A DNA stretch of 64,000 bases from IMG/VR virus record IMGVR_UViG_3300035006_000011, positions 2,208-66,207 of that record; one strand, given 5' to 3'. Source of the DNA: a virus. The notes beneath the pieces are model-generated. The model was not told where the DNA came from, did not search any database, and saw only the letters and a list, made by a program, of their open reading frames with translations. The position numbers and the translations under genes are program-made. Of the stretch, positions 1 to 64,000 are shown in pieces; positions within the stretch are counted from its first letter, which is position 1; every line of letters begins with the position of its first letter.

Positions 1-1418
1 GTTTAGAAAAATTACCCCTAGTAGCCAATGAATTAGAAAAAAAACGGCTTCCTTGCCCTCAGCTAGGGAAACAAGCCGAATTTTTACAGAGTAACGCTGA
101 TATTGTTCTCTACGGCGGATCGGCTGGGGGTGGAAAAACTGTCGGACTTTTATTGGACTTTGCTCGTGAGGAATTAATATCAAACCCTAACTATGGGGGA
201 ATAATCTTTAGGCGAACTTCCCCCCAAATCCGCAACGAAGGAGGCTTACTTGATGCATCGTCACGTCTTTATCCCACGGTTGACGCGAAATTAAATCAAA
301 CTTTTTTAGAATGGAAATTTTCTACGGGTGCGACGGTTCGATTCGCTCATTTACAACACGAAAAAAACGTTTTTGATTGGCAGGGGACGGAATTGGCGCG
401 TTGTGGATTTGATGAATTAACCCACTTTACCAAGAAACAATTTATTTACATCATGTCGCGTTGCCGTTCGACTATTGGAATTAAGCCGTTAGTGCGAGCA
501 ACTTGTAACCCTGATGCCGAAAGCTGGGTTGCTGAATTAGTTGAATGGTATATAGATGAAGCTGGCTACCCCATTCCTGAGCGTTCGGGCGTAGTGCGTT
601 GGTTTGTGGTGTATGAAGATAATTTTGTATGGGCTGACGCTGAGGAAGAATTACGCGATCGCTTCCCTGATATCAATCCCAAAAGCTTTACTTTCATTCC
701 TTCCAAGTTGACCGACAACCCGATCTTGATGGAGAGCGATCCGGGTTATTTGGCAAACTTGCAAATGCAACACAGCATTGACCGCGCTCGGCTCCTAGAT
801 GGTAACTGGCGCATTAGACCGCAAGCCGGGAAGGTCTTTAATTCTGCTTGGTTCCAAATTATTCCCGCACCATCAAGATATGTTGCTCTTGTGCGCTTCT
901 GGGATATGGCTGCTACGGCAAAAGAAGTTAACGAGGACAGCTTTTACACTGCTGGAATATTGTTAGGAATTTGTGAGGATGACGGCTACGAGATAGTTGA
1001 TGCGATCGCGGAACAGCTTGATGTAACTGCATCGGACAAACTTATTATTGATACAGCCAAGCGCGATGGAAAAGCTGTGTATGTTGCATGGGAAGAAGAG
1101 GGGGGATCTGCGGGCAAGCGCGTGACAGCTTATTTAGAAGAGCAGTTGAAAGGCTTTAATGTTGAAGGGTTGAAACCTCAAGGAGATAAACTAACCCGCG
1201 CCAAGCCAGTCGCCAAGGACGCAGAACAGGGGCGCGTAAAATTAATCGATGGGAATTGGTGCGATCGCTTTAAGAACGCAATTCATATGTTTGACGGTAC
1301 GCCAAAACCATTGACGAACGATTACTGCGATGCTCTTTCAGGGGCTCATGCATTTCTTCGTGACCCCGAAAAATTAAGCGCTCGCCAATATGCCCGATTT
1401 TTGCGTGGGGAAATTTAA
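1..1418 (+). CDS. terL: Terminase large subunit (5' truncated by window edge)
   Basis: Frame is open from position 3 and contains Walker A YGGSAGGGKT upstream of the track's TTG; Walker B-like FDELTHF; C-terminal RNase H-like nuclease (FWDMAAT ... NDYCDALSGA). Confidence 0.95.
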   Translation, partial: LEKLPLVANELEKKRLPCPQLGKQAEFLQSNADIVLYGGSAGGGKTVGLLLDFAREELISNPNYGGIIFRRTSPQIRNEGGLLDASSRLYPTVDAKLNQTFLEWKFSTGATVRFAHLQHEKNVFDWQGTELARCGFDELTHFTKKQFIYIMSRCRSTIGIKPLVRATCNPDAESWVAELVEWYIDEAGYPIPERSGVVRWFVVYEDNFVWADAEEELRDRFPDINPKSFTFIPSKLTDNPILMESDPGYLANLQMQHSIDRARLLDGNWRIRPQAGKVFNSAWFQIIPAPSRYVALVRFWDMAATAKEVNEDSFYTAGILLGICEDDGYEIVDAIAEQLDVTASDKLIIDTAKRDGKAVYVAWEEEGGSAGKRVTAYLEEQLKGFNVEGLKPQGDKLTRAKPVAKDAEQGRVKLIDGNWCDRFKNAIHMFDGTPKPLTNDYCDALSGAHAFLRDPEKLSARQYARFLRGEI

Positions 1419-1422
1419 ATTG

Positions 1423-2034
1423 CTAGCTTAATCGGATAATTGTTAACGATGCAACCCAAACGACTGTTGCGCTATCGACATAGGTGAAAAAATTTAATAT
1501 GTCGTTTGCATTAAACGCGGCAATTCGAGTATTGACAATAATGTTGCGGTTATTTGTAGCCCCAGTTCTGATAACATCCCAAAAAAAGAAAGATCCGTCA
1601 GCAGTGGAAGTATGCACGCCTTGACCCCAGCCCATAACGCCAAGGTTGTCAGGAACACGTAATTTAGACAAGATTAGGTAATTACCTGTAGTAGCAATAG
1701 TATAAGTTTTGCTCGTTGAATTCCATTTTCCCAAGATGTCAGTAAGGATATTTGGCAATCCGATATTGTTGCCAAATACGCCAGCGCTCAAAGATTGATG
1801 CGTATCTCCATATTCTTTAGTACCTAAAAAGATTGGCGCAAGACTTGGTATATTTGCAGTGGTGGCTATCGTTCCGGTTGTATCTGGTAGTGTTAACGTC
1901 CTGTTGGCTGTAGGAGTCCAGACTAGATCCCCATTATTTGCATTTTTGAATCGCAGCGATCGCGCACCTGTTCCGCCAATTCCAATTTGAAACAGGTTGT
2001 TAATGGAGCCAATTAAATCTGAGAATTTTGACAT
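1423..2034 (-). CDS. Tail fibre/virion appendage-like protein
   Basis: RTLTLPDTTGTIAT fibre motif; C-terminal C1q/gp53-like beta domain (YTIATTGNYLI); N-terminus resembles next gene (SDLIGS vs KDLIGT). Confidence 0.6.
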   Translation of the reverse strand: MSKFSDLIGSINNLFQIGIGGTGARSLRFKNANNGDLVWTPTANRTLTLPDTTGTIATTANIPSLAPIFLGTKEYGDTHQSLSAGVFGNNIGLPNILTDILGKWNSTSKTYTIATTGNYLILSKLRVPDNLGVMGWGQGVHTSTADGSFFFWDVIRTGATNNRNIIVNTRIAAFNANDILNFFTYVDSATVVWVASLTIIRLS

Positions 2035-2702
2035 TACTGAGGATTGCAGTAAAAAACTTCAATTCTGGAACTTCCTGTGGTTGCACCCCCCGCTGCATAA
2101 GTAATTTGCAATACTTCTGTAGTCCCAATTGGCGCAAGTCCTGGATAAATTTCAAAAATTGTTGCCGCAGGTTGCTTTAAATCAATTTGATTTGAGGCGA
2201 CATATTTGCTTACACTTCCCGAAGTTCCAACGCTTAAAGTAGGCGTTCCAGTAAAAGTGGTGTCTATGGTAACTCTGATGCTGTTGACAACTGCGTTTGC
2301 AGGTAGCGTGAACATTGTTTTGGGTGAAGTATCCCCAAACGATAAAGTAGTAGTATCAACTCCTTCGCGGTCAGCGGTGCTACCTGCTGATACGTAAGTC
2401 CATGTTCCAGCCCCATCGGTTTGCACTACTTGCCCAGCACTTCCCGTAGTAGCGGGGAAAGTAACAGACAACGGTGCAGCCTGTGATACAGGACGACGAA
2501 GCGTGTAAGTATTTGCGGACTCGCTGTTTAGGACAATTGTGTCTCCCGAAACGTCTGGACGAAGAGTAGCGATCGCACTAAATGCAGTGTTTGCATTATC
2601 GCGGACTCTTAATCTTCCAGCATTGGTGTCAATAGTATTGCCAGTCAAGCCAATTTTAAAACTGGTCAACACTGTTCCGATTAAATCTTTCCAAATACTC
2701 AT
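2034..2702 (-). CDS. Putative virion structural protein
   Basis: Thr/Gly-rich beta-type sequence, translationally coupled in the 3589->1423 operon. Confidence 0.55.
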   Translation of the reverse strand: MSIWKDLIGTVLTSFKIGLTGNTIDTNAGRLRVRDNANTAFSAIATLRPDVSGDTIVLNSESANTYTLRRPVSQAAPLSVTFPATTGSAGQVVQTDGAGTWTYVSAGSTADREGVDTTTLSFGDTSPKTMFTLPANAVVNSIRVTIDTTFTGTPTLSVGTSGSVSKYVASNQIDLKQPAATIFEIYPGLAPIGTTEVLQITYAAGGATTGSSRIEVFYCNPQ

Positions 2703-3146
2703 CTAAACCTCCAAAATTACAAAACCGTTGCCTTGTGTGCAGCCTTCACCAAGCGCGATTACAAGTTTTATTTGTGTTGACGAAAGGTATTGAACCAGTG
2801 GCGAAGTTTCATATTCTGCGATCGCCATTGGGTTGTTCACGTATTTATTAATTAGGCGATCGCTATTTAAGTCGTCTCCAAGTGATAACAGCGATGGGAC
2901 GTTAAACGGGACAAGAATAATTATGGATGCCCGTTTGATTAACCCGACAGCAGCAGCGATGATTTTTGGTGTCGCATCTCCATAAGAAAAAGGAATTTTA
3001 ATTCTGCTAGCTTGAGACGTTCCACCAACACTGGCATTTGGGAATATTGCGATCGCTGTTTTTTGAGGAATAACTTGTACCACTGTCTGGCTTGAGTGAA
3101 CTGCAATTGCAGTATCCTTAGCAATGACAGTAACATTGGCGCTCAT
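2703..3146 (-). CDS. Hypothetical protein (likely structural)
   Basis: 147-aa ORF coupled to both neighbours. Confidence 0.55.
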   Translation of the reverse strand: MSANVTVIAKDTAIAVHSSQTVVQVIPQKTAIAIFPNASVGGTSQASRIKIPFSYGDATPKIIAAAVGLIKRASIIILVPFNVPSLLSLGDDLNSDRLINKYVNNPMAIAEYETSPLVQYLSSTQIKLVIALGEGCTQGNGFVILEV

Positions 3147-3589
3147 CGGGTTGCCTCCGGTGAAACCTCAACGTAGCCTTCGACAACGCGCATTACTTCA
3201 CCTGCTGGGGATTCGATCTCAATATCGTACACCCAAACATTTCGTCCTATTATTGCCTGTTCTTTATTGTTTGATCGTTTCGCCATTTTTGTCGCCAACC
3301 AGTCAAGTGATGTGGTTTGCTCATCTGAAAGTTGTGGTCTTAATATCGTTCCCGTTGCGGTTCCCCCGTTCGGAAGGGCGGCACTACCTTGAACAAGGGT
3401 TGGGAAAGTAAAAGATGCTTTGATTGTTCCTCCATTTTCGACGTAGCGATCGCGTATTTGCCCTCTTGGTTGCCATGTTGTAAAGTCACCATCCAACACC
3501 AGCGTTAGCCAATTGAAAGTAGCACCCTGCTCAATCGCGTATCGATTGGGGCCATTATCGGTATTGGTAAGATGAAAGATGGCAGCCAT
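3143..3589 (-). CDS. BppU-N-like Ig-fold virion protein
   Basis: AIEQGATF ... WVYDIEI ... RVVEGYVEVSPEATR pattern typical of this phage family. Confidence 0.6.
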   Translation of the reverse strand: MAAIFHLTNTDNGPNRYAIEQGATFNWLTLVLDGDFTTWQPRGQIRDRYVENGGTIKASFTFPTLVQGSAALPNGGTATGTILRPQLSDEQTTSLDWLATKMAKRSNNKEQAIIGRNVWVYDIEIESPAGEVMRVVEGYVEVSPEATR

Positions 3590-3604
3590 AAAACTATCAA
3601 TTAC

Positions 3605-3922
3605 ATGGATTTATCATACCCTTTAACTTATGCTGGTGGAAGTGTTGCACTGATTGACACACCCACGCTTTCGCAAACACGACACCTACTTGATACGATT
3701 GCAGGAGAACGCATTCTTTCCCCTAGTTTTGGCGTTCCTCTCGACATTCTGTACAGTACTGGCATACCCCAAGTGTTGGCGGAGAGGGTGAGGCTGACAG
3801 CTTCTCAAATGGTAGGTATAACGGCTATTGTCGAGGTAATAGCCTACAAAAATGGGGAACTCAGTTTAAAGTTGACACTAGCCACAGGAGAAACGGTACA
3901 AGCAAACTATGCCACAGGTTGA
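3605..3922 (+). CDS. gp25/GPW-like baseplate wedge protein
   Basis: TIAGERILSPSFGV motif; precedes baseplate J; start taken at MDLSYPL. Confidence 0.75.
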   Translation: MDLSYPLTYAGGSVALIDTPTLSQTRHLLDTIAGERILSPSFGVPLDILYSTGIPQVLAERVRLTASQMVGITAIVEVIAYKNGELSLKLTLATGETVQANYATG

Positions 3923-5006
3923 CACCACCACTGCACAACAATTACTTGACGCTTCAATTCAGAGGGCGATCGCTGTTTCCAATGGCAAACTGACCGACTT
4001 TTCCCCAGTTTCCCCAGTGACCGCAATCTTAGAAGCAGGGGCGATCGCTGGTAGTACAGTTATTACCAAAGTTAACGAATTAGCATCAACATTAGAAGCA
4101 AATTGTATTTCCTACTTTGGTGTTGAGCGACGGCTTGGTCGTGTTGCTGTTGGAACTATCAAAATTGATTTGGATGGAGTTTATGCGGAACCCTTTTTAT
4201 TACCATCGGGGTTTCGCTTTTCTAATTCGGGAATGACTTGGGAAACCACCCAAGAAGTTAGCATCCCTCCGTATCAAACTAGTGGAAATGCTTTTGCGAT
4301 CGCCCTCACTATTGGCGACTTTTCCGATAATGCAATTACTTATTCCCCCATTCCTCGCGTTGCTTCAATCACTTGGCTAGAAGAACCATCCGGAGGACAG
4401 GACGTAGAGACGGACGAAGAATGGAAAGCAAGAATACTAGGCAGTTTACGGCGGCGTGATACCCTCTTATCCGAGGATGACTTTGAAGACACAGTGCAAG
4501 AATATCTGGGAATTGGTTCGGTGGCGCTTGCCGTAGGTCGGTTGAAGCCTGATAAAGCAACTTACGGCAATGGTTATGTTGGGGTGTTTGGATTAAACCC
4601 AGATGGCACAATTATGAGCGAGGCACAGCGATCGCAACTCGAATCTTTTCTCAATCGCAAAGCCGCTATGGCGTTGGTTACTTTATGGAACGTTGATACC
4701 TTTGATATTAATGTTAGTGCGATCGCTGGTATCCTCCCAACCGCCAACCCTGACAACATTGCCCCACTCGTTCAGGCAAAAATTACCGAGTATCTCAAAC
4801 CCGGTAATTTGCCGTTGGGGGATTTGATTTTGAATAAGGCGATTGAGAAACGGATTCAAGATATCCCCGGTGTTGCTGAAGGCATTGTGTCCGTCAAGCT
4901 CAACGGACTAGCTCAACCTCAAACCTTACCCAATCGCTGGACTGTAGGGAAACTTGGTAAATTAGAATTGATTTTGGTCAACCAAGGACGGGAGTTTAAA
5001 TATTGA
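3909..5006 (+). CDS. Baseplate J-like protein
   Basis: GGQDVETDEEWKARI motif; 365 aa; follows gp25-like gene. Confidence 0.9.
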   Translation: MPQVDTTTAQQLLDASIQRAIAVSNGKLTDFSPVSPVTAILEAGAIAGSTVITKVNELASTLEANCISYFGVERRLGRVAVGTIKIDLDGVYAEPFLLPSGFRFSNSGMTWETTQEVSIPPYQTSGNAFAIALTIGDFSDNAITYSPIPRVASITWLEEPSGGQDVETDEEWKARILGSLRRRDTLLSEDDFEDTVQEYLGIGSVALAVGRLKPDKATYGNGYVGVFGLNPDGTIMSEAQRSQLESFLNRKAAMALVTLWNVDTFDINVSAIAGILPTANPDNIAPLVQAKITEYLKPGNLPLGDLILNKAIEKRIQDIPGVAEGIVSVKLNGLAQPQTLPNRWTVGKLGKLELILVNQGREFKY

Positions 5007-5007
5007 G

Positions 5008-5031
5008 GACGGATAGATTTGTTTATCCGTC
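5008..5031. terminator. GACGGATA-N8-TATCCGTC palindrome (copy 1)
   Basis: Directly abuts the baseplate J stop codon. Confidence 0.75.
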
Positions 5032-5146
5032 TTTGAGGCGATCACATTTTCGAGGTCTATGGGAATTCCCATAGACCTACAAAACAAGAAATATTCTGAT
5101 TGGAATAATTCGGGTCCAATGCACTAAAAAATATTTTGTGCAGTTA

Positions 5147-5175
5147 TTGACACAGCGTACAGACGGCGATACTAT
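5147..5175 (+). promoter_or_regulatory. sigma70-type promoter of KilA-N cassette 1
   Basis: TTGACA-17-TACTAT. Confidence 0.75.
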
Positions 5176-5249
5176 AAATATTAAGCGGTTGAGAAAAGTT
5201 TCTGAGGCTCAATCTCAACCGCACTCCAAGGTTAATTAGAGGTATTTTT

Positions 5250-6032
5250 ATGGTACGCCAAAAAGCGTCACAAGTCATCATGCACGAGATACATGGTGTG
5301 CAAATTGGGCAAAGAAAAATAGACGGTTACATTAATGCTACGGCAATGTGTCAAGCTGGCGGTAAAAAGCTAAATGATTATCTGCGGTTAAAATCCACAA
5401 AAGAGTATTTCCATGCACTTTCTGTGGATACGGGAATTCCCGTATCCGGTAGTAGCAAGGGTTCTGGACTTGTGATTTTAACTGGCGGTAGTTTTGACGA
5501 ACAAGATACTTGGGTTCATTTCGAGGTTGCGGTTGATTTGGGTAAATGGATATCGCCGCAATTTCGCATAGCTGTCAACCGTTGGGTTGTCCAGTGGATG
5601 GCAGGTTCTCAGGTAGAACAGCAGCAATCAAGCGCGATCGCCTTCCTCGTTTCATCTGTTACCCGCGAGTATCGACCTTGGGAGGTGCATTTTACCCCTG
5701 ACTGGATACGAGAAGCTGAACGGTTAACTGGATGGTCTTGGTCTTGGGGTTGCATGGGAGGATTTATTAATAAGTCAGTCTACAATGTGTTGCCAATTGA
5801 GATGCAAGCCAGACTAGATGAAGTCAACCCACCTATTAAAGGTAAGCGAGCAAGAAAGAAGTTTCAGCACGTTACTACCACTGTTGATGAGCAAGTTATC
5901 AAACAATTAATTGCTGAAACATTGGGGATGATGCGCGGTTCTTCTTCCGAGCAAAGCTATTGGCGATCGCACTGTAATGCATATGGTAATGGCGTGCAAT
6001 TGACTTTAGTCCTTGGGGGTTGTGATGAATAG
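5250..6032 (+). CDS. KilA-N + P63C-like DNA-binding protein
   Basis: DGYINATAMCQAGGKKLNDYLRLKST and GTW/HFEVAVDLGKW-type KilA-N motifs; C-terminal RPWEVHF...LDEVNP...KKFQH P63C-like. Confidence 0.85.
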   Translation: MVRQKASQVIMHEIHGVQIGQRKIDGYINATAMCQAGGKKLNDYLRLKSTKEYFHALSVDTGIPVSGSSKGSGLVILTGGSFDEQDTWVHFEVAVDLGKWISPQFRIAVNRWVVQWMAGSQVEQQQSSAIAFLVSSVTREYRPWEVHFTPDWIREAERLTGWSWSWGCMGGFINKSVYNVLPIEMQARLDEVNPPIKGKRARKKFQHVTTTVDEQVIKQLIAETLGMMRGSSSEQSYWRSHCNAYGNGVQLTLVLGGCDE

Positions 6033-6210
6033 ACCTAGAACCCAAGCGCATATTGATGCTGACAACCGATACAAACAAACAGTAAAGCGTGTGCAGTTAT
6101 CGTTTAAAGAGGATTCAGAATTACTTACCTACTTGCGATCGCAAGTAACAACCGACGCGGAAATACCAGCGCTAATCAAACAGATAATCGAAGCCCATAG
6201 GAAAGCATAA
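6025..6210 (+). CDS. Small RHH-like DNA-binding protein
   Basis: KRVQLSF beta strand plus two helices; overlaps upstream stop. Confidence 0.65.
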   Translation: MNRPRTQAHIDADNRYKQTVKRVQLSFKEDSELLTYLRSQVTTDAEIPALIKQIIEAHRKA

Positions 6211-6285
6211 TAAAAAGCGGGAGTACAAATCCCGCTTAACTAGTCAAAAGTAGAGAAAAATGAAAAAGTTAGTTGTTGCTACATT
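6134..6285. repeat. 152-bp perfect direct repeat, copy 1
   Basis: Identical to 7286-7437; begins at T-GCGATCGC (HIP1). Confidence 0.95.
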
Positions 6286-6321
6286 CGCAGTATACCAGCT
6301 TAAAAATATTTTGTGCAGCTA

Positions 6322-6350
6322 TTGACACAATGTGTTGATGACGATACTAT
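6322..6350 (+). promoter_or_regulatory. sigma70-type promoter of KilA-N cassette 2
   Basis: TTGACA-17-TACTAT, same layout as 5147-5175. Confidence 0.75.
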
Positions 6351-6425
6351 AAATTTAAGCGGCTAAGAGAAGTTTCTGACGCTCCCTCTTAGCCGCACCA
6401 CAAAGTCTATTAAGGAATTTGCTTA

Positions 6426-7169
6426 ATGAATATAATACCAAGAAATTGGAATGGCCGCACGATCCGCCAACGCGAGGATGGATATTGGTCTGCTACCGAT
6501 ATGTGTCAGGCTTGCGGAAAGCTTTGGGGTGATTGGAGTAGATTAAGTTCTACAAAAGAATATTTGAAAGTCTTGCAAAACAAGCATTATGCTGATTCCC
6601 ATAATGGTCAACTAATTGATTCTAGTGTTGGTGGCACTCCAGAAACAACAGGTACTTGGGTTTATCGTAAAGTAGCTTTACGTCTTGCTCAGTGGTTGTC
6701 TCCTGAGTTTGCAGTGCAAGTTGACGAATGGGTGGAAGAACTACTGACCACAGGGAAGGTTGAGTTAACCCCGCCAAAAACCCAAGCGGAGATGCTTTTG
6801 ATCTACGCACAGCAATTAGTCGATCTGGAGCGTAGTCAAAAGGCGCTAGAGCAAGAGCAGGAACGGTTAAATCAAAACCAAAAGCAATTGAATCAAAAGC
6901 AGTCGGAACTGACCGACCGCGTAGAACAAGTCGAACACGAGCAAGACAGATTTAACGCACCATGTGGGCACAAATACACGGTTCTTGGTTACTCGAAAAA
7001 GTTGGGGTTGGAAATATCGCTAAAAGAGTCGAGCAATAAAGGGAAGAAAGCAGCTTGTTTGTGTCGCCAAATGGGGATTGAAATTGAACAAGTTGATGAC
7101 CCGCGTTTTGGGATGGTTGGGTTGTACCCTCAGTCAATACTTGCTCAAGTTTTTGGCGAGGGGCTGTAA
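6426..7169 (+). CDS. KilA-N protein with coiled coil and antirepressor-type C-terminus
   Basis: IRQREDGYWSATDMCQACGK...GTWVYRKVALRLAQWLSPEFAVQV; C-terminal DPRFGMVGLYP. Confidence 0.85.
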   Translation: MNIIPRNWNGRTIRQREDGYWSATDMCQACGKLWGDWSRLSSTKEYLKVLQNKHYADSHNGQLIDSSVGGTPETTGTWVYRKVALRLAQWLSPEFAVQVDEWVEELLTTGKVELTPPKTQAEMLLIYAQQLVDLERSQKALEQEQERLNQNQKQLNQKQSELTDRVEQVEHEQDRFNAPCGHKYTVLGYSKKLGLEISLKESSNKGKKAACLCRQMGIEIEQVDDPRFGMVGLYPQSILAQVFGEGL

Positions 7170-7170
7170 G

Positions 7171-7362
7171 ATGCCTGCTAAAAGAAAACGCACTCAAGCC
7201 AACATCGATGGCAATCGCCGATACCAACAAACGGTTAAGCGGGTAATAGTGACATTTAAACGAGATTCGGAATTGCTTGATTGGCTGCGATCGCAAGTAA
7301 CAACCGACGCGGAAATACCAGCGCTAATCAAACAGATAATCGAAGCCCATAGGAAAGCATAA
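7171..7362 (+). CDS. Small RHH-like protein, paralogue of 6025..6210
   Basis: Identical C-terminal LRSQVTTDAEIPALIKQIIEAHRKA. Confidence 0.65.
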   Translation: MPAKRKRTQANIDGNRRYQQTVKRVIVTFKRDSELLDWLRSQVTTDAEIPALIKQIIEAHRKA

Positions 7363-7437
7363 TAAAAAGCGGGAGTACAAATCCCGCTTAACTAGTCAAA
7401 AGTAGAGAAAAATGAAAAAGTTAGTTGTTGCTACATT
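7286..7437. repeat. 152-bp perfect direct repeat, copy 2
   Basis: Identical to 6134-6285; includes terminator AAGCGGGA...TCCCGCTT and start of the 7412 gene. Confidence 0.95.
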
Positions 7438-7738
7438 AACGTTAGTGATGCCCTTAGCGGTAAACGTAAAAAATGCTTTTGCATCACCAAAATGGGTCAG
7501 AATTGGAGTTGATAGTAGCGGTCAGGTCATAATGCTGGATGTTAACAGTATCCAGAATAAGCCTCATGCTAGCAGGTATACAAAGTGGTTTATTTATAAA
7601 ATAAGTAATCGTGTAAACAGTGCTTATACAAAAGATTGCGCTGGTGGCGATGGTAAGCTGTCCTGGTATGTCAAGGATAAGCAAATTTGGGCAACAAGTA
7701 AAACTGGGGTAAAACTAGTTGAAACTGTTTGTAAGTAG
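7412..7738 (+). CDS. Secreted/periplasmic protein
   Basis: Signal peptide MKKLVVATLTLVMPLAVNVKNAFA|SPKW; two Cys. Confidence 0.7.
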   Translation: MKKLVVATLTLVMPLAVNVKNAFASPKWVRIGVDSSGQVIMLDVNSIQNKPHASRYTKWFIYKISNRVNSAYTKDCAGGDGKLSWYVKDKQIWATSKTGVKLVETVCK

Positions 7739-8614
7739 CTAAGGAACCAACCACGCCACGACCGAACTCCCCTCTCGTACTCTAGCATTAACACCCCTTG
7801 TTAAATAAACTCTCATGTCAGCCTGTCCCCCCACTGCTAAGGGGACAGGCTCATTATTTTGGACAGATGCGGACAAATCCCCATACGCGCTATCTCCCTG
7901 ATTGAGAAGTATCTCAGTCGAGCCAACATACAACGACAGCTTGACTGCCAAAGGTTGGTTAGGTGTAGTCGTGTCAACCCGAATACGTGAAGCGAATACG
8001 TAATTACCCGCAGCTGGCGCTGTAAACAGTCCATTGGTTGCAAAACCGCTACCCGTCAAACTTTCTAGGGGTATGCGGTAGTAAGTGTCTGTAGACGCGA
8101 TCGCAAAGGTCGAGGTTTTCCGTCCTAAAGCCTGAATTTTCCACGCTCGACTATTGGCATAGTCAACTGTTGCGTAGTTCGATAAGTCGGGGTCAACAGG
8201 ACGAACAGCAAACAATGGGTAATTCTGTAATTGGGTAACTGCACCCCCGCTTGCCTCAACTCTAGCAATCTCAAATCCTAAAGCGGGACGAGTTGTGGAA
8301 ATGGCGATCGCGCCAGTGGCGTTAACAAACACAAACGAAACAGCGTTATTTGGTGCGGTAATGTTACCCGGTGCAACAGATGCGATTAGTCCCGATGGTA
8401 ATTTTACCGCACCTCCTGTATAGCTAAGGTTTAATGCGCTGACGACACTGACCCGAAAAGCTTGCGCGGTTTCAGACCGTAATTGGTTAATAGTTTGATT
8501 GGCTACTGCAAGTTGCGAGTCTAAATCGAGAAGTTTGGCACGGACGGCGTTAATCCATTGAAAGCCAAGGCGATCGCTGTTAGCTGCTGTCTGAGAAAGA
8601 TCGACAATATCCAT
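7739..8614 (-). CDS. Tail fibre-like protein with C1q-like C-terminus
   Basis: YATVDYAN repeat motif; GLFTAPAAGNYVF C1q-like motif. Confidence 0.65.
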   Translation of the reverse strand: MDIVDLSQTAANSDRLGFQWINAVRAKLLDLDSQLAVANQTINQLRSETAQAFRVSVVSALNLSYTGGAVKLPSGLIASVAPGNITAPNNAVSFVFVNATGAIAISTTRPALGFEIARVEASGGAVTQLQNYPLFAVRPVDPDLSNYATVDYANSRAWKIQALGRKTSTFAIASTDTYYRIPLESLTGSGFATNGLFTAPAAGNYVFASRIRVDTTTPNQPLAVKLSLYVGSTEILLNQGDSAYGDLSASVQNNEPVPLAVGGQADMRVYLTRGVNARVREGSSVVAWLVP

Positions 8615-8750
8615 GTTTGTAACGAAATATTACATAAGGCTGCAATAGGTTGCAAGTGGCTTAATAATGCAGTATATTAAAAACATAGAGAGCGCCAACC
8701 GGGAAAAGCAACGCTCTCTATGTTTTTTGTAAACTTTCTAAGGATCTACA

Positions 8751-9548
8751 ATGTTAAGTTTAATTGAAGTCGAAAACCAAATCAAGAGCGAAATTACAGT
8801 TAATGCCGATGGTACGGGGAAAGCTACGGTTAGAGGAACTGCAAAGATTGTAGGGGTATCCCAATCTGCAATATCTCAGTCATTGTCAAGTGATAAGCTG
8901 GGAGTATCGGGATTGTCTGTATATCTTGTCGCTAAAGGGTTTGAGATTGATAAGCTATCTTTGTTCTTGGCAAGCGGAATTCCAGATTTAGCGGTTGCCG
9001 CGATCGCATCCTACTACGCAATGCACGCTGGCAGATATTGTACCGAGATTGCAAAGATGGCTTGCGAAGTGTTTCAAGCGATCGGAGTCAGGACTTGGAT
9101 GCAAAAGATTGTAGGTTGGGAAGTAGCGGCTATTACAACACCAAACATCGAAGCTGACGCGGTAATGTTGTTGGAAGGGATGACGGTTTTAGCCAAAGGC
9201 ATTAAAAAAGCAACTTCGGATATTCGTAACGACATTGCATCAAGCAATGTAATCGTTGTTAGTGAGGTTCGTGAAGTCGCTACCAATTCCGAAGAGAGAA
9301 TCAGTGCAAAAGTTGATGCGGTGCAAGCCGAACTACTTAATATTCGTCAACTAGTCGAAAAACCAACAATCGTTGAACAAGTAAAAGCCCCACGTCGCAA
9401 GTCGCAAGACCAAAACATTAATATCCACGTTCCAAACGAGTCCCGGTACTTAGAATTAATTGCAATTGCCGAAAGTTCTGGAATGTCGCGCTCTCAATTC
9501 TTTTACGAAATCATCGAAAAAGCAATGGAGGTCTGTGTCAATGGCTAG
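8751..9548 (+). CDS. Antirepressor-like protein: N-terminal HTH, C-terminal RHH-like module
   Basis: TVRGTAKIVGVSQSAIS HTH; C-terminal SGMSRSQFFYEII; TTGCAA-17-TATATT promoter and leader hairpin upstream. Confidence 0.7.
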   Translation: MLSLIEVENQIKSEITVNADGTGKATVRGTAKIVGVSQSAISQSLSSDKLGVSGLSVYLVAKGFEIDKLSLFLASGIPDLAVAAIASYYAMHAGRYCTEIAKMACEVFQAIGVRTWMQKIVGWEVAAITTPNIEADAVMLLEGMTVLAKGIKKATSDIRNDIASSNVIVVSEVREVATNSEERISAKVDAVQAELLNIRQLVEKPTIVEQVKAPRRKSQDQNINIHVPNESRYLELIAIAESSGMSRSQFFYEIIEKAMEVCVNG

Positions 9549-9693
9549 GACAGCGAGATTCAGCGTAGACTTGACTGAGTTTGAAGAAGACATTAACCAA
9601 ATTGCAGAAGACGAAGGACGTACTAAGGCAAATACGATTCAGAGGCTAATCAAGGAAGCGATCGCAGCACGTAAAGAAAAGGCGAACAAATAA
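9541..9693 (+). CDS. Small RHH (CopG-like) protein
   Basis: RFSVDL...IAEDEGRTKANTIQRLIKEAI. Confidence 0.75.
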   Translation: MARTARFSVDLTEFEEDINQIAEDEGRTKANTIQRLIKEAIAARKEKANK

Positions 9694-9698
9694 AACGA

Positions 9699-9736
9699 CA
9701 AAAAGACCATCACCTGTTAGCGTGATGGTCTTTTTG
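9699..9736. terminator. Bidirectional intrinsic terminator
   Basis: CAAAAAGACCATCAC-8-GTGATGGTCTTTTTG between convergent genes. Confidence 0.8.
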
Positions 9737-11206
9737 TTATGCCACGCGCCAAACATAAAGATGGTTATTTGCTGCACTTCCATCAATTTGAGAAGAAGAA
9801 ATCACACTGCTAGCTCCAATCGCCTGAGTTATCACGTCAATATCTAACATCGTCCCCGCTGAAAGCTGTTCAAACCGGAAGCCTTGTTGCTTGTTGGTAA
9901 ACGTGGCTTGCGTTGCTCCGTAAGCATAATTAAAAAAGTCACCAGCATCGACACCAGTACTTAAGTTCGCCAACATTGACCGGAAGCGAATTTGAACTTG
10001 CCCCTGCGACGATTGATAGTTACCTGTAATAGTTGCCTGCAATGCCACCATAAACAAATAGTTACCAGCTTCGGCAATTGTAATAATGCCATTGCTGTCT
10101 AGTATTGCACCTTGGTTTATTACCCTTGGGTTCCAAACGATTGTAGTCCGATTATCTTGCCCCAAAGCAATAACCGATGTTCTTCTTGCAAATATCAAAG
10201 GAGACGGCAACTTCCCTGTAGCAAGTTGCGCGATCGCGTCCTCAACATATTGGGCGGTCGGTACTTCCGTCCCCTTTTCACCCCCTGCAACCGGGAACGT
10301 TAGTGCGGGACGTTTCACCGCACCCGTCATCACTGGGTTATTTCGCGGTAGTCCGGCAGCAACAGTTAGGTAATTACTTAAATCCGGATTGGGAATAGAG
10401 GCTAGAGCGTCTCTAACGTCCCCTCTTGCAGCTGCCTCACTGCTTCCCGTCCAGTTGGTTGCATTGTACCCAACTATTTGCGCCCCTGTCCCACCGGTTG
10501 CACCCTTTGCTGCAATCATTAACCAGTTTGCGTTATCGCCAGTTGTAGGAGGTTGTTGATTTTGGGCAGGTGTTGCGCTTCTCCAAACATAACTATTGCC
10601 GTTGAAACTAACAATGTCGTTCAACGAGTAAATAGTGTTAACCGCATAAGCTCCACGGATTGCAAATTTTGAGGATATGCGATCGCGGTAAGTTGCCACC
10701 GTCGTCAACAACTCCGCCAACCTTGACAATCCAATATCAAACCACGGGAATTGAGACGGAATACCAATCAACGAAGTGAAAGAGACGGGAGTTGCGCTGT
10801 CGGGTGCTTGAGCGTGAAATGCGTCTTGTATTGGGATGTTTTGATTGGCAACTACACGATCAAGCAGCCGAGAGGTGGTGTCATGGACGCTTCCTGTGTA
10901 CCACTTAGAATCGGTTGCCCATTGATGAACTGGTCCAATGTAGGTAGTCCCGTCAAGTAGATAGTAACTAATAACTGATTTTGTCTCAAACAATTCCCAT
11001 TTGTAAGTCACTCCCTCTGACCCTACGCCTTGCAAATTTTGTGTCTGTGGAAGGGTGAGGGTAAACGTTGATGAAGTGATTGTCGCTTCGTATGCGCTTA
11101 CAACTAAAGTAGGGGGATTTGTAGAATTATCGATAAACGGATGATCCGGAGTTGCACGAACTAATCCTGTGATGTTGCCGCTGATCTTGCCTGTAATTTG
11201 AACCAT
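9737..11206 (-). CDS. Tail fibre/receptor-binding-like protein
   Basis: YSLNDIVSFNGNSYV...WLMIAAKGATG (CBM-like plus collagen-like start); C-terminal GIITIAEAGNYLF. Confidence 0.7.
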   Translation of the reverse strand: MVQITGKISGNITGLVRATPDHPFIDNSTNPPTLVVSAYEATITSSTFTLTLPQTQNLQGVGSEGVTYKWELFETKSVISYYLLDGTTYIGPVHQWATDSKWYTGSVHDTTSRLLDRVVANQNIPIQDAFHAQAPDSATPVSFTSLIGIPSQFPWFDIGLSRLAELLTTVATYRDRISSKFAIRGAYAVNTIYSLNDIVSFNGNSYVWRSATPAQNQQPPTTGDNANWLMIAAKGATGGTGAQIVGYNATNWTGSSEAAARGDVRDALASIPNPDLSNYLTVAAGLPRNNPVMTGAVKRPALTFPVAGGEKGTEVPTAQYVEDAIAQLATGKLPSPLIFARRTSVIALGQDNRTTIVWNPRVINQGAILDSNGIITIAEAGNYLFMVALQATITGNYQSSQGQVQIRFRSMLANLSTGVDAGDFFNYAYGATQATFTNKQQGFRFEQLSAGTMLDIDVITQAIGASSVISSSQIDGSAANNHLYVWRVA

Positions 11207-11268
11207 AGAAAAAACGATCGCGTGTTAGGCGATCGGCGCGTCTAGCTGTGAAGAATGAACCTATGAAT

Positions 11269-11712
11269 TTAAATGTCAATATTCACTGTTCCAGGCAATC
11301 CAGTATTTGGCGCAGTTTCAATTACGATAGGTCCAGGGCTGTCTGGTGGTGGTACGGGAGTTGGTAAAGGCTCTCCAGGTTCGGTCGGCGATTTAACGGT
11401 AGGAATTAACTGTTGTACCGCGTCCTTCGCTTTGCCAATTTGTTCGGTTTGAAGATTGAGTGACGCGATCGCATCTTGCAACTGTTCAGGGCTAGCAGCA
11501 CCAGCGGCGGCATCTTCTAAAGCTTTCTTGATTTCCTCAGATTCTTCTTTTACTGCATCAAGGACGGATGCGATCGCTAGTCCGTTGCCTTGGATTGCTC
11601 TCAATAATTCTGGAAAAGTTGCCATAATATACTCTTTTAGCTCCGATACTTCTTGCTTGAGTGTTTTTTGCTTTTTAGACATGAGCCATGCAAGCCAATT
11701 AAAAGATATCAC
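11269..11712 (-). CDS. Hypothetical coiled-coil protein with Pro-rich tail
   Basis: Heptad-like helices then EPLPTPVPPPDSP; true start uncertain (11683 or 11625). Confidence 0.55.
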   Translation of the reverse strand: MISFNWLAWLMSKKQKTLKQEVSELKEYIMATFPELLRAIQGNGLAIASVLDAVKEESEEIKKALEDAAAGAASPEQLQDAIASLNLQTEQIGKAKDAVQQLIPTVKSPTEPGEPLPTPVPPPDSPGPIVIETAPNTGLPGTVNIDI

Positions 11713-11884
11713 AATTGATACAGTGTGTTATTGGAAAAACAAATTCCCTTGCGAGTATCGACCACCACGCAAGGGAATTTTAACAATTTATTTAAAGGGT
11801 GTGTGTTATACGGATTGCGGCAGGTCAGGGTACGTTTCGCTAAAAATGATAATATCACTTTATTTATACAAGAGCAACAAAAAA

Positions 11885-12112
11885 ATGAATTGGCGAAATG
11901 CGGTTACACGCAACTGGAAAACCACCACTATTGGTTCTGTCACGGCAGTAAGTGGGTATATTGCTATGTTTCCCGTAGGATTCACAGCGGAGGCTGTCAA
12001 CTTAGCCAGATATATTCAAGTAGGTGGGTTTGCTTCATTGGGATTGGTTTCCAGAGATTTTGACACAGAAAAGCGGGTACCGAAAGATACTCGCGACGAT
12101 GGAATAACTTGA
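11885..12112 (+). CDS. Putative holin
   Basis: 75 aa, NWKTT motif, two hydrophobic segments, charged tail; start MNWRN inside the track ORF 11456..12112. Confidence 0.65.
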   Translation: MNWRNAVTRNWKTTTIGSVTAVSGYIAMFPVGFTAEAVNLARYIQVGGFASLGLVSRDFDTEKRVPKDTRDDGIT

Positions 12113-12127
12113 TTAAGCTGTGTCAAG

Positions 12128-12926
12128 CTAGAAGTCAAATAGTTTTTGCTGAAACTGTTCGCCAACAAGTCGAGCAAACAAATCTTTAAATTCTTGTTCA
12201 GAAGGGCAGGCATTGACAATCATCAGTACCTTGTCAAAGTGCTGTTTGTGCTTTTCAGTGGCGTTTTCTTCTAGCCATTGGTGGATGGTTTGCTTTCTAT
12301 GTCCGTTGCTTTGGACAGGATTGTTCTTGTCTAGCTTTGCTCGTTCGTTTGCATCTAAAGTGTGATAAATGAACGACCACATCCAGTTGGCTAACTTAGG
12401 GTGGTTGCGTCCCACTTTTGAGAAAAGATGCCACCTTGTCCATATTTTTGTCGCCAAACAACGGATGAGACTTGCGAGGTTTGTCCATGATGCGGTTATC
12501 GTCTTCGCGTCGTTGCTCAATTGTGCGGCAAGTACCGTAAACTTGGTCAAAGCGATCGCGTAAGGAGTCTTTGCCCAAAGCATCAAGAATGATTTCAGCT
12601 TTCACATTGTCGTTTTTATCCTCAAACCGCCATAAAGTAAAAGCATCGTCAAGCGACAATGTTTCGGCATAGCGGGACTGCTTTCCGTCGTAATATTTGA
12701 CCGCTAGGGAAACCCAGGTAAACCCTTTACTAGCAAGTCTTCGAGCTTTGTCAGGCGCGTGGTACGGCAACCTAGCTAAATAGTACTTAGCAACACTAAT
12801 TGCTTTCAATACCTGAGACTGGCTCATCCGATACTCGCTAGTCTCTGTTATCCGAATTGCATCAAATTCTAAATCGCCGATATATAGTTTAACTGCCTCG
12901 GCTGGGCTATAATCTTTTTTAGCCAT
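12128..12926 (-). pseudogene. Frameshifted P63C-family antirepressor-like gene
   Basis: ORFs 12396..12926 and 12128..12586 join by a +1 indel near 12415-12420 (CTC AAAA GTG versus CTT AAA GTC in paralogue at ~47295). Confidence 0.8.
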
Positions 12927-13093
12927 CTTCGTACCTCGAATACGTTTATGGTTGCGTGGGCTGATTGATAACCGGGATGTCTCACCATCCCTTTGCCCAT
13001 TTAAATAATTGTATCAGCAAAAATACACCGTGCTTGCATCGACACAATAAATATTTTTGCTGTAAACTACTGGAAGTATATACAACTGAAGTT

Positions 13094-13306
13094 GTGACTA
13101 TTTACTGCGATCGCGTCTTGTCAGGTGAACGAATTAAAAACTTGCGAGAAAAACATGAACTTTCACAGGGGCAATTGGCGTACTTGATAGGAGTTCGCCA
13201 ACAGTCTGTAGCAAAGTATGAAAAAAGAGGAGTGAGGAATTACTGGGTAGTGCAAAGGGTTGCGATCGCGCTTGGAATTAAACTTTCGGAGATATGGGAG
13301 CCATGA
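13094..13306 (+). CDS. XRE-family HTH protein
   Basis: IKNLREKHELSQGQLAYLIGVRQQSVAKYE; GTG start assumed. Confidence 0.8.
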   Translation: MTIYCDRVLSGERIKNLREKHELSQGQLAYLIGVRQQSVAKYEKRGVRNYWVVQRVAIALGIKLSEIWEP

Positions 13307-13446
13307 CGAATGAATTAGCCTTATGGCAAGCTGCATTAAATGCGATCGCTATTGCTAGAGCTTGTCAAAACATTTACACGCCAAGGACGGATAACCTTGA
13401 TGCTTGGCTAGCAGCAGAGGAGAGATTAAGTGCCGACAGCAGGTGA
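13303..13446 (+). CDS. Small hypothetical protein (47 aa, not in track)
   Basis: ATGA overlap with HTH stop; MTNELALWQAALNAIAIARACQNIYTPRTDNLDAWLAAEERLSADSR. Confidence 0.4.
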   Translation: MTNELALWQAALNAIAIARACQNIYTPRTDNLDAWLAAEERLSADSR

Positions 13447-14308
13447 AGCTTTCCGAATTGCCCAACGCTTTGACAAGTCTTTGGCGACTGCTGAAGACAA
13501 CACCATTGCCCGAATTAACCAAATTCTGCTCAATTCCTATCTCAAGTTAGAAAGGACAATGCGGTTAAAGTGGGACGAAATGGAGCGCGATCGCCCTTTT
13601 CTTCCAGCCCAACGGCAACTACTCGTTACTGAGCAGCTAGGCTATTTGTTGCAGTTGATTAACCCACAGCAACAGTCCGCAATTGAAGCGATGTTTGGAG
13701 AGTTGTTAGCCTTTGCGTCAAACCACGGAGTTAACCTTGCTGATGCTTTATTGGGCGATGCCGCTATGTTTTCGGCTGTACCAGTGGAGGCGATCGCTTA
13801 CTCAGCCACAGAATCCTATAATCGACTCCTCCGACATGGGGATGATTTTGCCTCTAAAGCTAGCATTGCAATTGGTGAGGGATTGGCTCAGGGATGGGGA
13901 GCGCAGAAAATAGCAGGAATATTGAAAGAGCAATTAGGAGTTACAAGGTGGAGGGCAGAAGCGATCGCCCGTACCGAATCAATCAAAGCATACAGTAACG
14001 CCAGTCAGCAAAAATATAATGATGCAGGTGTTGAGGAAGTGGTATGGGTTGCTGTTAGGGAGGGGGTCTGCAAATTTTGTACTTGGCGTAATGGCAAGGC
14101 TTTTAAATTAGGTTCCATCATCCACCCTGGTCACGTAAATTGCAGGTGCTGCCTGATTTGCAGGGTAGGAGATATTGCAGATAATGATTTTTGGCTAAAT
14201 TATTCAGATCAATTGACAGGCGATCCGGGACTAATGCCATTTGAAAAAGCTGCGGGAATGGCGATCCCGCCTAAACCGACATGGATACCAAAAAGAAAAG
14301 ACGGATAG
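13430..14308 (+). CDS. Minor head protein (SPP1 gp7 / Mu F-like)
   Basis: RAEAIARTES ... CKFCTWRNGK ... HPGHVNCRC signature. Confidence 0.9.
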   Translation: MPTAGEAFRIAQRFDKSLATAEDNTIARINQILLNSYLKLERTMRLKWDEMERDRPFLPAQRQLLVTEQLGYLLQLINPQQQSAIEAMFGELLAFASNHGVNLADALLGDAAMFSAVPVEAIAYSATESYNRLLRHGDDFASKASIAIGEGLAQGWGAQKIAGILKEQLGVTRWRAEAIARTESIKAYSNASQQKYNDAGVEEVVWVAVREGVCKFCTWRNGKAFKLGSIIHPGHVNCRCCLICRVGDIADNDFWLNYSDQLTGDPGLMPFEKAAGMAIPPKPTWIPKRKDG

Positions 14309-14323
14309 AACAATCTATCCGTC
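14300..14323. terminator. GACGGATA-N8-TATCCGTC palindrome (copy 2)
   Basis: Provides the KDG-TAG end of the minor head gene; between convergent genes. Confidence 0.8.
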
Positions 14324-14352
14324 TTTGAGTGATAGGAAAGCTTTTGTACTGG

Positions 14353-15105
14353 CTACTGAATACCGGGGATTGGAAGTTGTCCTATGCATTCAGGACGCGC
14401 TACCCGCGTGTTTTGTCGCTTTTTCTGCTGGTGAAATCGGAAATATTGCTCGGTTTTAACTCGGATTACAGCAGGTAATTTGGTAATATCTGTGCCACGA
14501 CGCGATCGCAACGACATTACCAAGATATTGAACGTATCAATGCTTAACCGCATCTTCCCGTCCACTAGTTCAAAATCAACCGATTCAACAAATGCGACTT
14601 GCACTGCATCTTTAAGTTGGTGCTTATGGACAATACCCGATACTTGATGCAACTCTTCTAATGTTTTCGGGAAAGCAATTTGACTTTCTGTTTCGGTTGA
14701 TTTTGATTCAAGTTGAGCAATGCGTGCTTTGAGTGTTTCAACTTCTGGGTTCGGATCGGAGAATAGCGATCGCTCCAAGTTGACGCGGTATTGCTTCTCT
14801 ATTTGGATCAAGTAATCAAGGTACTCTGCCCCTGCGACAGTGTTAGCTCGTGCTAACGCAAACTTGTAACTATCGACTGTTAAGTAAATCTTATTGAAAT
14901 CCTCCGAATGATTATAAAGCAGCGCCAATTGGCGCAAGCCTTGCTCTACAACAGGCTTGAGTCCTGAGCGTTTAAGTAAGTATCTTTTTGCGTCTGATCT
15001 TCTGCTATAGCCAAAGCTTTCCCAAACGGCATCAAAGTCAATCGGGAATTGTTCCCCGTCGCGCTCTGCTTCGAGCGCATCTAAAATGTATGTTTCTGTT
15101 AGCAT
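14353..15105 (-). CDS. AntA/AntB-like antirepressor
   Basis: FPIDFDAVWESFGYSRRSDAKR; IYLTVDSYK; ends QLPIPGIQ. Confidence 0.75.
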   Translation of the reverse strand: MLTETYILDALEAERDGEQFPIDFDAVWESFGYSRRSDAKRYLLKRSGLKPVVEQGLRQLALLYNHSEDFNKIYLTVDSYKFALARANTVAGAEYLDYLIQIEKQYRVNLERSLFSDPNPEVETLKARIAQLESKSTETESQIAFPKTLEELHQVSGIVHKHQLKDAVQVAFVESVDFELVDGKMRLSIDTFNILVMSLRSRRGTDITKLPAVIRVKTEQYFRFHQQKKRQNTRVARPECIGQLPIPGIQ

Positions 15106-15234
15106 GGTTTTGTCGCCTAGTAGAGTAGGTGATCTGTCAGCGGCAATGGGCTAGGTGCAAACTAGCCTTGCTGGCATTAAAATATATTGTATCTTAAAAC
15201 GCACAAATAATTAATTAGCGACACAAAATAATTT

Positions 15235-15807
15235 ATGGTACGTTATTTTCTCGACACAGAATTTATTGAAAACGGGTCAACTATCGATTTGATTAGCATT
15301 GGAATTGTTTGTGAAGACGGACGGGAATATTACGCTATCAATTACGATTGCGATCGCACCAAAGCGGATAATTGGGTGAAAAAGAACGTCTTAGCATTTT
15401 TACCTCCTGAACCATATCCACAGCTTTTTAGGGATAGAAAAGCTTTTGAAGAGTCAGAAGTATATAAACAAGGATGGAGAAACAGGGCACATATAGCTAC
15501 AGAAATCTTAGAGTTTGTTAGGTGGAATAAGAAAAAGCCATATTTTGTAGAAGGTGAAAAGCCTGAGTTTTGGGGTTATTATGTATCTTATGATTGGGTT
15601 GTTTTCTGTCAACTATGGGGGAAAATGATTGACTTGCCAAAAGGCTTCCCAATGTACATAAATGACATCAAGCAACTTTGCAACCAGCTAGGCGATCCAG
15701 AATTGCCAGAACAAGGAAAGGAAGAACATCACGCGCTTAATGATGCTAGATGGAATAAAAGGGCATGGCAGTTTCTAAAAGACAGAGAGGGATTTGGGAG
15801 AAAATGA
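15235..15807 (+). CDS. DEDDh 3'-5' exonuclease (Rv2179c/DUF5051-like)
   Basis: YFLDTEF, SYDWV, HHALNDARW. Confidence 0.85.
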   Translation: MVRYFLDTEFIENGSTIDLISIGIVCEDGREYYAINYDCDRTKADNWVKKNVLAFLPPEPYPQLFRDRKAFEESEVYKQGWRNRAHIATEILEFVRWNKKKPYFVEGEKPEFWGYYVSYDWVVFCQLWGKMIDLPKGFPMYINDIKQLCNQLGDPELPEQGKEEHHALNDARWNKRAWQFLKDREGFGRK

Positions 15808-16031
15808 AGCAATCGAAACTAGTTGAATTAGCAAACAAAGCGATCGCCAGATGGAACGACCCAGACCTTCCAGAATTGCCGGGTTCCCCAGTAGTAAAAA
15901 TAGTTGCATCAAAGCTTGCTTCTGAACTAGAAATTCATCCGCAGGTAATTGCAACTTATTTGGGAACGACAAGCAGTAATAAGCACGTTTATAATATCCC
16001 CGCAAGCGCAATTATTGAATATTTCTCATGA
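15804..16031 (+). CDS. Hypothetical protein
   Basis: Coupled to both neighbours by ATGA overlaps. Confidence 0.55.
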   Translation: MKQSKLVELANKAIARWNDPDLPELPGSPVVKIVASKLASELEIHPQVIATYLGTTSSNKHVYNIPASAIIEYFS

Positions 16032-17629
16032 ATGTACTTGAAAAGCAACTTTTGGGCGGCGATCGCGCTTTTGAATTTCTCAACATCAGAACGGATGGCG
16101 TAACGCCTATTCCTGGTAAATCAAAAGAAGACGTTCGCCGTGATTTTGCGGCAGGTTTGCTATCGCGATCTGACGCTTTGCAAATGCTTGGGTATGAGGA
16201 CGAGGGTATATCAGAACGTGCTGACGCAGAGTACAAAATTGACTGGCAACCCAACACTCTATCTTCATCCACTGAATCAGGAAGATTTATTGATTTTGAG
16301 GAATTAGACGGGAAAGAATGGGGCGATCGCTCTATCTATTTAATTCAACGCTCCAATGCTGGCGACCTGTTTGCTGTCGGGTATGAAAATGAAGAGGTTG
16401 CAGAAGAGGCGTATCTTACAATTGCACCTTTGAATGGATACCTAGGAATTGAGGAGATAACCAGTGACAGTGAAAGAAGCGATAGCCTCCGGTTGGACAG
16501 GAATTATGTGCGCGATTCTCGTGGTCGTTTTGCTCGTGTGGCTGGAAACTCACAGCCAAAAGAGGTAGTTGCGCTAGATCGAATTAATTCCAAAACTAAC
16601 ATTGCTCAGTTAAAGGCGATCGCTGATAAGCATGGAATTGCGGTTCCCAAGTCTGCACACAAGCGAGAATCTTGGCGGCAAGCGATTAAATCGCACCCAG
16701 AAGGCAGCCCATATTTTGAGAAGAAGCCGCGAGCCAAAAGTCCAATACCAGGGAAGAGAAAAAGTAGTTTAGAACAGAGAATATTTCAGACTGATTTTTC
16801 GGATCATAAACAAATTATCTTTCTAGGAAAATTTTTAGCATCTGAACACATTAAATCGTCTGAACCATCGGAAGAGGAATTACAAGCGATGGAATCTCGC
16901 AACGAATTTGGGAAAAAAGCACAAGCAGCGTTGAAGGCAAGGAACACAAAGGAAGCAAACAAGTATATTAACTCTTTTCATAAAGCGGAAAAAAAATACG
17001 AAGCTTTAGCTTCTGAAAGGAAACAAGCGCTAGTTATTGAACACCAGAATCTTAAAGATGCGATCGCAAAGCATCACGGGTTGTCACCATCCGTGAAAAA
17101 CGCGATGGCTGAATCAGTTGTATATGATCTCCCAAAAGCGTCACCTAAGGAAATAAAAGAAATAAAAGATCATCTTGCCGAATTTTATGGATTATCTGGC
17201 GGAAAAGGAGCAGTTTCTTATGTAGAACATTCTAGCGATAGAGCGTTCGCCAACGAACAGCAAAGCTTAATCAACGTTGGCAATAAAACCAATAAAGAAA
17301 TTATTTTTCATGAATTAGGTCATCATGTAGAATACAATTCTTCATCAGTCCAGTCGGCTGCGCGAGATTGGGTAAAAAGCAGAGCAACTTCCCAAACGCC
17401 AGCAAAGCTCTCCGATCTCACTGGAAGCAAAACTTACGGAAATGATGAAATAGCTTTGCCCGACAGCTTCATATCTGCTTACGTAGGAAAGGTTTACGCT
17501 CACGGATCTACAGAAGTATTGAGCATGGGTGTTGAACATTTGGCAGAGCCAAAAAAAATGATTTATCTTCACCAGCAGGATATCGAACATTTTCACTTTA
17601 CTATAGGAGCATTGTTAAATGCAAATTAA
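16028..17629 (+). CDS. Multidomain head-associated protein with C-terminal zincin metallopeptidase
   Basis: RDSRGRF motif, HeH/LEM-like AQLKAIADKHGI, HELGH ... TEVLSMGVE zinc-binding motif. Confidence 0.7.
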   Translation: MNVLEKQLLGGDRAFEFLNIRTDGVTPIPGKSKEDVRRDFAAGLLSRSDALQMLGYEDEGISERADAEYKIDWQPNTLSSSTESGRFIDFEELDGKEWGDRSIYLIQRSNAGDLFAVGYENEEVAEEAYLTIAPLNGYLGIEEITSDSERSDSLRLDRNYVRDSRGRFARVAGNSQPKEVVALDRINSKTNIAQLKAIADKHGIAVPKSAHKRESWRQAIKSHPEGSPYFEKKPRAKSPIPGKRKSSLEQRIFQTDFSDHKQIIFLGKFLASEHIKSSEPSEEELQAMESRNEFGKKAQAALKARNTKEANKYINSFHKAEKKYEALASERKQALVIEHQNLKDAIAKHHGLSPSVKNAMAESVVYDLPKASPKEIKEIKDHLAEFYGLSGGKGAVSYVEHSSDRAFANEQQSLINVGNKTNKEIIFHELGHHVEYNSSSVQSAARDWVKSRATSQTPAKLSDLTGSKTYGNDEIALPDSFISAYVGKVYAHGSTEVLSMGVEHLAEPKKMIYLHQQDIEHFHFTIGALLNAN

Positions 17630-17906
17630 ATTGCTACACAGAGTAACTAATGAATATTACACAATCAACACTGATAATGGCTTTGCTGATGACGCTACTA
17701 TTAACCCAGATTATTTAGGCGATCGCGTTGAATATTTAACCCGCGAGTTAGAAACCAGTTACGGCTACTATGGGCACACCATCAATCCGATAGAAACCAC
17801 TAACATTGATTTAGCGGTCGCGGTAAGATCGCTCCCGTCTTTTGAAGTCCTATCGATCGACCCCGAGCCAACACCGTCGAAATTACCAGAAGGGTCAGTA
17901 AGTTAA
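17619..17906 (+). CDS. Small acidic hypothetical protein (possible partner of 16028 protein)
   Basis: Overlaps upstream stop; 95 aa. Confidence 0.6.
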   Translation: MQIKLLHRVTNEYYTINTDNGFADDATINPDYLGDRVEYLTRELETSYGYYGHTINPIETTNIDLAVAVRSLPSFEVLSIDPEPTPSKLPEGSVS

Positions 17907-17928
17907 AACCTTTTATTAGTTTTAAGAT

Positions 17929-18504
17929 ATGTCTACCCGAAAAGTTATAGGCACAATACGAAGAATAGACGGTTCCCCGCGAAAATATGCAAAAGTGACA
18001 TTTAGGCGAGTTGTCGGCTCGTATACTTTTGATGCTCAATATCCTGCGGATATTTGTCAAGTAACCACTGATTCTTTTGGACGTTTTTCTTGCATACTTT
18101 GGTGCAATACCGAGTCTGAAGCGGGAGAAACACTTTACGAATGTCTTTTTGAAGGCGATCGCTTTAAGTTTAGTTTACCTGTCGGGGTAGGCGATATTGA
18201 TTTATCTTCTCTTCGCGCAATGGGAAGTCATGTAAACGACCCAAAGCATGAGACGGTATTAGAGTACATAAACTCTCAAATAGCTTTGTATCGCGGAGGA
18301 GAGTATTATCAATATTTTTATCCTGGGATAAACGAAAAAATTTTTACGTTAACAAATCCCGTTACATCTCCTGAAAAATCACAAATTTTTCTGAACGGAC
18401 TGAAGCAGCAATTTGGAACCGATTACAACATTGACGCAAACCTGATAAATTGGATTGCAGAAATCTCTTTGTCTCCAGAATATTTACTTGAGGTTTATTA
18501 TTAA
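17929..18504 (+). CDS. Putative virion protein
   Basis: Ig-like N-terminus; QIFLNGLKQQFGTDY motif common in fibre/baseplate proteins. Confidence 0.55.
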   Translation: MSTRKVIGTIRRIDGSPRKYAKVTFRRVVGSYTFDAQYPADICQVTTDSFGRFSCILWCNTESEAGETLYECLFEGDRFKFSLPVGVGDIDLSSLRAMGSHVNDPKHETVLEYINSQIALYRGGEYYQYFYPGINEKIFTLTNPVTSPEKSQIFLNGLKQQFGTDYNIDANLINWIAEISLSPEYLLEVYY

Positions 18505-19208
18505 TGTTACTCAAATCTTCTCAAATAGCTGCACTTTTCGACGGTTTTATTAGAATTAATAACTTTAACGCCAATGCGAACAGCAGTAACATCACTACGG
18601 CTATAACAACGCCTTTAGCTACAGCGGGAAGAGGTGGTGTTTCCGTCCCTCTCCAAGCGGCTACGAATACAACAATCGGGGTTGTTACTACAGGAACCAC
18701 TGTTGCTTTATTTTTAGCATCATCGGAAAAACCTGCTCTTGATAATGCTGGAAATAAAGTTTATGGTAGATTGACTGAATCCTCTGGAGTCTATACCCTA
18801 AACTATTTTAGCAACGTTGCAGGCGTTGAAACGGCTTACACTTTTGCCTCTACAACGATAGACTTTGTAATTCCTTATCGGTTTGATTTTGCAAGACTGC
18901 CTTCGGACTTTGCGATCGCATTTCCTATAAACGATATAAATATTGCGGCTGGCGGAGGTGTAGTCGCTCGCCAATTTTCAGAAAAGTTAACAGTTACTGC
19001 AACAAACACTTTAAGTAACCTTACCTTTACGCCAAATTTTGACTACAATATTTCGGTAGAAATCAACGGAAAAGTCGAAAATAGTTTTGGTGGTGGCTCG
19101 GCCTCATTTTCCCGAAATGTAAAGACATTGATCTGGAATCAAGCTAACGCAGGATATCAAATTTTAACCACTGACGATGTGGTTGCTCGCTATACCACTT
19201 TAGAATAA
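18504..19208 (+). CDS. Putative virion structural protein
   Basis: Thr/Asn-rich beta-type ORF coupled to neighbours. Confidence 0.55.
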   Translation: MLLKSSQIAALFDGFIRINNFNANANSSNITTAITTPLATAGRGGVSVPLQAATNTTIGVVTTGTTVALFLASSEKPALDNAGNKVYGRLTESSGVYTLNYFSNVAGVETAYTFASTTIDFVIPYRFDFARLPSDFAIAFPINDINIAAGGGVVARQFSEKLTVTATNTLSNLTFTPNFDYNISVEINGKVENSFGGGSASFSRNVKTLIWNQANAGYQILTTDDVVARYTTLE

Positions 19209-19215
19209 AGCCGTA

Positions 19216-19935
19216 ATGTCGTTATTAAAATTTGAACAAATAATAGGAAAGACTTTGCAGATATTATCGCAAGCGAATAGTTTTGTAGCAAGCATATCTG
19301 CGTCAATAACCGCCAGTAGAAGTTTTTTACTTCCAGATAAATCGGGAACCATTGCTGTTGTCAGCGATATTACCAACGCTGAACAATACGGCAAATTCAC
19401 AGGCTTGAAATCAAATTATTATCTGCTAGGCAATGATTTAGGAGCGATTCCCGTTGCTGGCGGACAATCTGCAATTGTTTCGTACCACGGACTAAGATTG
19501 GGCGGGCATAATGGCTCGACGTTATACAACTCAAGCTATGTGCCGTACGATCCTCCTTTAATTGGAAATATTGAGAATAGAAGCACATTTGTTGTAGGTA
19601 TTTGTGCAGGTGCAACACAGGCACCGTGGCACACTGGTGTTGGTACAACTAACGCGCTAGGAATACTGAACCTTTACCAGACTTCGTGGCACACCAATGG
19701 TACTTTTATAAATTGTAAAAATAGCTCAATGGTATCAAAATTCTCCGTGAACCTCAACGGCGAACTTTTTGTGGGAACAGACAAAGTAATTGGCGCTCGT
19801 GAAACAGGATGGACGACAGCGATCGGAACCTCTAATAAAGGCACTTTTAATACCGCAACGGCAACTGCGACAGAATGCGCTCAAAGAATTAAAGCACTTG
19901 AAGATATGCTCAGAGCGCACGGGCTTATAAATTAA
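19216..19935 (+). CDS. Tail fibre/spike-like protein
   Basis: RSFLLPDKSGTIA motif; C-terminal VIGARETGWT...RIKALEDMLRAHGLI. Confidence 0.65.
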   Translation: MSLLKFEQIIGKTLQILSQANSFVASISASITASRSFLLPDKSGTIAVVSDITNAEQYGKFTGLKSNYYLLGNDLGAIPVAGGQSAIVSYHGLRLGGHNGSTLYNSSYVPYDPPLIGNIENRSTFVVGICAGATQAPWHTGVGTTNALGILNLYQTSWHTNGTFINCKNSSMVSKFSVNLNGELFVGTDKVIGARETGWTTAIGTSNKGTFNTATATATECAQRIKALEDMLRAHGLIN

Positions 19936-19959
19936 TGGAAACACTACTGGACAAAATAT

Positions 19960-20349
19960 ATGTTCATAACTATTGAAGAGGCGATCGCGGTGGTGAAACA
20001 GTATGCGGGTATTCCTGTAGCTAGTTTTCAGTGGGATGAATCGCTGCTTGCATTGCTTGAGGGGTCTAGGGGGCTTGAATCTTACCGACCATACATAGTG
20101 GCTGCGTTTCATTTGTGGAGTGCCTCCGGCGCAGTAAGACAGCAGTTGTATGAGGGAGATGGAGCTAAGTTTTTAAAGCCAGAAGATTTAACGCCGACGA
20201 TAACAGGATTATTGGCAACGCAAGAGGCTATAGACGGACAATTAACGGGAATACCGGAAAGTTGGTCAATTATCAAAGTTCGATTGCTTTGTGGGTGTTC
20301 AAAAGTAGCAACAACGGTTACAGCAGGAGGAGGAAGTCTTGTAATTTGA
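19960..20349 (+). CDS. Putative head-tail adaptor
   Basis: 129-aa helical protein, YRPYIVAAFHLW; size and position only. Confidence 0.45.
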   Translation: MFITIEEAIAVVKQYAGIPVASFQWDESLLALLEGSRGLESYRPYIVAAFHLWSASGAVRQQLYEGDGAKFLKPEDLTPTITGLLATQEAIDGQLTGIPESWSIIKVRLLCGCSKVATTVTAGGGSLVI

Positions 20350-20559
20350 ATGTGCAACAAAGAATCCAACAGTGGCCGCAAAATGCGACTACTGGCGATT
20401 CCCAGAAAAAGGCATAAAGTATTCTGTGTCGCTGAATAACAGCGCGTGCGTTTTAGTATACAATATTTGAAATGCAGAAGGCTAGCGCTAACTAGCCCGT
20501 CAACACTGCACGCATCCCTTAGACAAGGATGCTATCCACATTTCTAAGCTAACTAGAAC

Positions 20560-21342
20560 ATGGACAGTAAAGATTCTAGCATGACCAAAGCGCATAACTA
20601 TGCGTCGGCATTGAAAACCATCAACATTGCGTTGCCTGTTAATTTGGTCGATGAATTGTTGGGGCTAATTGACCAGTTTGTTAAGAGCAAAAACATTAGA
20701 CGCAACGAAAAAGGCGATTACTCAATTTATGATTTTCTTGCCTACGTCTGCAAGAAAATCAACCCTAGTATTCCTTGGAAACGTTTTGGAAAGCAAAACC
20801 CAGCAGTCCTAACAAAATGTTCGTTCTGCCAATTCCCTGGAGAAAGACAGTCTAGAACCCCCGTTTGCTCAAAGTTTCACCTAATAGTAATTGCGTATTT
20901 AATGCCTGGTGAATATGGGGATAGGTTGCGTAAAGCGAGTGCTAATTTGATATGCGAGGTGCTAGAACAGTACCCGATCGCCAAACTAGAATCTATCCTC
21001 GCACTCGATACCGTCCCTGGCGACAAACCAGGATATCCATACAGTGACATCGACTTGCACCAATTCACCGGCTACGCATCTCTGGACTACACCCGAAAGG
21101 TAATTCGCAAGGACTACATCAAAGGGGCTGACTATATTAAGTTACAAGGTCGGTACTATCTCACGGCAGAAGCCACAGCTATCACGTGTCGAGTGGCAAG
21201 ACCAGAGAACGGATCGACGATTCCTGACGAAGTTTGGTACTACCCAGTCACACGAGAGAAAGCACAGCAGCAACAGCAAAACTCAAAGATTAACCGTAGG
21301 CGATCGCAGCAGGACGATTCAAATCAATTAAGCTTGTTCTAA
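20560..21342 (+). CDS. Bro-N-like + AntA-like DNA-binding protein
   Basis: YSIYDFL...FPGERQSRTPV...LMPG (Bro-N-like); C-terminal KDYIKGADY; ends NQLSLF. Confidence 0.7.
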   Translation: MDSKDSSMTKAHNYASALKTINIALPVNLVDELLGLIDQFVKSKNIRRNEKGDYSIYDFLAYVCKKINPSIPWKRFGKQNPAVLTKCSFCQFPGERQSRTPVCSKFHLIVIAYLMPGEYGDRLRKASANLICEVLEQYPIAKLESILALDTVPGDKPGYPYSDIDLHQFTGYASLDYTRKVIRKDYIKGADYIKLQGRYYLTAEATAITCRVARPENGSTIPDEVWYYPVTREKAQQQQQNSKINRRRSQQDDSNQLSLF

Positions 21343-21364
21343 ACCCTGTTCAAACACCAAAAAA

Positions 21365-21389
21365 GACGGATAAAGTTAATTTATCCGTC
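21365..21389. terminator. GACGGATA-N9-TATCCGTC palindrome (copy 3)
   Basis: Provides the KKDG-TAA end of the portal gene; convergent genes. Confidence 0.8.
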
Positions 21390-22913
21390 TTTTTTGTACG
21401 CATTCCTCCACTCATCAAAATCTACATTCCCAGCCACGATCGCACGAGCAATATCAATATATTTCGCATCACAACGAACATTGCCATTGTCAACAGCAGC
21501 CAAAGCAATACGGCAATTCTCCACAATTTCATCAGGTATAGCACTGTCAGTTTTTTGCTGGGGAATAGGTTGTTTGTTTGGTGGTGGCGCAATAGTTTCG
21601 CCTTCTAACGTAATGTTGTAATCAAACTCGGCTGACTCAAACTGCTTACGTGCGATCGCCGCATCATAAACACCTAGGTTAATATATTTCTCGTCCCTCT
21701 CGGACGCAAGCTTCTGCACCCCTAACTCTTCTTCTGGTGTCATTCGGTAGTTGAGAGGAAACGTCAAACTCCATCCGTCTACTATCCGTCCTTTAGTGGG
21801 AGAATCCGCAGCCAGCATTATTAACTCAAATGCTGTTTCAAGGGGCGATCGCTGTGTGTTTTCCTGCCACGAATTCAACCGATATGCATGATCAAGTCGG
21901 GAAAATTTAAATGCTTCCCCGCTTGTTAAGTTGGTTTTACCCAGTTGATTAAACAATAAAACCCTGGAAACGTCGGTATCGCTTGACCATGCCTCTTCTA
22001 GCTTTTCAATTGCTTTGTCAACTCCTTGATATTTGTTTTCAAGGTTATCGATTGCCTCATTATCAAGATCGTACATTTCCATTCTGGCGGTTGAGCGGGT
22101 TAGGTCGTTAGTAAGCGCACGCTCAACTAAATAGTCTTTGTTTTCTACTGTTGCTAAGTTCTTAACCCCAAATTTTCGCAGGCGATGGTCTTGTACCATT
22201 ATGGAGAGAGATTGTATGCCAGGGTAGTAAGCACAAAATGATTCATACATTGGCTGGATAATAGAATCATGAGAACCATTGTTACTCCACAACCCAGTCC
22301 TATCAAGTCTAACCCCGCTCAACCGTAGCACTCGGCTTGAATGCCAAATGCGAGCATTATCTGGTAAGTCATCAGTCATTGTGATTATTTCGTAAAATTC
22401 TACATCACTCCATCTACGGCTTAGTGGGCGAGCAGGACGAATTTCCCAACGAGAGTAAACTTTTAACCAGCGAATTGACTTGATGCGATCGCGGTTAACT
22501 TCTTCCATTGGGTCACCACCATCCGCTATTCCCATCAATACATAACCATCACCAAACCAGCGAGAAAATAAAGAGGCTTCTGTGATAGCTTCTTTTAATT
22601 TCAGTTTTTTTGCATACTTCATCAGGTCTTCAGGTGATAGGCTATTACTAGCTTTTCCAAAATTAAGCTTGCACCAAGCCTGTTTTGCATCAAGAGGATA
22701 GAGGGATACCGCCCTTTGAATAACCCCTGATTTGCGGTATAGCCCTGATAATTCATCTTCTGTCAATGGACGAACAGCAGGATTAATTTCGGTGTATTGG
22801 CTTTTATCTCGGCTCCCGCCTAATCCCGTCATACGATTGTAAAGCAGCGATCCAAAAGCACCTGCAAGTTTTGCAGAATCTAGCCGGACATTTTCAGTCA
22901 TCTTTAATAGCAC
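21381..22913 (-). CDS. Portal protein (DUF1073-type)
   Basis: LYRKSGVIQRAVSLYPLDA, SRWFGDGYVLMG, LKVYSRWEI motifs; 510 aa. Confidence 0.88.
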   Translation of the reverse strand: MLLKMTENVRLDSAKLAGAFGSLLYNRMTGLGGSRDKSQYTEINPAVRPLTEDELSGLYRKSGVIQRAVSLYPLDAKQAWCKLNFGKASNSLSPEDLMKYAKKLKLKEAITEASLFSRWFGDGYVLMGIADGGDPMEEVNRDRIKSIRWLKVYSRWEIRPARPLSRRWSDVEFYEIITMTDDLPDNARIWHSSRVLRLSGVRLDRTGLWSNNGSHDSIIQPMYESFCAYYPGIQSLSIMVQDHRLRKFGVKNLATVENKDYLVERALTNDLTRSTARMEMYDLDNEAIDNLENKYQGVDKAIEKLEEAWSSDTDVSRVLLFNQLGKTNLTSGEAFKFSRLDHAYRLNSWQENTQRSPLETAFELIMLAADSPTKGRIVDGWSLTFPLNYRMTPEEELGVQKLASERDEKYINLGVYDAAIARKQFESAEFDYNITLEGETIAPPPNKQPIPQQKTDSAIPDEIVENCRIALAAVDNGNVRCDAKYIDIARAIVAGNVDFDEWRNAYKKDG

Positions 22914-22966
22914 GGTTGTGCCGTTATCAACACGTTAAAATCATGTTAATGGTTTTGGGCGCAACT

Positions 22967-23608
22967 ATGCAAATAGTGTGGGGTAAGCAGCAGCTTTTTG
23001 GGTTTTGCTCGGCTTGTCATAATTTTAGACAAACATACTGCATCAGAGAAGAAAAAAAATATTGCATTAACTGTGGAACTTTTTTGACTCAAAAAAATGG
23101 ATGGGTTCAATCGGCGCAACCAGTTAAAGTCAAAAAGAAACTCCAAACTCGCAGCAAGAAAATCAAAAAAATTAGACAAAACGTAGCTGAACAACGGCGA
23201 AAAACTATACTCGATTTGCTTGCAGAATCGCCAGCAACAATATTTGATATTGCACCATTATTAAACAGAACAGTAGAAACCGCTTACCATTACTGCTCTA
23301 TTTTGGAAAAAGAAGGATTAATTGAATCTTATAGGCGCGATCGCGCTACTCCCCTCACTTATTGTCTTAAAGGGCAAAAGCCCGAACTAATCAAAATTCA
23401 TGGACTGACCACCTGGAATAAAATAATAAATGCTTTGGCGGAGTGCGATCGCCCTCTAACAACAGCGGAAATTGCTGAAAAAACTGGGATGATTCAAACA
23501 ACTATTAGAGCTATGGCAGCGAAAATGCATAAAAAAGGAGCGATCGCTGCTTGGGTTAAGCAAAGCAGATATCATGCAAAATATTATGCCCTCCAAAAAG
23601 ACGGATAA
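22967..23608 (+). CDS. Zn-ribbon + tandem winged-HTH regulator
   Basis: CSAC/CINC; two wHTH repeats (ILDLLAESPATIFDIA; IINALAECDRPLTTAEIAEKTG); start uncertain. Confidence 0.7.
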   Translation: MQIVWGKQQLFGFCSACHNFRQTYCIREEKKYCINCGTFLTQKNGWVQSAQPVKVKKKLQTRSKKIKKIRQNVAEQRRKTILDLLAESPATIFDIAPLLNRTVETAYHYCSILEKEGLIESYRRDRATPLTYCLKGQKPELIKIHGLTTWNKIINALAECDRPLTTAEIAEKTGMIQTTIRAMAAKMHKKGAIAAWVKQSRYHAKYYALQKDG

Positions 23609-23632
23609 TTTATCCGTCTTTTTGGAGGGCAT
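23586..23632. repeat. 47-bp perfect palindrome containing GACGGATA-N3-TATCCGTC (copy 4)
   Basis: 23-bp arms around a single T; contains both convergent stop codons. Confidence 0.95.
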
Positions 23633-23861
23633 TCCGCACGATTCGATTAACCAAGCTTAAATAATCGTCTAGCTCTTCAAATTCATCTAGCTCGTTTGTT
23701 TCGTTTAAAGTCAGCGATAACTCTTTTTGTTTCGCTAGCAATGCTTCTATTTTTTCAATAGTAGTACTTGATGCGCGAAAAATAGGCACGTTTTCGACTA
23801 GTTCAATACGAATAGCTCCATCTAGTTGTAATTTCTCAAGAAAAGACCAATTGTTTTTCAT
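23610..23861 (-). CDS. Small conserved cyanobacterial-type protein
   Basis: IRIELVENVPIFRAS...ELDDYLSLVNRIVRN pattern. Confidence 0.7.
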   Translation of the reverse strand: MKNNWSFLEKLQLDGAIRIELVENVPIFRASSTTIEKIEALLAKQKELSLTLNETNELDEFEELDDYLSLVNRIVRNALQKDG

Positions 23862-24300
23862 TGACTTGCCCCAACACTAAATCAATTCTACACTCTAGTA
23901 ATTGTCCGTCTTTAGTCCAACGTGATTCGGTGCGATCGCACTTCAACATTACGCAGGGGCTAAGTTGTCGTTGTCCCCACCGCCAAAATAAGATTGGTGG
24001 CGCTCCGTTTTCTGGTTGCATCAACGAAGTAAGTTGGTCAATGTAGTCACCTATCAATGCATCATTAGCCCCAGCAGGAAAAGACATAGATAATGACCAC
24101 CCATTGATTGAGGCAAATTGAAGGATAGGGACATTTCCACTTGTATTGCTTGGTTGATAGCTAATCCCCCTTGACCATTGCATTTCGGTAGGGAGTAACA
24201 AGAATTCCCATGTTGCTTTACCGTCTAGTCGTGCGATCGCGGCGTATTGGGCGTTGATACTGCGATCGTGCGGGAGAGTGTTAAGTACTTTTATATTCAT
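23836..24300 (-). CDS. Tail tube initiator / CIS tube-like protein
   Basis: APPILFWRWGQRQLSPCVM...RWTKDGQLLECRIDLVL. Confidence 0.65.
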   Translation of the reverse strand: MNIKVLNTLPHDRSINAQYAAIARLDGKATWEFLLLPTEMQWSRGISYQPSNTSGNVPILQFASINGWSLSMSFPAGANDALIGDYIDQLTSLMQPENGAPPILFWRWGQRQLSPCVMLKCDRTESRWTKDGQLLECRIDLVLGQVNEKQLVFS

Positions 24301-24433
24301 GGCAGTAAATATTTTGTGTCGTTTAATTTTACCGCGTGCATTCTGGTGTACAATCTTTTTGAGATGGGCACGGTGCTGATAACACCGTTTGCTTTGAACA
24401 ACCCACCAACCATAAACGTATTAGAGGTACGAA

Positions 24434-25168
24434 ATGGCTATAGATATTTTAACAGCAGTTGTCGCACCTGTGGCGATCGGGCATATCGAAATTGAAGGTT
24501 TGCATACTGATTGTGGGCGTTTTGCGGTATCGGTTCAACAAGCCGCAGATTTGTTCCAGGTTCGTCCGGATAACGCGCAGAGAGACTTCAAACGCGCTCT
24601 GGGAAGGGATGTCAGGTTCGTCCGAATTCGCATAAAAAACGCTGAATCTAAAAAAGCAGAAAATGCTATATTGCTTGATGATTTTAGAAAGCTAGTTCTT
24701 AAGCTCAATAAGAAAAGCAATATAGTTGCAGAAGTTCTTGTCGAAATTCTTTGCGGAGTCTCGCTTGAGCAACTGTTTGCCGATGCATTCGACATCAACT
24801 TAACCAAATCCGATCGCCAAGACATTGCGAATCGCATTCTTGATAAAGCCTGCCCTTGGGACTTGATGTACCAGAAAGAACTTCGTGAGAAAGGCTTTTC
24901 ATGGTACGGCAGCCAATTTTATTGGGTATACTTCTACGGCTGGATGGACGCAGAGGAAAAGGCAAAACATGAGCGTTTAAACCCAGTAATAAATGGTCGC
25001 CGCAAAGACAAAATCCATCAGTGGATTGAACCTGGAACTCGCGATCGCCTTCGCGATAAAGCAAAGGAACTAGGGATGCTGATTCGGATGTCTCAGAACC
25101 GCATTCAGTTTGAGAAAAACTTTGCGGCTTTATATGGGCATGGTTATCAAAACGATCTTGGCATCTAA
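24434..25168 (+). CDS. P63C-family antirepressor-like protein (intact)
   Basis: GHIEIEGL N-terminus; C-terminal PWDLMY...ERLNPVINGRRKDKIHQW. Confidence 0.75.
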   Translation: MAIDILTAVVAPVAIGHIEIEGLHTDCGRFAVSVQQAADLFQVRPDNAQRDFKRALGRDVRFVRIRIKNAESKKAENAILLDDFRKLVLKLNKKSNIVAEVLVEILCGVSLEQLFADAFDINLTKSDRQDIANRILDKACPWDLMYQKELREKGFSWYGSQFYWVYFYGWMDAEEKAKHERLNPVINGRRKDKIHQWIEPGTRDRLRDKAKELGMLIRMSQNRIQFEKNFAALYGHGYQNDLGI

Positions 25169-25194
25169 CCAACAAATTTCTCCCATCGTTTTAG

Positions 25195-25220
25195 GACGGA
25201 TAGAATTTAATCTATCCGTC
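25195..25220. terminator. GACGGATA-N10-TATCCGTC palindrome (copy 5)
   Basis: Followed by T8; between convergent genes. Confidence 0.8.
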
Positions 25221-25226
25221 TTTTTT

Positions 25227-26342
25227 TTATCGTCCATACCTTAAATCAATACTGGCGGAAGTAGTCAGGTTGATAGTGGAAGCGGTGCCAGTTCGCGTGA
25301 CTTGGAATTCAAGGTAAGCGATATTTTCAAGAGCAATCGCGGGTTGAGTATTGCTAAATTTAGAACTGCCTATAGTCTGACTTTGGTTGTTGTAAATCAG
25401 TAAATCAGTAGCTACCCCCGTCCGGCTGTATGCCCTAATTCGCATTTCCCAGTAATCGGTGGAACTACTGCCGCTGCCATTTGCTCTTAACTGAGCATAG
25501 ATGTTTTCGATGTAGATTCGGGGAACACGAAGAGGAATCAATTTTGACATCACCACATTGCTCAACCCTGCGACGGGAACGGGGAAATCAGTGACGACGA
25601 TTGAACTGTACCAATTAGCTGATTTATATACCCAAGGCTGAGGAGCGATCGCGTTTGCAGGTTCAAACCAAAATAGTTCATCCCCAGGTGGGGGGACTGT
25701 CCCTACAACACCTATCGACAGCTTCCCATCGATCGCAGTTTGTAGCCCGGTGACATTAGCGATCGCATGACTGTGCGCTGTTGGGGTACGGGCATCGCTC
25801 AATCTTGAGTCATTATTACTAACTTTCCCGTCAAGAGCGATTTGTAATCCTGTGACGTTAGCGATTGTGTGAGTATGGCTTGCTAACTCAATTGTTATTT
25901 TGTAGCTACTCCACGTTGTTGAACTGCTGGCAATTTCATCATCGATAGCCGCACCCCCGCTACCCGGCTTCCAACCGCCGATAATTCCATCCGGCATTGT
26001 CGGATTCCCGTCAACCCATTTATCAACGTCGTAATCTTCGTCCGTTCCTTCTGTGTAAGGAAGCAAAAGACGCGATCGCAAATCATCCGCTAGTGATTTG
26101 ATTCTGGCTAATTCTTCAACTGTGACGCGATCGCCTCCACATACGATCTCGACTTTGGTAGAAGTTATTTCGATAAATGAAGACCCAAAGCCCAATGCAA
26201 CTCGCAATGGCTCATCTTCTATTTCTATTACCTTAAACAACGCTTCTCGAAAAGATTCGAGTTCTGGGTAGGCTGTAGATGCGATCGCGATCGTTTCTAT
26301 TAACTTTTTCATATAAATCAAAAAATAAATAGCCACAACCAA
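25227..26342 (-). CDS. Fibre-like virion protein with HxH repeats
   Basis: Two HTHTIANVTGLQxAxDGK repeats around DSRLSDARTP; start probably 26312. Confidence 0.7.
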   Translation of the reverse strand: MVVAIYFLIYMKKLIETIAIASTAYPELESFREALFKVIEIEDEPLRVALGFGSSFIEITSTKVEIVCGGDRVTVEELARIKSLADDLRSRLLLPYTEGTDEDYDVDKWVDGNPTMPDGIIGGWKPGSGGAAIDDEIASSSTTWSSYKITIELASHTHTIANVTGLQIALDGKVSNNDSRLSDARTPTAHSHAIANVTGLQTAIDGKLSIGVVGTVPPPGDELFWFEPANAIAPQPWVYKSANWYSSIVVTDFPVPVAGLSNVVMSKLIPLRVPRIYIENIYAQLRANGSGSSSTDYWEMRIRAYSRTGVATDLLIYNNQSQTIGSSKFSNTQPAIALENIAYLEFQVTRTGTASTINLTTSASIDLRYGR

Positions 26343-26409
26343 AGTTGTATTTTTGAGTATCCCTTGACAGCTTATTTTATCTTGGTTTTAGATTGTGCTA
26401 TAGGAATAG

Positions 26410-27642
26410 ATGCCGTTACGATTTGATGCACGACAAAGTTTAACCTGGGAGAAGCTAAGTGGCGATCGCTACCTAGCTCATTCTGTGCTGGGGAAAGCTG
26501 GTTTACCTCTAAAGTATTACCATTGGGACGGGAAAGGCTGGAAAAATCGAATAGAGACGGTGCGTCATGACGAGCTTTTTAACGATGATTCGCTACTAAG
26601 TGCCCGTGCTATCCCATTGCTATTAGGTCATCCAAAATCTGGCCGGTACGACAACAATAAAGAAGGGCTATTAGTTGGACATACTTTTGACTCGTTCCTT
26701 AGAGAGGACAATCAGCTAATTATGCCCGTTGTCGTAGACGATCGCCGAGGAGTGCGGATTATTAATGATGCGATCGCCTCTGGGTTAATGGCAGAGGTTA
26801 GTCCAGGGTACTCGATAACAGGGTTGGAGCGGCAGGACAATATCTTTTATCAGATAGGACGCAGATACGACCATTTAGCTTTGCTGTCGCCCGGAGAAGG
26901 AAGGGGAGGACAGGCGATCTCGCTGCGTACTGACAGTCAGGACGATATAGCTGGGGCTGAAACACAGTTTTTTTTCGTCGGTGAAGTTTCCAAAAAACAA
27001 AATAATAATTTGGAATTAGAGGGGGAATTATCCCCCTCCCGGACAAAAAAAGGAGGTACAAAATTGAAAGTAAAGCTTGACGGTAAAGAGTTTGAGATTG
27101 AGGATGCTGAATTAGCTCTCGCCATCGAACGAACTAATACCCGAATTGATAGCCTGACAAGTGAAAAAGACGCATTGACCGCTGATAAATCCAAAGTCGA
27201 AGGTGAGCTAGCCGGAATCAAGACTCGGTTAGATGCGGCTGAATCGAGTAAGCCAACTGAAGATGCGATCGCTGTCGATATCCAAGAGCGTCTTGATACG
27301 TGGGTGTCCGTCCTGCCTGCATTAAGGACGGATAAAAAAGATTTTCAACCAGACTATAAACTTACTCCAACCGAAATTAAGCAACTATATTTCAAAGCTA
27401 AACACCCAGGCATCAAACTTGACGGCAAATCTGCGGCTTATGTAGATGGTCTTTGGGATGCCCTAAAACCTGCTTTAAAATCAACCGACGAGGAAGCAAT
27501 CGATAGAACAGATGCTTTGTTGGAGCAGTTGAATAGGGCAGATGCAGCGCTAAAAGATGAGAAAGACGATCCGCTAATGGACAAGATACGCGATCGCTAT
27601 AAAACTGCTCACAAGAAAACCAAGACGGGGGCAATGAATTAA
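26410..27642 (+). CDS. DUF2213 capsid maturation protease/scaffold
   Basis: AIPLLLGHP, EVSPGY, YDHLALL..GRGG then coiled-coil scaffold. Confidence 0.85.
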   Translation: MPLRFDARQSLTWEKLSGDRYLAHSVLGKAGLPLKYYHWDGKGWKNRIETVRHDELFNDDSLLSARAIPLLLGHPKSGRYDNNKEGLLVGHTFDSFLREDNQLIMPVVVDDRRGVRIINDAIASGLMAEVSPGYSITGLERQDNIFYQIGRRYDHLALLSPGEGRGGQAISLRTDSQDDIAGAETQFFFVGEVSKKQNNNLELEGELSPSRTKKGGTKLKVKLDGKEFEIEDAELALAIERTNTRIDSLTSEKDALTADKSKVEGELAGIKTRLDAAESSKPTEDAIAVDIQERLDTWVSVLPALRTDKKDFQPDYKLTPTEIKQLYFKAKHPGIKLDGKSAAYVDGLWDALKPALKSTDEEAIDRTDALLEQLNRADAALKDEKDDPLMDKIRDRYKTAHKKTKTGAMN

Positions 27643-27715
27643 AAATGCCGATATTTCAATCCCTGAGAGGGTGTCTTTTTTGCCCCTGTAAAATTATAGC
27701 AAGAGAGGAAGATTA

Positions 27716-28267
27716 ATGCCGATAACTGATTACACTCTTCCAATTGACAAGTTGCTTCCTTGGGGCAAAATAGCAACTCTTGACAATGCTCAAATATGGG
27801 CGTTCAAGCAATCAACAGCCGTCATTTACCCTTTTGGGTTTGGAGTGGTTAAAGGTGCCACTGATGGGACGGTTAAACTCCCTTCAGCGAAAACTGATTT
27901 GTTTTATGGAATTGTTCGCGCTGCTGATATTTACGAAAAACGCGCAGGATACTCTGTCTCATCTCAAGGATATGACGGTTTTCCTGCAAAAGAAGTGCTT
28001 TCTGTTATTCGCGGGGGATCTCCCGGAACTCCTATATCCGTGCCAATATCGCAAACAGTAGCAGATGGAGATCCTGTTTTTCTCCAAGTTTTAGATAACA
28101 CAGTCAACACTGCTGGAATTGCAGGAACTTGGAGAAAAGATTCAGATGGAACTAGCCCAAGCGATCGCGCGATTGTAATTACTTATGCACGCTGGATAGG
28201 AATGAAGCAAGCACCGGGGGCGAACACGCTAGGGACAGGATATTTAGAACTGAGGATGCCCAACTAA
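27716..28267 (+). CDS. Head decoration/cement protein
   Basis: PFGFGVVKG, VADGDPVF; directly upstream of capsid gene. Confidence 0.7.
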   Translation: MPITDYTLPIDKLLPWGKIATLDNAQIWAFKQSTAVIYPFGFGVVKGATDGTVKLPSAKTDLFYGIVRAADIYEKRAGYSVSSQGYDGFPAKEVLSVIRGGSPGTPISVPISQTVADGDPVFLQVLDNTVNTAGIAGTWRKDSDGTSPSDRAIVITYARWIGMKQAPGANTLGTGYLELRMPN

Positions 28268-29217
28268 TGCCTAGTTTTTTATATAACGATCTGACGCAAT
28301 TAATGCCGAAGATTTTAGAACCTCGATACGAGACTCTATATTTTGAGAATGGAGATTTAATTCCGACCCAAACAGATTTAATCCCAGGTGCAAGAGAAAT
28401 CGCCTACGAGCGCTTTTCTGAATTTGGGGATGCTGATTTTGTCAGCGATGCAACAACAAATATTCCGATTGTTGACATTTCTATTGATGAAGACAGATAC
28501 CCAATCTATATGCTGGCTTCGGGATTTCCACTATCCTTGCAAGAACAAAGAGCTTACAATCACCGATCGCGTGGTGGAACAACACCATCAACTTTTAACC
28601 GATACGAAAGACGGATGGCAGCTGCTCGTAAAGTCGTGGCAATGCGAACGAACCGCGCAACATCAACGGGATATGTGGGGCAAAATCTTAATTTTCCTGG
28701 AATGTTGACCAACGCGATCGTGCCTACTGTTAACAGTGCGTTTGACATGAATAGCGGGACTTTTAACACTATCCTGGATTTCATGATTGCCACTATTGAG
28801 TCGCTAACTGACAATTTTGTCTCAATGGAGCCAACAGAGTTATTGCTGCCGCCTAACGTCAGAAAAAAAATGCTTTCGACTTACAACACAAACGGGACTA
28901 AAACCGTTATGCAGGCTTTGGATGAGCAATACCCAGATTTAGAGGTACAAAAAATTCGCGAAACTTCTGCAACTGCTCTAGATGCTGTGGGGACAATACC
29001 AAATCGTGTTACTGGGAAAGATCGGTTAATGCTTTATCCCAAGGAAAGCAGCGTACTTAATCGACACATTGAGTCAAGCGTTGCGGAACTTGCACCAGAA
29101 GAGTTTATCCGAACCGATGGATTGAGACGTATCTACCCAATGTTTTCATGCATTACTCCGACAATCTTTGATTACCCGCAGGATTGTCGATACGTTGATA
29201 TTGTGAAGGTGAACTGA
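28267..29217 (+). CDS. Major capsid protein (DUF2184-type HK97 fold)
   Basis: 316 aa; PTELLLPP, RLMLYPK motifs; canonical position after protease and decoration. Confidence 0.88.
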   Translation: MPSFLYNDLTQLMPKILEPRYETLYFENGDLIPTQTDLIPGAREIAYERFSEFGDADFVSDATTNIPIVDISIDEDRYPIYMLASGFPLSLQEQRAYNHRSRGGTTPSTFNRYERRMAAARKVVAMRTNRATSTGYVGQNLNFPGMLTNAIVPTVNSAFDMNSGTFNTILDFMIATIESLTDNFVSMEPTELLLPPNVRKKMLSTYNTNGTKTVMQALDEQYPDLEVQKIRETSATALDAVGTIPNRVTGKDRLMLYPKESSVLNRHIESSVAELAPEEFIRTDGLRRIYPMFSCITPTIFDYPQDCRYVDIVKVN

Positions 29218-29660
29218 TGGGAACAGTAGTACTGAATACGAACAAGCTTGGTATAGCCAAAACAACCCCTTATTACATATCTGGGCAGGATTTGCTTAAC
29301 CCAGAAGAAAAGGATATTAACTTAAGAAAGTTGGAAGCTTGGCAAGTTGAACTTAAGGATGGTGCAAACGAGGTAAGCGATCGCCTCGTTGAACTCATCA
29401 AAAAGCATCCTGATATTGACTGGTATCTAAATAATGGAATTCTTTCTTTTGAAGAACAACCAGCACCAACTATCCCACCCACCGACCCACCGCCACCAGT
29501 AAAAGATATAAAAGCTCTTTCTGTAAAGCTTGCAGAACCAATCATTAAAGCTGAAACAGATATTAAATTGTTGAAGGAGTGGGAAAACGATCCACGGACG
29601 GGGATTAAGGATTTAGTAGGCGATCGCTTACTTGAGTTAGGAGAAATGCCTAATGTTTAA
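29217..29660 (+). CDS. Head-associated protein
   Basis: C-terminal AETDIKLLKEWENDPRTGIKDLV helical motif; coupled to capsid. Confidence 0.55.
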   Translation: MGTVVLNTNKLGIAKTTPYYISGQDLLNPEEKDINLRKLEAWQVELKDGANEVSDRLVELIKKHPDIDWYLNNGILSFEEQPAPTIPPTDPPPPVKDIKALSVKLAEPIIKAETDIKLLKEWENDPRTGIKDLVGDRLLELGEMPNV

Positions 29661-30057
29661 TTCCCCTTTCGCCTCCGATATATTTCAGCAAGCTACTTTT
29701 ACATTCAAAGTGCAAAGTGGTGCTGGTGCCGCGACGACGGATGCGAGGGGGAATACAAAAACTCAAGGAGAAGCAATCGCGCATACATTCAAATTATCCA
29801 AAACAAGTCCAAATCTAAGGAAGGAATATGAAGTGGCACAACTTGATGAACTTTATAACGCAACTGTGGTTGATGGCATTGGGATATTAGACCCTCGTAT
29901 CCGTCCCGGCGATGTGGGAGATGGGGAAGTGAAAGGACGGAAGTGCATTTGTACTGTGAGATCACTCTCTCAATCTTCAATCAATATAATCCCTGAAATA
30001 CTGGGGGAGAAATATCTTATCCAAGTTTCTTATAGAGCCAAAGGAGGTACTAATTAA
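29653..30057 (+). CDS. Putative head closure protein
   Basis: Beta-rich 134 aa in head-tail joining position. Confidence 0.5.
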   Translation: MFNSPFASDIFQQATFTFKVQSGAGAATTDARGNTKTQGEAIAHTFKLSKTSPNLRKEYEVAQLDELYNATVVDGIGILDPRIRPGDVGDGEVKGRKCICTVRSLSQSSINIIPEILGEKYLIQVSYRAKGGTN

Positions 30058-30545
30058 TGTCACGAGAAAAACCAGAAAAGCCGTTTTTATTCTTTGCTAT
30101 GCAGTTAGATGATACACCGCAATTAAATAAAGGGCGGCTATTCTTATGTGACTACGACAAAGGAATTTTAGGGCGTTGGGTTGCAACATCAGGATTGGGT
30201 GCATTTCAGCGAATTCAAGGTTGGAGTAAGCAAGGCGGTGGCGTATGCCCTCCTACCTATGAATGCAACCCAACGTTTGCCAATTACTGGGTTGAAACTA
30301 AACCTATTGACTTACGGAATAACCCAGGGGTAGCGGGTAACGGCTACCCAATAACTCCATACGAGGTAAGAACCAAACAAGGGGTAACGCGCTCTGACCT
30401 TTTGATTCATAAGGATGCAAATGTTCCAGGCTCTATGGGCTGTATAGTATTGCCTTCGGACGAATTTACTGATTTCGAGCAATCTTGGACGGATCTTGTT
30501 GGGCATCTTGAAAAAGTCAAGCTTTGGGTTGGGTACACTTACTAA
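30057..30545 (+). CDS. YkuD/L,D-transpeptidase-fold (Tlde1-like) protein
   Basis: RSDLLIH...PGSMGCIV catalytic HxxxxxxxSxGC motif. Confidence 0.7.
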   Translation: MSREKPEKPFLFFAMQLDDTPQLNKGRLFLCDYDKGILGRWVATSGLGAFQRIQGWSKQGGGVCPPTYECNPTFANYWVETKPIDLRNNPGVAGNGYPITPYEVRTKQGVTRSDLLIHKDANVPGSMGCIVLPSDEFTDFEQSWTDLVGHLEKVKLWVGYTY

Positions 30546-30967
30546 TGGAGCTATCTGTCACTTTTGACTTTTCTGCCATAACCGCGATCGCATTGCGTGC
30601 CCGCAATCTCGATATGACCCCACCGTTGCGGGATGCATCAATTTATCAGGAAGCATCCACTAAAGTTAATTTCGCTAAAGAAAGTAGCCCGGACGGTCAA
30701 AAATGGCAAGATTTGAAACCAGCAACTTGGCTACGGAAGAAAAGCGGTTCAATCCTTCGGGAAAAGTCAATACTTGTCAATTCAATTACTCACTACCCTG
30801 TGGGGACTAACACTTGGGTCGTTGGGACAAATGTTGAATACGGACTTTATCATCAAAAAGGAGTACCTAGCCGGAACTTACCTGCTAGAACATTTTTAGG
30901 GTTTAGCCAAAACGATATCAATCAAATTAATCAGATATTTCAACGGTATGTAGAAAATATATTGTGA
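30545..30967 (+). CDS. Virion morphogenesis / tail completion protein (Mu gpG, P2 gpS-like)
   Basis: SPDGQKWQDLK, VGTNVEYGLYHQKG, LPARTFLG. Confidence 0.88.
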   Translation: MELSVTFDFSAITAIALRARNLDMTPPLRDASIYQEASTKVNFAKESSPDGQKWQDLKPATWLRKKSGSILREKSILVNSITHYPVGTNTWVVGTNVEYGLYHQKGVPSRNLPARTFLGFSQNDINQINQIFQRYVENIL

Positions 30968-30996
30968 TGCCGCATTCCGCGCATTTACAACACCTA

Positions 30997-31040
30997 AACA
31001 TCAAAGGACGGATAACTTGGGCTATCCGTCCTTTGATGTT
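30997..31040. terminator. GACGGATA-N8-TATCCGTC palindrome with 18-bp perfect arms (copy 6)
   Basis: AACATCAAAGGACGGATA / TATCCGTCCTTTGATGTT; convergent genes. Confidence 0.85.
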
Positions 31041-31203
31041 AGTTGATTTCTTTTTCTAAAACCTCTAAGCCTTTTTCTATTGCCAGTAAGCAGGTTTGGG
31101 TTAGGTTTCGTCGGGTTCTAGTGGCGATCGCATCCAATCTTTCTCGAAACTCGCTAATATTTAACGATATTCGTTTCCTTTGATCTGGGTCGTAATTAGT
31201 CAT
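31039..31203 (-). CDS. Small RHH protein (54 aa, not in track)
   Basis: MTNYDPDQRKRISLNISEFRERLDAIATRTRRNLTQTCLLAIEKGL; overlaps upstream gene end. Confidence 0.65.
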   Translation of the reverse strand: MTNYDPDQRKRISLNISEFRERLDAIATRTRRNLTQTCLLAIEKGLEVLEKEIN

Positions 31204-32044
31204 GGCTGCCACCTTCCAAAGCTTGATTGACTATTTCGTAGAAAAATTGACTGCGGGACATTCCAGCTTTATCCGCCAATTCTGCCCAGCGATCGTATTT
31301 TTCCCAACTGCGAACCGCGAACGTGAAGCTTCGATCTTGTGCTGCACTGCGCTTTTCTTTGACGGGGGGAACGATGTTGACAATCTGAGTTGGTTGAGAT
31401 GAAATCGCTTCCTTGATACTCTTCAGATGCTCAGTAATATCATCGGCGACCATCGACAAATGCTGGTTAGTTTGTTGGTGGTTACTTGATGCTTGAACTG
31501 TTAGCGCTTGCTGAACTTGACTAACTCGGTCAACCAATATATTTACGCTGTCGTTTAACCCTTGGGCGATCGCAGCCAAACAATTAAGCTGAATTTGATG
31601 TTGCTTGTCCTGTACCGTCAGTTGGGGCTGATTTGCCGATGCCGCATTTACAATTAAATCGCGCAATGCTTTTGCTACTAACGAATCACGCAGCATTAGT
31701 CCAACACGAAGGAACCCGCGAGCATTCCAAGCGAGCGCTTTTGGAGTTCTTGGACTTAGCTCCAACTTGGAGCGAACATCCTGCAACTCTTTACCCGTCA
31801 GTAATCGAACCTCTTCTGCGAATTCATCGCCGTTACGCTCAATGATATGTTTTATAGCTTTGTCGCTGACCTCGTAATACTCAGCTACCTGTGCAGTGGT
31901 AGCAATCCCTATTCCTTCCCACACTGCCAAAACAACAGCTTTTGCTTTGTTCAATACCGTAATTGCGTGTTCGTTGGTCGCAGAGTTCAATGCTTGCACT
32001 CTCGTTTCTCTTGAATCAATCAATAAATCGTGCGAAAATTGCAT
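31196..32044 (-). CDS. Antirepressor-like protein with C-terminal RHH-like module
   Basis: ATTAQVAEYYEV N-terminal domain; AGMSRSQFFYEIV C-terminus; AGGAG RBS before MQFSHD; TTGACA-17-TATATT promoter upstream. Confidence 0.72.
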   Translation of the reverse strand: MQFSHDLLIDSRETRVQALNSATNEHAITVLNKAKAVVLAVWEGIGIATTAQVAEYYEVSDKAIKHIIERNGDEFAEEVRLLTGKELQDVRSKLELSPRTPKALAWNARGFLRVGLMLRDSLVAKALRDLIVNAASANQPQLTVQDKQHQIQLNCLAAIAQGLNDSVNILVDRVSQVQQALTVQASSNHQQTNQHLSMVADDITEHLKSIKEAISSQPTQIVNIVPPVKEKRSAAQDRSFTFAVRSWEKYDRWAELADKAGMSRSQFFYEIVNQALEGGSHD

Positions 32045-32210
32045 TGTGCTAAATCTCCTAAACAGATTTTGTACTGCGCTTGGGTGGTGACGCACCGCGA
32101 AGCGCTTTGTTATTTCCTACTCCTTTAATATATAGAACCCATCGGGTGCTGTCAATGCTTTTTTGGGAATTTTTTTCTTTATTTGCACAACAACTTTTTT
32201 CTCGACACAA

Positions 32211-32759
32211 ATGACATTAGAATTATCAGTTTTGGAATTAGCGATCGCCCAGCAACTTGACCCTCTCCGCCAAGCGTTGAAAGACTATGGGATACCGCTG
32301 GCAGCATTGCCGAAGTTGGCGGGGGCGTATTCGGAAGATGAAGAGGGGGCGATCGCGATACTTATCCCTTCTGCGACTGGGATAACGAACGATCCATTGG
32401 CAATAACGGCGCAGGATGCGGAAATTAACGTGTCGGTCAATATTTCGCTGGGCAAGCGCTATCAGGATGTCGCTGGTGAGAAAGATGTTTTGGAATGGTG
32501 CTGCGACCAAGTAATCGGGTTATTGCTTGGGTTTTCCCCTTACCCCTCAGAGGTGATGAAACGTCCTTTATATTTCAAGGGGTATGAGTTGTTTAAACCA
32601 AACAACGATAGGTGGGAAGGTCAAGTTAACTTTGCCTGCGTTAAACAAATACGTTCAATACCGTTCACTGAGGAGTACGAAGTCATCAAGGTGCAATTAC
32701 TGGCTTCACTTAACTTAATGACGGGAACTGTGGTATCTGAGATGGTGCAAAGGGTATAG
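32211..32759 (+). CDS. Tail terminator / Gp37-like protein
   Basis: DQVIGLLLGFSP motif; upstream of sheath. Confidence 0.6.
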   Translation: MTLELSVLELAIAQQLDPLRQALKDYGIPLAALPKLAGAYSEDEEGAIAILIPSATGITNDPLAITAQDAEINVSVNISLGKRYQDVAGEKDVLEWCCDQVIGLLLGFSPYPSEVMKRPLYFKGYELFKPNNDRWEGQVNFACVKQIRSIPFTEEYEVIKVQLLASLNLMTGTVVSEMVQRV

Positions 32760-32811
32760 AATTGTGTCAGTTATTGATAATTGATAATTAACAAATCGAC
32801 AGACACAGAAA

Positions 32812-33147
32812 ATGCTGACAAGCGTGAATCAGAAGGACATTGATAATTGGTTCATTTATCACCAACCCAAAGGCGACCAGGTTGATAGATACCAGGTAAT
32901 TCGGGATGTTGGCAAAAAAGTAGCGATTGCCATATTTGACTCAGGATTGGATCTAGCTGAAGCGGTCATAGAATTAGGGGAAACAATCATTCGATTGTGT
33001 CCGGATGGTGTCGAGAAAGTCTATGCAATGGGGCATTGCAGAACAATAAATAGAATATTCAGGGAACGTGGGGCGTACCACGCAATATGCTGTTTAAGAT
33101 TCCAAGTGATAATGCCTGCAAACGCCGCGATCGCGTGTAACGAATAG
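32812..33147 (+). CDS. Acb2/Tad1-hairpin-like (DUF7681-type) small protein
   Basis: FIYHQPKGDQVDRYQVIR ... LCPDGVEK ... MPANAAIACNE pattern. Confidence 0.55.
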   Translation: MLTSVNQKDIDNWFIYHQPKGDQVDRYQVIRDVGKKVAIAIFDSGLDLAEAVIELGETIIRLCPDGVEKVYAMGHCRTINRIFRERGAYHAICCLRFQVIMPANAAIACNE

Positions 33148-33158
33148 GAGGTTAAATT

Positions 33159-34367
33159 TTGGCAGTAATTGGAATAAGTATTAATGAAATATCCCAGGCG
33201 ACGACTGCGACGGCGACCGATCGCATAAGTAAATGTACGCTGCTAATAATTCCGTCTGGTGCAGTAGCTGCATTGCTAAATCAATTTGTAGGGGTAAGCA
33301 GCGCAACCGACTTTACTAGTAAGTTCCCAACTGCCTCAGAAGTAGTTTTACAGTCAGTAAAAATATTCTTCTTGAATAGTCCAGACGGGCAGTTATCCGT
33401 CTATGCTTGCAGCGACTCAACCATGACAGGAAACACACAGACTGACTGGAAGGCGCACCTTCTCAAAGGCATTGGCTTGCTGACGTTGAGAACTGATATT
33501 GATTTATCGTTGTGTGTTTGCCCAGAGATTGGAGCATTTACCGCCCAAGCCGATCGCACTGCGGTATACAGCGCTATTCAATCGATGTGCGAGAAGTTTG
33601 ATTGGCTTTTCTTTATTAATGCGGCTATAGACACTGATACAAAGGCAAAGGCTATCACCGAACGTGCGCTTTACTCGTCCCCACTTGGTCACAGTTCGTT
33701 CTTTTACGGACGGATCAAAGACAATGATGACAAAATAGTACCCGTCTCAGTTGTTGCGGCTGCGATCGCCCTGAAACGCGATCGGGTTGAGCCATACTCC
33801 CCACCGGCCGGAGCCAAGTACCCAGTTCAGGGTATCAAGGATTTGGTTAATTACGTTGATAACGTGACTGACTACACCGACTTAAAAAACCAGCAAATCA
33901 ACGTTTTACAAAAAATACCGAGGTACGGGACGTGCTTATGGGGAGCGCAAACTTTATCGACAGACACAAAGTTTAGTTTGATAAATACTCGGATGGCGGT
34001 TAGTGTTGCATCCTTTCGGCTGGAAAGTGCGCTTATTCCCATATTATTTGCAGCGAGCGATCCGCAAGGTCGAACAAATAGAGAAGTCGATCGAATCATT
34101 ATCTCTTTGATGACTAACCTTTGGCTTGAGGGTGCGTTGTCTGGGGCAACTCCGGAGGATGCATTTAAGATTGAAGATGTCTTAGTTCCCGCAGATCCAA
34201 CTCAACAGCAACAAGCACAGCAACAGCAGGGGCAACAACCTACAACGACTACAACCACCGCTATCACGCGCAGTCTTAAAAAAATAGAAAAGAGGATTTA
34301 CGCTCGTTTTGTTGAGCATATTCAGCAGATTTTACTCAGTGTGTTCGTGACAGATTCACTACCATAA
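33159..34367 (+). CDS. Tail sheath protein
   Basis: PYSPPAG, LKNQQINV, LWGAQTLS, INTRMA sheath C-terminal motifs. Confidence 0.92.
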   Translation: MAVIGISINEISQATTATATDRISKCTLLIIPSGAVAALLNQFVGVSSATDFTSKFPTASEVVLQSVKIFFLNSPDGQLSVYACSDSTMTGNTQTDWKAHLLKGIGLLTLRTDIDLSLCVCPEIGAFTAQADRTAVYSAIQSMCEKFDWLFFINAAIDTDTKAKAITERALYSSPLGHSSFFYGRIKDNDDKIVPVSVVAAAIALKRDRVEPYSPPAGAKYPVQGIKDLVNYVDNVTDYTDLKNQQINVLQKIPRYGTCLWGAQTLSTDTKFSLINTRMAVSVASFRLESALIPILFAASDPQGRTNREVDRIIISLMTNLWLEGALSGATPEDAFKIEDVLVPADPTQQQQAQQQQGQQPTTTTTTAITRSLKKIEKRIYARFVEHIQQILLSVFVTDSLP

Positions 34368-34393
34368 TCCTTCGTTTTTTTACTTAATAACGT

Positions 34394-34801
34394 ATGGCAG
34401 TCAACGCAATTCCCTTAAGTGATGGGAAGTTTGAGCTAGAGGGGCTATCCGAAGTAGTCTTCGATAAATGCAGCGCGATCGTGGAAAAACCTGTTTTTGG
34501 CGACGCTTATTTCAACCCAAACACTGGCAGAAACTCTAAGCTAGTTGGGCAGATCGAATACGAAGACATAACTATTATGGCAATACTTGACAAAGCCCAG
34601 AAAACAAAGCTAAATGCTTTTAAGAAACAGTGGCAAGCCAAGCCAAGTGGCATCACTGCAACTCACATATTAGGAGGAATTACCACTCACTTAACAGGAG
34701 TGCGGTATGGTGGTTCAACCTTTGGAGAGTTTGACAAGCTATCAAATTCGGCTAGTAAAATTGCAATCACACTAACGTTTGAAGGAATACGTGAAATCTA
34801 A
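34394..34801 (+). CDS. Tail tube protein
   Basis: 135 aa directly after sheath; YEDITI and ITLTFE beta pattern. Confidence 0.75.
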   Translation: MAVNAIPLSDGKFELEGLSEVVFDKCSAIVEKPVFGDAYFNPNTGRNSKLVGQIEYEDITIMAILDKAQKTKLNAFKKQWQAKPSGITATHILGGITTHLTGVRYGGSTFGEFDKLSNSASKIAITLTFEGIREI

Positions 34802-35172
34802 TGCTTAATGTCCCAAAACCAAAAATCACTTATTCGCTCTTATCTGGAGATGAAATATGTTTAGAAAACGTTAAGGATTTTAGCGGCGATCGCACTACCG
34901 TCGTTTTACGTCAAGCCACACCAGCAGACCTAGACACTTTTGAATTATTGCAAAAGGATTTAACTGCTGGGAAGATAACAGCGAGGGATATGGACGATCG
35001 CAGTCTTGCTAAGTTGATAATTAAATGGGGCGATCGCTCAGATACACCTACATCTTTGGAACTGCGATCGCTTCCACTTGAAACACGGGGGGTATTATTG
35101 GAAATATTCAAAAGCTTTTGTATGCCCTCCTTTGAGCTATTGGAAGCATCTGACGAAGGAGGAAAGGCTTAG
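34801..35172 (+). CDS. Tail assembly chaperone
   Basis: LRQATPADL motif; position after tube. Confidence 0.65.
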   Translation: MLNVPKPKITYSLLSGDEICLENVKDFSGDRTTVVLRQATPADLDTFELLQKDLTAGKITARDMDDRSLAKLIIKWGDRSDTPTSLELRSLPLETRGVLLEIFKSFCMPSFELLEASDEGGKA

Positions 35173-35320
35173 AATAATATTTATTTTAAGTAATAAAACC
35201 TTTGCTGACTATAAAAAATTCAGAACTATTCCGATAACAGTAATCAATAAAATGATTACTGTTTATAACCAAGCGGTAGAAGATGAAAACCAAGAAATAG
35301 AAAGGGCTAGGCATAAATAA
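35078..35320 (+). CDS. Tail assembly chaperone second ORF (possible frameshift extension)
   Basis: Overlaps chaperone in +1 frame; YNQAVEDENQEIER typical of G-T extensions; start unclear. Confidence 0.5.
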   Translation: MKHGGYYWKYSKAFVCPPLSYWKHLTKEERLRIIFILSNKTFADYKKFRTIPITVINKMITVYNQAVEDENQEIERARHK

Positions 35321-35456
35321 AAAAGGACGGATAGGTATCGCCATGACCAACGCAACAGAGCTTGACTGCCCGGTAATTGAGACATCGGGGACAATCTGCA
35401 TATCTAGCGATACCGTTTCCAAAAAGCAAAAAAGATTCAAATTCAAAAGAGCTTAA

Positions 35457-35636
35457 ATGTACAAGGAATACAGAGGTGTTTGGATCGATATTTACCCAGG
35501 GCATTGCGACGACGAATCAAAAACTTATTATTGGGCTGCTTTTGGAGCTAATTGTTTAGGCGATCGGTTTGTTTCTCCTGAAGCGGCATTGTTTTCAGAG
35601 ATGCAGGATATAGAGATGAATCGCTTGTGTCAGTGA
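35457..35636 (+). CDS. Small hypothetical protein (59 aa, not in track)
   Basis: MYKEYRGVWIDIYPGHCDD...NRLCQ. Confidence 0.45.
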   Translation: MYKEYRGVWIDIYPGHCDDESKTYYWAAFGANCLGDRFVSPEAALFSEMQDIEMNRLCQ

Positions 35637-35742
35637 AAATAGTCAGTGTATTTTTAATTGCACGTGTGGTGTAGAATAAATTAAAGTCGTTACCTGTTGG
35701 TTTAAAAGGTAACGACTGGTTCATATATACACTAAGTCAATC

Positions 35743-36714
35743 ATGATGGTAAATACTAAATCTGGCAACTTACTGGATAGCCTTTTTGAAGAGAAAGTGC
35801 CGACTGGGCTAGCTATTGAGGTCATCAAAATAACCCCAGAAATGGCGGAAGAACTACTTAGTACTCAGCAGCCAAACAGAATACTAAATGAGAGAAGAAT
35901 TGCGGCATACGCCGCAATGATGAAAGATGGAGACTGGAAAATTGCCGATCCCATTAAGATTGATATAAACGGAAGGTTGTATGATGGGCAACATAGACTG
36001 CACGGAGTAGTCAAAGCGAATGTTGTCGTAGAGTTTACAGTAATAAGAGGAATGCCTGAACACGCTAAAAAATACTGTGATTTAGGGCAAACACGAACAG
36101 CCGCGCAAATAGCTCAAATAGCTGGATTGAACATTACGAAACAACATTTATCAATCCCTAGACAGTGGCTAGCCTATCATTCCTTCAATCCAATATCAAA
36201 CCATAAAGCGCTTTTTCGACTGTATTTAAAATACGAGAAAGGAATTGAATTTGCAGTACGAAATTACAAGAGGTCAAGTGGTAGCAATTCCAGCCCCGAT
36301 GTTACTGGGGTTCGGTGCGCGATCGCCAAAGCTTATTACTACGAAAATCATGCCAGACTTTTGGAATTTATGGAAGTTTTTGCAACTCGTTTTCCAAATC
36401 CTACAAGTGGTGATTCTGACTATGCGGCACTGGCGCTAAGGAATTTCGTAGAAAGCATTACCAAAGGAAGCGGGACAGTTGCCAAGAAAACTCCTAAAGA
36501 AGAAATTTACTGGCGTGGTTGTCGGTGTATTGACCTTTTTTGTAAGTCAATAGGGGTTAAGAAGTTGTATAATAATGGGAAGTTTGACTTTTACCCATTG
36601 CCTGACTTTTTGAAAGGTAGAGAAGAAGACATTAGTAGAAGCAAAAAGAGGATTAATCGAAACATGATGATTGAGGTACAAGACCCAGATATGTCTTTCT
36701 TTGATGCCAATTAG
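35743..36714 (+). CDS. ParB-like N-terminal domain protein
   Basis: ITPEMAEELL...NGRLYDGQHRL. Confidence 0.8.
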   Translation: MMVNTKSGNLLDSLFEEKVPTGLAIEVIKITPEMAEELLSTQQPNRILNERRIAAYAAMMKDGDWKIADPIKIDINGRLYDGQHRLHGVVKANVVVEFTVIRGMPEHAKKYCDLGQTRTAAQIAQIAGLNITKQHLSIPRQWLAYHSFNPISNHKALFRLYLKYEKGIEFAVRNYKRSSGSNSSPDVTGVRCAIAKAYYYENHARLLEFMEVFATRFPNPTSGDSDYAALALRNFVESITKGSGTVAKKTPKEEIYWRGCRCIDLFCKSIGVKKLYNNGKFDFYPLPDFLKGREEDISRSKKRINRNMMIEVQDPDMSFFDAN

Positions 36715-36725
36715 CCAGTCCATTG

Positions 36726-36777
36726 TGAAATAACAAAAAGACGGATAGAAAGCTCTATCCGTCTTTTTGTTATTTCA
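36726..36777. terminator. GACGGATA-N8-TATCCGTC palindrome with 24-bp perfect arms (copy 7)
   Basis: TGAAATAACAAAAAGACGGATAGA-AAGC-TCTATCCGTCTTTTTGTTATTTCA; convergent genes. Confidence 0.9.
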
Positions 36778-39547
36778 GACTAAACTCTATCTTTTTGCGA
36801 TACGCCCATTCTTTTGGGTATTGCAACTTCTCAGCTACATACAGCCAATCAGCAACACTCGGCTCAAAAGTAAGGGTTTCCGTCAATCGGTAAAAAGTCC
36901 ATCCTGTTTTGTAACCTTTTTCAGCTTGGATCGCCAACAACTTATCTACTTCTTCGTTAAATCCAATAGTAGGAAAACCAAGTGATGGCGGTGGCGCAAT
37001 GGTGGCTAATTTTTCTTTGAAATTATTAGTAGCTACATCAAAACTCATTTTGCACTCTCGTGCAAGATAACGAATATCTCCGTGAGTGAATCTTTTCGCA
37101 TCCTCCCCGTAGGTTTCGATGATGTACATCGCAATCCACTTTGACTTATACCCTTTCTGTTTAGCGATCGCAGCAACATTATCAATAATGTCCTTATGTT
37201 TAGGCGTTAGGGTTAAGTCTAGTTCCTCGATTTCGCCACGTTCTTGAGCGATGGCAATTCCTTCACCTGGTTCCACTCCTTCCCCTCCTTCCCCTTGCTC
37301 CCATTCAAAAGAGTGAAGACAAGCCGGACAAGTGGCTCTAAGAATATTTTTAACTTGACCCAAAGCATCAACTGTTTGACGATAAGGTTTTTGCTCGTGC
37401 GATCTTGGCACAAAGACGTGGTGACATTCAAGACAGCTTTGGGTAAATCGTGCGGGTTTCAAAGACACTGGCTCCAAAGTCCACTCTCTATCTTCATCAG
37501 GCAACCCATGCTTTAACCAATTATCAGAATGATCGATGATGACACAATGCTCTTTACCTGGCGATGGACGCAATCCACGTCCACAATTGCCTACAATGGC
37601 AACCTTGCCATTGCGTCTAGTTACCAAGGTTCCGTATCTGTTTTGTAAACACCATACCCACTCATCGGAGGAAAACTCGCAATTTTTCAGTATCGGGCGA
37701 TCGCCACACGCAACGCCACCGATATAACGGGTTTGCGTATCCTTTATATGCAATAAATACAGGAGTTTATCCCCATTCTGATCGCTTTCTGCAATATTGC
37801 ACTTAAACCCACGAGTCACGCAAAGCCTCTGTAGGTTATTGGCAAATAACTTGTTGCCAGTGCTGATGTGATAGCTACGTCTCGTCCAGCTTTGTCCCTC
37901 CATTTTAGTTCCGTCGCCATAATGCAATTCTTCTAGCAATACAGCTAGTTGATCTCTAGATATCGCATCATATGCTCGACATAGATTTTTGTTCAAGTAT
38001 TTTGCAAGGCTTCCCCACCCTCGCAAATGAGTATCAGTTGCTCTGGGTTTTCCTTTTGAAACGTAAAATTGATAGCGCTCATATTCTCCAAAATTTGTTG
38101 CACACTGCCTAATATCAACCCCAAATTTAAAGCCACATCCTTGTAAACAGTCAAAAATGCGCTGCAACCAAGGCTGATGACCGGATTGATAGATATTTAC
38201 TTGTCCACTTTTTAGATTTATACTTCCGTCAGTCAAAAACCATCCAAGGAAACGGATTTCATCGTCAGCCAAAGGCAACCCAGATGTCTTCAAGAATCCA
38301 GAGATAGGAATTTCGTACCCGTCATATCGAGATGCTAAATCTTTCGCTGGCGACAATTGCCAGCTTTTCTCACTTCCCCTTGATCGCCACACCATGTTAT
38401 GACCATCAGTGACTCGGATATCCAGGGATGGGCTAGACACAGAAACCATTTTTTCCCCTGGTGTAAGTGGACGGTGGATATATTCTTGTGCGTAAGTCCA
38501 CTTGATTTCATCAGTATTGCGATCATAAGCTGCTATTTTGTGCCATTGCTTAATTTCGCTATATTTCCTAAACCCATGATGGGTCAATACCTCGGTTTCC
38601 AGATCCAAGCACATTTGCAAATGAAGAATTAAGCTCATTGTTGGACGTGCAACCTGGATTGACTCAATTTGAGGAATGTCTGTTCCTTCTGTTGCTACAT
38701 TAACGTTTGACAGCACCATTGTTTCTTTGCTGCGAAACCGATTAAAAATGCGATCGCGTTCTAAATCGTCAGTCTCTCCATCAACGTGTTCAGCGGATAT
38801 GCCTGCTGCCTTGAATGCCTGGACTATTTCCTTGGAATGCTCAATTGAAACTGCAAACACAAGGTTAGATTTCCCCTCGGCATATTTTTGATAAGTAGTC
38901 ACCAAATCTCCAGTAATTTTTCTAGCAGCATCTTCTAACTGACCTTGGTTATAGTCTCCACCAACTTTTCTTATTCCTTTAGTGTCGATCTTGCTGCTAC
39001 TACGAAAAACTCGAAACTTAGAAAGGTATCCATCTTCTATTAACTGGCCTGGTGATACGCCTACCACCAAGCTGTCAAACAGGTATTTAAATCCTTGCCC
39101 GTCAGATCGACACGGGGTGGCTGTTACGCCCAGAATCTTTGAGTCCGCATATGCAGCCATGATATCCATATAAGTTTTACTTATAGAATGGTGCGCTTCA
39201 TCGACTATTATCAGTCCTGCAGCCGGAAAACGTTTACGTCTGATTAACGACTGCACTGAAGCGACTTGAATGGGAAATATTTCTGAGACTGGGTAGCCTG
39301 CTTTAATAACACCACACGGCAATCCAGTTATTGCTTCTAATTTGTCTTTGGCTTGAATAATTAATTCTTTTCTGTGGGCTAGAATCAACACTGATTCACC
39401 GACATCAAGGAACTGGCGGGCTAGTTCACTAAAGCAAACCGTTTTACCAGCCCCTGTTGGTAGCTGTGCTAACACTCGGCGATCGCCAGCTTTCCATCTT
39501 GCATTAATATTGTCAATCAATTGCTTTTGGTATGGTCTAAGTTCCAT
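36770..39547 (-). CDS. SF2 (DEAD/DEAH-like) helicase containing an intein
   Basis: LPTGAGKT, VDEAHH, TATP, motif VI QM|CGRGLR split by intein; C-terminal Cys ribbon and GYKTGW repeats. Confidence 0.93.
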   Translation of the reverse strand: MELRPYQKQLIDNINARWKAGDRRVLAQLPTGAGKTVCFSELARQFLDVGESVLILAHRKELIIQAKDKLEAITGLPCGVIKAGYPVSEIFPIQVASVQSLIRRKRFPAAGLIIVDEAHHSISKTYMDIMAAYADSKILGVTATPCRSDGQGFKYLFDSLVVGVSPGQLIEDGYLSKFRVFRSSSKIDTKGIRKVGGDYNQGQLEDAARKITGDLVTTYQKYAEGKSNLVFAVSIEHSKEIVQAFKAAGISAEHVDGETDDLERDRIFNRFRSKETMVLSNVNVATEGTDIPQIESIQVARPTMSLILHLQMCLDLETEVLTHHGFRKYSEIKQWHKIAAYDRNTDEIKWTYAQEYIHRPLTPGEKMVSVSSPSLDIRVTDGHNMVWRSRGSEKSWQLSPAKDLASRYDGYEIPISGFLKTSGLPLADDEIRFLGWFLTDGSINLKSGQVNIYQSGHQPWLQRIFDCLQGCGFKFGVDIRQCATNFGEYERYQFYVSKGKPRATDTHLRGWGSLAKYLNKNLCRAYDAISRDQLAVLLEELHYGDGTKMEGQSWTRRSYHISTGNKLFANNLQRLCVTRGFKCNIAESDQNGDKLLYLLHIKDTQTRYIGGVACGDRPILKNCEFSSDEWVWCLQNRYGTLVTRRNGKVAIVGNCGRGLRPSPGKEHCVIIDHSDNWLKHGLPDEDREWTLEPVSLKPARFTQSCLECHHVFVPRSHEQKPYRQTVDALGQVKNILRATCPACLHSFEWEQGEGGEGVEPGEGIAIAQERGEIEELDLTLTPKHKDIIDNVAAIAKQKGYKSKWIAMYIIETYGEDAKRFTHGDIRYLARECKMSFDVATNNFKEKLATIAPPPSLGFPTIGFNEEVDKLLAIQAEKGYKTGWTFYRLTETLTFEPSVADWLYVAEKLQYPKEWAYRKKIEFSLK
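37586..38611 (-). mobile_element. 342-aa intein with LAGLIDADG homing endonuclease
   Basis: Starts CLDLETEVLT, ends KVAIVGN, +1 residue Cys; FLGWFLTDGS and LLEELHYGDGT motifs. Confidence 0.92.
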
Positions 39548-39609
39548 TGTTTTCTCCTTATTTGATGCTAGAAAGAAAGATTAACTTCTCATTCTTTCTA
39601 GCTATTTGA

Positions 39610-39765
39610 TTACTTGATAATTACGTCTTCAAATCTGTCGTTCAACCATAAGCCCGGTCTGTTTTTGCATACTGCTTTATCTGGATGTTTTGACCATTGC
39701 TCAAGAGTCATTACCCTAACGTGCCCACGTTTACACCATCCAAATGCAGAACTTTTATTCCTCAT
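39610..39765 (-). CDS. Small hypothetical protein (51 aa, not in track)
   Basis: MRNKSSAFGWCKRGHVRVMTLEQWSKHP...; overlaps RHH gene end. Confidence 0.35.
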   Translation of the reverse strand: MRNKSSAFGWCKRGHVRVMTLEQWSKHPDKAVCKNRPGLWLNDRFEDVIIK

Positions 39766-39967
39766 CCGCGTTAACTCCTCTTGCCGTTAACGCTTCTCGA
39801 ATCAATTGTTTAACCATGTTTGCCTTGCCTCTATCTTCTTTTTTGGCAAGTTGCGCGATCGCCTTATCAAACTTGTGTAGGTCAATGCTGTAACGGTTGC
39901 GATAGGACTTATCGCCGTGTGGATCTTCTGATTTTTTCATGATTTTTTGAGTGAGTAAGTATGTCAT
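39755..39967 (-). CDS. Small RHH protein
   Basis: RYSIDL...LAKKEDRGKANMVKQLIREAL, paralogue of 9541..9693. Confidence 0.75.
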   Translation of the reverse strand: MTYLLTQKIMKKSEDPHGDKSYRNRYSIDLHKFDKAIAQLAKKEDRGKANMVKQLIREALTARGVNADEE

Positions 39968-40010
39968 TTTGAGGTTGTCTAAAAAACGGACAACCTCAAA
40001 ATGAAGAATG

Positions 40011-40787
40011 TTATTCAACGCCTAGCGCTTTGCAATTAACTTCCAAGAAAAACTTAGAGCGAGACATTCCAGAGCGTTCAGCTAACGCTAAAAATTCTTG
40101 GTACTGCTCCTCTGTTTCGCAATGAAAAGCTATCGTGCGAGTGTTACGGTTGCTGGATTTGCACAAAACGATAGTTTCTACTTGATCCACAGATAAAGAC
40201 TCAACACTATTTTCTAAGCGTTGGTGGCTTTCAATTAATCGATCTAATTTACTGGCAATCGCTTTATTTTCTTCGCTGTGATTATGAGCGGCATAGCGGA
40301 CTTCTGAAACTACCACTACTTCACCGGAAGCAACTGTTCGCTTGATATCATCCGTTGATGCTTTGATGCCTTTAGCTAGCCCACCCATCATAGCCGCCAA
40401 GTTCGCAACTACATCGAGATCGGTGACATTTGAAGCTGAATCAATTACCGCGATCGCTTTCTTCGCAATCTCTTCGCACTTAAGGAAATACTGGCGTACT
40501 TGCTTTCCTTTTTCGGTTTGTGCAAGCATCCCCATTTCTTTCAAGCAATTAGCGGAAAGATAAATTCGCTCAACGGCAGCGCCACCGCCCTGTAAGCGTT
40601 CTACCATCTCCTCAATGATGAGGAAATCGGTTTTATTTACAAAGTTTTTAGTCAAAGCACGCTTTGCGTTATCTTTTCTTGAATACCCCAACCACTCAAC
40701 CGCAAAATCAAAATCAACGGGGAAACTTTCTTGCGACGCATACAAGCTTTGCGCCAACTTAAATGAAAATGGCTGTATATTTGTCAT
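40011..40787 (-). CDS. AntA-like N-terminus + RHH-like C-terminus
   Basis: FPVDFDFAVEWLGYSRKDNAKR; SGMSRSKFF; TTGACA-17-TAATAT promoter upstream. Confidence 0.78.
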   Translation of the reverse strand: MTNIQPFSFKLAQSLYASQESFPVDFDFAVEWLGYSRKDNAKRALTKNFVNKTDFLIIEEMVERLQGGGAAVERIYLSANCLKEMGMLAQTEKGKQVRQYFLKCEEIAKKAIAVIDSASNVTDLDVVANLAAMMGGLAKGIKASTDDIKRTVASGEVVVVSEVRYAAHNHSEENKAIASKLDRLIESHQRLENSVESLSVDQVETIVLCKSSNRNTRTIAFHCETEEQYQEFLALAERSGMSRSKFFLEVNCKALGVE

Positions 40788-40930
40788 TAGCTAATCCTCA
40801 AAAAGTGTACTTTTGTCGATTGGTTAGGGGCATTGAGAAGGTCGCAACTTCTTAACGCCTCGTTCATATTTTTATATTATCAGTGGTTTGTGTCGATGTC
40901 AACACATAAAGCAAAACCAATAAACAAGTT

Positions 40931-41458
40931 ATGCAAAATGAAGTTACACAATACCTCCCGTCTTGCTATCGACAGGGAGATGAGCAAGAAGAGATAGCGA
41001 TCGCGCTAACGCAAGGCATTGCGGAGAAATATGTTGAGTTGAGCGATCGCTTACTTACTTACCGTCAAGATTATCTAGACCCTGAAACCTGCCGTGTTGA
41101 ATGGTTGGACGAGATAGCAAGGTGGTCTGGGTGGGGTGATTTATGGGATAGTACTTGGACTGTCGAAGTAAAGCGATCGCTATTAAAGGAAACTGAATTT
41201 ATTTGGAGCAATCGCGGAAACAGAGAGGTTTTGACCAAATTGTTTAGCATTTTCAGCCTAACCGTTACCCTGGTTCCACAGACGGGATTTATTCTAAATG
41301 TGACAACCTTTCCTGGTGGGCTAGGGATTGACCCATTCTCCTATGTTGTTCAACTTCCAAGCACTTATGTTGAGGGTTCTCCCGAATTGCGAACAGTTAA
41401 ACGGTTGCTAAAAGATTTTTTACCTTGTTGGATTGAATTTTCTTATTCTTATGTCTAA
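40931..41458 (+). CDS. Baseplate wedge / tail protein I (P2 gpI-like)
   Basis: YLDPETCRVEWLDEIARWSG, LLKDFLPCW. Confidence 0.85.
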   Translation: MQNEVTQYLPSCYRQGDEQEEIAIALTQGIAEKYVELSDRLLTYRQDYLDPETCRVEWLDEIARWSGWGDLWDSTWTVEVKRSLLKETEFIWSNRGNREVLTKLFSIFSLTVTLVPQTGFILNVTTFPGGLGIDPFSYVVQLPSTYVEGSPELRTVKRLLKDFLPCWIEFSYSYV

Positions 41459-43442
41459 TTCAGTTGTTTCTATTGCAATAAATGCCCGCAATTTAGCAGG
41501 TGGCGCGTTCAACCAATTGCGATCGCAAGTTGGCTCAGTGACAAATGCTCTGGGAGCAATGCGATCGCAATTCACGCAATCAACCCAAGAAACAGGTAAA
41601 GCAGTTAATGCGGTAAGCCTGTTAAGTGGACAATATTTCCTGTTAAACAAAGCAGCAGAAGCAGCTACTTTTGCCTTTAGCAAATTATCATCAGCAGGTA
41701 GCGATGCGATTCAGCGTCAAGTTGAGCAAGTTTCTGCATTGTCAACCGCAATGCAGACATTAGGTTTATCTCAGAGGGATGCTGGGCGATATACGCAGGG
41801 GGTAGAGACTGCGATCGCAAAGCTAGGTAAGGACTTGCCTGTTAACGCAGAAAATATCCAGGTGTTTTTTAAAACTATCCAGGATGATTACAACATTGCT
41901 TTAAAAGGTGCGGGTGCATCGCTTGATACTATTAAAAAAGCTCAATTATCATCCAGTTCTCGAATTGCCTTATTGTCGGATTTGGCTGGTGGTGATGTTG
42001 GTGCGTCCCGTTCAGCAGTATCCGCTTTTCTTGGTGGAAGTGTAGGAGCGCAAGGGCTAAACCAGTATCAATTTTTCGCCAATAACCCGCAGTTATCAAA
42101 CGCTTTAAAATCAGGATTGACGGCGAGAGGGGTAAAATCAACGGGTGACTTATCCGGGCTTGAACGAGTAAAGCTGTTAACCGAGGCATTGGAAAAAGCC
42201 GTTACTCCACAAATGATTGACCTGCTTCAAGGTACGGTCAAAGCTAGATTGTCGGCATTTACGGACGCACTGTTTGACCCAACTATTGGACTGTTCTCAA
42301 TCCAGCGCGACTTAGAACCGAAAATAGACGGTTATCAATCGGTATTTACAGCTTTTGGGGATACCTTAGATATCCTAATTGGCAGTAATGGAATCGTTGA
42401 AAATCTGACAAGGCTGCTGGGATTTAGTGGAACCGACCCCATGCAATCGCTCTACGACGGTGTAAATGCTCTCAATGCCTATCTACTTGGTGTAGCTGGA
42501 GGATTAGCCAAATTAAAATCTCTATCAGGAACCGACATTGGTGCAAGTGTCGGTAAATTTTTAGCTCAAGCTACAAACCTTGTTTTTGACGGATTACTTG
42601 GCGCGATCGCATCCATCAAATGGGGAGGTCTAATTAAGGGAGTGTTTGTTGGAATTGGCGCATTCTTTGCAAATCTCGATTGGAAGGTTTATCTTGCTGG
42701 AGCATTAGCATTGGCTGCCACCGCGATCGCACCTTTTATCATTGGGGCAATTGGTACTTTTGTTGCTGGTGTCGTATCAGTTGTAGCGGGGGCTTTAATT
42801 GGCGTTCCCGTCTTGATTATTAGTGCAATAGTTGTAGGAGTAGTCGCTATAGCGAAACTGATTAGTGACAACTGGGAAGCAATTAGTAGCTTTGTTTCAA
42901 CTACTTGGGACAAACTAACGAAAAAGGTTGCCTCAATCATTGACGGCATCGCTTCTGCTGTAAGCGGTTTTTTTGGAGCAATACAACAGAAACTAGCGGG
43001 CATCACCCAAGCCATCAGTAACCCTGGTGGCATTGTTTCTAGTCCAGTTGTTCAAAGTACCACGGCTGGTGCTGCTACTGGTGGTTTATTTGGCGGGTTA
43101 CTGGGTTTTGCTTCTGGATTAGCCAGTTCCTTTTTCTCTCGTGCTGATGGTTTTATTCCAGCTAGTGGTGGCTTCCTAGGTGCTCTAGCTTCCGAAGCCG
43201 CACGCAAGCCCACAGGCTCAGATTTTGTTATTGCCAATTCATCCGAGGCTGTTCTCACCCCTCGAATGTTGCAAAATCTCACAGGTAATCTACTTGGTGC
43301 GGGTAGTAGTAAAACCGTCAACTTTCAACCTGGAGCGATCGTTTTTAATTTACCATCAGGTACACCGACTGAGATCGCAATGGCTGCGATCGCAATCATT
43401 GAACAAGCCCTAGCGACTGAGCTTGAAACTAAAATCGCTTAA
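41451..43442 (+). CDS. Tape measure protein
   Basis: Ala/Gly-rich amphipathic, hydrophobic C-terminal third, FVIANSSEAVLTP motif. Confidence 0.8.
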   Translation: MSNSVVSIAINARNLAGGAFNQLRSQVGSVTNALGAMRSQFTQSTQETGKAVNAVSLLSGQYFLLNKAAEAATFAFSKLSSAGSDAIQRQVEQVSALSTAMQTLGLSQRDAGRYTQGVETAIAKLGKDLPVNAENIQVFFKTIQDDYNIALKGAGASLDTIKKAQLSSSSRIALLSDLAGGDVGASRSAVSAFLGGSVGAQGLNQYQFFANNPQLSNALKSGLTARGVKSTGDLSGLERVKLLTEALEKAVTPQMIDLLQGTVKARLSAFTDALFDPTIGLFSIQRDLEPKIDGYQSVFTAFGDTLDILIGSNGIVENLTRLLGFSGTDPMQSLYDGVNALNAYLLGVAGGLAKLKSLSGTDIGASVGKFLAQATNLVFDGLLGAIASIKWGGLIKGVFVGIGAFFANLDWKVYLAGALALAATAIAPFIIGAIGTFVAGVVSVVAGALIGVPVLIISAIVVGVVAIAKLISDNWEAISSFVSTTWDKLTKKVASIIDGIASAVSGFFGAIQQKLAGITQAISNPGGIVSSPVVQSTTAGAATGGLFGGLLGFASGLASSFFSRADGFIPASGGFLGALASEAARKPTGSDFVIANSSEAVLTPRMLQNLTGNLLGAGSSKTVNFQPGAIVFNLPSGTPTEIAMAAIAIIEQALATELETKIA

Positions 43443-43598
43443 TTTGTGTCAGCAGACATTATCGCGTTTCTTTTACAGTACAATATTTTTTAGTCCGGCA
43501 ACGAAAGCTTGAGTTCGTACCTCAAGCGATCGCGTCAGCGTGCCGTAGGCATATCGCTCTAACAACCGGGTTCAGAATCAACACTTCCGAACAAACCA

Positions 43599-44285
43599 AT
43601 GCTAACAGAAAAATTCATCTTGGACGCACTCGAAGCAGAGCGTAACGGACAGCAATTTCCTATTGACTTTGACGATATTTGGGAAAATGCAGGATATAGC
43701 CGTAAAGATTCTGGAATACGGGCATTACTCAAAGGTCGCCTAATCCCAGAAATTGATTTCCACATCATTGTGGGAAATAAAGTATTAGGGATTTCCAATA
43801 AGCATAAATTATCTGTCGATGCATCTAAATCATTTTGTTTAGCTGCAAACACTGACAAAGGGGAAGAAGCAAGACGCTATTTCATCGAAGTAGAAAAACG
43901 TTACCGCCAACATCTAGAGCGATCGCTATCCCTGTCTTTTGACACAAAATCAGAAGAGCCAGCTTTCCCCTATTCTTCCACTCAGATTCACGAATGGGTA
44001 GACTATTGCAACCGCACTTATACGCGGTCTGTTATCAAAAACGATTACGAAGAAGGGATTGACTATATTTGGGTAGAAAGGGAAATGTATCTTAACGCCG
44101 ATGCCGCAACAATTTTGTTAAATGCTGCCCGTCCGCGTCCAGGGGTAATAATCCCATCGGAATTGAAGAAACGCCCATTCCCCTGGGATAAGCTGCAACA
44201 ATTCCAAGACAACAAGATTAATCGGAGGCGATCGCAGTCACATTTACAGTCGGAAGCGCTAGGGCAGTTGAGTTTGTTTGATTAA
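43599..44285 (+). CDS. AntA/AntB-like antirepressor
   Basis: FPIDFDDIWENAGYSRKD; KNDYEEGIDY; ends GQLSLFD. Confidence 0.78.
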   Translation: MLTEKFILDALEAERNGQQFPIDFDDIWENAGYSRKDSGIRALLKGRLIPEIDFHIIVGNKVLGISNKHKLSVDASKSFCLAANTDKGEEARRYFIEVEKRYRQHLERSLSLSFDTKSEEPAFPYSSTQIHEWVDYCNRTYTRSVIKNDYEEGIDYIWVEREMYLNADAATILLNAARPRPGVIIPSELKKRPFPWDKLQQFQDNKINRRRSQSHLQSEALGQLSLFD

Positions 44286-46654
44286 CCAGGTGGTTGCCCA
44301 GTCAAGCACCATTGAATCCACCCTGTTGGAGCTGCGAAAAGTCCATTTTTGTCGGCTCCTTTTTTACGCATTTGAAAATGAAGATGTGCTGCACTTCCAA
44401 CACCTGTGCTACCCGAATAAGCGATTACTTGCCCTGCATTGTACTTTCCACTCCCTCCACTTGTCAGGTGCAAATATTCAAAAGTATATCCACCATAATC
44501 AAACCTCACCATATTTCCCGCGCTACCTTGGTTTGGCAAGTAAGTCACGTCAATTGATTCACCTGATTTGCAAATTGCGTACAGCTTAGTATTTGAACCG
44601 CATCCAATATCAATGCCTCGATGGTACGTACTCGCACCGGGTATTCCGGTATTACGTGGCCCAAAACCAGAAGTTACCGGATAGCCTGCAATGACATCTC
44701 CCTTAGCTGCTGCTTTTTTCCATTTCGCGTCCCATTTATCGAAATCAGGACTATTGATCGCAGCCGTCCCACTAACAGCACCCCCTTGAGTAGGCGTTGA
44801 ATCTTGCTTGACCACCACTGCAACTGGTAAGTAGATTGAAATAGTAGATGCGATCGCCCCTTGCGCCCAAGAATGTTTAACCTGAGATATTCGGTAACCT
44901 CGGTCAATTGCTTCACCGTAGCCAGTAGATGGCTTAACAATTTCTCCAGGTTGCCAGGTTAAAACATCAGGCTGCAACACCGTCAGAATGTTTAATGTTG
45001 ATTCAAAACCTTTTCCTACTCCTTTTTTTTCATCGGCTGCTGATTTAAGGTCAAGTATCCCAGCTTTGTTTAAGTTAATCGTCGGTTGTAGCTTGTTTAA
45101 TTCCGTGGCTGCTGTTGGTAAAGAGTTAGTAGTGGTTGGTGGTGTAATGGAGGTAGTTGGTGTAACTACTTTTTCGGCTTGGACTGGGGTAATGTTTCGG
45201 TCGTTGCTTGCAGTATCACCCCAAGTTGAACCAGGGAGTAAAACATCTTTTTTGGCAAACCTAACTTTGTCTGAAGTTTTCAACGCTTCTAACTTAATTT
45301 TCTCTGTATCCCCACGAACAAATAACCCGATTGTTTTAGCTGCTTTAACCAAGGCTTGATAGTTAGTTTCATTTCTCTTCACTACAGTCATTACTTTATC
45401 AGCATCAATATCGTCCGCGATCGCCACTTCTGCCCCAACACCTGCGGCAATTTGATTTGCAAGTTGACGAATAGTAGTGTTGCGATAAACTGCAAATGAT
45501 TTGAGACTTTTAGCAATGATTGCCCTTACTTGTTTGCCCTGGATTGTGGTTGTGTGAGGTATGCGATCGCTGCCTCGAAGATCGGTGAGGAGGAATTCGT
45601 AGACAGTCATTTCGGTGTCGTTAAACCCCATTTCAACAAAAACGCGAACGCCTTGAGTCACATCTATTGCCGCGCTATCCGTCTTAGTGTCTTTTCCCAG
45701 AGTTTTGAGTGTATCAGAGGCAGATGGTAAAGCGGTTGTACTAGTGGTTGCTGGAGTAGTAGGGGCAGTCGTAGTAGTTTTAGATGAAACTGATTTGAGC
45801 CGATTGAAGTTAGCTAAAAACGTCCCCTTTTTTCCTCCAGGTGTCCCTTGCCCGTACCTTGCTGGTTCTAATGATGCCCATTCCCATGATGCCCCGTTGC
45901 CCTTTCGCCCATCTCCGTTTAGCGCTGCTTCTATATCCCCCCTCTCCACCTCTTCCAGTATTCCTCGATATATCATTCTTCCAACTGCTAAAATCTCTTG
46001 CGATATCGGCTTAAAATCTTTCAATCCTAAACCTTTTGACCCATATGCGGTATCGTCATCCCAAACAAAATCCATTGTTTGGTATCTTCCCGTCGCCGAA
46101 CTAGTAAAACCGCTAGCCGATCGCCTTTTGCGTGGATGTGTCGTTAATGTCTTGGGGTCAAACGTCTCAGTCCCCCCAGTGTCCCCAAATAAGTAACCGT
46201 ACCCACCTTTTGCAGCTGCATTATCGCCTAGTTCCGCGATCGCAACCGCATCTAAAAAAGCCCTCACGTTTGAATTAGACAACGCTTGATAAGCCTTTCT
46301 CCCAACAGGCGTCAACCCAGATAAATCCGAAACGCCATACTTTTGTTCTAGTTGTTTCAAATAGCCGTTTGGGTCGCCAGTCAAAGATGGAGTGCCAGTG
46401 CCAGTAGCGCTTGTCTCTTCCTTCTTCTCTTCTCCTAGCAATCCCTTCGGTACTATTATTCCTCCAACTCTTTGAAATTCAGTTAATAGTAAATTTAATA
46501 ATTTAAGGTCAGGGTCAAACACAGAAACCGTGCAACTACTTGCCCTTTCTTGTTCCCCCAGAGTCACTTCTGCTGATTGCAAAAAACCATCATCGTTTTG
46601 ATAAATAAAACGATTTGCAATGTTGACTCGGATTTGGGGCGATCGCAGTCGCAT
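44282..46654 (-). CDS. Baseplate hub (gpD-like) with inserted muramidase and C-terminal M23 peptidase
   Basis: RAFLDAVAIAE...ATGRYQ (lambda-R/GH104-like); YHRGIDIG and HLHFQ (M23). Confidence 0.85.
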   Translation of the reverse strand: MRLRSPQIRVNIANRFIYQNDDGFLQSAEVTLGEQERASSCTVSVFDPDLKLLNLLLTEFQRVGGIIVPKGLLGEEKKEETSATGTGTPSLTGDPNGYLKQLEQKYGVSDLSGLTPVGRKAYQALSNSNVRAFLDAVAIAELGDNAAAKGGYGYLFGDTGGTETFDPKTLTTHPRKRRSASGFTSSATGRYQTMDFVWDDDTAYGSKGLGLKDFKPISQEILAVGRMIYRGILEEVERGDIEAALNGDGRKGNGASWEWASLEPARYGQGTPGGKKGTFLANFNRLKSVSSKTTTTAPTTPATTSTTALPSASDTLKTLGKDTKTDSAAIDVTQGVRVFVEMGFNDTEMTVYEFLLTDLRGSDRIPHTTTIQGKQVRAIIAKSLKSFAVYRNTTIRQLANQIAAGVGAEVAIADDIDADKVMTVVKRNETNYQALVKAAKTIGLFVRGDTEKIKLEALKTSDKVRFAKKDVLLPGSTWGDTASNDRNITPVQAEKVVTPTTSITPPTTTNSLPTAATELNKLQPTINLNKAGILDLKSAADEKKGVGKGFESTLNILTVLQPDVLTWQPGEIVKPSTGYGEAIDRGYRISQVKHSWAQGAIASTISIYLPVAVVVKQDSTPTQGGAVSGTAAINSPDFDKWDAKWKKAAAKGDVIAGYPVTSGFGPRNTGIPGASTYHRGIDIGCGSNTKLYAICKSGESIDVTYLPNQGSAGNMVRFDYGGYTFEYLHLTSGGSGKYNAGQVIAYSGSTGVGSAAHLHFQMRKKGADKNGLFAAPTGWIQWCLTGQPPG

Positions 46655-46791
46655 AAAATTATCTAAAAATATTTTGTGTTGCTAGATTATATTATGTTTC
46701 TTCTGATATACAATGTTTTGAGATGGGCACGGCGCGTCAACGCCGTTACTTTGAACAGCCCACCCACCACAATCGTAGGTTCAGTACGAAG

Positions 46792-47587
46792 ATGGCTAAG
46801 AAAGATTATACCGCAGCCGAAGCAGTTAAATTGTATATTGGCAACTTAGAATTTGATGCAATTCGGATAATTGAGACTGGCGAATATCGGATGAGTCAAT
46901 CTCAGATGTTGCGAGCGGTCAACCGGGTTTCTTGATATTTTGGCGAGTTCGAGTCTAAGACTCCCGACAAGGCTCAACGCCTTAAGGATAAGGGGTTTTC
47001 GTGGTGTCGAGTCAGGGTTAAATATCACGACGGACAACGATTCCGCTACGCTGAAACCCTGTCGCTTAAAGATGTTCGTATTTTTTGGAATTTCGAGAAT
47101 AAAAACGGCAACGAACACGCCGAGACTTTAGTCGATGTGCTAACAGATGACTCCCTACGCGATCGCTTTGACCAAGTACGGTACTCGGCGCACAATTGAA
47201 GAAAGACGAATAGACGACATCCGCGTTATGGATACACCTCGCAAATTTCACCCGTTATTTGGTGACGAAAACATGGATAAAATTGCATCCTTTCTTAAAG
47301 TCGGGCGCAACCATCCTAAGTTAGCAAATTGGATGTGGGAGTTCGTCTATCACACCCTGAATGTAGAGAGGAACGGGCGAAGCTGGACAATCTCAACCCC
47401 GTCCAACCGAACGGGCACAGGAAACAAACTATTCACCAATGGTTGGAAGAGAACGCAACCGAGAAGCACAAACAACATTTTGATAAAGTCTTGATGGTGG
47501 TTTGCCGCACCGTCTGAGCAAGAATTTGGCGACTTATTTGCTCGCCTGTGTGGCGGTAAGTTCCAATGTCGATTGTTTAACTTCTAA
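46792..47587 (+). pseudogene. Disrupted P63C-family gene (paralogue of 12128..12926)
   Basis: In-frame TGA at 46933 plus frameshifts near 47175, 47370 and 47510; fragments align to paralogue and end QCRLFNF. Confidence 0.85.
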
Positions 47588-47616
47588 ACCAATATCTGCT
47601 GACACAAACAAAAAAA

Positions 47617-47643
47617 GACGGATACCTATCATGGTTGTCCGTC
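47617..47643. terminator. GACGGATA-N11-TGTCCGTC palindrome (copy 8)
   Basis: A- and T-tracts on both sides; convergent genes. Confidence 0.8.
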
Positions 47644-47662
47644 TTTTTTTGTTTCCCTTGCT

Positions 47663-48382
47663 TTACCGTTGCGCCATTTCAGGTTGCCAGTGGTTTAACC
47701 TGTCTCGAAAATCAAGTAGTTGGGCATCACTCATAAGCGATCGCGCTTTGACGTTATACCAGGTCATCGTGAGGTGTCTTGCTTGGTCAGATTGAATTCC
47801 TTTACGCTTCATTAACGAGCTGGTTTCGTCTATCAACATTTCTCGATCAATGCGATTAGGTGGAAGGTTTGCAGAATTAAAGTGAGGAGTGAGTTCACGG
47901 TTTTGTGGTTGCGTTTCCTCTGGTTGCCCAAGTCTTGCCTGTACGGTAGCGATGATGCCAGCCCAGTTAGCATCCTTATTCCAGTCTGCCTTGATTCGTT
48001 GTTTAGTGGTTGCATCGTAAACCCTGGCAAACACTACGGTTTCTTCTCCCGGTGCGACAGCTAAAATTAATGGCTTTGACACATCAAACTGGGCGATCGC
48101 AAGTAAAAAGGTCTTAGCAAAATTAGTCTCTATTCCTGTGCGAACAATGTAAAGTTCATCGGATTGAATAACAATATCAAGCTTTACGTTTGTTTTACCC
48201 TTGTACTCTTTATTAGTTAGCCGTAGTTCTTGCAGCTTCCCGCACAGTCCTCGTTCAGCGACAGGAATTGTTTGTTGGGTGTCTATATTAAACTTGTACC
48301 AGAGTGACGAAGCGCTGTCCTCGCCAGCGCGAACATATAAATAGATAGGTTCTGGAGGATTGCATAAACCAAAATTAATCAT
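47663..48382 (-). CDS. Conserved hypothetical protein (possible ssDNA-binding/recombination)
   Basis: 239 aa in replication region; beta-rich N-domain, helical C-domain. Confidence 0.55.
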   Translation of the reverse strand: MINFGLCNPPEPIYLYVRAGEDSASSLWYKFNIDTQQTIPVAERGLCGKLQELRLTNKEYKGKTNVKLDIVIQSDELYIVRTGIETNFAKTFLLAIAQFDVSKPLILAVAPGEETVVFARVYDATTKQRIKADWNKDANWAGIIATVQARLGQPEETQPQNRELTPHFNSANLPPNRIDREMLIDETSSLMKRKGIQSDQARHLTMTWYNVKARSLMSDAQLLDFRDRLNHWQPEMAQR

Positions 48383-48566
48383 TGTTCAACTCCTTTAATA
48401 AAATATCTGCGGCTGAAATTGCATCACGGGCGATCGCGTGAAAATCTTCTGTGGTGTACTCTGGATTTGCCAGCAACGCTGCCATGAATTGTGCTGCAAA
48501 TAGCTGTGCGTTGTTGCTTATTTTGTTCTTCAGAGCTTTCCATTTTTTCTCCTGATTTTTTGGCAC
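48375..48566 (-). CDS. Small hypothetical protein
   Basis: AAQFMAALLANP...AADILLKEL typical of small phage proteins. Confidence 0.55.
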   Translation of the reverse strand: MPKNQEKKWKALKNKISNNAQLFAAQFMAALLANPEYTTEDFHAIARDAISAADILLKELNND

Positions 48567-49003
48567 TCGACTTGGGTGAAAGCTGCTTGAACTAGAACTG
48601 ATAGCTGCTGTTGACCAGAAACAACACCTAGGTATAAGTCTATGTTTAGCGATCGCACTCTTGATTCAACCTTGTCTGCATCAAAGTAATAGCAGTGCGG
48701 CAAAATCATCACAAACTCATCACCACCACGGCGATAAATGCAGTCAGTCATTCGGACGCATGATTTCAAGCCCATTACTACTTCAATTAATAGGCGATCG
48801 CCTTTATCATGACCCTCCCTCACATTAGTCATGCCCAGTCCGGGGACATCAACAGCAATCACTGTTACTTCATCTTCACTATGCAACTGGCTAATCAATG
48901 CGCTTTGGCTTAATGCTCTAGTCAGGCGATCGTATTTGACCTGTTGTTCCAACTCTGCTACTCGGGTGAGCAACAAAGCAATTAATGCTTGCTCTGTTGT
49001 CAT
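48530..49003 (-). CDS. Stand-alone GGDEF-domain protein
   Basis: YDRLT, DxxxxxxxNxxxGHDKGDRLL, RMTD I-site five residues before GGDEF. Confidence 0.85.
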   Translation of the reverse strand: MTTEQALIALLLTRVAELEQQVKYDRLTRALSQSALISQLHSEDEVTVIAVDVPGLGMTNVREGHDKGDRLLIEVVMGLKSCVRMTDCIYRRGGDEFVMILPHCYYFDADKVESRVRSLNIDLYLGVVSGQQQLSVLVQAAFTQVECQKIRRKNGKL

Positions 49004-49006
49004 GAC

Positions 49007-49726
49007 TTATGATCCGAGGTTTAAGGTGAGTTGGGTATGCCCGTTCTTGAAAATAAAACAAGCTTTCGGGAATAAAGCATTTTTGGGAGTTTTTAGAGCT
49101 TTGTTGACACGGCAATAATAATCCCAATCTAGGGTCACTGTTTGTCCAACTTGCTCTACATCTATGCCTCGAATGGTGCGGCTAGCAGCAATAAAAGAAT
49201 AGAAAATCGGGTTACATAACCACAACGTTGAACCATTCCACTGATAGTCTTTTCCTTCATCTAGATAATCCAGTAGTCGTCGCATTGTGGCGTAGCGGCT
49301 ACGATGCCCGGTTATTTGAACCGCTGCATCAAAACAGTAATCAAAGCGAGTTGGGTCTAGTTGTGGGTTAACTTGAGGATTAAGACTGCGCTCTAAGCTA
49401 GCGCGGATTTGTTGTTTTGCTGCCTCAAAGTCAGCTATCAAATCGGCTTTTTTTTCCGCGACTTTCCCAATGTTTCGAGATAAAGCAAGTAATAAATTGC
49501 ATTGCGGCTCAGTCAACAATGCATATTTCTCCGGCATCCCTACCTTTCCCGATAGTGAGGTTTCAAACCTCACTATTCCAAACCTGCTTTCTATAAGGGG
49601 TTGGTATTTCTTAAGCGTATCGCTGAACCAAAACCGATGTTCTACCTCGATAATATCCCTACAATAAACTCGGCTGTCAATTAAAGCAACGTCGCTTTCT
49701 ACTTGAACATACTGTAATATTGTCAT
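49007..49726 (-). CDS. Rha-family regulatory protein with AntA-like second domain
   Basis: IDSRVYCRDII, YALLTEPQCNLL...KKADLIADFEAAK; AGGAG RBS before MTILQ; ends QLTLNLGS. Confidence 0.75.
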   Translation of the reverse strand: MTILQYVQVESDVALIDSRVYCRDIIEVEHRFWFSDTLKKYQPLIESRFGIVRFETSLSGKVGMPEKYALLTEPQCNLLLALSRNIGKVAEKKADLIADFEAAKQQIRASLERSLNPQVNPQLDPTRFDYCFDAAVQITGHRSRYATMRRLLDYLDEGKDYQWNGSTLWLCNPIFYSFIAASRTIRGIDVEQVGQTVTLDWDYYCRVNKALKTPKNALFPKACFIFKNGHTQLTLNLGS

Positions 49727-49924
49727 TGTGCAAACTCCTAGATTGTTTGTACTGGCGATACCAAAGGTCGCCAAAGGCATCGCAGTGGTAATGACACTGC
49801 GATCGCCTTTCAATTTTGACCTAACTAATTAATCGTTGAGCATAGTGTTCAACTTGCTGCCAATTAGCAAAATCGTCTTGGCAGTTGCAATTGCACATTG
49901 CTTCTTGGGGTAATTGGATGATTG

Positions 49925-50176
49925 CTATTGACTTTGAATTTCAACAGTGACTATTGGATTAATCGAAATTCTTCCTTCTAAATCTTTGCGAGCTGCTAGC
50001 CCTTTATCACCTAAGACGTAAACTTTATTATCTGGCAGCGCTTCACGCAATTCTTTTTTGGCATCTAACAACTTAAATTCCGCAAGTTTGATTTTCTGTT
50101 CTAACAGCGATCGCTCTTCCATTAGTTCATCTAAACTTGATTTTGCTTCAACAACGTTCAAGATTGCTTCTCTCAT
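49925..50176 (-). CDS. Hypothetical coiled-coil protein
   Basis: Start MREAIL assumed. Confidence 0.5.
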   Translation of the reverse strand: MREAILNVVEAKSSLDELMEERSLLEQKIKLAEFKLLDAKKELREALPDNKVYVLGDKGLAARKDLEGRISINPIVTVEIQSQ

Positions 50177-50244
50177 TTTATTTAGACTCCTTTTTTGTTT
50201 TCTGAGTAAAGCGGATTTAAGGCAGTCGCACCCAGCCAAAAAAT

Positions 50245-50697
50245 TTACAAGCTAACGGCTAATGCCTTCACATATAAATCATTAACCGCTGTTTCCGTTA
50301 ATCGCCCAGCAAGTTGGCGAGAACCATAGCTAGGAAGAATTGACCAATAATCTGAATGCTGTCCAGGCGCTATCATCTGACCAATATACTGATTGCCACA
50401 GCAAATATAGAACCCTTCATCGCCTTCTGTATATAACATTACTCGCAAACCGCGCTTGGCACATTCAACACGAAGCTCTAATTCTTGTTTCTTGGCTGCA
50501 ACCCGATCGCGAAACCACTCTCTACCAAACCAAAAAGACTGCCTGAATTCACCATTCCAAATAACATGAACATCATCACCTTCTACCACACACCCAACTA
50601 CGTCGCTAGCTTCTAATTTAATAGTCAATGCATCGTTAACGATTGCTGCAATGATTTCGCGTTGTTCAAGTGTCCAAGGGTTTTTTGTTGCTAACAT
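50245..50697 (-). CDS. Hypothetical protein
   Basis: Start MLATK assumed. Confidence 0.5.
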   Translation of the reverse strand: MLATKNPWTLEQREIIAAIVNDALTIKLEASDVVGCVVEGDDVHVIWNGEFRQSFWFGREWFRDRVAAKKQELELRVECAKRGLRVMLYTEGDEGFYICCGNQYIGQMIAPGQHSDYWSILPSYGSRQLAGRLTETAVNDLYVKALAVSL

Positions 50698-51056
50698 TGT
50701 ATTGTCCTTACTAATGACTCTGTTTGGATAATGCGATCGCTTACTTCTTGGCTGGAGGGCGATCGCTTTTAATTTGGGGATAACCCAGAGGTATTGCAGG
50801 GATTGCACCTGCCAAACCGCTAACCGGATACCACGAATTTTTCTAAGCTGTAAAATTCTAAATCTGCTAAGAGGGTCAATTTATAAAGCGGGAACGTCTC
50901 TTTAACCTGCCGCCTCGGATATTGTTTATTCACCTTCCCGAATTCTGGTGATTGCCGCAACTCGGTTTCCCTCATCGCTCATACAAATATAGTAGCGGGT
51001 ATACTCGCTTGTGTCAATACATTTGCTAAAAATATTTTAGAAACACAAATAAAAAA

Positions 51057-51083
51057 GACGGATAACAATGATTGTCATCCGTC
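51057..51083. terminator. GACGGATA-N11-CATCCGTC palindrome (copy 9)
   Basis: A6 and T6 tracts; additional CCGTCTTT half-site at ~51101. Confidence 0.78.
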
Positions 51084-51087
51084 TTTT

Positions 51088-51264
51088 TTATTTTATTAGC
51101 CCGTCTTTCTTTATCTTGTCGATTACTGCTTGGCGTAACCAGTCTGATTTATCGGGAAGCGATCGCAACACGGAGTCATAAGGCTCACCGATCTTAAAAC
51201 TGTGAGGTGTAAGCTTGCGAGGTAAGTTTTTATCTCCGGTGAATTCGTGGTCTTTGAACGGCAT
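51088..51264 (-). CDS. Small RHH-like protein (58 aa, not in track)
   Basis: MPFKDHEF...SFKIGEPYDSVLRSLPDKSDWLRQAVIDKIKKDGLIK. Confidence 0.6.
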   Translation of the reverse strand: MPFKDHEFTGDKNLPRKLTPHSFKIGEPYDSVLRSLPDKSDWLRQAVIDKIKKDGLIK

Positions 51265-51294
51265 ATGTCCTCGGCAGTCGGTATACTCGCTATT

Positions 51295-51696
51295 CTACCT
51301 CTGTTTCCCGCTTGATGTTGAAATGTTTAGTAGGTTGTACCCCAGTACTAGGCGATCGTGAAACTCTGGAGTGTTTTTGTTGTTCCAGTGGCTTCTACTA
51401 CAAACCATGTAGTTTTTAGGAAGATGTGCAATATCATGACACGGCTTACAAAGCGGAAAGCCGTTTAAACCAGCCTTTGTGATACCTGGCTTAATGTAGT
51501 AGCTGTGATGTATTTCCTCGCTAGAGTTCTTCAGGCAAAGGCAACACGTTTGTTTTGTAGTTCGATGGGCTTGAGCGCATATCTTTATATATACAGCGAG
51601 CTTTCCGTAGCGAGCATTAAAATTGGGCTTGCGCTTGCTTTGGTGACGCTTGTTGTACTTGTTCGCTGGTCTTGCCGTTGCGGTAGATGTCTCCAT
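51295..51696 (-). CDS. HNH endonuclease
   Basis: CCLC...EIHH...FPLCKPCHDIAH. Confidence 0.8.
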   Translation of the reverse strand: METSTATARPANKYNKRHQSKRKPNFNARYGKLAVYIKICAQAHRTTKQTCCLCLKNSSEEIHHSYYIKPGITKAGLNGFPLCKPCHDIAHLPKNYMVCSRSHWNNKNTPEFHDRLVLGYNLLNISTSSGKQR

Positions 51697-51699
51697 GAT

Positions 51700-52170
51700 T
51701 TAATTCCTCTTGACTTTTTCGCAAGCTGCCCCACCACCGTGGAAAACACAATTGTTGTACTTTGGATTATAGGGATTGTTCGCTACCCAACCTAGGGATA
51801 GGAAAAGTATGCAACCGGAAAGAAAAACAAAAAATGAAAAACCGCCGTAACCGCTCGGCAAGTAATTGAAAGTTGGGCTGTTGATTCGCGATTTCGCTGC
51901 TTTTTTCATTGAAGCGATCGCCACCCCAACACTATCGCCAGGAAAATGAAACCATTCGTTGTGGTAATGATAGCGTTTGCAATCTTGATGTATTGCGGTT
52001 TCTGAAGAGTGTACGTCACTGACTTTGACAGAGTACTTTAAAAGCAGAGGGAAGGGCGATTGCTTGCCATTTAATTCTTTGAGCCTTGCTTCTGGGGTAC
52101 GAGTCGTTAACCCAATCTTGTATCGATCTGTTCCCTGTGCGTTGATTAAATAGATGTAGCCGGATTGCAT
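51700..52170 (-). CDS. GIY-YIG / T5orf172-like nuclease with C-terminal TM helix
   Basis: GYIYLI...YKIGLT...RLKEL...NEWF; hydrophobic FFVFLSGCILFLSLGW. Confidence 0.8.
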   Translation of the reverse strand: MQSGYIYLINAQGTDRYKIGLTTRTPEARLKELNGKQSPFPLLLKYSVKVSDVHSSETAIHQDCKRYHYHNEWFHFPGDSVGVAIASMKKAAKSRINSPTFNYLPSGYGGFSFFVFLSGCILFLSLGWVANNPYNPKYNNCVFHGGGAACEKVKRN

Positions 52171-52195
52171 GATTGCTCCTAGTTGAATTGGACAG

Positions 52196-52240
52196 AGCGC
52201 ATTCGGGAATTGAACCCGGATGTAGCCTTTAACTTGCGCT
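52196..52240 (-). ncRNA. tRNA-like minihelix (acceptor stem + T-arm, no D or anticodon arm)
   Basis: AGCGCA...CCGGG-TTCAATT-CCCGA-ATGCGCT on minus strand. Confidence 0.4.
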
Positions 52241-53621
52241 AGAGAGAAAACTTGCTAATGATATCGTTATCGCCGTTTTCCATAGCTTTCGCTTTAATTC
52301 CCGCAATAACTTCGTTTAGTCGATTGTTTGGCACGTCTGGGTACAAGTTTTTGAGGAACTCAACTATATCGGTTGTGGAAGTTTTTCTTAATTCGAGTGC
52401 GATCGCCCCCCAAGTCCAATCGCTATTTTCATGCCGCTCACTTTGATGTGTGTCTTTGATTTCTTGTGGTGTAGGTGTGGGTGCAATCGCAGTGGTCTTG
52501 GTGAATTTGTCGCGGTCGTATCCCGAATAGTTCGGCAATTCGGGCATTGGCAACCATTCACCAACATTGGGAGAGTAAAAGCATCTTTCTCTAGGGGAAG
52601 TTTTACAAGCCAGCCGCAACACCTCAGTTTTAATTTTGCCAAGCGTCCCGTACTTACCCCAACTATTCACGGCGTTGTCAATGTTCTTACGATGACAAAC
52701 TGCAAACGTGGGGAATTGTCCTCTTGCGTTAGAATCAATTCCCAGATTTGCAAGGTTAGTCACTTGAGCCATCATCCAGAGGTTGCGCTTGTCAGCGTTG
52801 CCCGTGGTCACTAGTTTGCTGATTTTCTCAGCCAAATAGTTGTCTTTTGTTCGGCTGAATGCGTCACCCACTAAAGTGCTTTCTGTGATTACCAGAAGCC
52901 AGGTGTCACTTTGAATTGAAAGGAATTGCTCAAAAGCTTTTTTGAAATTATCAACAACTTCAGCGTCGCTCATGCTCCCAGATTTAAAAGCCTGGTATAC
53001 GTCCGCAACGCCTTCATAATAGGTTTTTTCGTGGTCGGTTCCTTTGGGGTCAACGACATAAACCCGCACCCCTCCAGTTTTCTTGATATCGCGCAACGTG
53101 TTTGACACCCACATATCCTTACCATCGCCCGATCGCCCTAATATCAAACAACTTGCCCGTGAATAGAGACTGAGTTGTTCAATCGGATTAACTTGCTTAA
53201 AGTCACTCTCAAGTACCATCTGATAAGCAGCTTCTTTTACGTCCTTGGACACATTAACAAGTTTTTCTCCTGCCTCTACAACTGTTCTCATCTCTAAGGT
53301 GTAGTTATCTTCCCCGATGATTTGTTTATAGCTTTTCATTTGGTCAGCATTCATATAGGCGACTGGGGAAACTTCGCCAGTTAGAACCTTCATGCGATCG
53401 CTCCCCCGTTGCCTAGAACCCAGGATTGAAGTACCAACCGTGCCAGCTAGCAGAAATGCGCCTGCGATCGGGTTAATCAATACTGCAGCGACAATGCCAC
53501 CAAGTACCCCACCAAGTAAAATCAGTTCGGAATTGCTTTGCTCCATGCCTTCGAGTACTTCGTAGACTAGCTGGTTTTTTTCTTCGTTTTCTGCCTGTGG
53601 TTCGTTGTTTTCGTTAATCAT
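52239..53621 (-). CDS. Membrane-anchored P-loop ATPase (VirD4/FtsK/HerA-like)
   Basis: N-terminal TM hairpin; LILGRSGDGKD Walker A; VYVVDPKG; LLVITES Walker B; WMMAQ. Confidence 0.75.
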   Translation of the reverse strand: MINENNEPQAENEEKNQLVYEVLEGMEQSNSELILLGGVLGGIVAAVLINPIAGAFLLAGTVGTSILGSRQRGSDRMKVLTGEVSPVAYMNADQMKSYKQIIGEDNYTLEMRTVVEAGEKLVNVSKDVKEAAYQMVLESDFKQVNPIEQLSLYSRASCLILGRSGDGKDMWVSNTLRDIKKTGGVRVYVVDPKGTDHEKTYYEGVADVYQAFKSGSMSDAEVVDNFKKAFEQFLSIQSDTWLLVITESTLVGDAFSRTKDNYLAEKISKLVTTGNADKRNLWMMAQVTNLANLGIDSNARGQFPTFAVCHRKNIDNAVNSWGKYGTLGKIKTEVLRLACKTSPRERCFYSPNVGEWLPMPELPNYSGYDRDKFTKTTAIAPTPTPQEIKDTHQSERHENSDWTWGAIALELRKTSTTDIVEFLKNLYPDVPNNRLNEVIAGIKAKAMENGDNDIISKFSL

Positions 53622-53697
53622 AAAAAAATAATGTGTTGTTGCAATTGGTAGTGGTGGAGTTGAACCACCGAAAAGCCTCGAACTTCCTACCAGTTAA

Positions 53698-54354
53698 TTA
53701 CGGATTTGATTCGCCGGATCTAACAGACTTGGCGGCTTTGAACATTTCCCAAAGTGCGAGGAATATTTCTAAAGCCCATTCGACACCTTTTACTGTCAGA
53801 AAGAACTTTGCAATGTTTCCGTAGTCGAGTTGGTCGAATTTGCCCGCGTAGATAATTCCGAAAATATCGGCCCAGTTACCAGACTTGACAAAGGGGTAGT
53901 ACATATAACAGACGATGGAGTCGATAACGTATGCTATATTTTTGACTGTTTCTAGATGTGCATAAGCCCATATAAGCCCTTGCGACGCGACTTTTTTAAG
54001 GCCCTTTACTACTTTTGAGTCTCCGTTACGAGGTTGGTAGTTGCTTGAGTTGTTAACCCCATTTAGTAATTTTTGAATTAGTTGTCTATCCGTTTTAATG
54101 ATGCGGGGAAATAGTTCAAAGGACTGAACCACTGAATAAGTTATTACCCCTAGCAGCCAGTAAATCCCCACGTTCAACCATCGAGCGACTCCCGAAAATA
54201 GATTCTCAGCTGGTGCAAAAAGTGAGCCAGCCCAATTTTGCATTAATGCGGTATAAGGAGCGACGTTGTTTACCACCAATAGAAACAACAATGTTCCGAC
54301 CCCTGCAATCATAAGGAAAATTACTGGTCGTGTAGGTTTAAAGCTTAGTTTCAC
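53698..54354 (-). CDS. Multi-pass membrane protein
   Basis: Several hydrophobic segments. Confidence 0.75.
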   Translation of the reverse strand: MKLSFKPTRPVIFLMIAGVGTLLFLLVVNNVAPYTALMQNWAGSLFAPAENLFSGVARWLNVGIYWLLGVITYSVVQSFELFPRIIKTDRQLIQKLLNGVNNSSNYQPRNGDSKVVKGLKKVASQGLIWAYAHLETVKNIAYVIDSIVCYMYYPFVKSGNWADIFGIIYAGKFDQLDYGNIAKFFLTVKGVEWALEIFLALWEMFKAAKSVRSGESNP

Positions 54355-54417
54355 TTGAGATATCCTTGTTTGTAAGTTAAGTTTTTTTTGATGGGCGTAC
54401 CAGTTGGTACGCCTGTT

Positions 54418-54885
54418 TTATTTGGCAACGGGTTGTGAGTAAACACCACCCCGATATCGCTTGATACGAACCGCGATAGTCGCTCTGCTTCCTGTAAAAG
54501 CGATCGTTTTGGCATCCGGTTTGCCATCATCACCCAAAAGTGCTGTGTTCCCGTAGGCATCGCAAATGACAGAATTTTTCGGCAGTCCCACGCCAGTGTG
54601 CCTGTCAACCACCTCTGTATTTTTGTCGATACTTGGAAACGTAAAGCCAGACTCGCTGGAACCTCTAGCAAGTAGTTCGCAACTGGAATAACGGGCGATC
54701 GCAATTTTGTCTTGCGCTAGTCGAATGGTTTCAGAGTTTTCTACATCGCTCAGTACCTCCCGCTGACGGCTGTACTGCTCCCTGGCCTTGTTCATACCAG
54801 AGAATTGATTTCCCCCCATTGTCATGCTGCCGATTGTCCCCAACAAGGAAATTCCCACCATAATTGTTTTTTGGTCAAATTGCAT
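54418..54885 (-). CDS. Membrane-anchored/secreted protein
   Basis: N-terminal hydrophobic helix, coiled coil, two Cys. Confidence 0.7.
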   Translation of the reverse strand: MQFDQKTIMVGISLLGTIGSMTMGGNQFSGMNKAREQYSRQREVLSDVENSETIRLAQDKIAIARYSSCELLARGSSESGFTFPSIDKNTEVVDRHTGVGLPKNSVICDAYGNTALLGDDGKPDAKTIAFTGSRATIAVRIKRYRGGVYSQPVAK

Positions 54886-55485
54886 CTACTTTTCCTCCAG
54901 TAAGAAATCCCAAGGATTTTTATTTGTTTCAGTTTTTGGCTCAATTAACCAAGCCCAAGGCTCATCAGTCAGCTTGTCGTTAGCATCTGCCATCAACGAG
55001 TCAAAGCTCTTTTCTTCCGGCTTAACTATCCGGCTGTCGATGATTTTGTCAGCATTCATTTTGATAGCTTTGCTTTTGAGAATTGCTTCGATACTCGCAT
55101 TGATGAAGTCGTCAGCCTGTGTTATTTCCGCACCTTTGATTGTTTCAATAAACGCTTCATCTCTGAGACTGAGAAGTGCTTCGGCATCAGCCACTCCCCT
55201 CAAGATTGCAGCGTCAATCATCTGCTTTTGTTTCTCGATGCTTAAACTTTGAGCTTCGATTTTTTGAGGTGACTTGTCAATTTCACCTTTCTTTCTTTTA
55301 GCGATCGCACCTTTTGGTTTAGGTAAAGATTTTTGTGTCTCGCCTTTCAGAAGCGACCTAATTTGATTAACGTCGCTATCGTCAAATTGTTGCTTTTCAG
55401 AAAACAAGCTACTGATTGCGTTTTGAATCGCTTGTTCAGAATATTCGTCACCTAAAATTTCTACCAAGTCGTTAAAGTTCAACAT
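54886..55485 (-). CDS. Helical hypothetical protein
   Basis: Coupled within the 55887->52239 operon. Confidence 0.65.
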   Translation of the reverse strand: MLNFNDLVEILGDEYSEQAIQNAISSLFSEKQQFDDSDVNQIRSLLKGETQKSLPKPKGAIAKRKKGEIDKSPQKIEAQSLSIEKQKQMIDAAILRGVADAEALLSLRDEAFIETIKGAEITQADDFINASIEAILKSKAIKMNADKIIDSRIVKPEEKSFDSLMADANDKLTDEPWAWLIEPKTETNKNPWDFLLEEK

Positions 55486-55488
55486 AAT

Positions 55489-55887
55489 CTAACCCTCGCT
55501 TTGTTTGTAATTGTTAGCCCAAGTTTCGTAAGCTTCTCGGCTTAACACGTCTGTACTAAAAGTCTTGAATTCTTCGAGTATCAACTCTAACGGTTTATTT
55601 TGACTCATTCGCCTATAAGCGATCGCACTCAAAACCAAGCGCCTGTAGCCATCAAGTAAAGGTGGCTTTTTGGGAAGAGTTATAGACCCATTGCTGTAAT
55701 AGTAATAGCGGAGTCGCGCTATTTTATTTACTATTCCTCCCTCCCATCGCCCAAGCGTGCGCCTGTTTATTCCTAACAGATTGGCGAACGTGGTTTTGTC
55801 CATCAAATTTTTTGTACAAAATGTCGCAATTGCATCCTGTTTCCTACATGAATCCGCGACATCCGTCGCTAGTAAAAATGTACTCAT
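55489..55887 (-). CDS. HTH DNA-binding protein
   Basis: KTTFANLLGINRRTLGRWE. Confidence 0.7.
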   Translation of the reverse strand: MSTFLLATDVADSCRKQDAIATFCTKNLMDKTTFANLLGINRRTLGRWEGGIVNKIARLRYYYYSNGSITLPKKPPLLDGYRRLVLSAIAYRRMSQNKPLELILEEFKTFSTDVLSREAYETWANNYKQSEG

Positions 55888-55998
55888 ACGTAGAACTTTT
55901 TCAGAATAAATGTGAGTGTTTGAGAAAAAATATAAATGTAGGACAACGACGTAGAGCGTGTTCTACATTTATATTTTTTGATGCGCTCATTTTTTGAG

Positions 55999-56120
55999 AA
56001 CTGCGACAATCTAAATGTCGCAGTTGCAAAGTTCATGTAACGAATGTCGCAGTCAACGAAAGAATAAGGGTTTCAGCGGTGAGTCGCAGTTGGTAAAAAC
56101 CGTGTCGCAACGTGTCGCAG
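55999..56120. repeat. Cluster of TGTCGCAG repeats
   Basis: IR AACTGCGACA-7-TGTCGCAGTT at 55999-56025 plus direct copies at ~56045, 56083, 56103, 56113. Confidence 0.85.
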
Positions 56121-56169
56121 TTTCTAAATTTTAATAGCTAAAAACCTCAATCTTTTGATTTTAAATTGA

Positions 56170-56388
56170 CTACTGTTGTTTCATTAAACCGTTAATACTG
56201 TTAAGCTTTTGTCCAACAACTGCCAAAGTTTCTATTATCAAAACATCGCTATCATGGTTAGCGTTTTCTATCGTGGCTATGTAGTTGAGCAGGGCGATTG
56301 CATCATTAGTGGTCTCGTTTAATTTTTCGTAAATCGTTGCGTAGTCCCATGCAGGGTCGAAGTTCGGCAGTTCGTTTTGTTGTGGCAT
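56170..56388 (-). CDS. Small hypothetical protein
   Basis: Start MPQQNE after GGAG RBS. Confidence 0.55.
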   Translation of the reverse strand: MPQQNELPNFDPAWDYATIYEKLNETTNDAIALLNYIATIENANHDSDVLIIETLAVVGQKLNSINGLMKQQ

Positions 56389-56882
56389 TTTATATTCTCC
56401 AGTAATCAAGGTGCAAATGATGTGCAATATCAATAGGGAGTTTGAGGTTACCATCTTCAGTTTCAACAATAACCATTCGCTCTGTGTTCCGCAATCGCCA
56501 CTTTTTAACAGATGCAATTGCGATGTTTGATTTAAGTTTCGGATAAATGCACATAAATCAAAACTAATATTAAAGCAAGAATTGCAAACATTCCCATAAC
56601 CGTTACCTCCTTTATCCACCACTTCCTGAACCGTCAACGCAATCATTGGTAGTCGAATTTTCTCCAACTTTGCACCACCGATAAGCGTTAGCCGGATGTG
56701 CGTAAATCAAAAACAATACCAAAAGTGCGATTACTCTCATGCCTAACTCCTAAAAACAAACAATAATGTTGTGTATCTTGCGTATCGAGCGTAAGCCCTG
56801 TTTCTTACTTCGTCGCTGTCGTTTGGGTTAATTCCTAAAGCAACGTTGTACTCGTGGGTCGCTAATTGTTTAATTAGCTTTT

Positions 56883-57080
56883 TCATAATTTAATCCCCGT
56901 AACTGAGTCGGCTTCTAATTGATAGTTGTTGTTATCGATAAACCATTTGTCGTCCGACGGTCTGCACGGCTCAGAAGGAACCGCAATTCCACTAACTAAA
57001 TCAAGAACAATTTGTTTACTCTCTTGTTCTGAAAGACTTGCCCAATACTGCTCATCTTTGCAATCAACTTTGTACGACAT
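56883..57080 (-). CDS. Small acidic hypothetical protein
   Basis: 65-aa ORF. Confidence 0.45.
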   Translation of the reverse strand: MSYKVDCKDEQYWASLSEQESKQIVLDLVSGIAVPSEPCRPSDDKWFIDNNNYQLEADSVTGIKL

Positions 57081-57174
57081 CTTTTTTTACCCCGGAATAT
57101 TGATACCGGGTAGGCGATCGCCCAAGCATCGAACTTGGTTGATGTCCAATCAGCGATCGCGTAGCAGACTAGAA

Positions 57175-57323
57175 TTAAAAACCGTTTTCTTTTTGCTTCT
57201 CGTTAATCGCCTTAGCTATTTCTCTCTGAGAAGCACCGCTGTCTTGCTTTTCTCTGATTTCGTTAGATTGACTGTCTGTCAAACCGTAACGCTGTCTTTT
57301 GCCTTATCGTAATTACGAGCCAT
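57175..57323 (-). pseudogene. Small HTH-like gene with 1-nt deletion
   Basis: Adding one A at GCA AAA GAC gives MARNYDKAKRQRYGL...GASQREIAKAINE. Confidence 0.4.
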
Positions 57324-57561
57324 GTTTACCTTGTGTTTTTGGATTACTGTATCGAAAAAGCGATGTCTCCGACGACTTGTCGGTTCGCTCAGAATTGAAC
57401 TGAGCCAAGTTGACCACAAAATCGCGTAAAGCAGTAAAGGGCATCACAAAGAGCGAACCTTTTTTCAGCGACTGCGATCGCTGCTTGGTTTTCGTTAGTT
57501 CTGCCAAGAAACTAATTATTTAGATAATTGCAGGTTCTGCGATGTTGAATGTGTTTCTCAT
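57313..57561 (-). pseudogene. Small gene with in-frame TAA
   Basis: ATG at 57561, TAA at 57522-57520, in frame with track ORF 57313..57507. Confidence 0.35.
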
Positions 57562-57572
57562 TCATGTACACA

Positions 57573-57601
57573 AGTTTACCCCCTATCAGAGGGTAAGTCA
57601 A
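57573..57601 (-). promoter_or_regulatory. Leftward promoter with palindromic operator
   Basis: TTGACT-17-TAAACT; spacer contains TTACCCTCTGATAGGGGGTAA imperfect palindrome. Confidence 0.6.
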
Positions 57602-57701
57602 TATCTATCTGCCTATGGTTTTTATTGAAAGTTGCGGCAATATTCTATGGTTTAGTCGCCATAGAGTGAAATATGCTAGTTTTACTGGCGCTGCGGGAAT
57701 A

Positions 57702-57902
57702 ATGACTATATATATAAGGATTAAAGAAATGAGGGCATTATCAGGCATTACTCAGCAGGCGCTCGCCGATCGGTGCGGGATGAAGATAAACGCGATCCAG
57801 AAATACGAATACCAGCAAAATAAGAGCATCCCGTTTGATACGTTGGAAAAGTTATGCGTAGCCCTGGAATGCAGTCCAGGTGATTTACTGGAAATAAAAT
57901 AA
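57702..57902 (+). CDS. Cro/C1-type HTH repressor
   Basis: ITQQALADRCGM...SIPFDTLEKLCVALECSPGDLLE; divergent from leftward operon. Confidence 0.88.
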   Translation: MTIYIRIKEMRALSGITQQALADRCGMKINAIQKYEYQQNKSIPFDTLEKLCVALECSPGDLLEIK

Positions 57903-57950
57903 ATAGGGCATACACCATTCAAATCAGTAGTGTACGCCCTATATTGAAAA

Positions 57951-57976
57951 GACGGATAAATTGAATTCTATCCGTC
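57951..57976. terminator. GACGGATA-N10-TATCCGTC palindrome (copy 10)
   Basis: Convergent genes; T7 tract. Confidence 0.8.
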
Positions 57977-58003
57977 TTTTTTTATTTATTTGTGGTTGTG
58001 GTG

Positions 58004-58525
58004 CTAGCGTAGCAATGCTTGATGTTCTTGGCGGCATTCAACCACTAGTTGTACGTACTCGGAGTTAGTTAATCCGCCAAATAGAGTTGCTCGGTATGCT
58101 TGTACTGCTTCTCTTTTGATTTTGGCTTTGGCACCCGGCTCTATTTCAACTATTTGAATTGATTGGAAGGCGATCGCGCATTTGGTTTCAAGACTTTCTG
58201 CCATCAGGGCGGCGACTATAGCGTCGGCTTTGATGTTGTCAAAAGCCAACTGCCTACGCCAAAAAGCTTCTGCTATTTCGCGGGGAACAGCAACAATAAA
58301 GCCAGCCGATGCTGTTTCAGCAGCTACTTGACGTAATGTGAAACCTGCCTCCAGTAACAATTTACCGCGCTTTGTTCGTAAAAAAGACGTAATGTCAGAT
58401 TGCTTTTTCCCAACAACTTCCGCCGTTTGAGTTTGGCTGAAACAGTAGTTACCATCCGGTAATCTAAATGCCTCAACTGTGATATCAGCTATTTAAATTG
58501 TGGAGCGAATTGCTTTAAGATTCAT
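58004..58525 (-). pseudogene. Antirepressor-like gene with premature stop
   Basis: ATG 58525, in-frame TAA at codon 11, then IADITVEAFRLPDGNY, same family N-terminus as 24434 and 12926. Confidence 0.75.
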
Positions 58526-58624
58526 GAGTGCATTCCTGTTCACTAGGTTTGTACAAAATAATGGGCAGATGCTATCAACATTTGCCCATTTCAATTGTTG
58601 TATACGGATTTGCACAGAATTAAA

Positions 58625-60889
58625 TCACTGACACAAAGAATTGACGTCAACCACTTGGTTTGGTACTGATTCCTTAACTCTAAACACCGTAGCCAAAATC
58701 CGATCGCCCGACAGCCCATTAACAATCCCAGTCTTTACTCTTCCAAATTTCCCAACAGCAACATAGTAATTCTGGTTGCAATAGCGATATTCCCAGATCA
58801 AGCGATCGCCCTTCTTCCTTTGGTAAAGGTAGCCAGTATGAGCGTCGCCCATAGGACATTTTTGCGGCTCTATTTCAACTTCCATCGCAGGCTTGAAAGT
58901 GAATTCGATAGTTTCCCATGATGGTCCGTTTTCTGGATTGTCATGAAAGAGTTGAATCTTAGATGCTGGGAGAGAAATGCTTGGTTGACATGGAATCTTT
59001 TTGTCCCAGATGTAAGCAGCGATCGTGCAATTGTCAGTAGCCCATCGCTTGCCGTCTTTGTCCTTGCGAAACTTAAATCGAGGTAACGTAATTTTCCGTG
59101 TGTAGGAAAAGTCATACAACCAATCTCCTCTATCTTCGCAAGGTTCATCCCAAGTTGTGCGAAGCAGCATCACAATTCCGCGCTTGGCATGATTGTAAGC
59201 GTTAATCAATATCTGAGTTGCTTCTGCACCATATGGTGGGTTTGTAAATACCCAATCTGTTTTCGGAAAATTAGCCCAATTATCTGCGATCGTTGCATCT
59301 ACGTGATAATCAGCATGAACCTCAAAATTGATATCGTTAGTCCAAGTGTCGCACCCCATCAGATTTAAACTTTTGGCAAGAATACCGCCGCCAACACAGC
59401 ACTCTCCTACAGTTCCATGTAAATCAACATAGGGGGCGATGGCAGTTACAAACCAATGTGGGCTATCGTAACGGTCTAATTCATGGCGGGTAATACGAAC
59501 TGTTGGAGTTTCACCAGGGAGAAAAGCAAACCTTATAACCCACACCTCTTTAGATGAATCACCATCAAAATATTTATCAATAAATTCTTTAGTTGTCGAA
59601 ACCATGCCGCCCTCTGCTGACACATCGCTTATAGGCATATCAGATAATTTCTCTTTATATGGTAAACAAGCTAACTTGCACCAACCAATCTGTTTTCCCC
59701 CATATCTTTTATCCTTATCTAGTGCCGCAACGCGATCGCCTCTCTCGTAAGCTTTAATAAATTTTTGTGCGTGACTATCTTTCCAATCCCTTCGGGTTAC
59801 TGTCTTAGCTGGTAAATACTGAGCAGTCCATCCAAAACTAATTTGCAACCCGCAGGTCGATTCAACAGGTTCTGTTTGTTGGTGTTCCATTGTAGGTGTT
59901 TGCAATTGAATTAATTGAGCCATCAAACTTAAAAACAATTGAGATGCAAATAGCGGTGGAACGCTATAGCCAAGCATCTGCCCGGAAACTGACAAACAAG
60001 GATCTAGCTCATACCATTCTGGAAAACCTTGGAGTCGAGCGATCGCAGGAATCGTAACTTGTTTTACTGTCCCATCAGGCAACCAAATATCAGCAAACCT
60101 GTTTCGGTTATTTCCGTTTTGGTCGGTAAAGAAACTTCGGCGAATAGTATTTGCACAGCGATCTGAAGGCACGGCCCTAATCTCGCAAGTTCGGTGAATA
60201 AATAACGGGTTCTTACCCTTAGCTAAGGGTAACTGAGCTTTTACGAGGTTTGAGTCAGGCATCGAGGGAATTAGATCCGCGATCGCCTCATACCAACTGA
60301 TACGATCTTGTTTTGGTGGTAATTCAGGAAGAAAATCCTTGCAAGCCAAAACAACTATTCTTACCCTAGCTTGCGGTAACCCCCAATCTGCCATATTGCA
60401 AACAGCAATCGCAGTTTGGTATCCGTCAACGTCAAGTTGAGATTTGATTATTTCCCAACTCCGTGATTTTTGATAACGGGGGACTTGCTCTAAAGTGAAA
60501 ACTTTTGGTTGCAAAACAGTAATAGCCTTTGCAACTGCCTCCGCACAATCAATATCAACTTGAGTTTCTTCGCCGCCCGTTTTCGCTGGGCTAAAGTTGG
60601 AGCATACTGGAGATGCGTGTAAAAAATCAGGGGTACGCGGTATTCCTGGGAAATTCAATCTTGCTACATCTTGAACTGACCGACGAATTAGCTTGCAACC
60701 ATATTCTTTAAAATTGCGATCGTGCATATCAGCTAAACTTGCCGATAACTCCGGTTTAGTAGGGTCAAACTCTACCGCGCATACTGGGCGTATTCCAGCT
60801 TCAATCAAACCACATTCAACTCCGCCACCACCTGAAAATAAAGTAACAGCGACGGGTGCCTTTTTATCTATATCTAATCTAGGTTTCAT
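58625..60889 (-). CDS. Fusion: C5-cytosine MTase + ASCH-like domain + amino (N6A/N4C) MTase-like domain
   Basis: LFSGGGG, SPVC, LEQV, QARVR; KTVTRRDW; ECCVGGG and TNPPY. Confidence 0.85.
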   Translation of the reverse strand: MKPRLDIDKKAPVAVTLFSGGGGVECGLIEAGIRPVCAVEFDPTKPELSASLADMHDRNFKEYGCKLIRRSVQDVARLNFPGIPRTPDFLHASPVCSNFSPAKTGGEETQVDIDCAEAVAKAITVLQPKVFTLEQVPRYQKSRSWEIIKSQLDVDGYQTAIAVCNMADWGLPQARVRIVVLACKDFLPELPPKQDRISWYEAIADLIPSMPDSNLVKAQLPLAKGKNPLFIHRTCEIRAVPSDRCANTIRRSFFTDQNGNNRNRFADIWLPDGTVKQVTIPAIARLQGFPEWYELDPCLSVSGQMLGYSVPPLFASQLFLSLMAQLIQLQTPTMEHQQTEPVESTCGLQISFGWTAQYLPAKTVTRRDWKDSHAQKFIKAYERGDRVAALDKDKRYGGKQIGWCKLACLPYKEKLSDMPISDVSAEGGMVSTTKEFIDKYFDGDSSKEVWVIRFAFLPGETPTVRITRHELDRYDSPHWFVTAIAPYVDLHGTVGECCVGGGILAKSLNLMGCDTWTNDINFEVHADYHVDATIADNWANFPKTDWVFTNPPYGAEATQILINAYNHAKRGIVMLLRTTWDEPCEDRGDWLYDFSYTRKITLPRFKFRKDKDGKRWATDNCTIAAYIWDKKIPCQPSISLPASKIQLFHDNPENGPSWETIEFTFKPAMEVEIEPQKCPMGDAHTGYLYQRKKGDRLIWEYRYCNQNYYVAVGKFGRVKTGIVNGLSGDRILATVFRVKESVPNQVVDVNSLCQ

Positions 60890-60900
60890 ATTTTAAAAAG

Positions 60901-60919
60901 GACGGATAAGTTATCCGTC
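60901..60919. terminator. GACGGATA-N3-TATCCGTC palindrome (copy 11)
   Basis: Between 60928 gene stop and MTase start. Confidence 0.7.
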
Positions 60920-60927
60920 CTGTAGAA

Positions 60928-62367
60928 TTAAGCAGTAAGTGGCAAAGCGTTGGACAATACGGTAACTTCGGTCATGTGAACCGAAGTTCTTACGCCTTTT
61001 AAGGTTTGAACATCAAGCCACTCAGTTTCAACGTCATGGCGGATTACTATCATTGTTTCGCCGTCAACTTCAATTTCTGTGCCCGGAACAAGCTGGGCTT
61101 CAGGCTTTTTTGCGATCTCTTCCTCTACTGCCTCCTTTAAAGTCACTGGAACCCAGTCAAGATCCGAGCGATCGCCCGTTAGTTCGATATAGTCGAATAA
61201 TAGTTCGACGCATCGACCATTAGCAGAGAGCAACTGGCTTCGTTTTTCTTTCTGCACCTTTGTCGCTTTTGCGAGACTAAGCTCTTTGAATCCTTCTGCT
61301 TTGCAATCCACAAGCGATCGCACGTCTTGCCAGGTCAAAGTGTTCCAGCCATATGCCTTAGCGATTTTCGCTAAGAATTGTTCATATTTAAGGTCTGGTG
61401 CTTCTACAAGTGTTTCTGCGGGTGCCGATTCCTGATAACTGGAAATCCATCGTAGTTCACCCACATCGTAGCAAGTCTCTACTGTTTCACCATTCAAAAG
61501 TTGTCCAACAACTACTATATCGCCGCTAAATCTGATGACAGTTCCCAGCCCTCCGGTCGGAACAGAGACAATATCATCTATTTCCAAAACACGTAATGAT
61601 AATGAGGCGGATGACTTTACAGCCGATTTCGGTTCCTCGACTAATTCGACGGCTTCTGATGGCGGCATCGCATCGATATGTTCATCAATGGTTGAATAAG
61701 GGTTTGTGGTTTTATTTTTCAATTCCTGAACTTTGGCATCTCTGTCCGCACGAACCGCGAAAAAGTCTTGTTCAATTTGCTCTTTCTGTGCTTTTATGCC
61801 GTCGTACCGTTGTTGATAATTCTCGTTCTCTTTTCTAAGCTTGAGAACTTCTGCACTCAAGCTATCGTTTTCACGTATTTCTGACTTGAAAAAATCAAGT
61901 TTTTTGTTTAATTCCTGATAATCCAAAATCAATGACTTGTTCTCTGATCGCAAGGCTTCCACCTCGTCAATCTGCGAATTGTGCGCTTGGTTCGCTACTT
62001 CTGCTCGTAACGCATCCATTTCACGAGATCGTTCATCACTCGCCGCCACTTCTCTTTCTAATGCCCTTCGTACCCTGGCTAGTTCTGCTTTCGTTTCAGC
62101 AAACTCTAAATCACCATCAAGATTAATCGAAAATTCCTCGCCACTTGCAGCCTCATGCAATGCGATCGCCCAAGCTTTCAAACTATCAGCCGTCAATCCT
62201 TTGTCAAGCATTACAGCGCGATGTTCTGCTGTCTTTTCTACCAGCCAATTGGCTTCTTTCTGGCATTCTGTGTATGGCGCAACACTTGCTGTCAACTGTT
62301 GCAACTGTGCTGTCAATGCTTCAATCTGTTGCTGCATATTCGCCACTTCTGTAAATTGAAATTGCAT
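60928..62367 (-). CDS. Coiled-coil protein with C-terminal SH3/KOW-like segments
   Basis: Long heptad region; beta-rich GTVIRF and GETMIV segments. Confidence 0.65.
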   Translation of the reverse strand: MQFQFTEVANMQQQIEALTAQLQQLTASVAPYTECQKEANWLVEKTAEHRAVMLDKGLTADSLKAWAIALHEAASGEEFSINLDGDLEFAETKAELARVRRALEREVAASDERSREMDALRAEVANQAHNSQIDEVEALRSENKSLILDYQELNKKLDFFKSEIRENDSLSAEVLKLRKENENYQQRYDGIKAQKEQIEQDFFAVRADRDAKVQELKNKTTNPYSTIDEHIDAMPPSEAVELVEEPKSAVKSSASLSLRVLEIDDIVSVPTGGLGTVIRFSGDIVVVGQLLNGETVETCYDVGELRWISSYQESAPAETLVEAPDLKYEQFLAKIAKAYGWNTLTWQDVRSLVDCKAEGFKELSLAKATKVQKEKRSQLLSANGRCVELLFDYIELTGDRSDLDWVPVTLKEAVEEEIAKKPEAQLVPGTEIEVDGETMIVIRHDVETEWLDVQTLKGVRTSVHMTEVTVLSNALPLTA

Positions 62368-62618
62368 AATACTCGGTTCCTGTGTAATTGTGTCGTTGTT
62401 TTTTAGGAACCACCCAGCTAAATTAAAAGTAGTTTATTGTGCTGCCGTCTGGCATTGAGTTGCTGGGTGGTAGTTTTTCTATTGGGCGAGAACTTTTGCG
62501 TCCATAAACTCAACAATTGCATAAACGGCTTTCTTTCTTTGATTCAAGTCCAACTGCTGCCACGTATTTGCCTAACTGTGTCTATCTCATTTTTAGTTGG
62601 TTCAAATATCGACACAAA

Positions 62619-62819
62619 CTAGTCAATCAAATTCACCCCATCAGCGATCGCTAACTCTTTCGCCACCTTCGCCACACAATCCAAAAATCGCTGCGGCTGG
62701 GGGTGCTTGTCTGCAATCGACGCGATCGCCTTCATTTCCTCTGCAAACGGCATATAAGTCTTAGCTGCCGCTGTCTTCCAAATTCGCCCAAACGTTCCGC
62801 TTTCCGTTCTTACTTGCAT
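62619..62819 (-). CDS. Small hypothetical protein
   Basis: 66-aa ORF. Confidence 0.5.
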   Translation of the reverse strand: MQVRTESGTFGRIWKTAAAKTYMPFAEEMKAIASIADKHPQPQRFLDCVAKVAKELAIADGVNLID

Positions 62820-62881
62820 TTTTGTGCTATTTAATCAACAATGTCTATATATTGACACAACCGTTCAGAATGGTCAATAGG

Positions 62882-62900
62882 GACGGATAAATTATCCGTC
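62882..62900. terminator. GACGGATA-N3-TATCCGTC palindrome (copy 12)
   Basis: Abuts the Prim-Pol stop codon. Confidence 0.75.
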
Positions 62901-64000
62901 CTATTTAAGAAGAATTTTAATTTGGGTTCTTGCTTCCGGCTCCAAATGACCCCACACTTCAGTCTTGAAATGATGTTCCCAGGCTTCGGTTAGCGAGGTA
63001 ATCATGTCTCTTTTTTCCTGTGCGGTTTCGTCACCTGCAACAACCCATCGCAAAATGTCGGCGTTAGCAGCTGCAATAATCATTTCTTCTTCGTTGTGAA
63101 CAATCTTGGTTTCAGCAATCTTAATAGTGTCAGAAACGTAGTGAGGCAATTGCAATCCTGCGTCACCAGCAAGTTCACGAACAATCGCCACAAAATCCTT
63201 ACCTCTTGGCTTGCCGTTACCGCCTGATAGCTTGTGACGGTAAGCGATCGCTCCTCCGCCTTCTCCGGTTTGTTTGTCTTGCCACGCCCATTGTCCGTCT
63301 TTATCTTGCCAAACGTGAAAGCTGGTTCCCGACGCTGATTGTCTCCAAGGTGGGCAACCTTTTAGGGTTTTACCTACTTGCTTAAAGTTGTGACCAGTCC
63401 AATTGAAAATCTGGTTAGGCGACAGCCTGGGGTAAACGTCGAATAGTAAAAAATCTTTGAGGTTAGTCGATGCCGATAAACCCTTGGCAACTGTTTTTTT
63501 GTATTGCGTCCAATCAACGGCATTAGCAATAACAGGTGGCTCAACTGCGATTTTGTCAAGGAAATCAAGCAACCATTGTGAGGCGATCGCAACTTCAGTA
63601 AATAGTGGATCGTTTATCCACTTATAAGCCCCGGTTGTCGGATGTCGAGATGGGGGAATTACTGATTGGGCCTCATTATATCTAAACTCCAAGCCATCAA
63701 TATACTTGGTGATGGTTTTGCCGTTCTTCCCTACTTCGGTTGTTTTCGCACACTCCAGACCTTCCCACTGAGTTATAACCTTTCGCCTAAAATCCTTTAA
63801 ATTCTGGCGATGAGAATCTGGGATCTGAAAAAGCACTTGAAAACGTCCGGGTTTTCCCGAAGTCCAAGACACTGTTGTCTCATTCTTGTAGCCAATCCTG
63901 TAGAGAATTGGCAATGCGGTATCGCCGTCCACGTCAATTGCTAAGATCCCGTGACTATATTCGCCAGTTCGCAAACCGTAGCCACTTGCAAAATATTGAT
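62901..64000 (-). CDS. Bifunctional primase-polymerase (Prim-Pol), 5' truncated
   Basis: Open to window end; GYGLRTG, LAIDVDG, QSVIPPSRHPTTGAYKW. Confidence 0.88.
   Translation of the reverse strand, partial: QYFASGYGLRTGEYSHGILAIDVDGDTALPILYRIGYKNETTVSWTSGKPGRFQVLFQIPDSHRQNLKDFRRKVITQWEGLECAKTTEVGKNGKTITKYIDGLEFRYNEAQSVIPPSRHPTTGAYKWINDPLFTEVAIASQWLLDFLDKIAVEPPVIANAVDWTQYKKTVAKGLSASTNLKDFLLFDVYPRLSPNQIFNWTGHNFKQVGKTLKGCPPWRQSASGTSFHVWQDKDGQWAWQDKQTGEGGGAIAYRHKLSGGNGKPRGKDFVAIVRELAGDAGLQLPHYVSDTIKIAETKIVHNEEEMIIAAANADILRWVVAGDETAQEKRDMITSLTEAWEHHFKTEVWGHLEPEARTQIKILLK

Follow-up and report, generated by a model that had tools for sequence, protein, structure and literature searches.

The window, that is, the whole stretch of 64,000 nucleotides analysed here, comprises most of a ~73-kb myovirus-like prophage in a HIP1-rich cyanobacterium with a 7.9-Mb genome (G000). 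The prophage was integrated into a luciferase-like gene by a large serine recombinase, which is located at the end of the element and is the sole recombinase found in it. Its accessory cassettes, encoding KilA-N, Bro-N, ORF6N and P63C-type proteins, are wedged between the structural and replication modules. Dispersed across the element are hairpin-forming palindromes with the 8-nt arms GACGGATA (left) and TATCCGTC (right). The copies in the window (P1 to P12), the half-sites and the adjoining genes are listed below; G509 is the genome that holds the closest prophage used for comparison.

5008–5031: P1, perfect palindrome from 5008, with 8-bp arms around the loop GATTTGTT; flanked by the baseplate-wedge gene (stop at 5006) on one side and the KilA-N cassette (5250–6032) on the other
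9698–9737: non-motif hairpin ACAAAAAGACCATCAC...GTGATGGTCTTTTTGT; the single convergent junction with such a hairpin
13386–13393, plus strand: half-site upstream of 13430, contained in the loop of a different small hairpin; indel junction relative to G509
14297–14326: P2, perfect palindrome from 14300, 13-bp perfect stem, loop ACAA; gives the stop codon of the Mu-F-like gene 13430–14308 and also terminates the reverse cassette gene 14353–15105
14353–15105, minus strand: cassette gene, an example of a hairpin-terminated cassette; paralogue of 43599–44285 and 40011–40787
21358–21396: P3, perfect palindrome from 21365, 17-bp stem; between cassette gene 20560–21342 (plus strand) and the portal gene (minus strand), whose stop codon lies within the right arm
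23586–23632: P4, perfect palindrome from 23600, extended to a 47-bp perfect palindrome with 23-bp arms (−38 kcal/mol on each strand); both convergent genes end ...ALQKDG-stop within it
25195–25220: P5, perfect palindrome from 25195, 10-bp stem, then T8; at the 3' end of cassette gene 24434–25168 (plus strand), convergent with 25227–26342 (minus strand)
30997–31040: P6, perfect palindrome from 31007, 18-bp stem whose outer arms AACATCAAAG are specific to this site; the head module lies on one side and the reverse ORF6N-type cassette 31196–32095 on the other
35326–35333, plus strand: decayed hairpin, an A-tract and left arm with the right arm reduced to TATC; directly 3' of a stop codon, at a synteny break relative to G509
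35743–36714, plus strand: cassette gene present in G000, absent from G509; inserted against P7
36726–36777: P7, perfect palindrome from 36740, 24-bp stem, loop AAGC; 3' ends of the helicase gene 36770–39547 (minus strand) and of cassette gene 35743–36714
47606–47654: P8, copy from 47617 with the degenerate right arm TGTCCGTC, paired through a U.G wobble in the plus-strand RNA; convergent junction of 47147–47494 (plus strand) and 47663–48382 (minus strand)
51047–51093: P9, copy from 51057 with the right arm CATCCGTC, paired by G.U on the transcribed strand (−26.8 versus −22.1 kcal/mol); between minus-strand genes
57947–57980: P10, perfect palindrome from 57951, 12-bp stem; downstream of the Cro/C1-type HTH gene 57615–57902 (plus strand), convergent with 58004–58360 (minus strand)
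60899–60921: P11, perfect palindrome from 60901, short 19-bp core; between two minus-strand genes of the replication module, with a T-tract on the transcribed side only
62881–62901: P12, perfect palindrome from 62882, short 19-bp core without a clear T-tract; abuts the stop codon of a primase-like gene

The two arm sequences occur 30 times in the window, compared with 0.96 ± 0.97 expected from dinucleotide shuffles, and perfect palindromes of the form GACGGATA-N3-15-TATCCGTC occur 10 times, compared with 0 expected, so the dispersed palindrome family that had been predicted from the letters of this DNA is real. The original prediction counted 12 full copies, of which 10 are perfect, and the other two (47617 and 51057) are genuine but have degenerate right arms; its half-sites at 13386 and 35326 also stand, but a third placed near 51101 has no exact site, the nearest sequence being the right arm of P9 at 51076. 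The genome as a whole has 12 perfect palindromes, every one within C22:24203–94535 (window −1352 to 68980) and two of them outside the window, which gives the prophage 14 hairpins in ~73 kb (12 perfect and 2 degenerate). No palindrome was found in the 7.85 Mb of host genome scanned outside the prophage, a scan in which many hairpin terminators were present, none of them with the motif. Symmetric A4-stem8-loop-stem8-T4 loci number 25 genome-wide, nine of them in the prophage, and no second recurring stem was found among them. The shared stem is therefore a feature of the family and not of a generic host terminator, and the motif is not equally common in intergenic regions of the host, since the host has no copies outside the prophage. 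The single 8-mer has a background rate in the genome of ~1 per 50 kb. Ten unpaired copies are present in the window where ~1 is expected, six of which, missed in the earlier reading, are exact matches inside genes (21783, 27327, 29898, 33394, 45676 and 60420). This excess of unpaired copies, including the intragenic ones, has no explanation in a model of terminators carried by cassettes.

The motif stems are perfect over 8–24 bp, fold at −11 to −38 kcal/mol on either strand and take the form A-tract/stem/T-tract. Of the 31 hairpins examined from G000, G509 and G719, most have A-rich and T-rich 6-nt flanks on both sides; the T-tracts of P1, P6 and P12 are poor, and the asymmetry of the A/T tracts overall does not follow gene orientation. 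Motif copies occupy 8 of the 12 convergent junctions, or 8 of the 9 that have intergenic room, as counted on crude ORF calls, the other copies being at tandem 3' ends; the prediction that most copies sit between convergent genes with A/T tracts is borne out, as is the observation that four genes (13430–14308, the portal 21381–22913, 22871–23608 and 23610–23861) end in K-D-G-stop read from the arm. Given this form and this placement at convergent junctions, the hairpins are read as bidirectional intrinsic terminators, as originally proposed, and in anatomy and 3'-end position they look the part, termination itself being deduced from anatomy. The RNA would consist of an A-tract, a GACGGAUA(RA) stem, a short A/U-rich loop and a U-tract, and would read alike from either strand. 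The arms are separated by 1 to 12 nt and the total lengths are 19–28 nt, with a modal unit of 24 nt (16 of 38 copies) that, with its A-tracts included, is AAAAAGACGGATA-N8-TATCCGTCTTTTT, a geometry of 13-8-13. The anatomy is nested, with a conserved inner unit on site-specific outer stems, and sequence conservation of the motif stops at the A/T tracts.

Searches of ~790 cyanobacterial genomes for the A-type pattern and of 389 for the compensated pattern found the family in few other places. Among the 389 genomes of the cyanobacterial family, apart from G000, several A-type copies are present only in G509 (9 perfect) and G719 (5), and motif copies are lacking from the 400 other genomes of the order that were searched. 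A third genome with several copies, G440, has the compensated arms GACGGGTA/TACCCGTC, and this variant is also carried by the metagenome contig L378. In all of these multi-copy genomes the copies lie within related serine-recombinase elements. The G509 prophage, with 12 intergenic motif hairpins on its contigs when degenerate arms are counted, is 70–95% identical to that of G000 but rearranged, and the elements of G719 and G440 are reduced relatives with the recombinase and an ATPase module in common. No orthologous hairpin positions are shared with L378, indicating that position turnover is fast relative to divergence of the backbone.

The original prediction of a nearly invariant 8-bp arm and a variable loop is upheld, the 14 copies having identical arms and unrelated loops, with the qualification that the searches themselves demanded the bases at arm positions 1–5, which makes the invariance of these positions partly circular. 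Across 38 hairpins, every arm variant is an A-T to G-C change with wobble-type intermediates. Position 6 is A-T in G000, G509 and G719 but G-C in all three L378 copies and in three of the four G440 copies, the fourth being a hybrid that joins an arm of one variant to an arm of the other. Two G509 copies have G-C at position 8, and in the G509 orthologue of P9 (at 19495) compensation of the arms is complete (GACGGATG/CATCCGTC).

One possible reading of this conservation is that the stem sequence is read by a sequence-specific factor encoded by the element, either an RNA-binding antiterminator/terminator factor or a silencer that binds DNA at numerous scattered sites, in the manner of mycobacteriophage stoperators or the phiC31 inverted repeats, with which each element's arm variant would co-evolve. 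The hairpin would then be a terminator 'word' that propagates itself, is restricted to phages and has a variant particular to each element (GACGGATA versus GACGGGTA), read by a factor of the lineage, and a hairpin-specific RNA- or DNA-binding protein could switch every cassette boundary simultaneously between the lysogenic and lytic states; alternatively, the factor could drive copying of the stem into other terminators. This agrees with the identical arms on unrelated loops, with the presence of the same arms in elements whose shared proteins are only 27–35% identical, with the use of one arm variant per element, with the ~10-fold enrichment of unpaired half-sites, also within genes, and with the HTH genes directly upstream of P4 and P10. 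With a spacing of 1 to 12 nt, however, binding of double-stranded DNA by a fixed dimer is unlikely, the sites are placed at 3' ends and not at promoters, with none in the cI/cro-like intergenic region, and long site-specific outer stems with A/T tracts are features of hairpin terminators and not of operators. Furthermore, the close relative L375, which shares the backbone and whose portal is 73% identical, lacks the motif throughout 22 kb, and no candidate protein was found, the only genes common to all motif-bearing elements being the recombinase and the uncharacterised ATPase module. One variant per element could also arise by copying after a compensatory change. A dedicated factor is considered unlikely.

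The comparison of hairpin sites, made mainly with one fragmented MAG-like relative (G509), places gains and losses of cassettes at the motif. P2 and its cassette are present in G000 only, being missing from the orthologous G509 site, and the P6 site of G509 holds a different cassette without a motif hairpin. Directly against the outer arm of P7 lies a 1092-nt cassette specific to G000, and in G509 a 1044-nt unit composed of a hairpin, a reverse gene and a promoter is inserted into a TAATG stop/start overlap. The Bro-N cassette, which lies beside the integrase in G000, occupies the P10 junction in G509, flanked by two hairpins. In total, three cassette indels between G000 and G509 abut hairpins at the nucleotide level. 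The G509 counterpart of P3 keeps the 20560-like gene and has the portal on the hairpin's other side, and the G509 hairpin PAL22424 joins neighbours of P5 and P8, with gene 25227–26342, the neighbour of P5, adjoining it, as inversion from hairpin to hairpin would produce. The cassettes have promoters that are separate repeats, 60–150 nt from the hairpin or across the gene; the promoter region of 14353–15105, for example, is repeated at −2331..−2206 and 20413–20485.

The suggestion that the palindromes mark where modules and cassettes are swapped is supported in part by these cassette indels and rearrangement joints at hairpins. Strict synteny breaks are not significantly enriched (6 of 13 hairpin junctions versus 9 of 37 others, p=0.13), but breaks and adjacent cassette indels taken together are (11 of 13 versus 14 of 37, p=0.004), part of this enrichment arising because hairpins mark the ends of transcription units. 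Viable rearrangements must respect such ends in any case.

Loops are still recognisable at two orthologous sites and are inverted at both: in the G509 orthologue of P1 (C177:11733) the loop is exactly reverse-complemented, and at P7 the 52-bp hairpin is kept with its loop exactly inverted. These inversions, the abutment of cassettes on the sites and the lox-like geometry of the modal unit are what would be expected if the palindromes were core sites of site-specific recombination (attC/integron-like or lox/dif-like) by which cassettes are inserted and inverted, a role close to the recombinase target initially suggested. This is nevertheless highly improbable. A search for tyrosine recombinases (PF00589) found none in the G000 island and none on the prophage contigs of G509, the only recombinase found being the large serine integrase at the element end, and the spacers, besides varying from 1 to 12 nt, are heterologous, which blocks strand exchange in known systems. 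The cassettes, unlike those of integrons, have their own promoters and both orientations, and at nucleotide resolution the cassette junction at P7 lies outside the spacer.

At P11, by contrast with the cassette-linked sites, the flanks are conserved and no cassette is involved, yet the same 38-nt spacer holds the motif in G000 and a different, generic GC-rich hairpin in G509, which suggests copying of the stem alone, beyond a cassette model. The ~24-nt palindrome might accordingly be a tiny non-autonomous mobile element, comparable to the small dispersed repeats of Nostoc or to REP/REPIN sequences, that, without depending on cassettes, would land in or replace hairpin loops and terminator stems while the phage replicates. 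The nested anatomy, the lack of a motif counterpart of P6 in G509, the fast turnover of positions and the G440 hybrid with one arm per variant are compatible with this idea. It is judged unlikely, as the host has no copies in 7.85 Mb despite its many hairpin terminators, most gains and losses are tied to whole cassettes and only one clean stem-only replacement was found. The REP-like mobile element of the original prediction also lacks its expected partner, no Y1/RAYT transposase being encoded in any of the elements: matches to PF01797 in G000, G509 and G719 are all on other contigs, with none in C22, in G509 C177/C236/C1023 or in G719 C774.

The reading preferred here, with a probability of about 0.6, is that the palindromes are a terminator module specific to this lineage, which moves together with promoter-gene-terminator cassettes and provides their joint. 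They would represent one bidirectional intrinsic terminator family belonging to a lineage of temperate, serine-recombinase-integrated, gene-interrupting myovirus-like elements in HIP1-rich cyanobacteria, closing most transcription units of the prophage and notably its self-contained accessory cassettes. On duplication, insertion or movement of a cassette the hairpin would be carried along, and occasionally it may be copied alone; all copies would have a common stem because they derive from one another. Under the constraint of pairing, stems would change slowly via G.U intermediates, with loops free to drift and flip. As each copy has the same ~13-nt arm in both orientations, the hairpins would also be preferred joints for exchange or inversion of cassettes and modules, the arms possibly recombining or template-switching, as the loop inversions at P1 and P7 suggest. 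Arms of 8–13 nt are short for ordinary homologous recombination, a counterpoint to this last step. On this reading, the prophage closes most of its transcription units with one palindromic terminator that is absent from its host, and it is there that accessory cassettes appear to be inserted, lost and moved.

Several known systems resemble this family in part. In Cluster A mycobacteriophages (stoperators) and in phiC31 (conserved inverted repeats), the repressor sites are double-stranded DNA, fixed in geometry and biased in orientation. The prophage motif is similar in having a dozen or more copies of one short sequence across a temperate phage genome, many near gene ends, but differs in its variable spacing, extended stems and A/T tracts. 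Repressor sites of the stoperator/CIR type were rejected on that spacing and because the divergent promoter region of the immunity switch (56667–57615), beside the Cro/C1-type gene, has no hairpin copy. Sites of the integron attC or lox/dif type were likewise rejected, given lengths of 19–28 nt, unrelated loops and no tyrosine recombinase.

DNA uptake sequences of Neisseria and Haemophilus form terminator stems, occur host-wide with a density of about one per kb, and are recognised by the competence machinery; there too, inverted pairs of one conserved short word are the stems of many terminators, but the palindromes described here are absent from the host genome outside the prophage. The small dispersed repeats (SDR) of Nostoc, reportedly described by Elhai et al. 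in 2008 as eight families of 21–27 nt, some of them hairpin-forming, are said to be host-wide in hundreds of copies and seemingly inserted in ways that keep or lengthen the hairpins of the host. Compared by description only, they match the motif in unit size (modal 24 nt) and in occurring in filamentous cyanobacteria; the motif lacks their host-wide abundance, being confined to the prophage lineage. REP/REPIN sequences (PMC3116915) are also short extragenic palindromes at gene 3' ends, with many copies of one stem and the ability to terminate, but the prophage family has no RAYT, no conserved GTAG head, no host-chromosome copies and a small copy number. A REP/REPIN-RAYT system was rejected, neither a cognate RAYT nor dispersal in the host chromosome being found.

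The closest parallels are found among phage terminators at cassette edges. In lambdoid and Mu-like prophages, moron terminators, a concept of Juhala and Hendrix, belong to promoter-gene-terminator cassettes wedged between phage modules. As here, a single hairpin sequence is found repeatedly at the edges of cassettes and is kept in related prophages; the present family differs in having one strictly symmetric stem at ~14 sites, backbone operons included, and compensated arm variants between elements. In T4-type phages, indels are mediated by PeSLs (promoter-early stem-loops), motifs that combine a terminator with a promoter (Comeau et al. 2014, PMC4122927; Arbiol et al. 2010, PMC2839356). Like the 14 hairpins in 73 kb of the prophage, PeSLs are short conserved motifs with a terminator stem-loop, repeated many times per phage genome, which flank small accessory genes and to whose edges indels, replacements and shuffling between relatives map (PMC2839356, PMC4122927). 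PeSLs, however, are composites of a terminator and an early promoter, occurring as direct repeats in lytic T4-like phages, whereas the conserved part here is only a perfectly palindromic terminator of ~24–34 nt, which is orientation-free, has no fused conserved promoter and is borne by a temperate, gene-interrupting cyanobacterial prophage. By this analogy, the motif family is best read as a temperate-cyanophage counterpart of T4 PeSLs and moron terminators.

Dinucleotide-preserving shuffles of the window yield 0.96 occurrences of the 8-mer GACGGATA or its complement, but the window itself has 30, and ten perfect palindromes of the form GACGGATA-N3-15-TATCCGTC are present where none is expected, confirming the palindrome family of the original prediction. 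Its proposed copies at 47617 and 51057 (P8 and P9) are also genuine, each with one altered base in the right arm, and an arm does encode a K-D-G-stop C-terminus in four genes, including the portal gene; no exact site lies at the half-site placed near 51101. The conserved unit can be written (A)n-GACGGATA-(R)A...loop...T(Y)-TATCCGTC-(T)n; its commonest core length is 24 nt, seen in 16 of 38 copies, and the loops are rich in A/T and unrelated to one another. Pairing frequently runs on, perfectly, into site-specific outer sequence to give stems of 10-24 bp, the longest case being the following:

23586-23632 (P4): 47-bp perfect palindrome, fixing the final seven codons of two convergent genes

The predicted RNA stability of the hairpins is -11 to -38 kcal/mol on either strand. 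No Rfam family matched anywhere in the window, and a literature search with the two 8-mers returned unrelated oligonucleotides only.

The genome containing the window (G000; 7.9 Mb in 82 contigs) is that of a cyanobacterium, given its 5750 HIP1 (GCGATCGC) sites and 41% GC. All 12 of its perfect palindromes lie in C22:24203-94535 of the contig carrying the window (window -1352 to 68980), making 14 hairpins once both degenerate copies are included, and the 8-mer background outside the prophage is about 1 per 50 kb. The motif is thus not the common host terminator that had been considered as an alternative. Among the 25 symmetric A4-stem8-loop-stem8-T4 loci of the whole genome, nine of them in the prophage, recurrence of any other stem was not found. 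Genes in the stretch encode terminase, portal, major head protein, tail sheath, baseplate wedge and tape measure, together with helicase, C5-methylase, primase and DnaB. On each side lies one half of a luciferase-like monooxygenase gene (left fragment, Pfam positions 1-110; right fragment, 107-309), and the left border also has a large serine recombinase gene, which overlaps the left fragment. Because it combines phage structural and replication genes, a serine recombinase and split-gene borders, the element is a ~73-kb myovirus-like prophage, to which the motif is restricted:

C22:21600-94600 (window -3900 to 69000): the element
L265:9238-9669: split-gene locus
window 68990-69691 (L266:5545-6246): split-gene locus

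HIP1 density in 10-kb bins of C22 20001-100000 is 19-22 in the prophage and 3-9 in the rest of the contig, 2-3 times denser than the contig remainder or the genome mean of ~7, and GC is 0.42-0.445 compared with ~0.40 elsewhere. A second, distant prophage-like region of the same genome (C29:177093-178010) has a head protein 38% identical to that of the window; motif palindromes were not found there.

A hairpin occupies 8 of 12 convergent junctions according to crude ORF calls made in this analysis, or 8 of 9 once junctions lacking intergenic space are set aside, and the ninth is occupied as follows:

9698-9737: A/T-flanked hairpin without the motif

Five further copies lie at tandem 3' ends, and none is found in the divergent promoter region beside the Cro/C1-type gene 57615-57902. 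This anatomy, with A/T tracts and stable stems, and this placement are those of bidirectional intrinsic terminators, as had been proposed, with termination itself predicted from sequence; T-tracts are poor at P1 (5008), P6 (30997) and P12 (62881-62901). A generic terminator scanner ranked the motif hairpins at the top, though its number of sites in the window was not above that in shuffles. Asymmetry of the A/T tracts was discarded as evidence, since among 31 hairpins it had no overall association with gene orientation; P0 (the copy left of the window), P2, P5 and P11 individually agree. The variable spacing, 3'-end location and extended stems speak against an operator or stoperator function.

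Among 389 genomes of the same family, several copies occur only in G509 and G719, two other cyanobacterial genomes with serine-recombinase elements, reversed control patterns giving 0-1 matches; 400 other genomes of the order have no copies, single or multiple. G509 has nine perfect matches, or 12 intergenic motif hairpins when those with degenerate arms are counted, on three contigs that jointly represent one prophage, 70-95% identical to that of G000 and extensively rearranged. The five copies in G719 lie in a ~14-kb remnant that has only the serine recombinase and a three-gene ATPase module in common with G000, at 27-35% amino-acid identity. L378, an 11-kb metagenome contig reached via portal homologues (portal 60% identical), carries three hairpins with compensated arms GACGGGTA/TACCCGTC, and a G719-like element in the cyanobacterial genome G440 carries this variant three times, with an adjoining hybrid hairpin that has one arm of each type. 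The motif was not found in 22 kb of L375, a contig with a relative whose portal and head protein are 73% and 77% identical, nor in G365 and G357, relatives reached via the major head protein. This distribution indicates a family that is lineage-restricted, patchy and uniform inside each element, and that predates the G000-G509 split.

When genome_contigs, IMG/VR and metagenome contigs were scanned for the pattern, single chance-level matches in unrelated bacteria appeared, and the multi-copy matches L080 and L093 were dismissed as unrelated tandem or REP-like repeats. The hairpins of L080, a Thermoanaerobaculia MAG contig (2384-2425, 5370-5430 and 6920-6985), are built of GGACGGATA 9-mers in tandem, together with the complementary 9-mers; this unrelated bacterium has three such hairpins within 7 kb, which looks like coincidental reuse of one word. 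A 19-bp palindrome, GACGGGTA-AAA/TTT-TACCCGTC, with its 3-nt loop in either orientation, occupies one conserved host locus in several genomes, which belong to two genera (L382-L385 and L387, in G706, G714, G715, G718 and G743), near which element genes were not found. The G365 prophages, with a head protein 62% identical, are without the GACGGATA family and have their own recurring palindrome of 22-24 bp, CTCACTWCGWW-NN-WWCGWAGTGAG:

C357:6320-6370, 13821-13844 and 21742-21787, and C58:5572-5595: copies of the G365 palindrome

Some of these copies are adjacent or overlapping, and they look like an operator set.

All arm departures over the 38 hairpins are A-T to G-C changes or wobble-type half-steps: position 6 is G-C in six copies and A/C in one, position 7 is T/G in one, and position 8 is G-C in two and A/C in one, the invariance of positions 1-5 being partly imposed by the search patterns. 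This is the pattern that a pairing constraint predicts, and such a constraint would explain why stems stay constant while loops saturate. P9 has G.U pairing on the transcribed strand, and full compensation is seen in the G509 orthologue. Wobble of this kind was set aside as proof of selection at the RNA level, as it is clean at P9 only (at P8 the case is ambiguous, and G509:7942 falls within an ORF) and so is weak evidence.

The presence of the same variant in every copy of an element requires more than pairing constraint alone, either copying among hairpins or a co-evolving reader. Exact single 8-mers also occur inside six genic positions (21783, 27327, 29898, 33394, 45676 and 60420) where ~1 is expected (Poisson p ~5e-4); those at 33394, 45676 and 60420 are kept at orthologous G509 positions, and the methylase-gene site is in G509 a full A-tract hairpin within the ORF. 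A putative element-encoded, sequence-specific factor reading the stem would best account both for the one uniform variant per element and for unpaired half-sites being ~10-fold in excess; it is judged unlikely. A candidate reader protein was not found, and the ATPase module that the motif-bearing elements share matches no Pfam or PDB sequence. Were such a factor real, prophage accessory genes would have a new global switch. The one gene set besides the recombinase that every motif-bearing element has, even the reduced ones, is an operon of a 460-aa protein, itself lacking Pfam and PDB sequence matches, with 2-3 small partners; the operon is also present in L375, in 22 kb of which the motif was not found:

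window 52239-55887 (-): 460-aa-protein operon
G719 C774:5940-9350: 460-aa-protein operon
G440 C125:24229-26640: 460-aa-protein operon
L375:1300-3287: 460-aa-protein operon

An everted pair, TATCCGTCCT-N15-AGGACGGATA, with arms tail-to-tail (window -1193 to -1159; C22:24362-24396), lies in an ORF 130 nt from P0, and comparable arrangements occur at 27305/27327 and 29898/29937.

The hairpins also stand at the ends of accessory cassettes, units of promoter, gene and terminator whose paralogous genes (KilA-N/P63C, Bro-N, ORF6N and unnamed families) have shuffled domains. Upstream of these genes are repeated promoter or leader regions of three families:

24307-24454, 46665-46810 and 12920-12963: upstream repeat family 1, with three copies also in the G509 prophage
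-2331 to -2206, 15111-15237 and 20413-20485: upstream repeat family 2
5124-5247 and 6299-6420: upstream repeat family 3

Comparison with G509 places several cassette differences at hairpins. A 1044-nt G509 unit of A-tract, hairpin, reverse gene and promoter is a precise insertion in a TAATG stop/start overlap of G000, and a small G509 gene is replaced in G000 by P2 (14297) and the reverse gene 14353-15105, so that the Mu-F-like gene has its final five codons rewritten. The outer arm of P7 (36726-36777) directly abuts an inserted 1092-nt cassette (35743-36714); apart from this insertion, P7 matches at 52/52 positions in G000 and G509. The Bro-N cassette lies beside the integrase in G000 and inside the P10 (57947) junction in G509, flanked by two hairpins. 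At G509 PAL22424, the neighbour of P8 is joined to that of P5 (25195), the junction that an inversion with a palindrome at each end would create. Loops at P1 and P7, both of the orthologous sites with a recognisable loop, are exact reverse complements relative to their flanks, suggesting that hairpin arms recombine or template-switch.

The expected link between palindromes and synteny breakpoints held for breaks together with adjacent cassette indels (11/13 hairpin junctions vs 14/37 others, p=0.004) and not for strict adjacency breaks (6/13 vs 9/37, p=0.13), in a tally based on a single fragmented relative, G509. The association is partly a mere consequence of hairpins marking transcription-unit ends. 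Movement of the stem by itself, independent of cassettes, is supported by one case, a 38-nt spacer filled by P11 (60899) in G000 and by a generic GC hairpin in G509, and is judged unlikely overall. The REP-like element first suggested was not borne out as REP/RAYT, as a Y1 transposase was not found in any of the elements. The suggestion of a recombinase target, such as integron- or lox-like sites, fared no better, with no tyrosine recombinase found in the island or the G509 prophage and spacers varying in length and sequence.

Hairpins acting as terminators at cassette ends would provide a clear temperate-phage, cyanobacterial case of a repeated regulatory motif that insulates cassettes and marks exchange points, and could mark cassette and module boundaries in such poorly annotated elements. 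With its compensated arms and flipped loops, the family is also a small natural system in which the evolution and spread of terminator stems can be studied. The gene splitting resembles that of the developmentally excised gene-interrupting elements of heterocystous cyanobacteria, and relatives of the G000 element interrupt nif-type genes, the same nitrogenase-component-1-type (Oxidored_nitro) gene being split by the G509 and G719 elements; the element described here differs in being an apparently complete 73-kb myovirus-like prophage.

Morons in lambdoid prophages are bounded by terminators. In T4-type phages, PeSL motifs, which are short and conserved and contain a terminator and a promoter, flank accessory genes and mediate indels among related phages (PMC4122927; PMC2839356). 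PeSL motifs are the closest described phenomenon, followed by the moron-bounding terminators, and the present family would carry the idea past T4-like and enterobacterial phages. It differs in being a pure, perfectly symmetric terminator without a fused promoter, in its presence at backbone operons as well as cassettes, in its compensated variants and flipped loops, and in its location in a temperate, gene-interrupting cyanobacterial element.

Follow-up and report, generated by a model that had tools for sequence, protein, structure and literature searches.

In phage P22, Arc and Mnt regulate ant. The promoter/stem-loop (PeSL) concept is known from T4-type phages (PMC2839356, PMC4122927), and BstA, which joins a KilA-N domain to a second domain, acts at phage DNA replication sites (PMC8585504). 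The cassettes described here have their closest known kinds in the morons, which they resemble in layout, and in the T4-type PeSL cassettes, whose likeness to them is one of behaviour, the composite promoter-terminator arrangement being mostly not shared. We consider it likely that they are accessory autonomous transcription units, exchangeable among phages, whose proteins would act in phage-phage or phage-host conflicts.

Cassette array of a temperate cyanophage

The window, a stretch of 64,000 nt in whose positions coordinates are given unless a relative is named, lies inside a 72.9-kb prophage in the 7.9-Mb genome of a HIP1-rich, filamentous-type cyanobacterium. The prophage, here W, is a temperate cyanophage integrated into a luciferase-like monooxygenase gene via a large serine recombinase. 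It was compared with four relatives, M (JGI, 60.7-kb contig), R (Calothrix MAG contig), J (JGI, 84-kb contig) and K (ENA, 11 kb), metagenomic contigs whose gene arrangements were taken as assembled and whose core proteins are 55–99% identical to those of the window.

About 15 cassettes were counted in the prophage: 14 in the window and, just left of it, a Bro-N gene with a class B promoter. All 14 starts listed in the initial annotation, after which the units are named (c5250 and so on), coincide with real features. Its description of about 13 antirepressor-like cassettes between structural and replication modules was accurate for most units, but not for c35743, and the location needs revising, since there is no single boundary and the cassettes mostly separate blocks of structural genes. 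The ORFs are open in 12 of the 14 units; those of c46792 and c58525 are broken, and the c12926 gene is split by a frameshift.

Class A units have a predicted promoter of the consensus sigma-70 type (TTGACA/TTGCAA-17-TAnnnT) and a small RHH gene downstream. Two of them form a tandem with a period of 1152–1175 nt. The first, c5250 (5124–6285, plus strand), comprises a promoter (5147–5175), a stem-loop (5185–5222), an ORF (5250–6032) with KilA-N (8.6e-20) and P63C (1.7e-8) matches in Pfam and the ending QLTLVLGG, and an overlapping RHH-like gene (6025–6210). The second, c6426 (6299–7437, plus strand), has its promoter at 6322–6350, stem-loop at 6360–6395, ORF at 6426–7169 (KilA-N, Pfam 2.1e-22) and RHH-like gene at 7171–7362. 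The 3' flank of c5250 is repeated at 7192–7437 with 86% identity (90.5% over a 221-nt blastn core), the promoters are 84% and the small genes 80% identical, yet the ORFs share only 38% protein identity. A third unit, c8751 (8615–9736, plus strand; promoter 8650–8678, stem-loop 8680–8726, ORF 8751–9548, overlapping RHH gene 9541–9693, own terminator 9703–9735), is placed antisense within a minus-strand tail operon and encodes an HTH/KilA-N-like N-domain with an RHH-like C-terminus (PADLOC HTH 1.3e-11, PHROG BstA-like 4.6e-6). On the minus strand, c32044 (31007–32155; promoter 32127–32155, leader 32045–32125, ORF 31196–32044, RHH-like gene 31039–31212, terminator 31007–31030) separates the capsid and tail operons, running antisense to them, and its ORF, also with an RHH-like C-terminus, matches ORF6N below the cut-off (1.9e-5) and a PHROG anti-repressor (1.9e-5). 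Finally, c40787 (39755–40902, minus strand; promoter 40874–40902, leader 40788–40860, ORF 40011–40787, RHH gene at about 39755–39940) heads the helicase operon and combines an Ant-like N-domain (PHROG Ant 3.9e-9) with an RHH-like C-terminus.

Class B units carry the motif TGTGTCR, about 25 nt, TACAAT, which was found upstream of seven window cassettes. In c12926 (12128–13056, minus strand; promoter 13008–13056, motif 13008–13046, leader 12927–12998), an N-domain ORF (12396–12926) is overlapped in another frame by a P63C-like C-domain ORF (12128–12586); it is a split gene of the c24434 type (phrog_2384, 7.6e-11). The c15105 unit (14300–15233, minus strand; promoter 15186–15233, motif 15186–15225, leader 15106–15180, ORF 14353–15105, shared terminator 14300–14323) is flanked by the Mu-F gene and the head-operon gene that follows, to which it runs antisense; its protein has an Ant-like N-domain and ends GQLPIPGIQ. 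Three further units, all on the plus strand, are c20560 (20417–21389; promoter 20417–20464, motif 20425–20464, leader 20470–20559, ORF 20560–21342, terminator 21365–21389), with a Bro-N-like fold and the ending NQLSLF; c24434 (24307–25220; promoter 24307–24354, motif 24315–24354, leader 24360–24433, ORF 24434–25168, terminator 25195–25220), with a Bro-N/Ant-N-like N-domain and a P63C-like C-domain, whose AF2 model (pLDDT 80) matches P63C proteins (2.7e-6) and Bro-N/Ant-N (1e-3) in AFDB; and c43599 (43437–44285; promoter 43437–43484, motif 43445–43484, leader 43490–43598, ORF 43599–44285), with an Ant-like N-domain (PHROG Ant 2.3e-7) and the ending GQLSLFD. Of the two broken units, c46792 (46667–47648, plus strand; promoter 46667–46714, motif 46675–46714, leader 46720–46791, terminator-like palindrome 47617–47648) is a paralogue of c12926 that is interrupted by an in-frame stop after codon 47 and by a frameshift near 47177, and c58525 (57951–58643, minus strand; promoter 58597–58643, motif 58597–58635, leader 58526–58590, terminator 57951–57976) has a stop at codon 11 of its approximately 174-codon frame (58004–58525). 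With three of the window's eight class B units broken or split, some units are decaying rather than useful.

The remaining two are less regular. The c35743 unit (35639–36763, plus strand) consists of an insertion (35639–36724) with a stem-loop at about 35685–35717, an ORF (35743–36714) and a shared terminator (36740–36763); its reading as an antirepressor-like gene was rejected; the family is phrog_5931 (PHROG 5e-35), with a weak ParB-like match for the K homologue. A cassette-like gene with two strong leader hairpins (49727–49810) is present in c49726 (49007–49810, minus strand; ORF 49007–49726), but with neither a class A nor a class B promoter; its protein is Rha-like at 17.9 bits, below the cut-off (phrog_2657, 7.7e-8), and ends TQLTLNLGS.

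Predicted promoters, leaders and terminators

The class A layout of promoter, leader hairpin and RHH gene, as initially annotated, was found in all five units. Pfam RHH_5 backs the small gene in two of them (c8751, 1.1e-5; c40787, 2.4e-3), the other three having a strand-helix-helix pattern only. The RHH protein transcribed from the class A promoter probably regulates that promoter in turn, a prediction for which we propose Arc and Mnt over ant in P22 as the parallel. The window contains eight occurrences of TTGACA-N16-18-TAnnnT, where 2.1 would be expected. One class A promoter (50989–51017, minus strand, with an upstream box to 51037) abuts a terminator palindrome (51057–51090) and precedes small non-cassette genes, which it is predicted to drive; at the site corresponding to 50989–51090, M has a whole extra cassette inserted between two terminator copies.

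The class B promoter, attributed in the initial annotation to eight units, is clear in seven and degenerate in c35743 (nhmmer E=0.33). An nhmmer profile trained on those seven window promoters (TTTGTGTC..GTGC..TACAAT) gave eight matches in the whole 7.9-Mb genome, 8/8 in the prophage and 8/8 directly upstream of cassette ORFs; the eighth, outside the training set, precedes the Bro-N gene left of the window. In M (7 sites) and R (4 sites), as in W, only cassettes have the class B promoter, and core genes have none in front of them. Its −10 is good, a −35 is lacking, and the TTTGTGTC and GTGC boxes are conserved; it is predicted to be activator-dependent, probably in the style of middle promoters. 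It directly abuts a terminator in only 4 of 19 cases, so the composite PeSL arrangement is not the rule.

As annotated for both classes, every leader folds into a 5' stem-loop, with z-scores mostly between −1.6 and −5.3 (c5250 −3.5, c35743 −4.2, c49726 −5.3); the weakest folds are those of c24434 (−0.04) and c32044 (−1.1). The GACGGATA palindrome occurs in 30 copies against 0.96 expected and is, genome-wide, concentrated in this prophage. With their A-run, stem and T-run, these palindromes are predicted bidirectional terminators, and such a palindrome closes six of the eight class B units, counting the variant at 47617. We propose that each unit would consist of a phage-specific promoter, a 5' stem-loop leader, one two-module gene and usually a bidirectional terminator with the stem GACGGATA.

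Gain, loss and exchange among relatives

Comparison of the sequences shows that the cassettes, which are restricted to this lineage of phages, have been gained, lost, replaced, truncated, flipped and recombined between relatives. Clean presence and absence, which the initial annotation had suggested looking for as empty and filled sites, was found twice. One case is c8751 with its RHH gene, a 1,122-bp insertion whose flanking stop and start codons abut in J (L009 7588/7589); the other is c35743, a 1,086-bp insertion that R and M lack and whose junction shows the microhomology GTGAAA. Elsewhere, R and M have unrelated short ORFs in the c15105 slot, and M carries a 58% identical c15105-type copy downstream of the portal gene, where W has c20560. 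The c20560 orthologue in R is 87% identical and in a different context. In K, c24434 is absent, the fibre, W23836 and portal genes being contiguous, and M carries a chimeric copy of it. For c43599, R and J have an empty slot and M a truncated one, and the c46792 slot in M holds an intact 253-aa copy in opposite orientation together with an orphan class B promoter. In R, the c40787 slot contains an unrelated 248-aa ORF with the small RHH gene kept at 90%, c49726 lies elsewhere, with a different C-module and behind a class B promoter (M having an internally deleted copy), and the c58525 slot beside the methylase has a different Bro-N cassette in opposite orientation. Between capsid and tail operons, W has c32044, whereas R has an HNH endonuclease and J a KilA-N/BstA-like gene in that slot. 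Conservation in place is restricted to c32044 (93% identical, dN/dS 0.12) and c40787 (98%, 0.04), and only in the nearest relative, M; the other cassettes are absent, replaced, truncated, inverted or moved.

Could these genes be ordinary early regulators, inherited vertically, with the shared promoter being the phage early promoter and the differences reflecting divergence or assembly noise? The two cassettes kept in place in M at 93–98% identity agree with this, as does the class A promoter at 51037 that also serves non-cassette genes. However, most slots differ by base-precise indels though the flanking genes are 70–99% identical, no core gene of the three phages W, M and R has a class B promoter ahead of it, and the W arrangement was reproduced in an independent assembly of the source reads. 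At the level of sequence, the relatives have largely refuted vertical inheritance, which we regard as very improbable, and the exchangeable cassette system survived this comparison of cassettes and positions.

Cassettes also sit at genome rearrangement breakpoints. An 11-kb segment, inverted between W and M, is bounded by the paralogous c12926 (left) and c24434 (right) in inverted orientation. At one junction, M 1–367 (W 11899–12278, plus) is joined to M 361–962 (W 24440–23843, minus); at the other, M 9497–9727 (W 13306–13076, minus) adjoins M 9850–10025 (W 24284–24458, plus). The conserved promoter/leader and terminator flanks may provide portable homology, and recombination there would move cassettes and shuffle transcription blocks. 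For c20560, dS between W and R is 0.53, far below the 1.35 of the major capsid gene, which suggests lateral exchange.

Selfish spread between co-infecting phages, modelled on the free-standing homing endonucleases of T4, would give a similar picture: the product would target cassette-free genomes, without benefit to the phage. The free-standing HNH endonuclease of R in the same intergenic niche, the clean polymorphisms and the decaying copies fit such elements, and Bro-N-type domains are described in homing endonucleases of other phages (PMC8263062). Against this, no nuclease domain was detected by Pfam, PHROG or PADLOC in the cassette proteins scanned, the junctions show microhomology or none and share no common target or crossover site, and strong purifying selection on the conserved cassettes is evident from coding sequence comparison (dN/dS 0.04–0.15). 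We consider homing quite unlikely and retain exchange of accessory units as the preferred reading.

Modular proteins and a proposed link to the sliding clamp

The cassette proteins are domain-shuffled, with KilA-N, Bro-N/Ant-like, ORF6N or Rha N-domains and P63C, RHH or linker C-modules. In a BLAST network, N- and C-modules are common to different proteins, the c15105 N-domain, for example, recurring in c43599 and c40787. Pfam bears out the KilA-N and P63C domains initially named; Rha and ORF6N score below their cut-offs, several assignments being sub-threshold, Bro-N passes only in the unit outside the window, and neither ANT nor AntA was detected by Pfam. As a point against a BstA-like role, the PADLOC BstA model barely registers (0.006, c8751 only).

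Many cassette proteins and metagenomic homologues end in QLxLF, the consensus beta-clamp motif at protein C-termini (PMC4549789). QLxL lies within the last 12 residues of 4 of the 92 window ORFs, all four of them cassettes (hypergeometric p ~2e-4). Nine of ten c43599 homologues from other metagenomes end QL[SEN]LF (QLSLF, QLELF, QLNLF), and most c24434 homologues end Qx[DE][LIM]F. For a predicted complex of the c20560 protein with host DnaN the score was 0.60, the best control reaching 0.01, which the tool grades as weak support (contact agreement between runs at least 41%, partner pLDDT at least 34). Because so many proteins carry this ending, the DNA-binding modules most likely dock on the host sliding clamp at replicating DNA; for the putative clamp binding, the basis is the short motif together with the weak score of the predicted complex.

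A classical antirepressor array, in which each protein binds and inactivates a repressor, either the phage's own or one of co-resident prophages, and the RHH partners act as Arc and Mnt do in P22 immI, would account for the PHROG Ant or anti-repressor matches of c40787, c43599 and c32044 and for the pairing of a small RHH gene with an Ant-like gene in all five class A units. Yet fifteen antirepressors against one repressor are hard to justify, characterised Ant proteins are not known to have the conserved C-terminal clamp motif or P63C modules, and Pfam ANT or AntA matches are lacking. When the cassette proteins were searched by tblastn, no paralogue was found outside the prophage, except for a partial match (57%) to the Bro-N unit on the left. 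Such an array is, in our judgement, unlikely.

In the accessory units that we favour, the protein would pair an N-terminal Bro-N, KilA-N, Ant, ORF6N or Rha-type DNA-binding domain with a variable C-terminal part, P63C/BstA-C-like, RHH or a basic linker, and its role would probably lie in excluding competing phages, in a BstA-like way, or in taking over replication, and not in virion production.

The prophage and its cassette proteins

The window lies at C22:25556-89555, on a contig of a 7.9-Mb genome of 41% GC whose 726 HIP1 sites per Mb identify the host as a cyanobacterium. It encodes terminase, baseplate J, Mu-F, portal, a scaffold-like DUF2213 protein, the major capsid protein, a P2-I tail protein and an M23 tape-measure-like protein, together with an SF2 helicase, a C5 methylase and a primase-polymerase. 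The prophage divides a luciferase-like monooxygenase gene into an N-part (C22 21238-21669) and a C-part (C22 94545-95246), which cover Pfam profile positions 1-110 and 107-309, and a large serine recombinase is encoded at the left prophage end; thus, the phage is an integrated prophage of 72.9 kb, from window -3,895 to +68,995. Encoded at the right end are a DnaB helicase and an HTH protein that may be a repressor. In contigs of the source run, host flank and prophage are equally deep and the left junction is spanned, so induction is not seen. A 72.5-kb Logan contig was considered as an excised, high-copy circular phage; this reading was rejected since the depth (about 615-636) does not differ in the host flank, and it is also countered by a 10.9-kb contig across the left attachment junction. 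The Logan contig breaks at a repeated flank (6134-6285 and 7286-7437). The nearest cultured phage is distant, with a best portal identity of 26%.

The phage lineage is about three-fold richer than its host in the host's own signature palindrome, HIP1 (GCGATCGC), with 2.06 per kb in the prophage (C22 21660-94550) vs 0.71 per kb in the remaining host genome, and 2.0-2.6 per kb in related phages. The SF2 helicase gene (36770-39547, minus strand) contains a 343-aa in-frame insert (residues 313-655, nt 37583-38611) that is missing from the orthologues on two related phage contigs, M and R; it starts with CLDLETEV and finishes with VGN followed by Cys, an intein-like signature, and has no Pfam match. 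A small protein (48530-49003, minus strand) is 88% conserved in M, where JGI annotates its orthologue as GGDEF. Rfam (gathering thresholds) and tRNA searches of the window both came back empty.

The cassettes, named here by the start of their ORF in the window (e.g. c5250), encode proteins that belong to the domain-shuffled KilA-N/Bro-N superfamily. KilA-N (PF04383) exceeds its cut-off of 23.8 bits in c5250 (71 bits) and c6426 (79.5 bits) and in no other cassette, P63C (PF10546) is found in c5250 (35.4 bits vs a cut-off of 26.1), and Bro-N (PF02498) passes only in a unit just left of the window (C22 23349-24179; 28.2 vs 25.6 bits), counted here as the fifteenth. Rha (PF09669) in c49726 (17.9 vs 29.9 bits) and ORF6N (PF10543) in c32044 (25.3 vs 27.8 bits) stay below the gathering score, and neither ANT nor AntA (PF03374, PF08346) gave a match at E<=5 in c15105, c20560, c43599 or c24434. 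Pfam is blank for these four, for c35743, c40787 and c12926, and for several neighbouring genes. The PHROG 'anti-repressor Ant' families match c40787 (3.9e-9), c43599 (2.3e-7) and c32044 (1.9e-5) over about 60-150 residues of the N-terminal half; the PHROG BstA family (PHROG 6287) gives partial N-terminal matches to c5250, c6426 and c8751 (4e-9 to 5e-6); and the C-domain ORF of c12926 matches phrog_2384 (7.6e-11), as c5250 does. At the fold level only, c20560 (TM 0.52) and c24434 (E about 1e-3) are Bro-N-like. The AF2 model of c24434 (pLDDT 80) matches Bro-N and Ant-N models through its N-domain, at that same E value, and matches AFDB 'Mx8 p63 C-terminal domain' proteins as well (E 2.7e-6), while a PDB fold search with it returned DdrC, APSES/Mbp1 and Dachshund as weak matches, with no E value of 1e-3 or below. 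The PADLOC BstA model scored 0.006 for c8751 and nothing for the other cassettes, the PADLOC defence models gave no convincing known system, and no HNH, GIY-YIG/T5orf172 or LAGLIDADG nuclease domain was found in any window cassette scanned.

A BLAST network of common modules links the cassette proteins to one another. Thus, c15105, c43599 and c40787 have in common an Ant-like N-domain; c15105, c43599 and c20560 a C-module; c8751, c32044 and c40787 an RHH-like C-terminus; c12926, c24434 and c46792 a third N-domain, of which c58525 shows a shared motif by eye only; and c5250, c24434 and c12926 a P63C-like C-domain. Outside the prophage, the host genome has no cassette paralogue other than a sequence on another contig that partially matches the left-hand Bro-N unit (57%).

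Not every start carries an intact gene: c46792 is a paralogue of c12926 that has been broken, codon 11 of c58525 is a stop, and c12926 is a c24434-type gene split over two frames. In addition, c35743 falls into a different family, phrog_5931; the homologue on K, a further related contig, shows a weak ParB-like signal. In both the split c12926 (12396-12926 and 12128-12586) and the broken c46792 (46792-47500), the frame changes in the same way from the N-domain to the P63C-like domain. Either the two-ORF form is functional, or the split is older than the duplication.

Promoters, leaders and terminators

The shared predicted promoter classes, folded leaders, predicted terminators and small RHH-like genes that had been described at these starts were recovered, with the corrections given here. 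First, a common class B promoter, TTTGTGTC(G/A), ~14 nt, GTGC, ~10 nt, TACAAT, lies 5' of seven cassette starts (c12926, c15105, c20560, c24434, c43599, c46792 and c58525). A profile built from these seven has only eight matches genome-wide, all in the prophage, and the eighth, which is outside the training set, sits upstream of the 276-aa Bro-N gene just left of the window. The same profile finds seven cassette sites in M and four in R, and never marks core genes. The eighth proposed member of the class, c35743, has only a degenerate class B promoter and a protein of the other family; c49726 has neither promoter class.

Second, five units (c5250, c6426, c8751, c32044 and c40787) carry the class A promoter, TTGACA/TTGCAA-17-TAnnnT, a stricter version of which occurs 8 times vs 2.1 expected. 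The upstream AAATATTTTGTG box of class B is also present in the c5250 and c6426 units. The coupling of class A to a small RHH gene was borne out as a pattern, since such a gene follows each of the five ORFs, overlapping or near the stop codon, with Pfam backing for two: RHH_5 falls just under its cut-off for 9460-9693 (1.1e-5) and 39755-40018 (2.4e-3), and the other three have the RHH sequence pattern only, plus paralogy links.

Third, a 5' stem-loop folds in 14/14 leaders, and GACGGATA, present in 30 copies vs 0.96 expected, is concentrated in this prophage. The copies are predicted bidirectional terminators (A-run, 8-bp stem, T-run) that close transcription units. R uses the same terminator stem, and both promoter class and terminator stem are conserved across the window, M and R. 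The terminator directly abuts the promoter at only 4/19 class B promoters, plus the site at 51037.

Cassette exchange and block order among related phages

Four related contigs were compared with the window: R, a 51-kb contig of a Calothrix MAG from a genome collection, and three obtained by protein look-up, namely J (JGI, 84 kb, of which 21.8 kb was read), K (ENA, 11.2 kb) and M (JGI, 60.7 kb, of which 41.5 kb was read). M is the closest relative, its capsid protein being 99% identical. A 20-kb megablast query matched none of 50,697 phage records, and portal-based scans of IMG/VR and JGI metagenome contigs found no relatives.

The interpretation of the cassettes as exchangeable is supported by presence and absence, replacement and inversion among these phages. 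Thus, c8751 with its RHH gene occupies 1,122 bp exactly between the stop and start codons of genes that abut in J, and c35743 is a 1,086-bp insertion, seen in neither R nor M, with GTGAAA microhomology at the junction. The slot of c15105 is without this cassette in R and M, and c24434 is absent in K. Elsewhere, one unit stands in place of another. The slot 3' of the portal gene has c20560 in the window and a c15105-like gene (58%) in M; the capsid/tail-operon slot has c32044 in the window and M, an HNH endonuclease (2e-69) in R and a KilA-N/BstA-like gene in J; and the slot of c40787 holds the same cassette at 98% in M and, in R, an unrelated ORF beside the conserved RHH gene. In the slot of c46792, M has an intact copy in the opposite orientation, plus an orphan promoter, and at 51037 an extra cassette flanked by two terminator copies. 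The conserved cassettes have a dN/dS of 0.04-0.15, as core genes do. For c20560, dS between the window and R is 0.53 vs 1.35 for the capsid gene, which points to lateral exchange. The tandem units c5250 and c6426 share promoters (84%) and 3' flanks (86%), with ORFs only 38% identical, as would be expected from ORF swapping between conserved flanks.

Two similar genes of ~220 aa occupy intergenic slots in R (L008 6251-6925 and 2112-2774, i.e. R 46251-46925 and 42112-42774), one of these slots being that of c32044 in the window. PHROG identifies the first as a free-standing HNH endonuclease (2.4e-69), which the second resembles N-terminally, by eye only. A window gene at 22871-23608 (plus strand), whose protein has two winged-helix domains (HTH_5, HTH_IclR), is located in antisense orientation between the portal gene and its upstream neighbour; present in M and missing from K, it resembles one more inserted unit, though one that lacks both promoter classes, and it ends in a near-perfect palindrome (46/47 nt) shared with the convergent gene.

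How the units move was considered through several candidates. A universal insertion site was rejected, the TTGTGTC motif being at the c35743 junction and not at that of c8751; insertion junctions do not always fall within promoter or terminator motifs. Perfect inverted repeats between cassette 5' ends were rejected as well, c12926/c46792 being 88% and c15105/c43599 82% identical. With regard to an integron or shufflon, attC-like repeats were not noticed, and the one recombinase recognised, the serine recombinase encoded at the prophage end, is not linked to the cassettes by anything.

The cassettes also mark rearrangements of the phage genome itself. Relative to M, the stretch 13076-24300, with the genes from Mu-F to portal inside, is inverted, and both junctions lie at the promoter-proximal ends of c12926 (minus strand) and c24434 (plus strand), paralogues that are inverted relative to each other. 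M has a chimeric cassette whose N-part is c12926-like and C-part c24434-like, and an independent assembly of the source reads gave the window arrangement without any difference. More generally, the order and orientation of transcription blocks differ across all five genomes while the proteins are still 55-99% identical; for example, different fibre genes follow the P2-I tail gene and the neighbours of the portal gene vary. Such block differences are unusual for tailed phages at this similarity.

The portal protein of M (L016 1655-4324) has 889 aa, and the last 150 of these show homology to the C-terminal part of the protein encoded at 16028-17629 in the window; the N-part of this window protein is encoded separately in M. 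A domain has thus moved between two head genes.

Relation to known systems and likely function

In evolutionary behaviour, the cassettes are closest to the PeSL (promoter-early stem-loop) mobile regulatory cassettes of T4-type phages (Arbiol et al. 2010, PMC2839356; Comeau et al. 2014, PMC4122927). In both, conserved promoter and stem-loop/terminator motifs flank non-essential genes, and motif-motif recombination would explain insertions, deletions and replacements between close relatives; the abutting terminator-promoter pairs and the extra cassette of M between two terminators are further likenesses. Several differences were found, however. The present phage is temperate, cyanobacterial and unrelated to T4; its units are spread among structural genes, whereas PeSLs are grouped in hyperplastic regions; the cargo is one protein superfamily instead of assorted ORFans; promoter and terminator are usually at opposite ends of the unit; and the units lie at the edges of a large inversion and of generally reshuffled transcription blocks.

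In layout, the cassettes correspond to the morons of lambdoid phages, reportedly described by Juhala and Hendrix in 2000. A moron consists of one gene, equipped with a promoter and a terminator of its own, that is placed between genes of a conserved operon and missing from relatives; accordingly, the cassettes have their own predicted promoter and terminator, and c8751 and c35743 are cleanly inserted relative to J, R and M. Unlike morons, the present units number ~15 per genome, come from one domain-shuffled family and share two standard promoter types; many of them run antisense to the operon around them. The class A units, in turn, recall immI of P22, in which ant is accompanied by the RHH repressors Arc and Mnt: an Ant-like and an RHH gene form one small operon with a strong predicted sigma-70 promoter. 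Here, however, the RHH gene is downstream of the Ant-like gene, three Ant-like proteins have an RHH-like C-terminus of their own, and the genome holds five such modules.

As for the cargo, baculovirus bro genes form multigene families, and large eukaryotic DNA viruses are known with multi-copy families dispersed in one genome. Tailed phages, in contrast, usually have one to three such genes. The same N-terminal DNA-binding modules joined freely to varied C-modules are found in the domain-shuffled KilA-N/Bro-N/Ant/Rha/ORF6N/P63C regulators of DNA viruses, as relayed in PMC6145125 from Iyer, Koonin and Aravind 2002. What is new is the ~15 units in 73 kb with two standard promoter classes, one of them confined to cassettes, as well as their dispersal among structural operons (often antisense), their link to block shuffling and a conserved clamp-type motif.

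The latter is a QLxL within the last 12 residues, found in 4/92 window ORFs, all four of them cassettes. Homologues of c43599 in other metagenomes end in QLSLF, QLELF or QLNLF in 9/10 cases, with variable preceding linkers, and those of c24434 end in YQLDLF, KQLELFR or WQKDIFD. A C-terminal QLxLF is a bacterial beta-clamp motif (PMC4549789). Complex prediction for the c20560 tail with host DnaN scored 0.60 vs 0.01 for the best control, a result that the tool grades 'weak support', with a pLDDT of 34-40 for the partner. In the literature searched, we did not find such a conserved motif described for the KilA-N/Bro-N/Ant/Rha/ORF6N/P63C families.

Because of the motif, its conservation in homologues and the DnaN score, we favour the view that the cassette proteins are clamp-tethered DNA-binding effectors in phage-phage or phage-host conflict. 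Going further, one might imagine a recombination-driven arsenal, a scheme we put forward tentatively and consider rather less probable than not. [quoted passage not shown] Swapping of such weapons within this cyanophage lineage would be made possible by the standard promoter, leader and terminator flanks, and the reshuffling of the phage's own gene blocks would be a side effect. BstA, a prophage-encoded abortive-infection protein (Owen et al. 2021, PMC8585504), is related in that PHROG BstA families match cassette proteins; it differs in that the PADLOC BstA model is essentially unmatched, the host is cyanobacterial and the copies are many and diverse vs one. The BstA paper makes no mention of the clamp (PMC8585504). 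If true, clamp docking would also hint at how BstA-like proteins locate phage DNA during its replication.

Mobile promoter/terminator cassettes, documented so far mainly in T4-type phages, are thus extended to a temperate cyanobacterial lineage, where they are associated with unusual scrambling of the structural blocks among phages sharing 70-99% identical proteins. Descriptions of cyanobacterial prophages are rare, and phage-host conflict in Nostocales is almost unexplored genetically; the cassettes provide candidate exclusion or takeover genes, and their compact promoters and terminators are possibly useful parts. Finally, phage 'antirepressor/Bro/KilA/P63C' proteins are abundant and poorly understood, and the clamp motif suggests that they act at replication forks.

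Follow-up and report, generated by a model that had tools for sequence, protein, structure and literature searches.

Antirepressor-like proteins of a cyanophage probably ride on the replication clamp of their host. Specifically, in prophage-like DNA from a cyanobacterium rich in HIP1 (the window, meaning the whole 64,000-nucleotide stretch of DNA analyzed here), proteins with DNA-binding-type domains end in short peptides that resemble the motif with which bacterial proteins engage the beta clamp, DnaN. The reading that we tentatively favor is that these tails are functional motifs, most probably docking on the hydrophobic cleft of DnaN, and that the activity of the regulators is thereby coupled to replication.

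Two C-terminal modules and their tails

The window contains approximately 12 genes of the Ant/KilA-N/Rha/ORF6N type. A sequence-only reading of this DNA had listed seven C-terminal peptides and proposed that proteins of different families converge on a clamp-binding-like tail. All seven peptides are present in the sequence, but most of the positions attached to them are gene edges (on the plus strand, gene starts) rather than motifs. In particular, 46792, given as the site of QCRLFNF, is the start of a degraded gene, and the peptide lies at 47564-47584. The convergence also proves narrower than claimed: alignments place the seven peptides in two independent families, not seven, one defined by an unannotated C-terminal module (group A) and the other by the P63C module. 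Once the tails are cut off, the modules show no relationship to each other (hhalign probability 0.6%). Either module is recombined with differing N-terminal DNA-binding domains, namely AntA-like, Rha, Bro-N, and KilA-N, and the tail-bearing proteins possess DNA-binding-type domains only. Pfam scans of all tail-bearing proteins revealed no Mor-type family at E<=0.01.

The four group A genes have in common a homologous C-terminal module of approximately 115 aa, and their tails align column for column:

20560-21342, plus strand: 260 aa; unannotated N-terminal part, shared module, KINRRRS, terminal NQLSLF; motif at 21325-21339
43599-44285, plus strand: 228 aa; AntA-like winged-helix N-domain, second winged-helix-like module, KINRRRS, linker, terminal GQLSLFD; motif at 44265-44279
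14353-15105, minus strand: 250 aa; paralogue of the 43599 protein (34% identity); terminal GQLPIPGIQ; motif at 14362-14379
49007-49813, minus strand: weak Rha-like N-domain; terminal QLTLNLGS; motif of the QLxLxL type at 49016-49033

The 20560 protein has no Pfam or PHROG match, and canonical QLSLF stands exactly at its C-terminus. Residues 46-115 of the 43599 protein match PHROG anti-repressors (2e-7 to 8e-4), and the Atlas feature score of this protein to AntA clusters is 0.93; the Pfam AntA model matches none of the window proteins and one of 48 family members. The tail variant of the 14353 protein (QLxIP/QLNLPVPGI) recurs in the representatives P0045, P0026, P0048, and P0069. The 49007 gene likely starts at approximately 49726 (M30), in agreement with the 239-aa P0021. 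The two QLSLF copies, in the 20560 and 43599 genes, show synonymous differences in four of five codons. Thus, conservation is at the level of the peptide and does not reflect a DNA repeat.

The P63C domain is common to the following genes:

5250-6032, plus strand: KilA-N plus P63C gene, 260 aa; tail GVQLTLVLGGCDE (ending in QLTLVLGGCDE); motif of the QLxLxL type at 5997-6014
12128-12926, minus strand: P63C-type gene, in ORFs 12396-12926 and 12128-12586; terminal QQKLFDF; motif at 12137-12151
46792-47587, plus strand: degraded paralogue of the preceding gene with several frame breaks; terminal QCRLFNF at 47564-47584
24434-25168, plus strand: P63C-like gene, a weak member, 244 aa; terminal QNDLGI at 25148-25165, in the same alignment column

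The 5250 protein exceeds the Pfam gathering cut-offs for both KilA-N (PF04383; 8.6e-20, 71 bits, cut-off 23.8 bits) and P63C (PF10546; 1.7e-8, 35.4 bits, cut-off 26.1 bits), and its homologues retain QLT[LF]x[LF] or QLNLMI. The reading frame of the 12128-12926 gene is broken near 12400, where an A4 run contains a one-base frameshift. Against P63C, the 12128 fragment reaches 25.9 bits alone and 26.5 bits when joined in frame with its neighbors. P0106, 77% identical to this gene, is unbroken (291 aa) and ends in QQRLLG. The 24434 protein is assigned to P63C by tblastn and alignment only. A terminator-like hairpin lies downstream of the QCRLFNF tail of the degraded paralogue, and promoter-like sites and hairpins of their own, moron-like, accompany several of the tail-type genes.

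The tail is not a general property of antirepressor-like proteins in the window. The products of 8751-9548, 40011-40787, and 31196-32095 have no clamp-like tail and end in an RHH-like segment (GMSRSQFFYEI). The product of 6426-7169 likewise has no such tail, yet its KilA-N domain scores 79.5 bits, above the cut-off.

A conserved motif on flexible ends

QL[SD]LF and QLxLxL form the bacterial beta-clamp binding consensus, and known clamp motifs include QMSLL (MutS), QLNLF (UmuC), QLxLxL (Pol IV), and QLxLP (Hda). The tails match this consensus, as had been proposed, with graded closeness: QLSLF occurs twice, QLTLNL and QLTLVL are of the QLxLxL type, and QQKLF, QCRLF, and QLPIPG are looser. Several tails are off consensus (QLPIPGIQ, QQKLF, QCRLF, and QNDLGI). 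The strict motif is rare. Among the 6854 ORFs of at least 120 aa in the 7.9 Mb genome, QL[SDT]LF falls within the last 10 residues of three, versus 0.19 expected; two of the three lie inside the window, and the third is a TnpB/Cas12f-like protein.

Conservation of the motif among homologues had been named beforehand as a test of the idea, and the motif is indeed kept in distant homologues while the linker varies. Specifically, 49 of 91 group A representatives carry the motif in their last 15 residues, as do 33 of the 47 with E<=1e-10, which are mutually less than 50% identical; the profile used for this wide search included the QL columns, a possible bias on weak matches that is negligible at E<=1e-10. 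The background frequency of the loose motif in the last 15 residues is 1.6% of genome ORFs. Aligned over 37 representatives, the motif has the consensus Q-[LM]-[SNT]-L-[FL] (Q 100%, L/M 78%, S/N/T 70%, L 81%, F/L 68%) and follows a variable linker of 6-25 residues; in 14 of the 37 the pentapeptide is the exact protein end. Judged by these alignments, the group A tail is a conserved short linear motif, and its variants repeat known clamp motifs (QMSLL, QLNLF, QLxLxL, and QLxLP).

The P63C tails are like those of group A, only more degenerate. Of the 16 aligned tails from relatives in other cyanobacteria, 13 retain Q (QLEINL, QLELEF, QPELFD, QPNLFD). In phages of other phyla the tails are degenerate (for example, ELDLEF and ETLQLPF), and the P63C proteins of BP-4795, Mx8 (p63), and Lodos have no clamp-like tail.

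Structure prediction places the tails in flexible surroundings. The AlphaFold2 model of the 43599 protein has a mean pLDDT of 86, with the tail (residues 207-228) at 50-64, and that of the 5250 protein shows a confident P63C domain followed by a tail (residues 248-260) below 50. Both tails are modeled as unstructured ends after folded domains.

A conserved tail could serve a partner other than DnaN. Such a partner could be a phage or host protein (for instance, a repressor or RNA polymerase), the tail could be a protease degron, or it could latch intramolecularly onto the protein's own winged-helix domains. N208 and R210 (N-x-R) are invariant just upstream of the group A tail; to our knowledge, such residues belong to no known clamp motif, and they could be half of a bipartite signal. 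Moreover, P63C tails combine acidic and hydrophobic residues (ELDLEF, QLELEF), and Q is missing in some phyla. However, the consensus of the family agrees with that for clamp binding at every position, its variants follow known clamp variants, the same tail occurs on two unrelated modules, and we know of no other bacterial partner for a terminal Q-L-x-L-F peptide. We consider this explanation rather improbable.

For the weaker tails (QLTLVL, QQKLFDF, QCRLFNF, QLPIPGIQ, and QNDLGI), the likeness could be due to chance, in which case they would be ordinary hydrophobic domain ends with no docking role. The background frequency of the loose motif allows for such coincidences, two of the window P63C copies are broken genes, and the linker between the P63C domain and the tail is short, only approximately 5-7 residues. 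Nonetheless, each weak tail shares an alignment column with the clear motifs of its own family, Q-x-x-L is kept by close and distant relatives, and the tail of the 5250 protein is unstructured in its model. Chance is a very improbable source of these tails.

Docking on the clamp of the host replisome

The host possesses a single dnaN gene (386 aa) and no second clamp. The element encodes no clamp, and its contig encodes no family A or B polymerase, only a Prim-Pol and a helicase. Thus, the DNA of the element would rely on the host replisome for copying and would bear host clamps.

We infer from the tail sequences that they bind the clamp. The carriers would be modular phage DNA-binding proteins consisting of an AntA-, Rha-, Bro-N-, or KilA-N-type head followed by a winged-helix-like module or P63C, and the Q-[LM]-x-L-[FL] or QLxLxL tail that ends both C-terminal modules would dock on the host DnaN cleft. 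With host clamps present on element DNA, the tail would concentrate site-specific binders on DNA that is replicating or has just been replicated. The downstream role that we prefer is that the regulators work in step with replication, for example by activating the structural-gene blocks next to them or by antirepression. This last step we infer by analogy with Mu C/Mor and the E. coli clamp and with T4 gp33/gp55 and gp45.

The same docking could instead serve to block replication. By this account, the tails bind the clamp and the proteins act in one of two ways: like BstA, they keep out superinfecting phages or abort their infection, or, like over-produced Mu C, they occupy the host clamp cleft and so shut down or perturb replication and repair in the host. 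Every argument for clamp docking applies here too. BstA is a prophage KilA-N abortive-infection protein that acts where phage DNA replicates, and it is found at phage DNA replication sites (Owen et al. 2021, PMC8585504). Like BstA, the 5250 protein is prophage-encoded and two-domain, with an N-terminal KilA-N domain, and this N-domain matches PHROG 6287 ("BstA abortive infection system, replication inhibitor"; 4.2e-9). P63C genes adjoin the repressor gene in Javan515, Midgardsormr38, SPN9CC, and SI8, a typical spot for prophage-expressed exclusion genes; the moron-like promoter-like sites and hairpins fit as well; and over-expression of Mu C kills via the clamp (PMC12867686). Against this account, the likeness to BstA is confined to the KilA-N domain: only the N-domain matches PHROG 6287 (the BstA_C model is PF26567), and the proteins in the window carry P63C or the unannotated module at the C-terminal end. 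Furthermore, the clamp goes unmentioned in the BstA paper (PMC8585504), PADLOC returned no matches for any tail-bearing protein, and approximately 12 such genes per element would be unusual for a defense gene. We regard replication blocking as unlikely, and continue to prefer replication-coupled regulation.

More broadly, AntA, Rha, Bro-N, and KilA-N heads on the winged-helix module or P63C may form a large clamp-tethered class, with the host beta clamp as a general docking hub for the site-specific binders of temperate phages on replicating DNA. In the present element, each structural-gene block would have one such factor next to it, and these several proteins would serve as switches coupled to replication or as exclusion factors targeted to it. 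This generalization is possible but less likely than not. Genes of the Ant/KilA-N/Rha/Bro/P63C type rank among the most frequent phage and prophage genes that still lack an explanation. A clamp-docking tail, if real, would give their products a concrete and easily tested partner, and a clamp-tethered class would open a first mechanistic route into a phage gene family that is very common and of unknown function. Phage regulators and exclusion factors would then commonly use the replication clamp as a target or landmark.

Comparison with known systems

Iyer, Koonin, and Aravind (2002, cited in PMC8585504) reportedly described domain-shuffled viral regulators in which Bro-N, KilA-N, Rha, AntA, or ORF6N domains are combined with KilA-C, P63C, T5orf172, or similar modules. 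The proteins in the window draw on this set of N-terminal domains and are shuffled in a like modular way; neither their conserved tail resembling clamp motifs nor the C-terminal module of group A is known to us to belong to that description.

Docking on the host clamp has precedents among mobile elements. Clamp binding is documented for IS transposases (PMC3971601, PMC4549789), and, together with Tn7 TnsE and RK2 TrfA, they engage the clamp via QL[SD]LF-type motifs (PMC3971601, PMC4549789, PMC8034659). Those proteins have catalytic or origin-opening roles, whereas the window proteins possess DNA-binding-type domains only. In phage T4, as outlined in PMC12867686, C-terminal hydrophobic tails tether the transcription factors gp33 and gp55 to the clamp gp45, coupling late transcription to replication. 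Unlike the present element, which encodes no clamp, T4 has its own clamp and sigma-like factors.

The closest parallel is phage Mu, in which the clamp-binding motifs of the transcription activators C and Mor, QHDLF and QPDLF, are needed for clamp binding and late transcription (Ho & Harshey, PNAS 2026, PMC12867686). The sequence-only reading had called clamp docking a role not recognized for such proteins. This holds for the Ant/KilA-N/Rha/P63C families, as we found no paper tying them to the clamp, but the principle itself is published for the unrelated Mor/MuC proteins (PMC12867686). The folds and families are unrelated, and the relation is one of functional analogy only; many copies per element occur here versus two in Mu. 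Shared features are small phage DNA-binding regulators, near-consensus terminal clamp pentapeptides, family-wide conservation, and dependence on the host replisome; in addition, cyanobacterial P63C proteins include some with QPELFD and QPNLFD tails. If our reading is correct, the finding from Mu, where the host clamp is put to use by a transcription factor of the phage, would extend to unrelated protein families and to cyanobacteria.

Two C-terminal modules carry clamp-like tails

The sequence-only reading proposed that seven proteins of the window, from different families, converge on a C-terminal QLSLF-like peptide (the tail) resembling the binding motif for the beta sliding clamp, DnaN. All seven peptides are present in the sequence. 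The positions cited for them are correct as the low coordinate of each gene and are not motif positions; specifically, 46792 is the start of the gene remnant 46792-47587, and the remnant's peptide actually lies at 47564-47584.

The convergence itself shrinks. BLAST and alignment show that the proteins of genes 20560, 43599, 14353, and 49007 (group A) possess a common C-terminal module some 115 residues long, where the tails QLSLF, QLSLF, QLPIPG, and QLTLNL, respectively, occupy identical alignment columns. The 5250 protein combines KilA-N and P63C (PF10546) domains, and the 12926-12128 gene, its degraded copy 46792-47587, and gene 24434 are of the P63C type. This grouping into two modules excludes seven independent convergences. 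When the tails are removed, the group A and P63C module profiles do not match (hhalign probability 0.6%), which excludes distant homology between them. Thus, instead of many families there are two C-terminal modules, and the tail sits on both, unrelated as they are: a real but far smaller convergence, or tail transfer.

Other antirepressor-like genes of the window end differently. The product of 6426-7169 has no clamp-like end. Genes 8751-9548 (+), 40011-40787 (-), and 31196-32095 (-) encode AntA-like or ORF6N heads followed by a coiled coil, and have in common another kind of C-terminal end, "…SGMSRSQFFYEI(I/V)…A(L/M)E…", that includes GMSRSQFFYEI, looks like a ribbon-helix-helix, and has no clamp-like tail. 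Strong promoter-like sites (32155, 40902) lie upstream of two of these three genes.

The tail is rare in the genome

Strict QL[SDT]LF matches within the final ten residues occur in 3 of the genome's 6854 ORFs of at least 120 aa, where the motif's internal frequency leads one to expect 0.19. Two of these ORFs are the QLSLF genes of the window; the remaining one, on a different contig (G000:C40:42875-44431; locus L021:176-1732, - strand), encodes a 518-aa TnpB/Cas12f-like protein that ends in …NYQQLTLFDFG (stop) and matches the PF07282 TNB domain (1.6e-6). Its sole paralogue (44% identity) has no tail; the occurrence of a clamp motif in a protein of the TnpB type may merit separate attention.

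The window's two QLSLF copies are spelled CAA TTA AGC TTG TTC and CAG TTG AGT TTG TTT. Because these codons differ synonymously, it is the peptide that is under selection, rather than repeated DNA closing the genes. The differing codons and the differing downstream DNA likewise exclude, as the tail's origin, a conserved DNA element at cassette ends. The tail pattern is real and far beyond chance.

Group A tails are conserved

Word-based searching with the 43599 protein as query returned relatives at 33-74% identity with the tails GQLSLFN, GQLSLFD, GQLELF, GQLSFL, NQLSLFDS, GQLSLF, NQLSLFNL, and RQLNLFV, preceded by linkers that vary in length and sequence. An exhaustive HMMER search with a four-sequence profile of the group A module yielded 91 representatives, mutually less than 50% identical. 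A clamp-like pentapeptide or hexapeptide lies within the final 15 residues of 49 of them, versus 1.6% of 5323 genome ORFs. The profile included two QL columns, which cannot drive a match at E<=1e-10; at that threshold, 33 of 47 representatives fit the clamp-like pattern, so the motif is indeed conserved among homologues, the test that the sequence-only reading had set for itself. The others are mostly near variants (QLPIPG, QTKLF, QTTLL, QTCLDL, or QMTLFG plus 13 further residues). The group A variants match known clamp motifs, namely QMSLL (MutS), QLNLF (UmuC), QLxLxL (Pol IV), and QLSLPL (Hda).

Nearly all group A members carry an N-x-R motif (KINRRRS, NSRVAKR, NTRNPQ, and others) 6-25 residues before the tail, an element that is not known to belong to any clamp motif. 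N208 and R210 of the 43599 protein (residues 208-211, window 44220-44231) are invariant or nearly so in a 48-row alignment. When 37 tails are aligned on the invariant N-x-R, the successive tail positions are Q (100%), L/M (78%), S/N/T (70%), L (81%), and F/L (68%); the linker spans 6-25 residues, and the pentapeptide is the exact C-terminal end in 14 of the 37.

The group A module is joined to differing heads: Pfam assigns Rha to 6, Bro-N to 1, and AntA to 1 of 48 group A members, and those in the window have AntA-like, Rha-like, or unannotated heads. Of 401 sampled genomes of the phylum, 2 have the group A module and 9 have P63C, a sporadic distribution that fits phage carriage. A search of viral contigs for related loci, with the 43599 protein and a homologous representative (P0047) as queries, returned nothing useful.

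P63C tails are looser

Near relatives of the 5250 protein place KilA-N or Rha ahead of a common P63C-plus-tail unit. Eight P63C proteins of other cyanobacteria show QLEINL, QLELEF plus 30 residues, QPELFD, QPNLFD, QTELDF, or ETLSLQF, and one has no tail; Q is retained in 13 of 16 rows of the P63C tail alignment. P0106, an unbroken relative of the frameshifted 12926-12128 gene, ends in QQRLLG. A single additional base within an A4 run (…TTTCTCAAAAGTGGGACG…, window 12396-12420) breaks the 12926-12128 gene (-); the degraded copy 46792-47587 is in frame at that point. Sequencing error, pseudogene status, or a slippery site could each account for the break.

The P63C part of the 5250 protein had no tblastn match among GenBank phages; a canonical cyanobacterial P63C protein, used as query, recovered a phage set. 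Tails in phages of other phyla are QLTMF (Erwinia), QFELL (SPN9CC), and QMTMY (SI8), then ELDLEF (Streptococcus), ETLQLPF (Burkholderia), and FELELN (SEN34), and the P63C proteins of BP-4795, Mx8 (p63), and Lodos have none. Because the tails degenerate in these phages, a clamp role for P63C, as read from the peptides, seems plausible inside cyanobacteria and not general. In Javan515, Midgardsormr38, SPN9CC, and SI8 (loci L026, L031, L032, and L033), the P63C gene adjoins a CI/LexA-type repressor gene, a position often home to prophage-expressed exclusion genes.

In predicted structures the tails look like free ends

The AlphaFold2 model of the 43599 protein (48-row alignment; mean pLDDT 86) comprises two helix/hairpin domains (residues 1-114 and 121-206). 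Beyond KINRRRS, pLDDT drops to 50-64 in the tail (207-228). Foldseek found nothing in the PDB at E<=0.001. In the VIA wide search, residues 3-107 gave a weak winged-helix match to the DdrC N-domain (Z 6.7), and residues 118-208 gave weak winged-helix matches to MerR, Xis, Par, and Mbp1 (Z about 4.5). These weak matches would make the domains DNA-binding-like and nothing beyond that. In the 5250 model, the P63C domain (141-247) is confident, the tail (248-260, including QLTLVL) falls below 50 pLDDT, and the KilA-N part is poor because the alignment contains no KilA-N relatives. Since pLDDT is low after folded domains in both models, both tails look like free ends, as a docking peptide would be.

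The element and its host

The window (G000:C22:25556-89555) belongs to a genome of 7.9 Mb on 82 contigs. It has 134 copies of HIP1 (GCGATCGC), or 2.1 per kb versus 0.72 per kb genome-wide; a density above the genome's is unusual for horizontally moving DNA. Among phages, it most closely matches those of Nostoc, Anabaena, and Aphanizomenon. HIP1 density and these matches together identify the host as a filamentous-type cyanobacterium. The annotated phage genes are the following.

Annotated genes of the window (strand where assigned)
153-1418, terminase
3909-5006, baseplate J
13430-14308 (+), Mu F
21381-22913 (-), portal
26410-27642, DUF2213
28267-29217, major capsid
36770-39547 (-), ResIII/DEAD helicase
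40931-41458, Tail_P2_I
44282-46654 (-), M23 peptidase
58625-60889 (-), C5 methylase
62901-63974 (-), Prim-Pol

About a dozen antirepressor-like genes (KilA-N, AntA-like, Rha-like, ORF6N, and P63C types) lie between the phage-gene blocks on both strands. From 3900 to 47000, the structural genes are dispersed over both strands (Mu F is + at 13430, the portal - at 21381), baseplate J at 3909 is far from Tail_P2_I at 40931, and most junctions between structural genes hold an antirepressor-like gene. This layout may reflect rearrangement or decay of the element, or a build of independently transcribed blocks. The KilA-N gene 6426-7169 is flanked by a 152-bp perfect direct repeat (6134-6285 and 7286-7437; copies confirmed identical) that begins at a HIP1 site, which suggests recent insertion or duplication via recombination.

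The genome has one dnaN, on contig C71 (a 386-aa frame around 26553-26936), and no second clamp was found in it. The host DnaN has the TDGHRLAV and C-terminal MP motifs, which in E. coli form the lining of the peptide cleft. The genome's single family A polymerase lies on contig C64, and the search for a family B polymerase gave none. Because the element's replication genes are a Prim-Pol and a helicase only, and the genome has a single clamp, the host holoenzyme likely copies the element's DNA, which would then carry host clamps. Among host clamp partners sought for motif comparison, no Y-family polymerase was found, and MutS lacks a clear motif in its tail. We consider the tail very probably a functional linear motif; its partner is probably DnaN.

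Relation to known clamp-binding systems

In phage Mu, C and Mor attach to the E. coli clamp via terminal QHDLF and QPDLF; this binding is required for late transcription, and the motif is conserved throughout Mor/C (Ho and Harshey, PNAS 2026, PMC12867686). Docking of the tail on DnaN could, in the same manner, tether phage regulators to the clamp, a reading that we favor tentatively. Over-production of Mu C is lethal by interfering with Hda and the clamp (PMC12867686). That the present proteins bind DnaN and block replication is the less probable use of the same contact. PADLOC and NCBIfam scans matched no tail-bearing protein. The remaining likelihood belongs to a partner other than DnaN or, among the weak members only, to chance.

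T4 makes equivalent use of a clamp, but of its own (PMC12867686). Clamp motifs likewise serve IS transposases and TrfA, the RK2 initiator (PMC3971601, PMC4549789, PMC8034659). The prophage KilA-N protein BstA acts at phage replication sites, with no reported clamp link (PMC8585504), and our literature search found no paper linking Ant, KilA-N, Rha, or P63C proteins to the clamp. Clamp-docking motifs are thus known on mobile-element proteins; what is new here is that very common, unrelated phage families apparently carry them as well.
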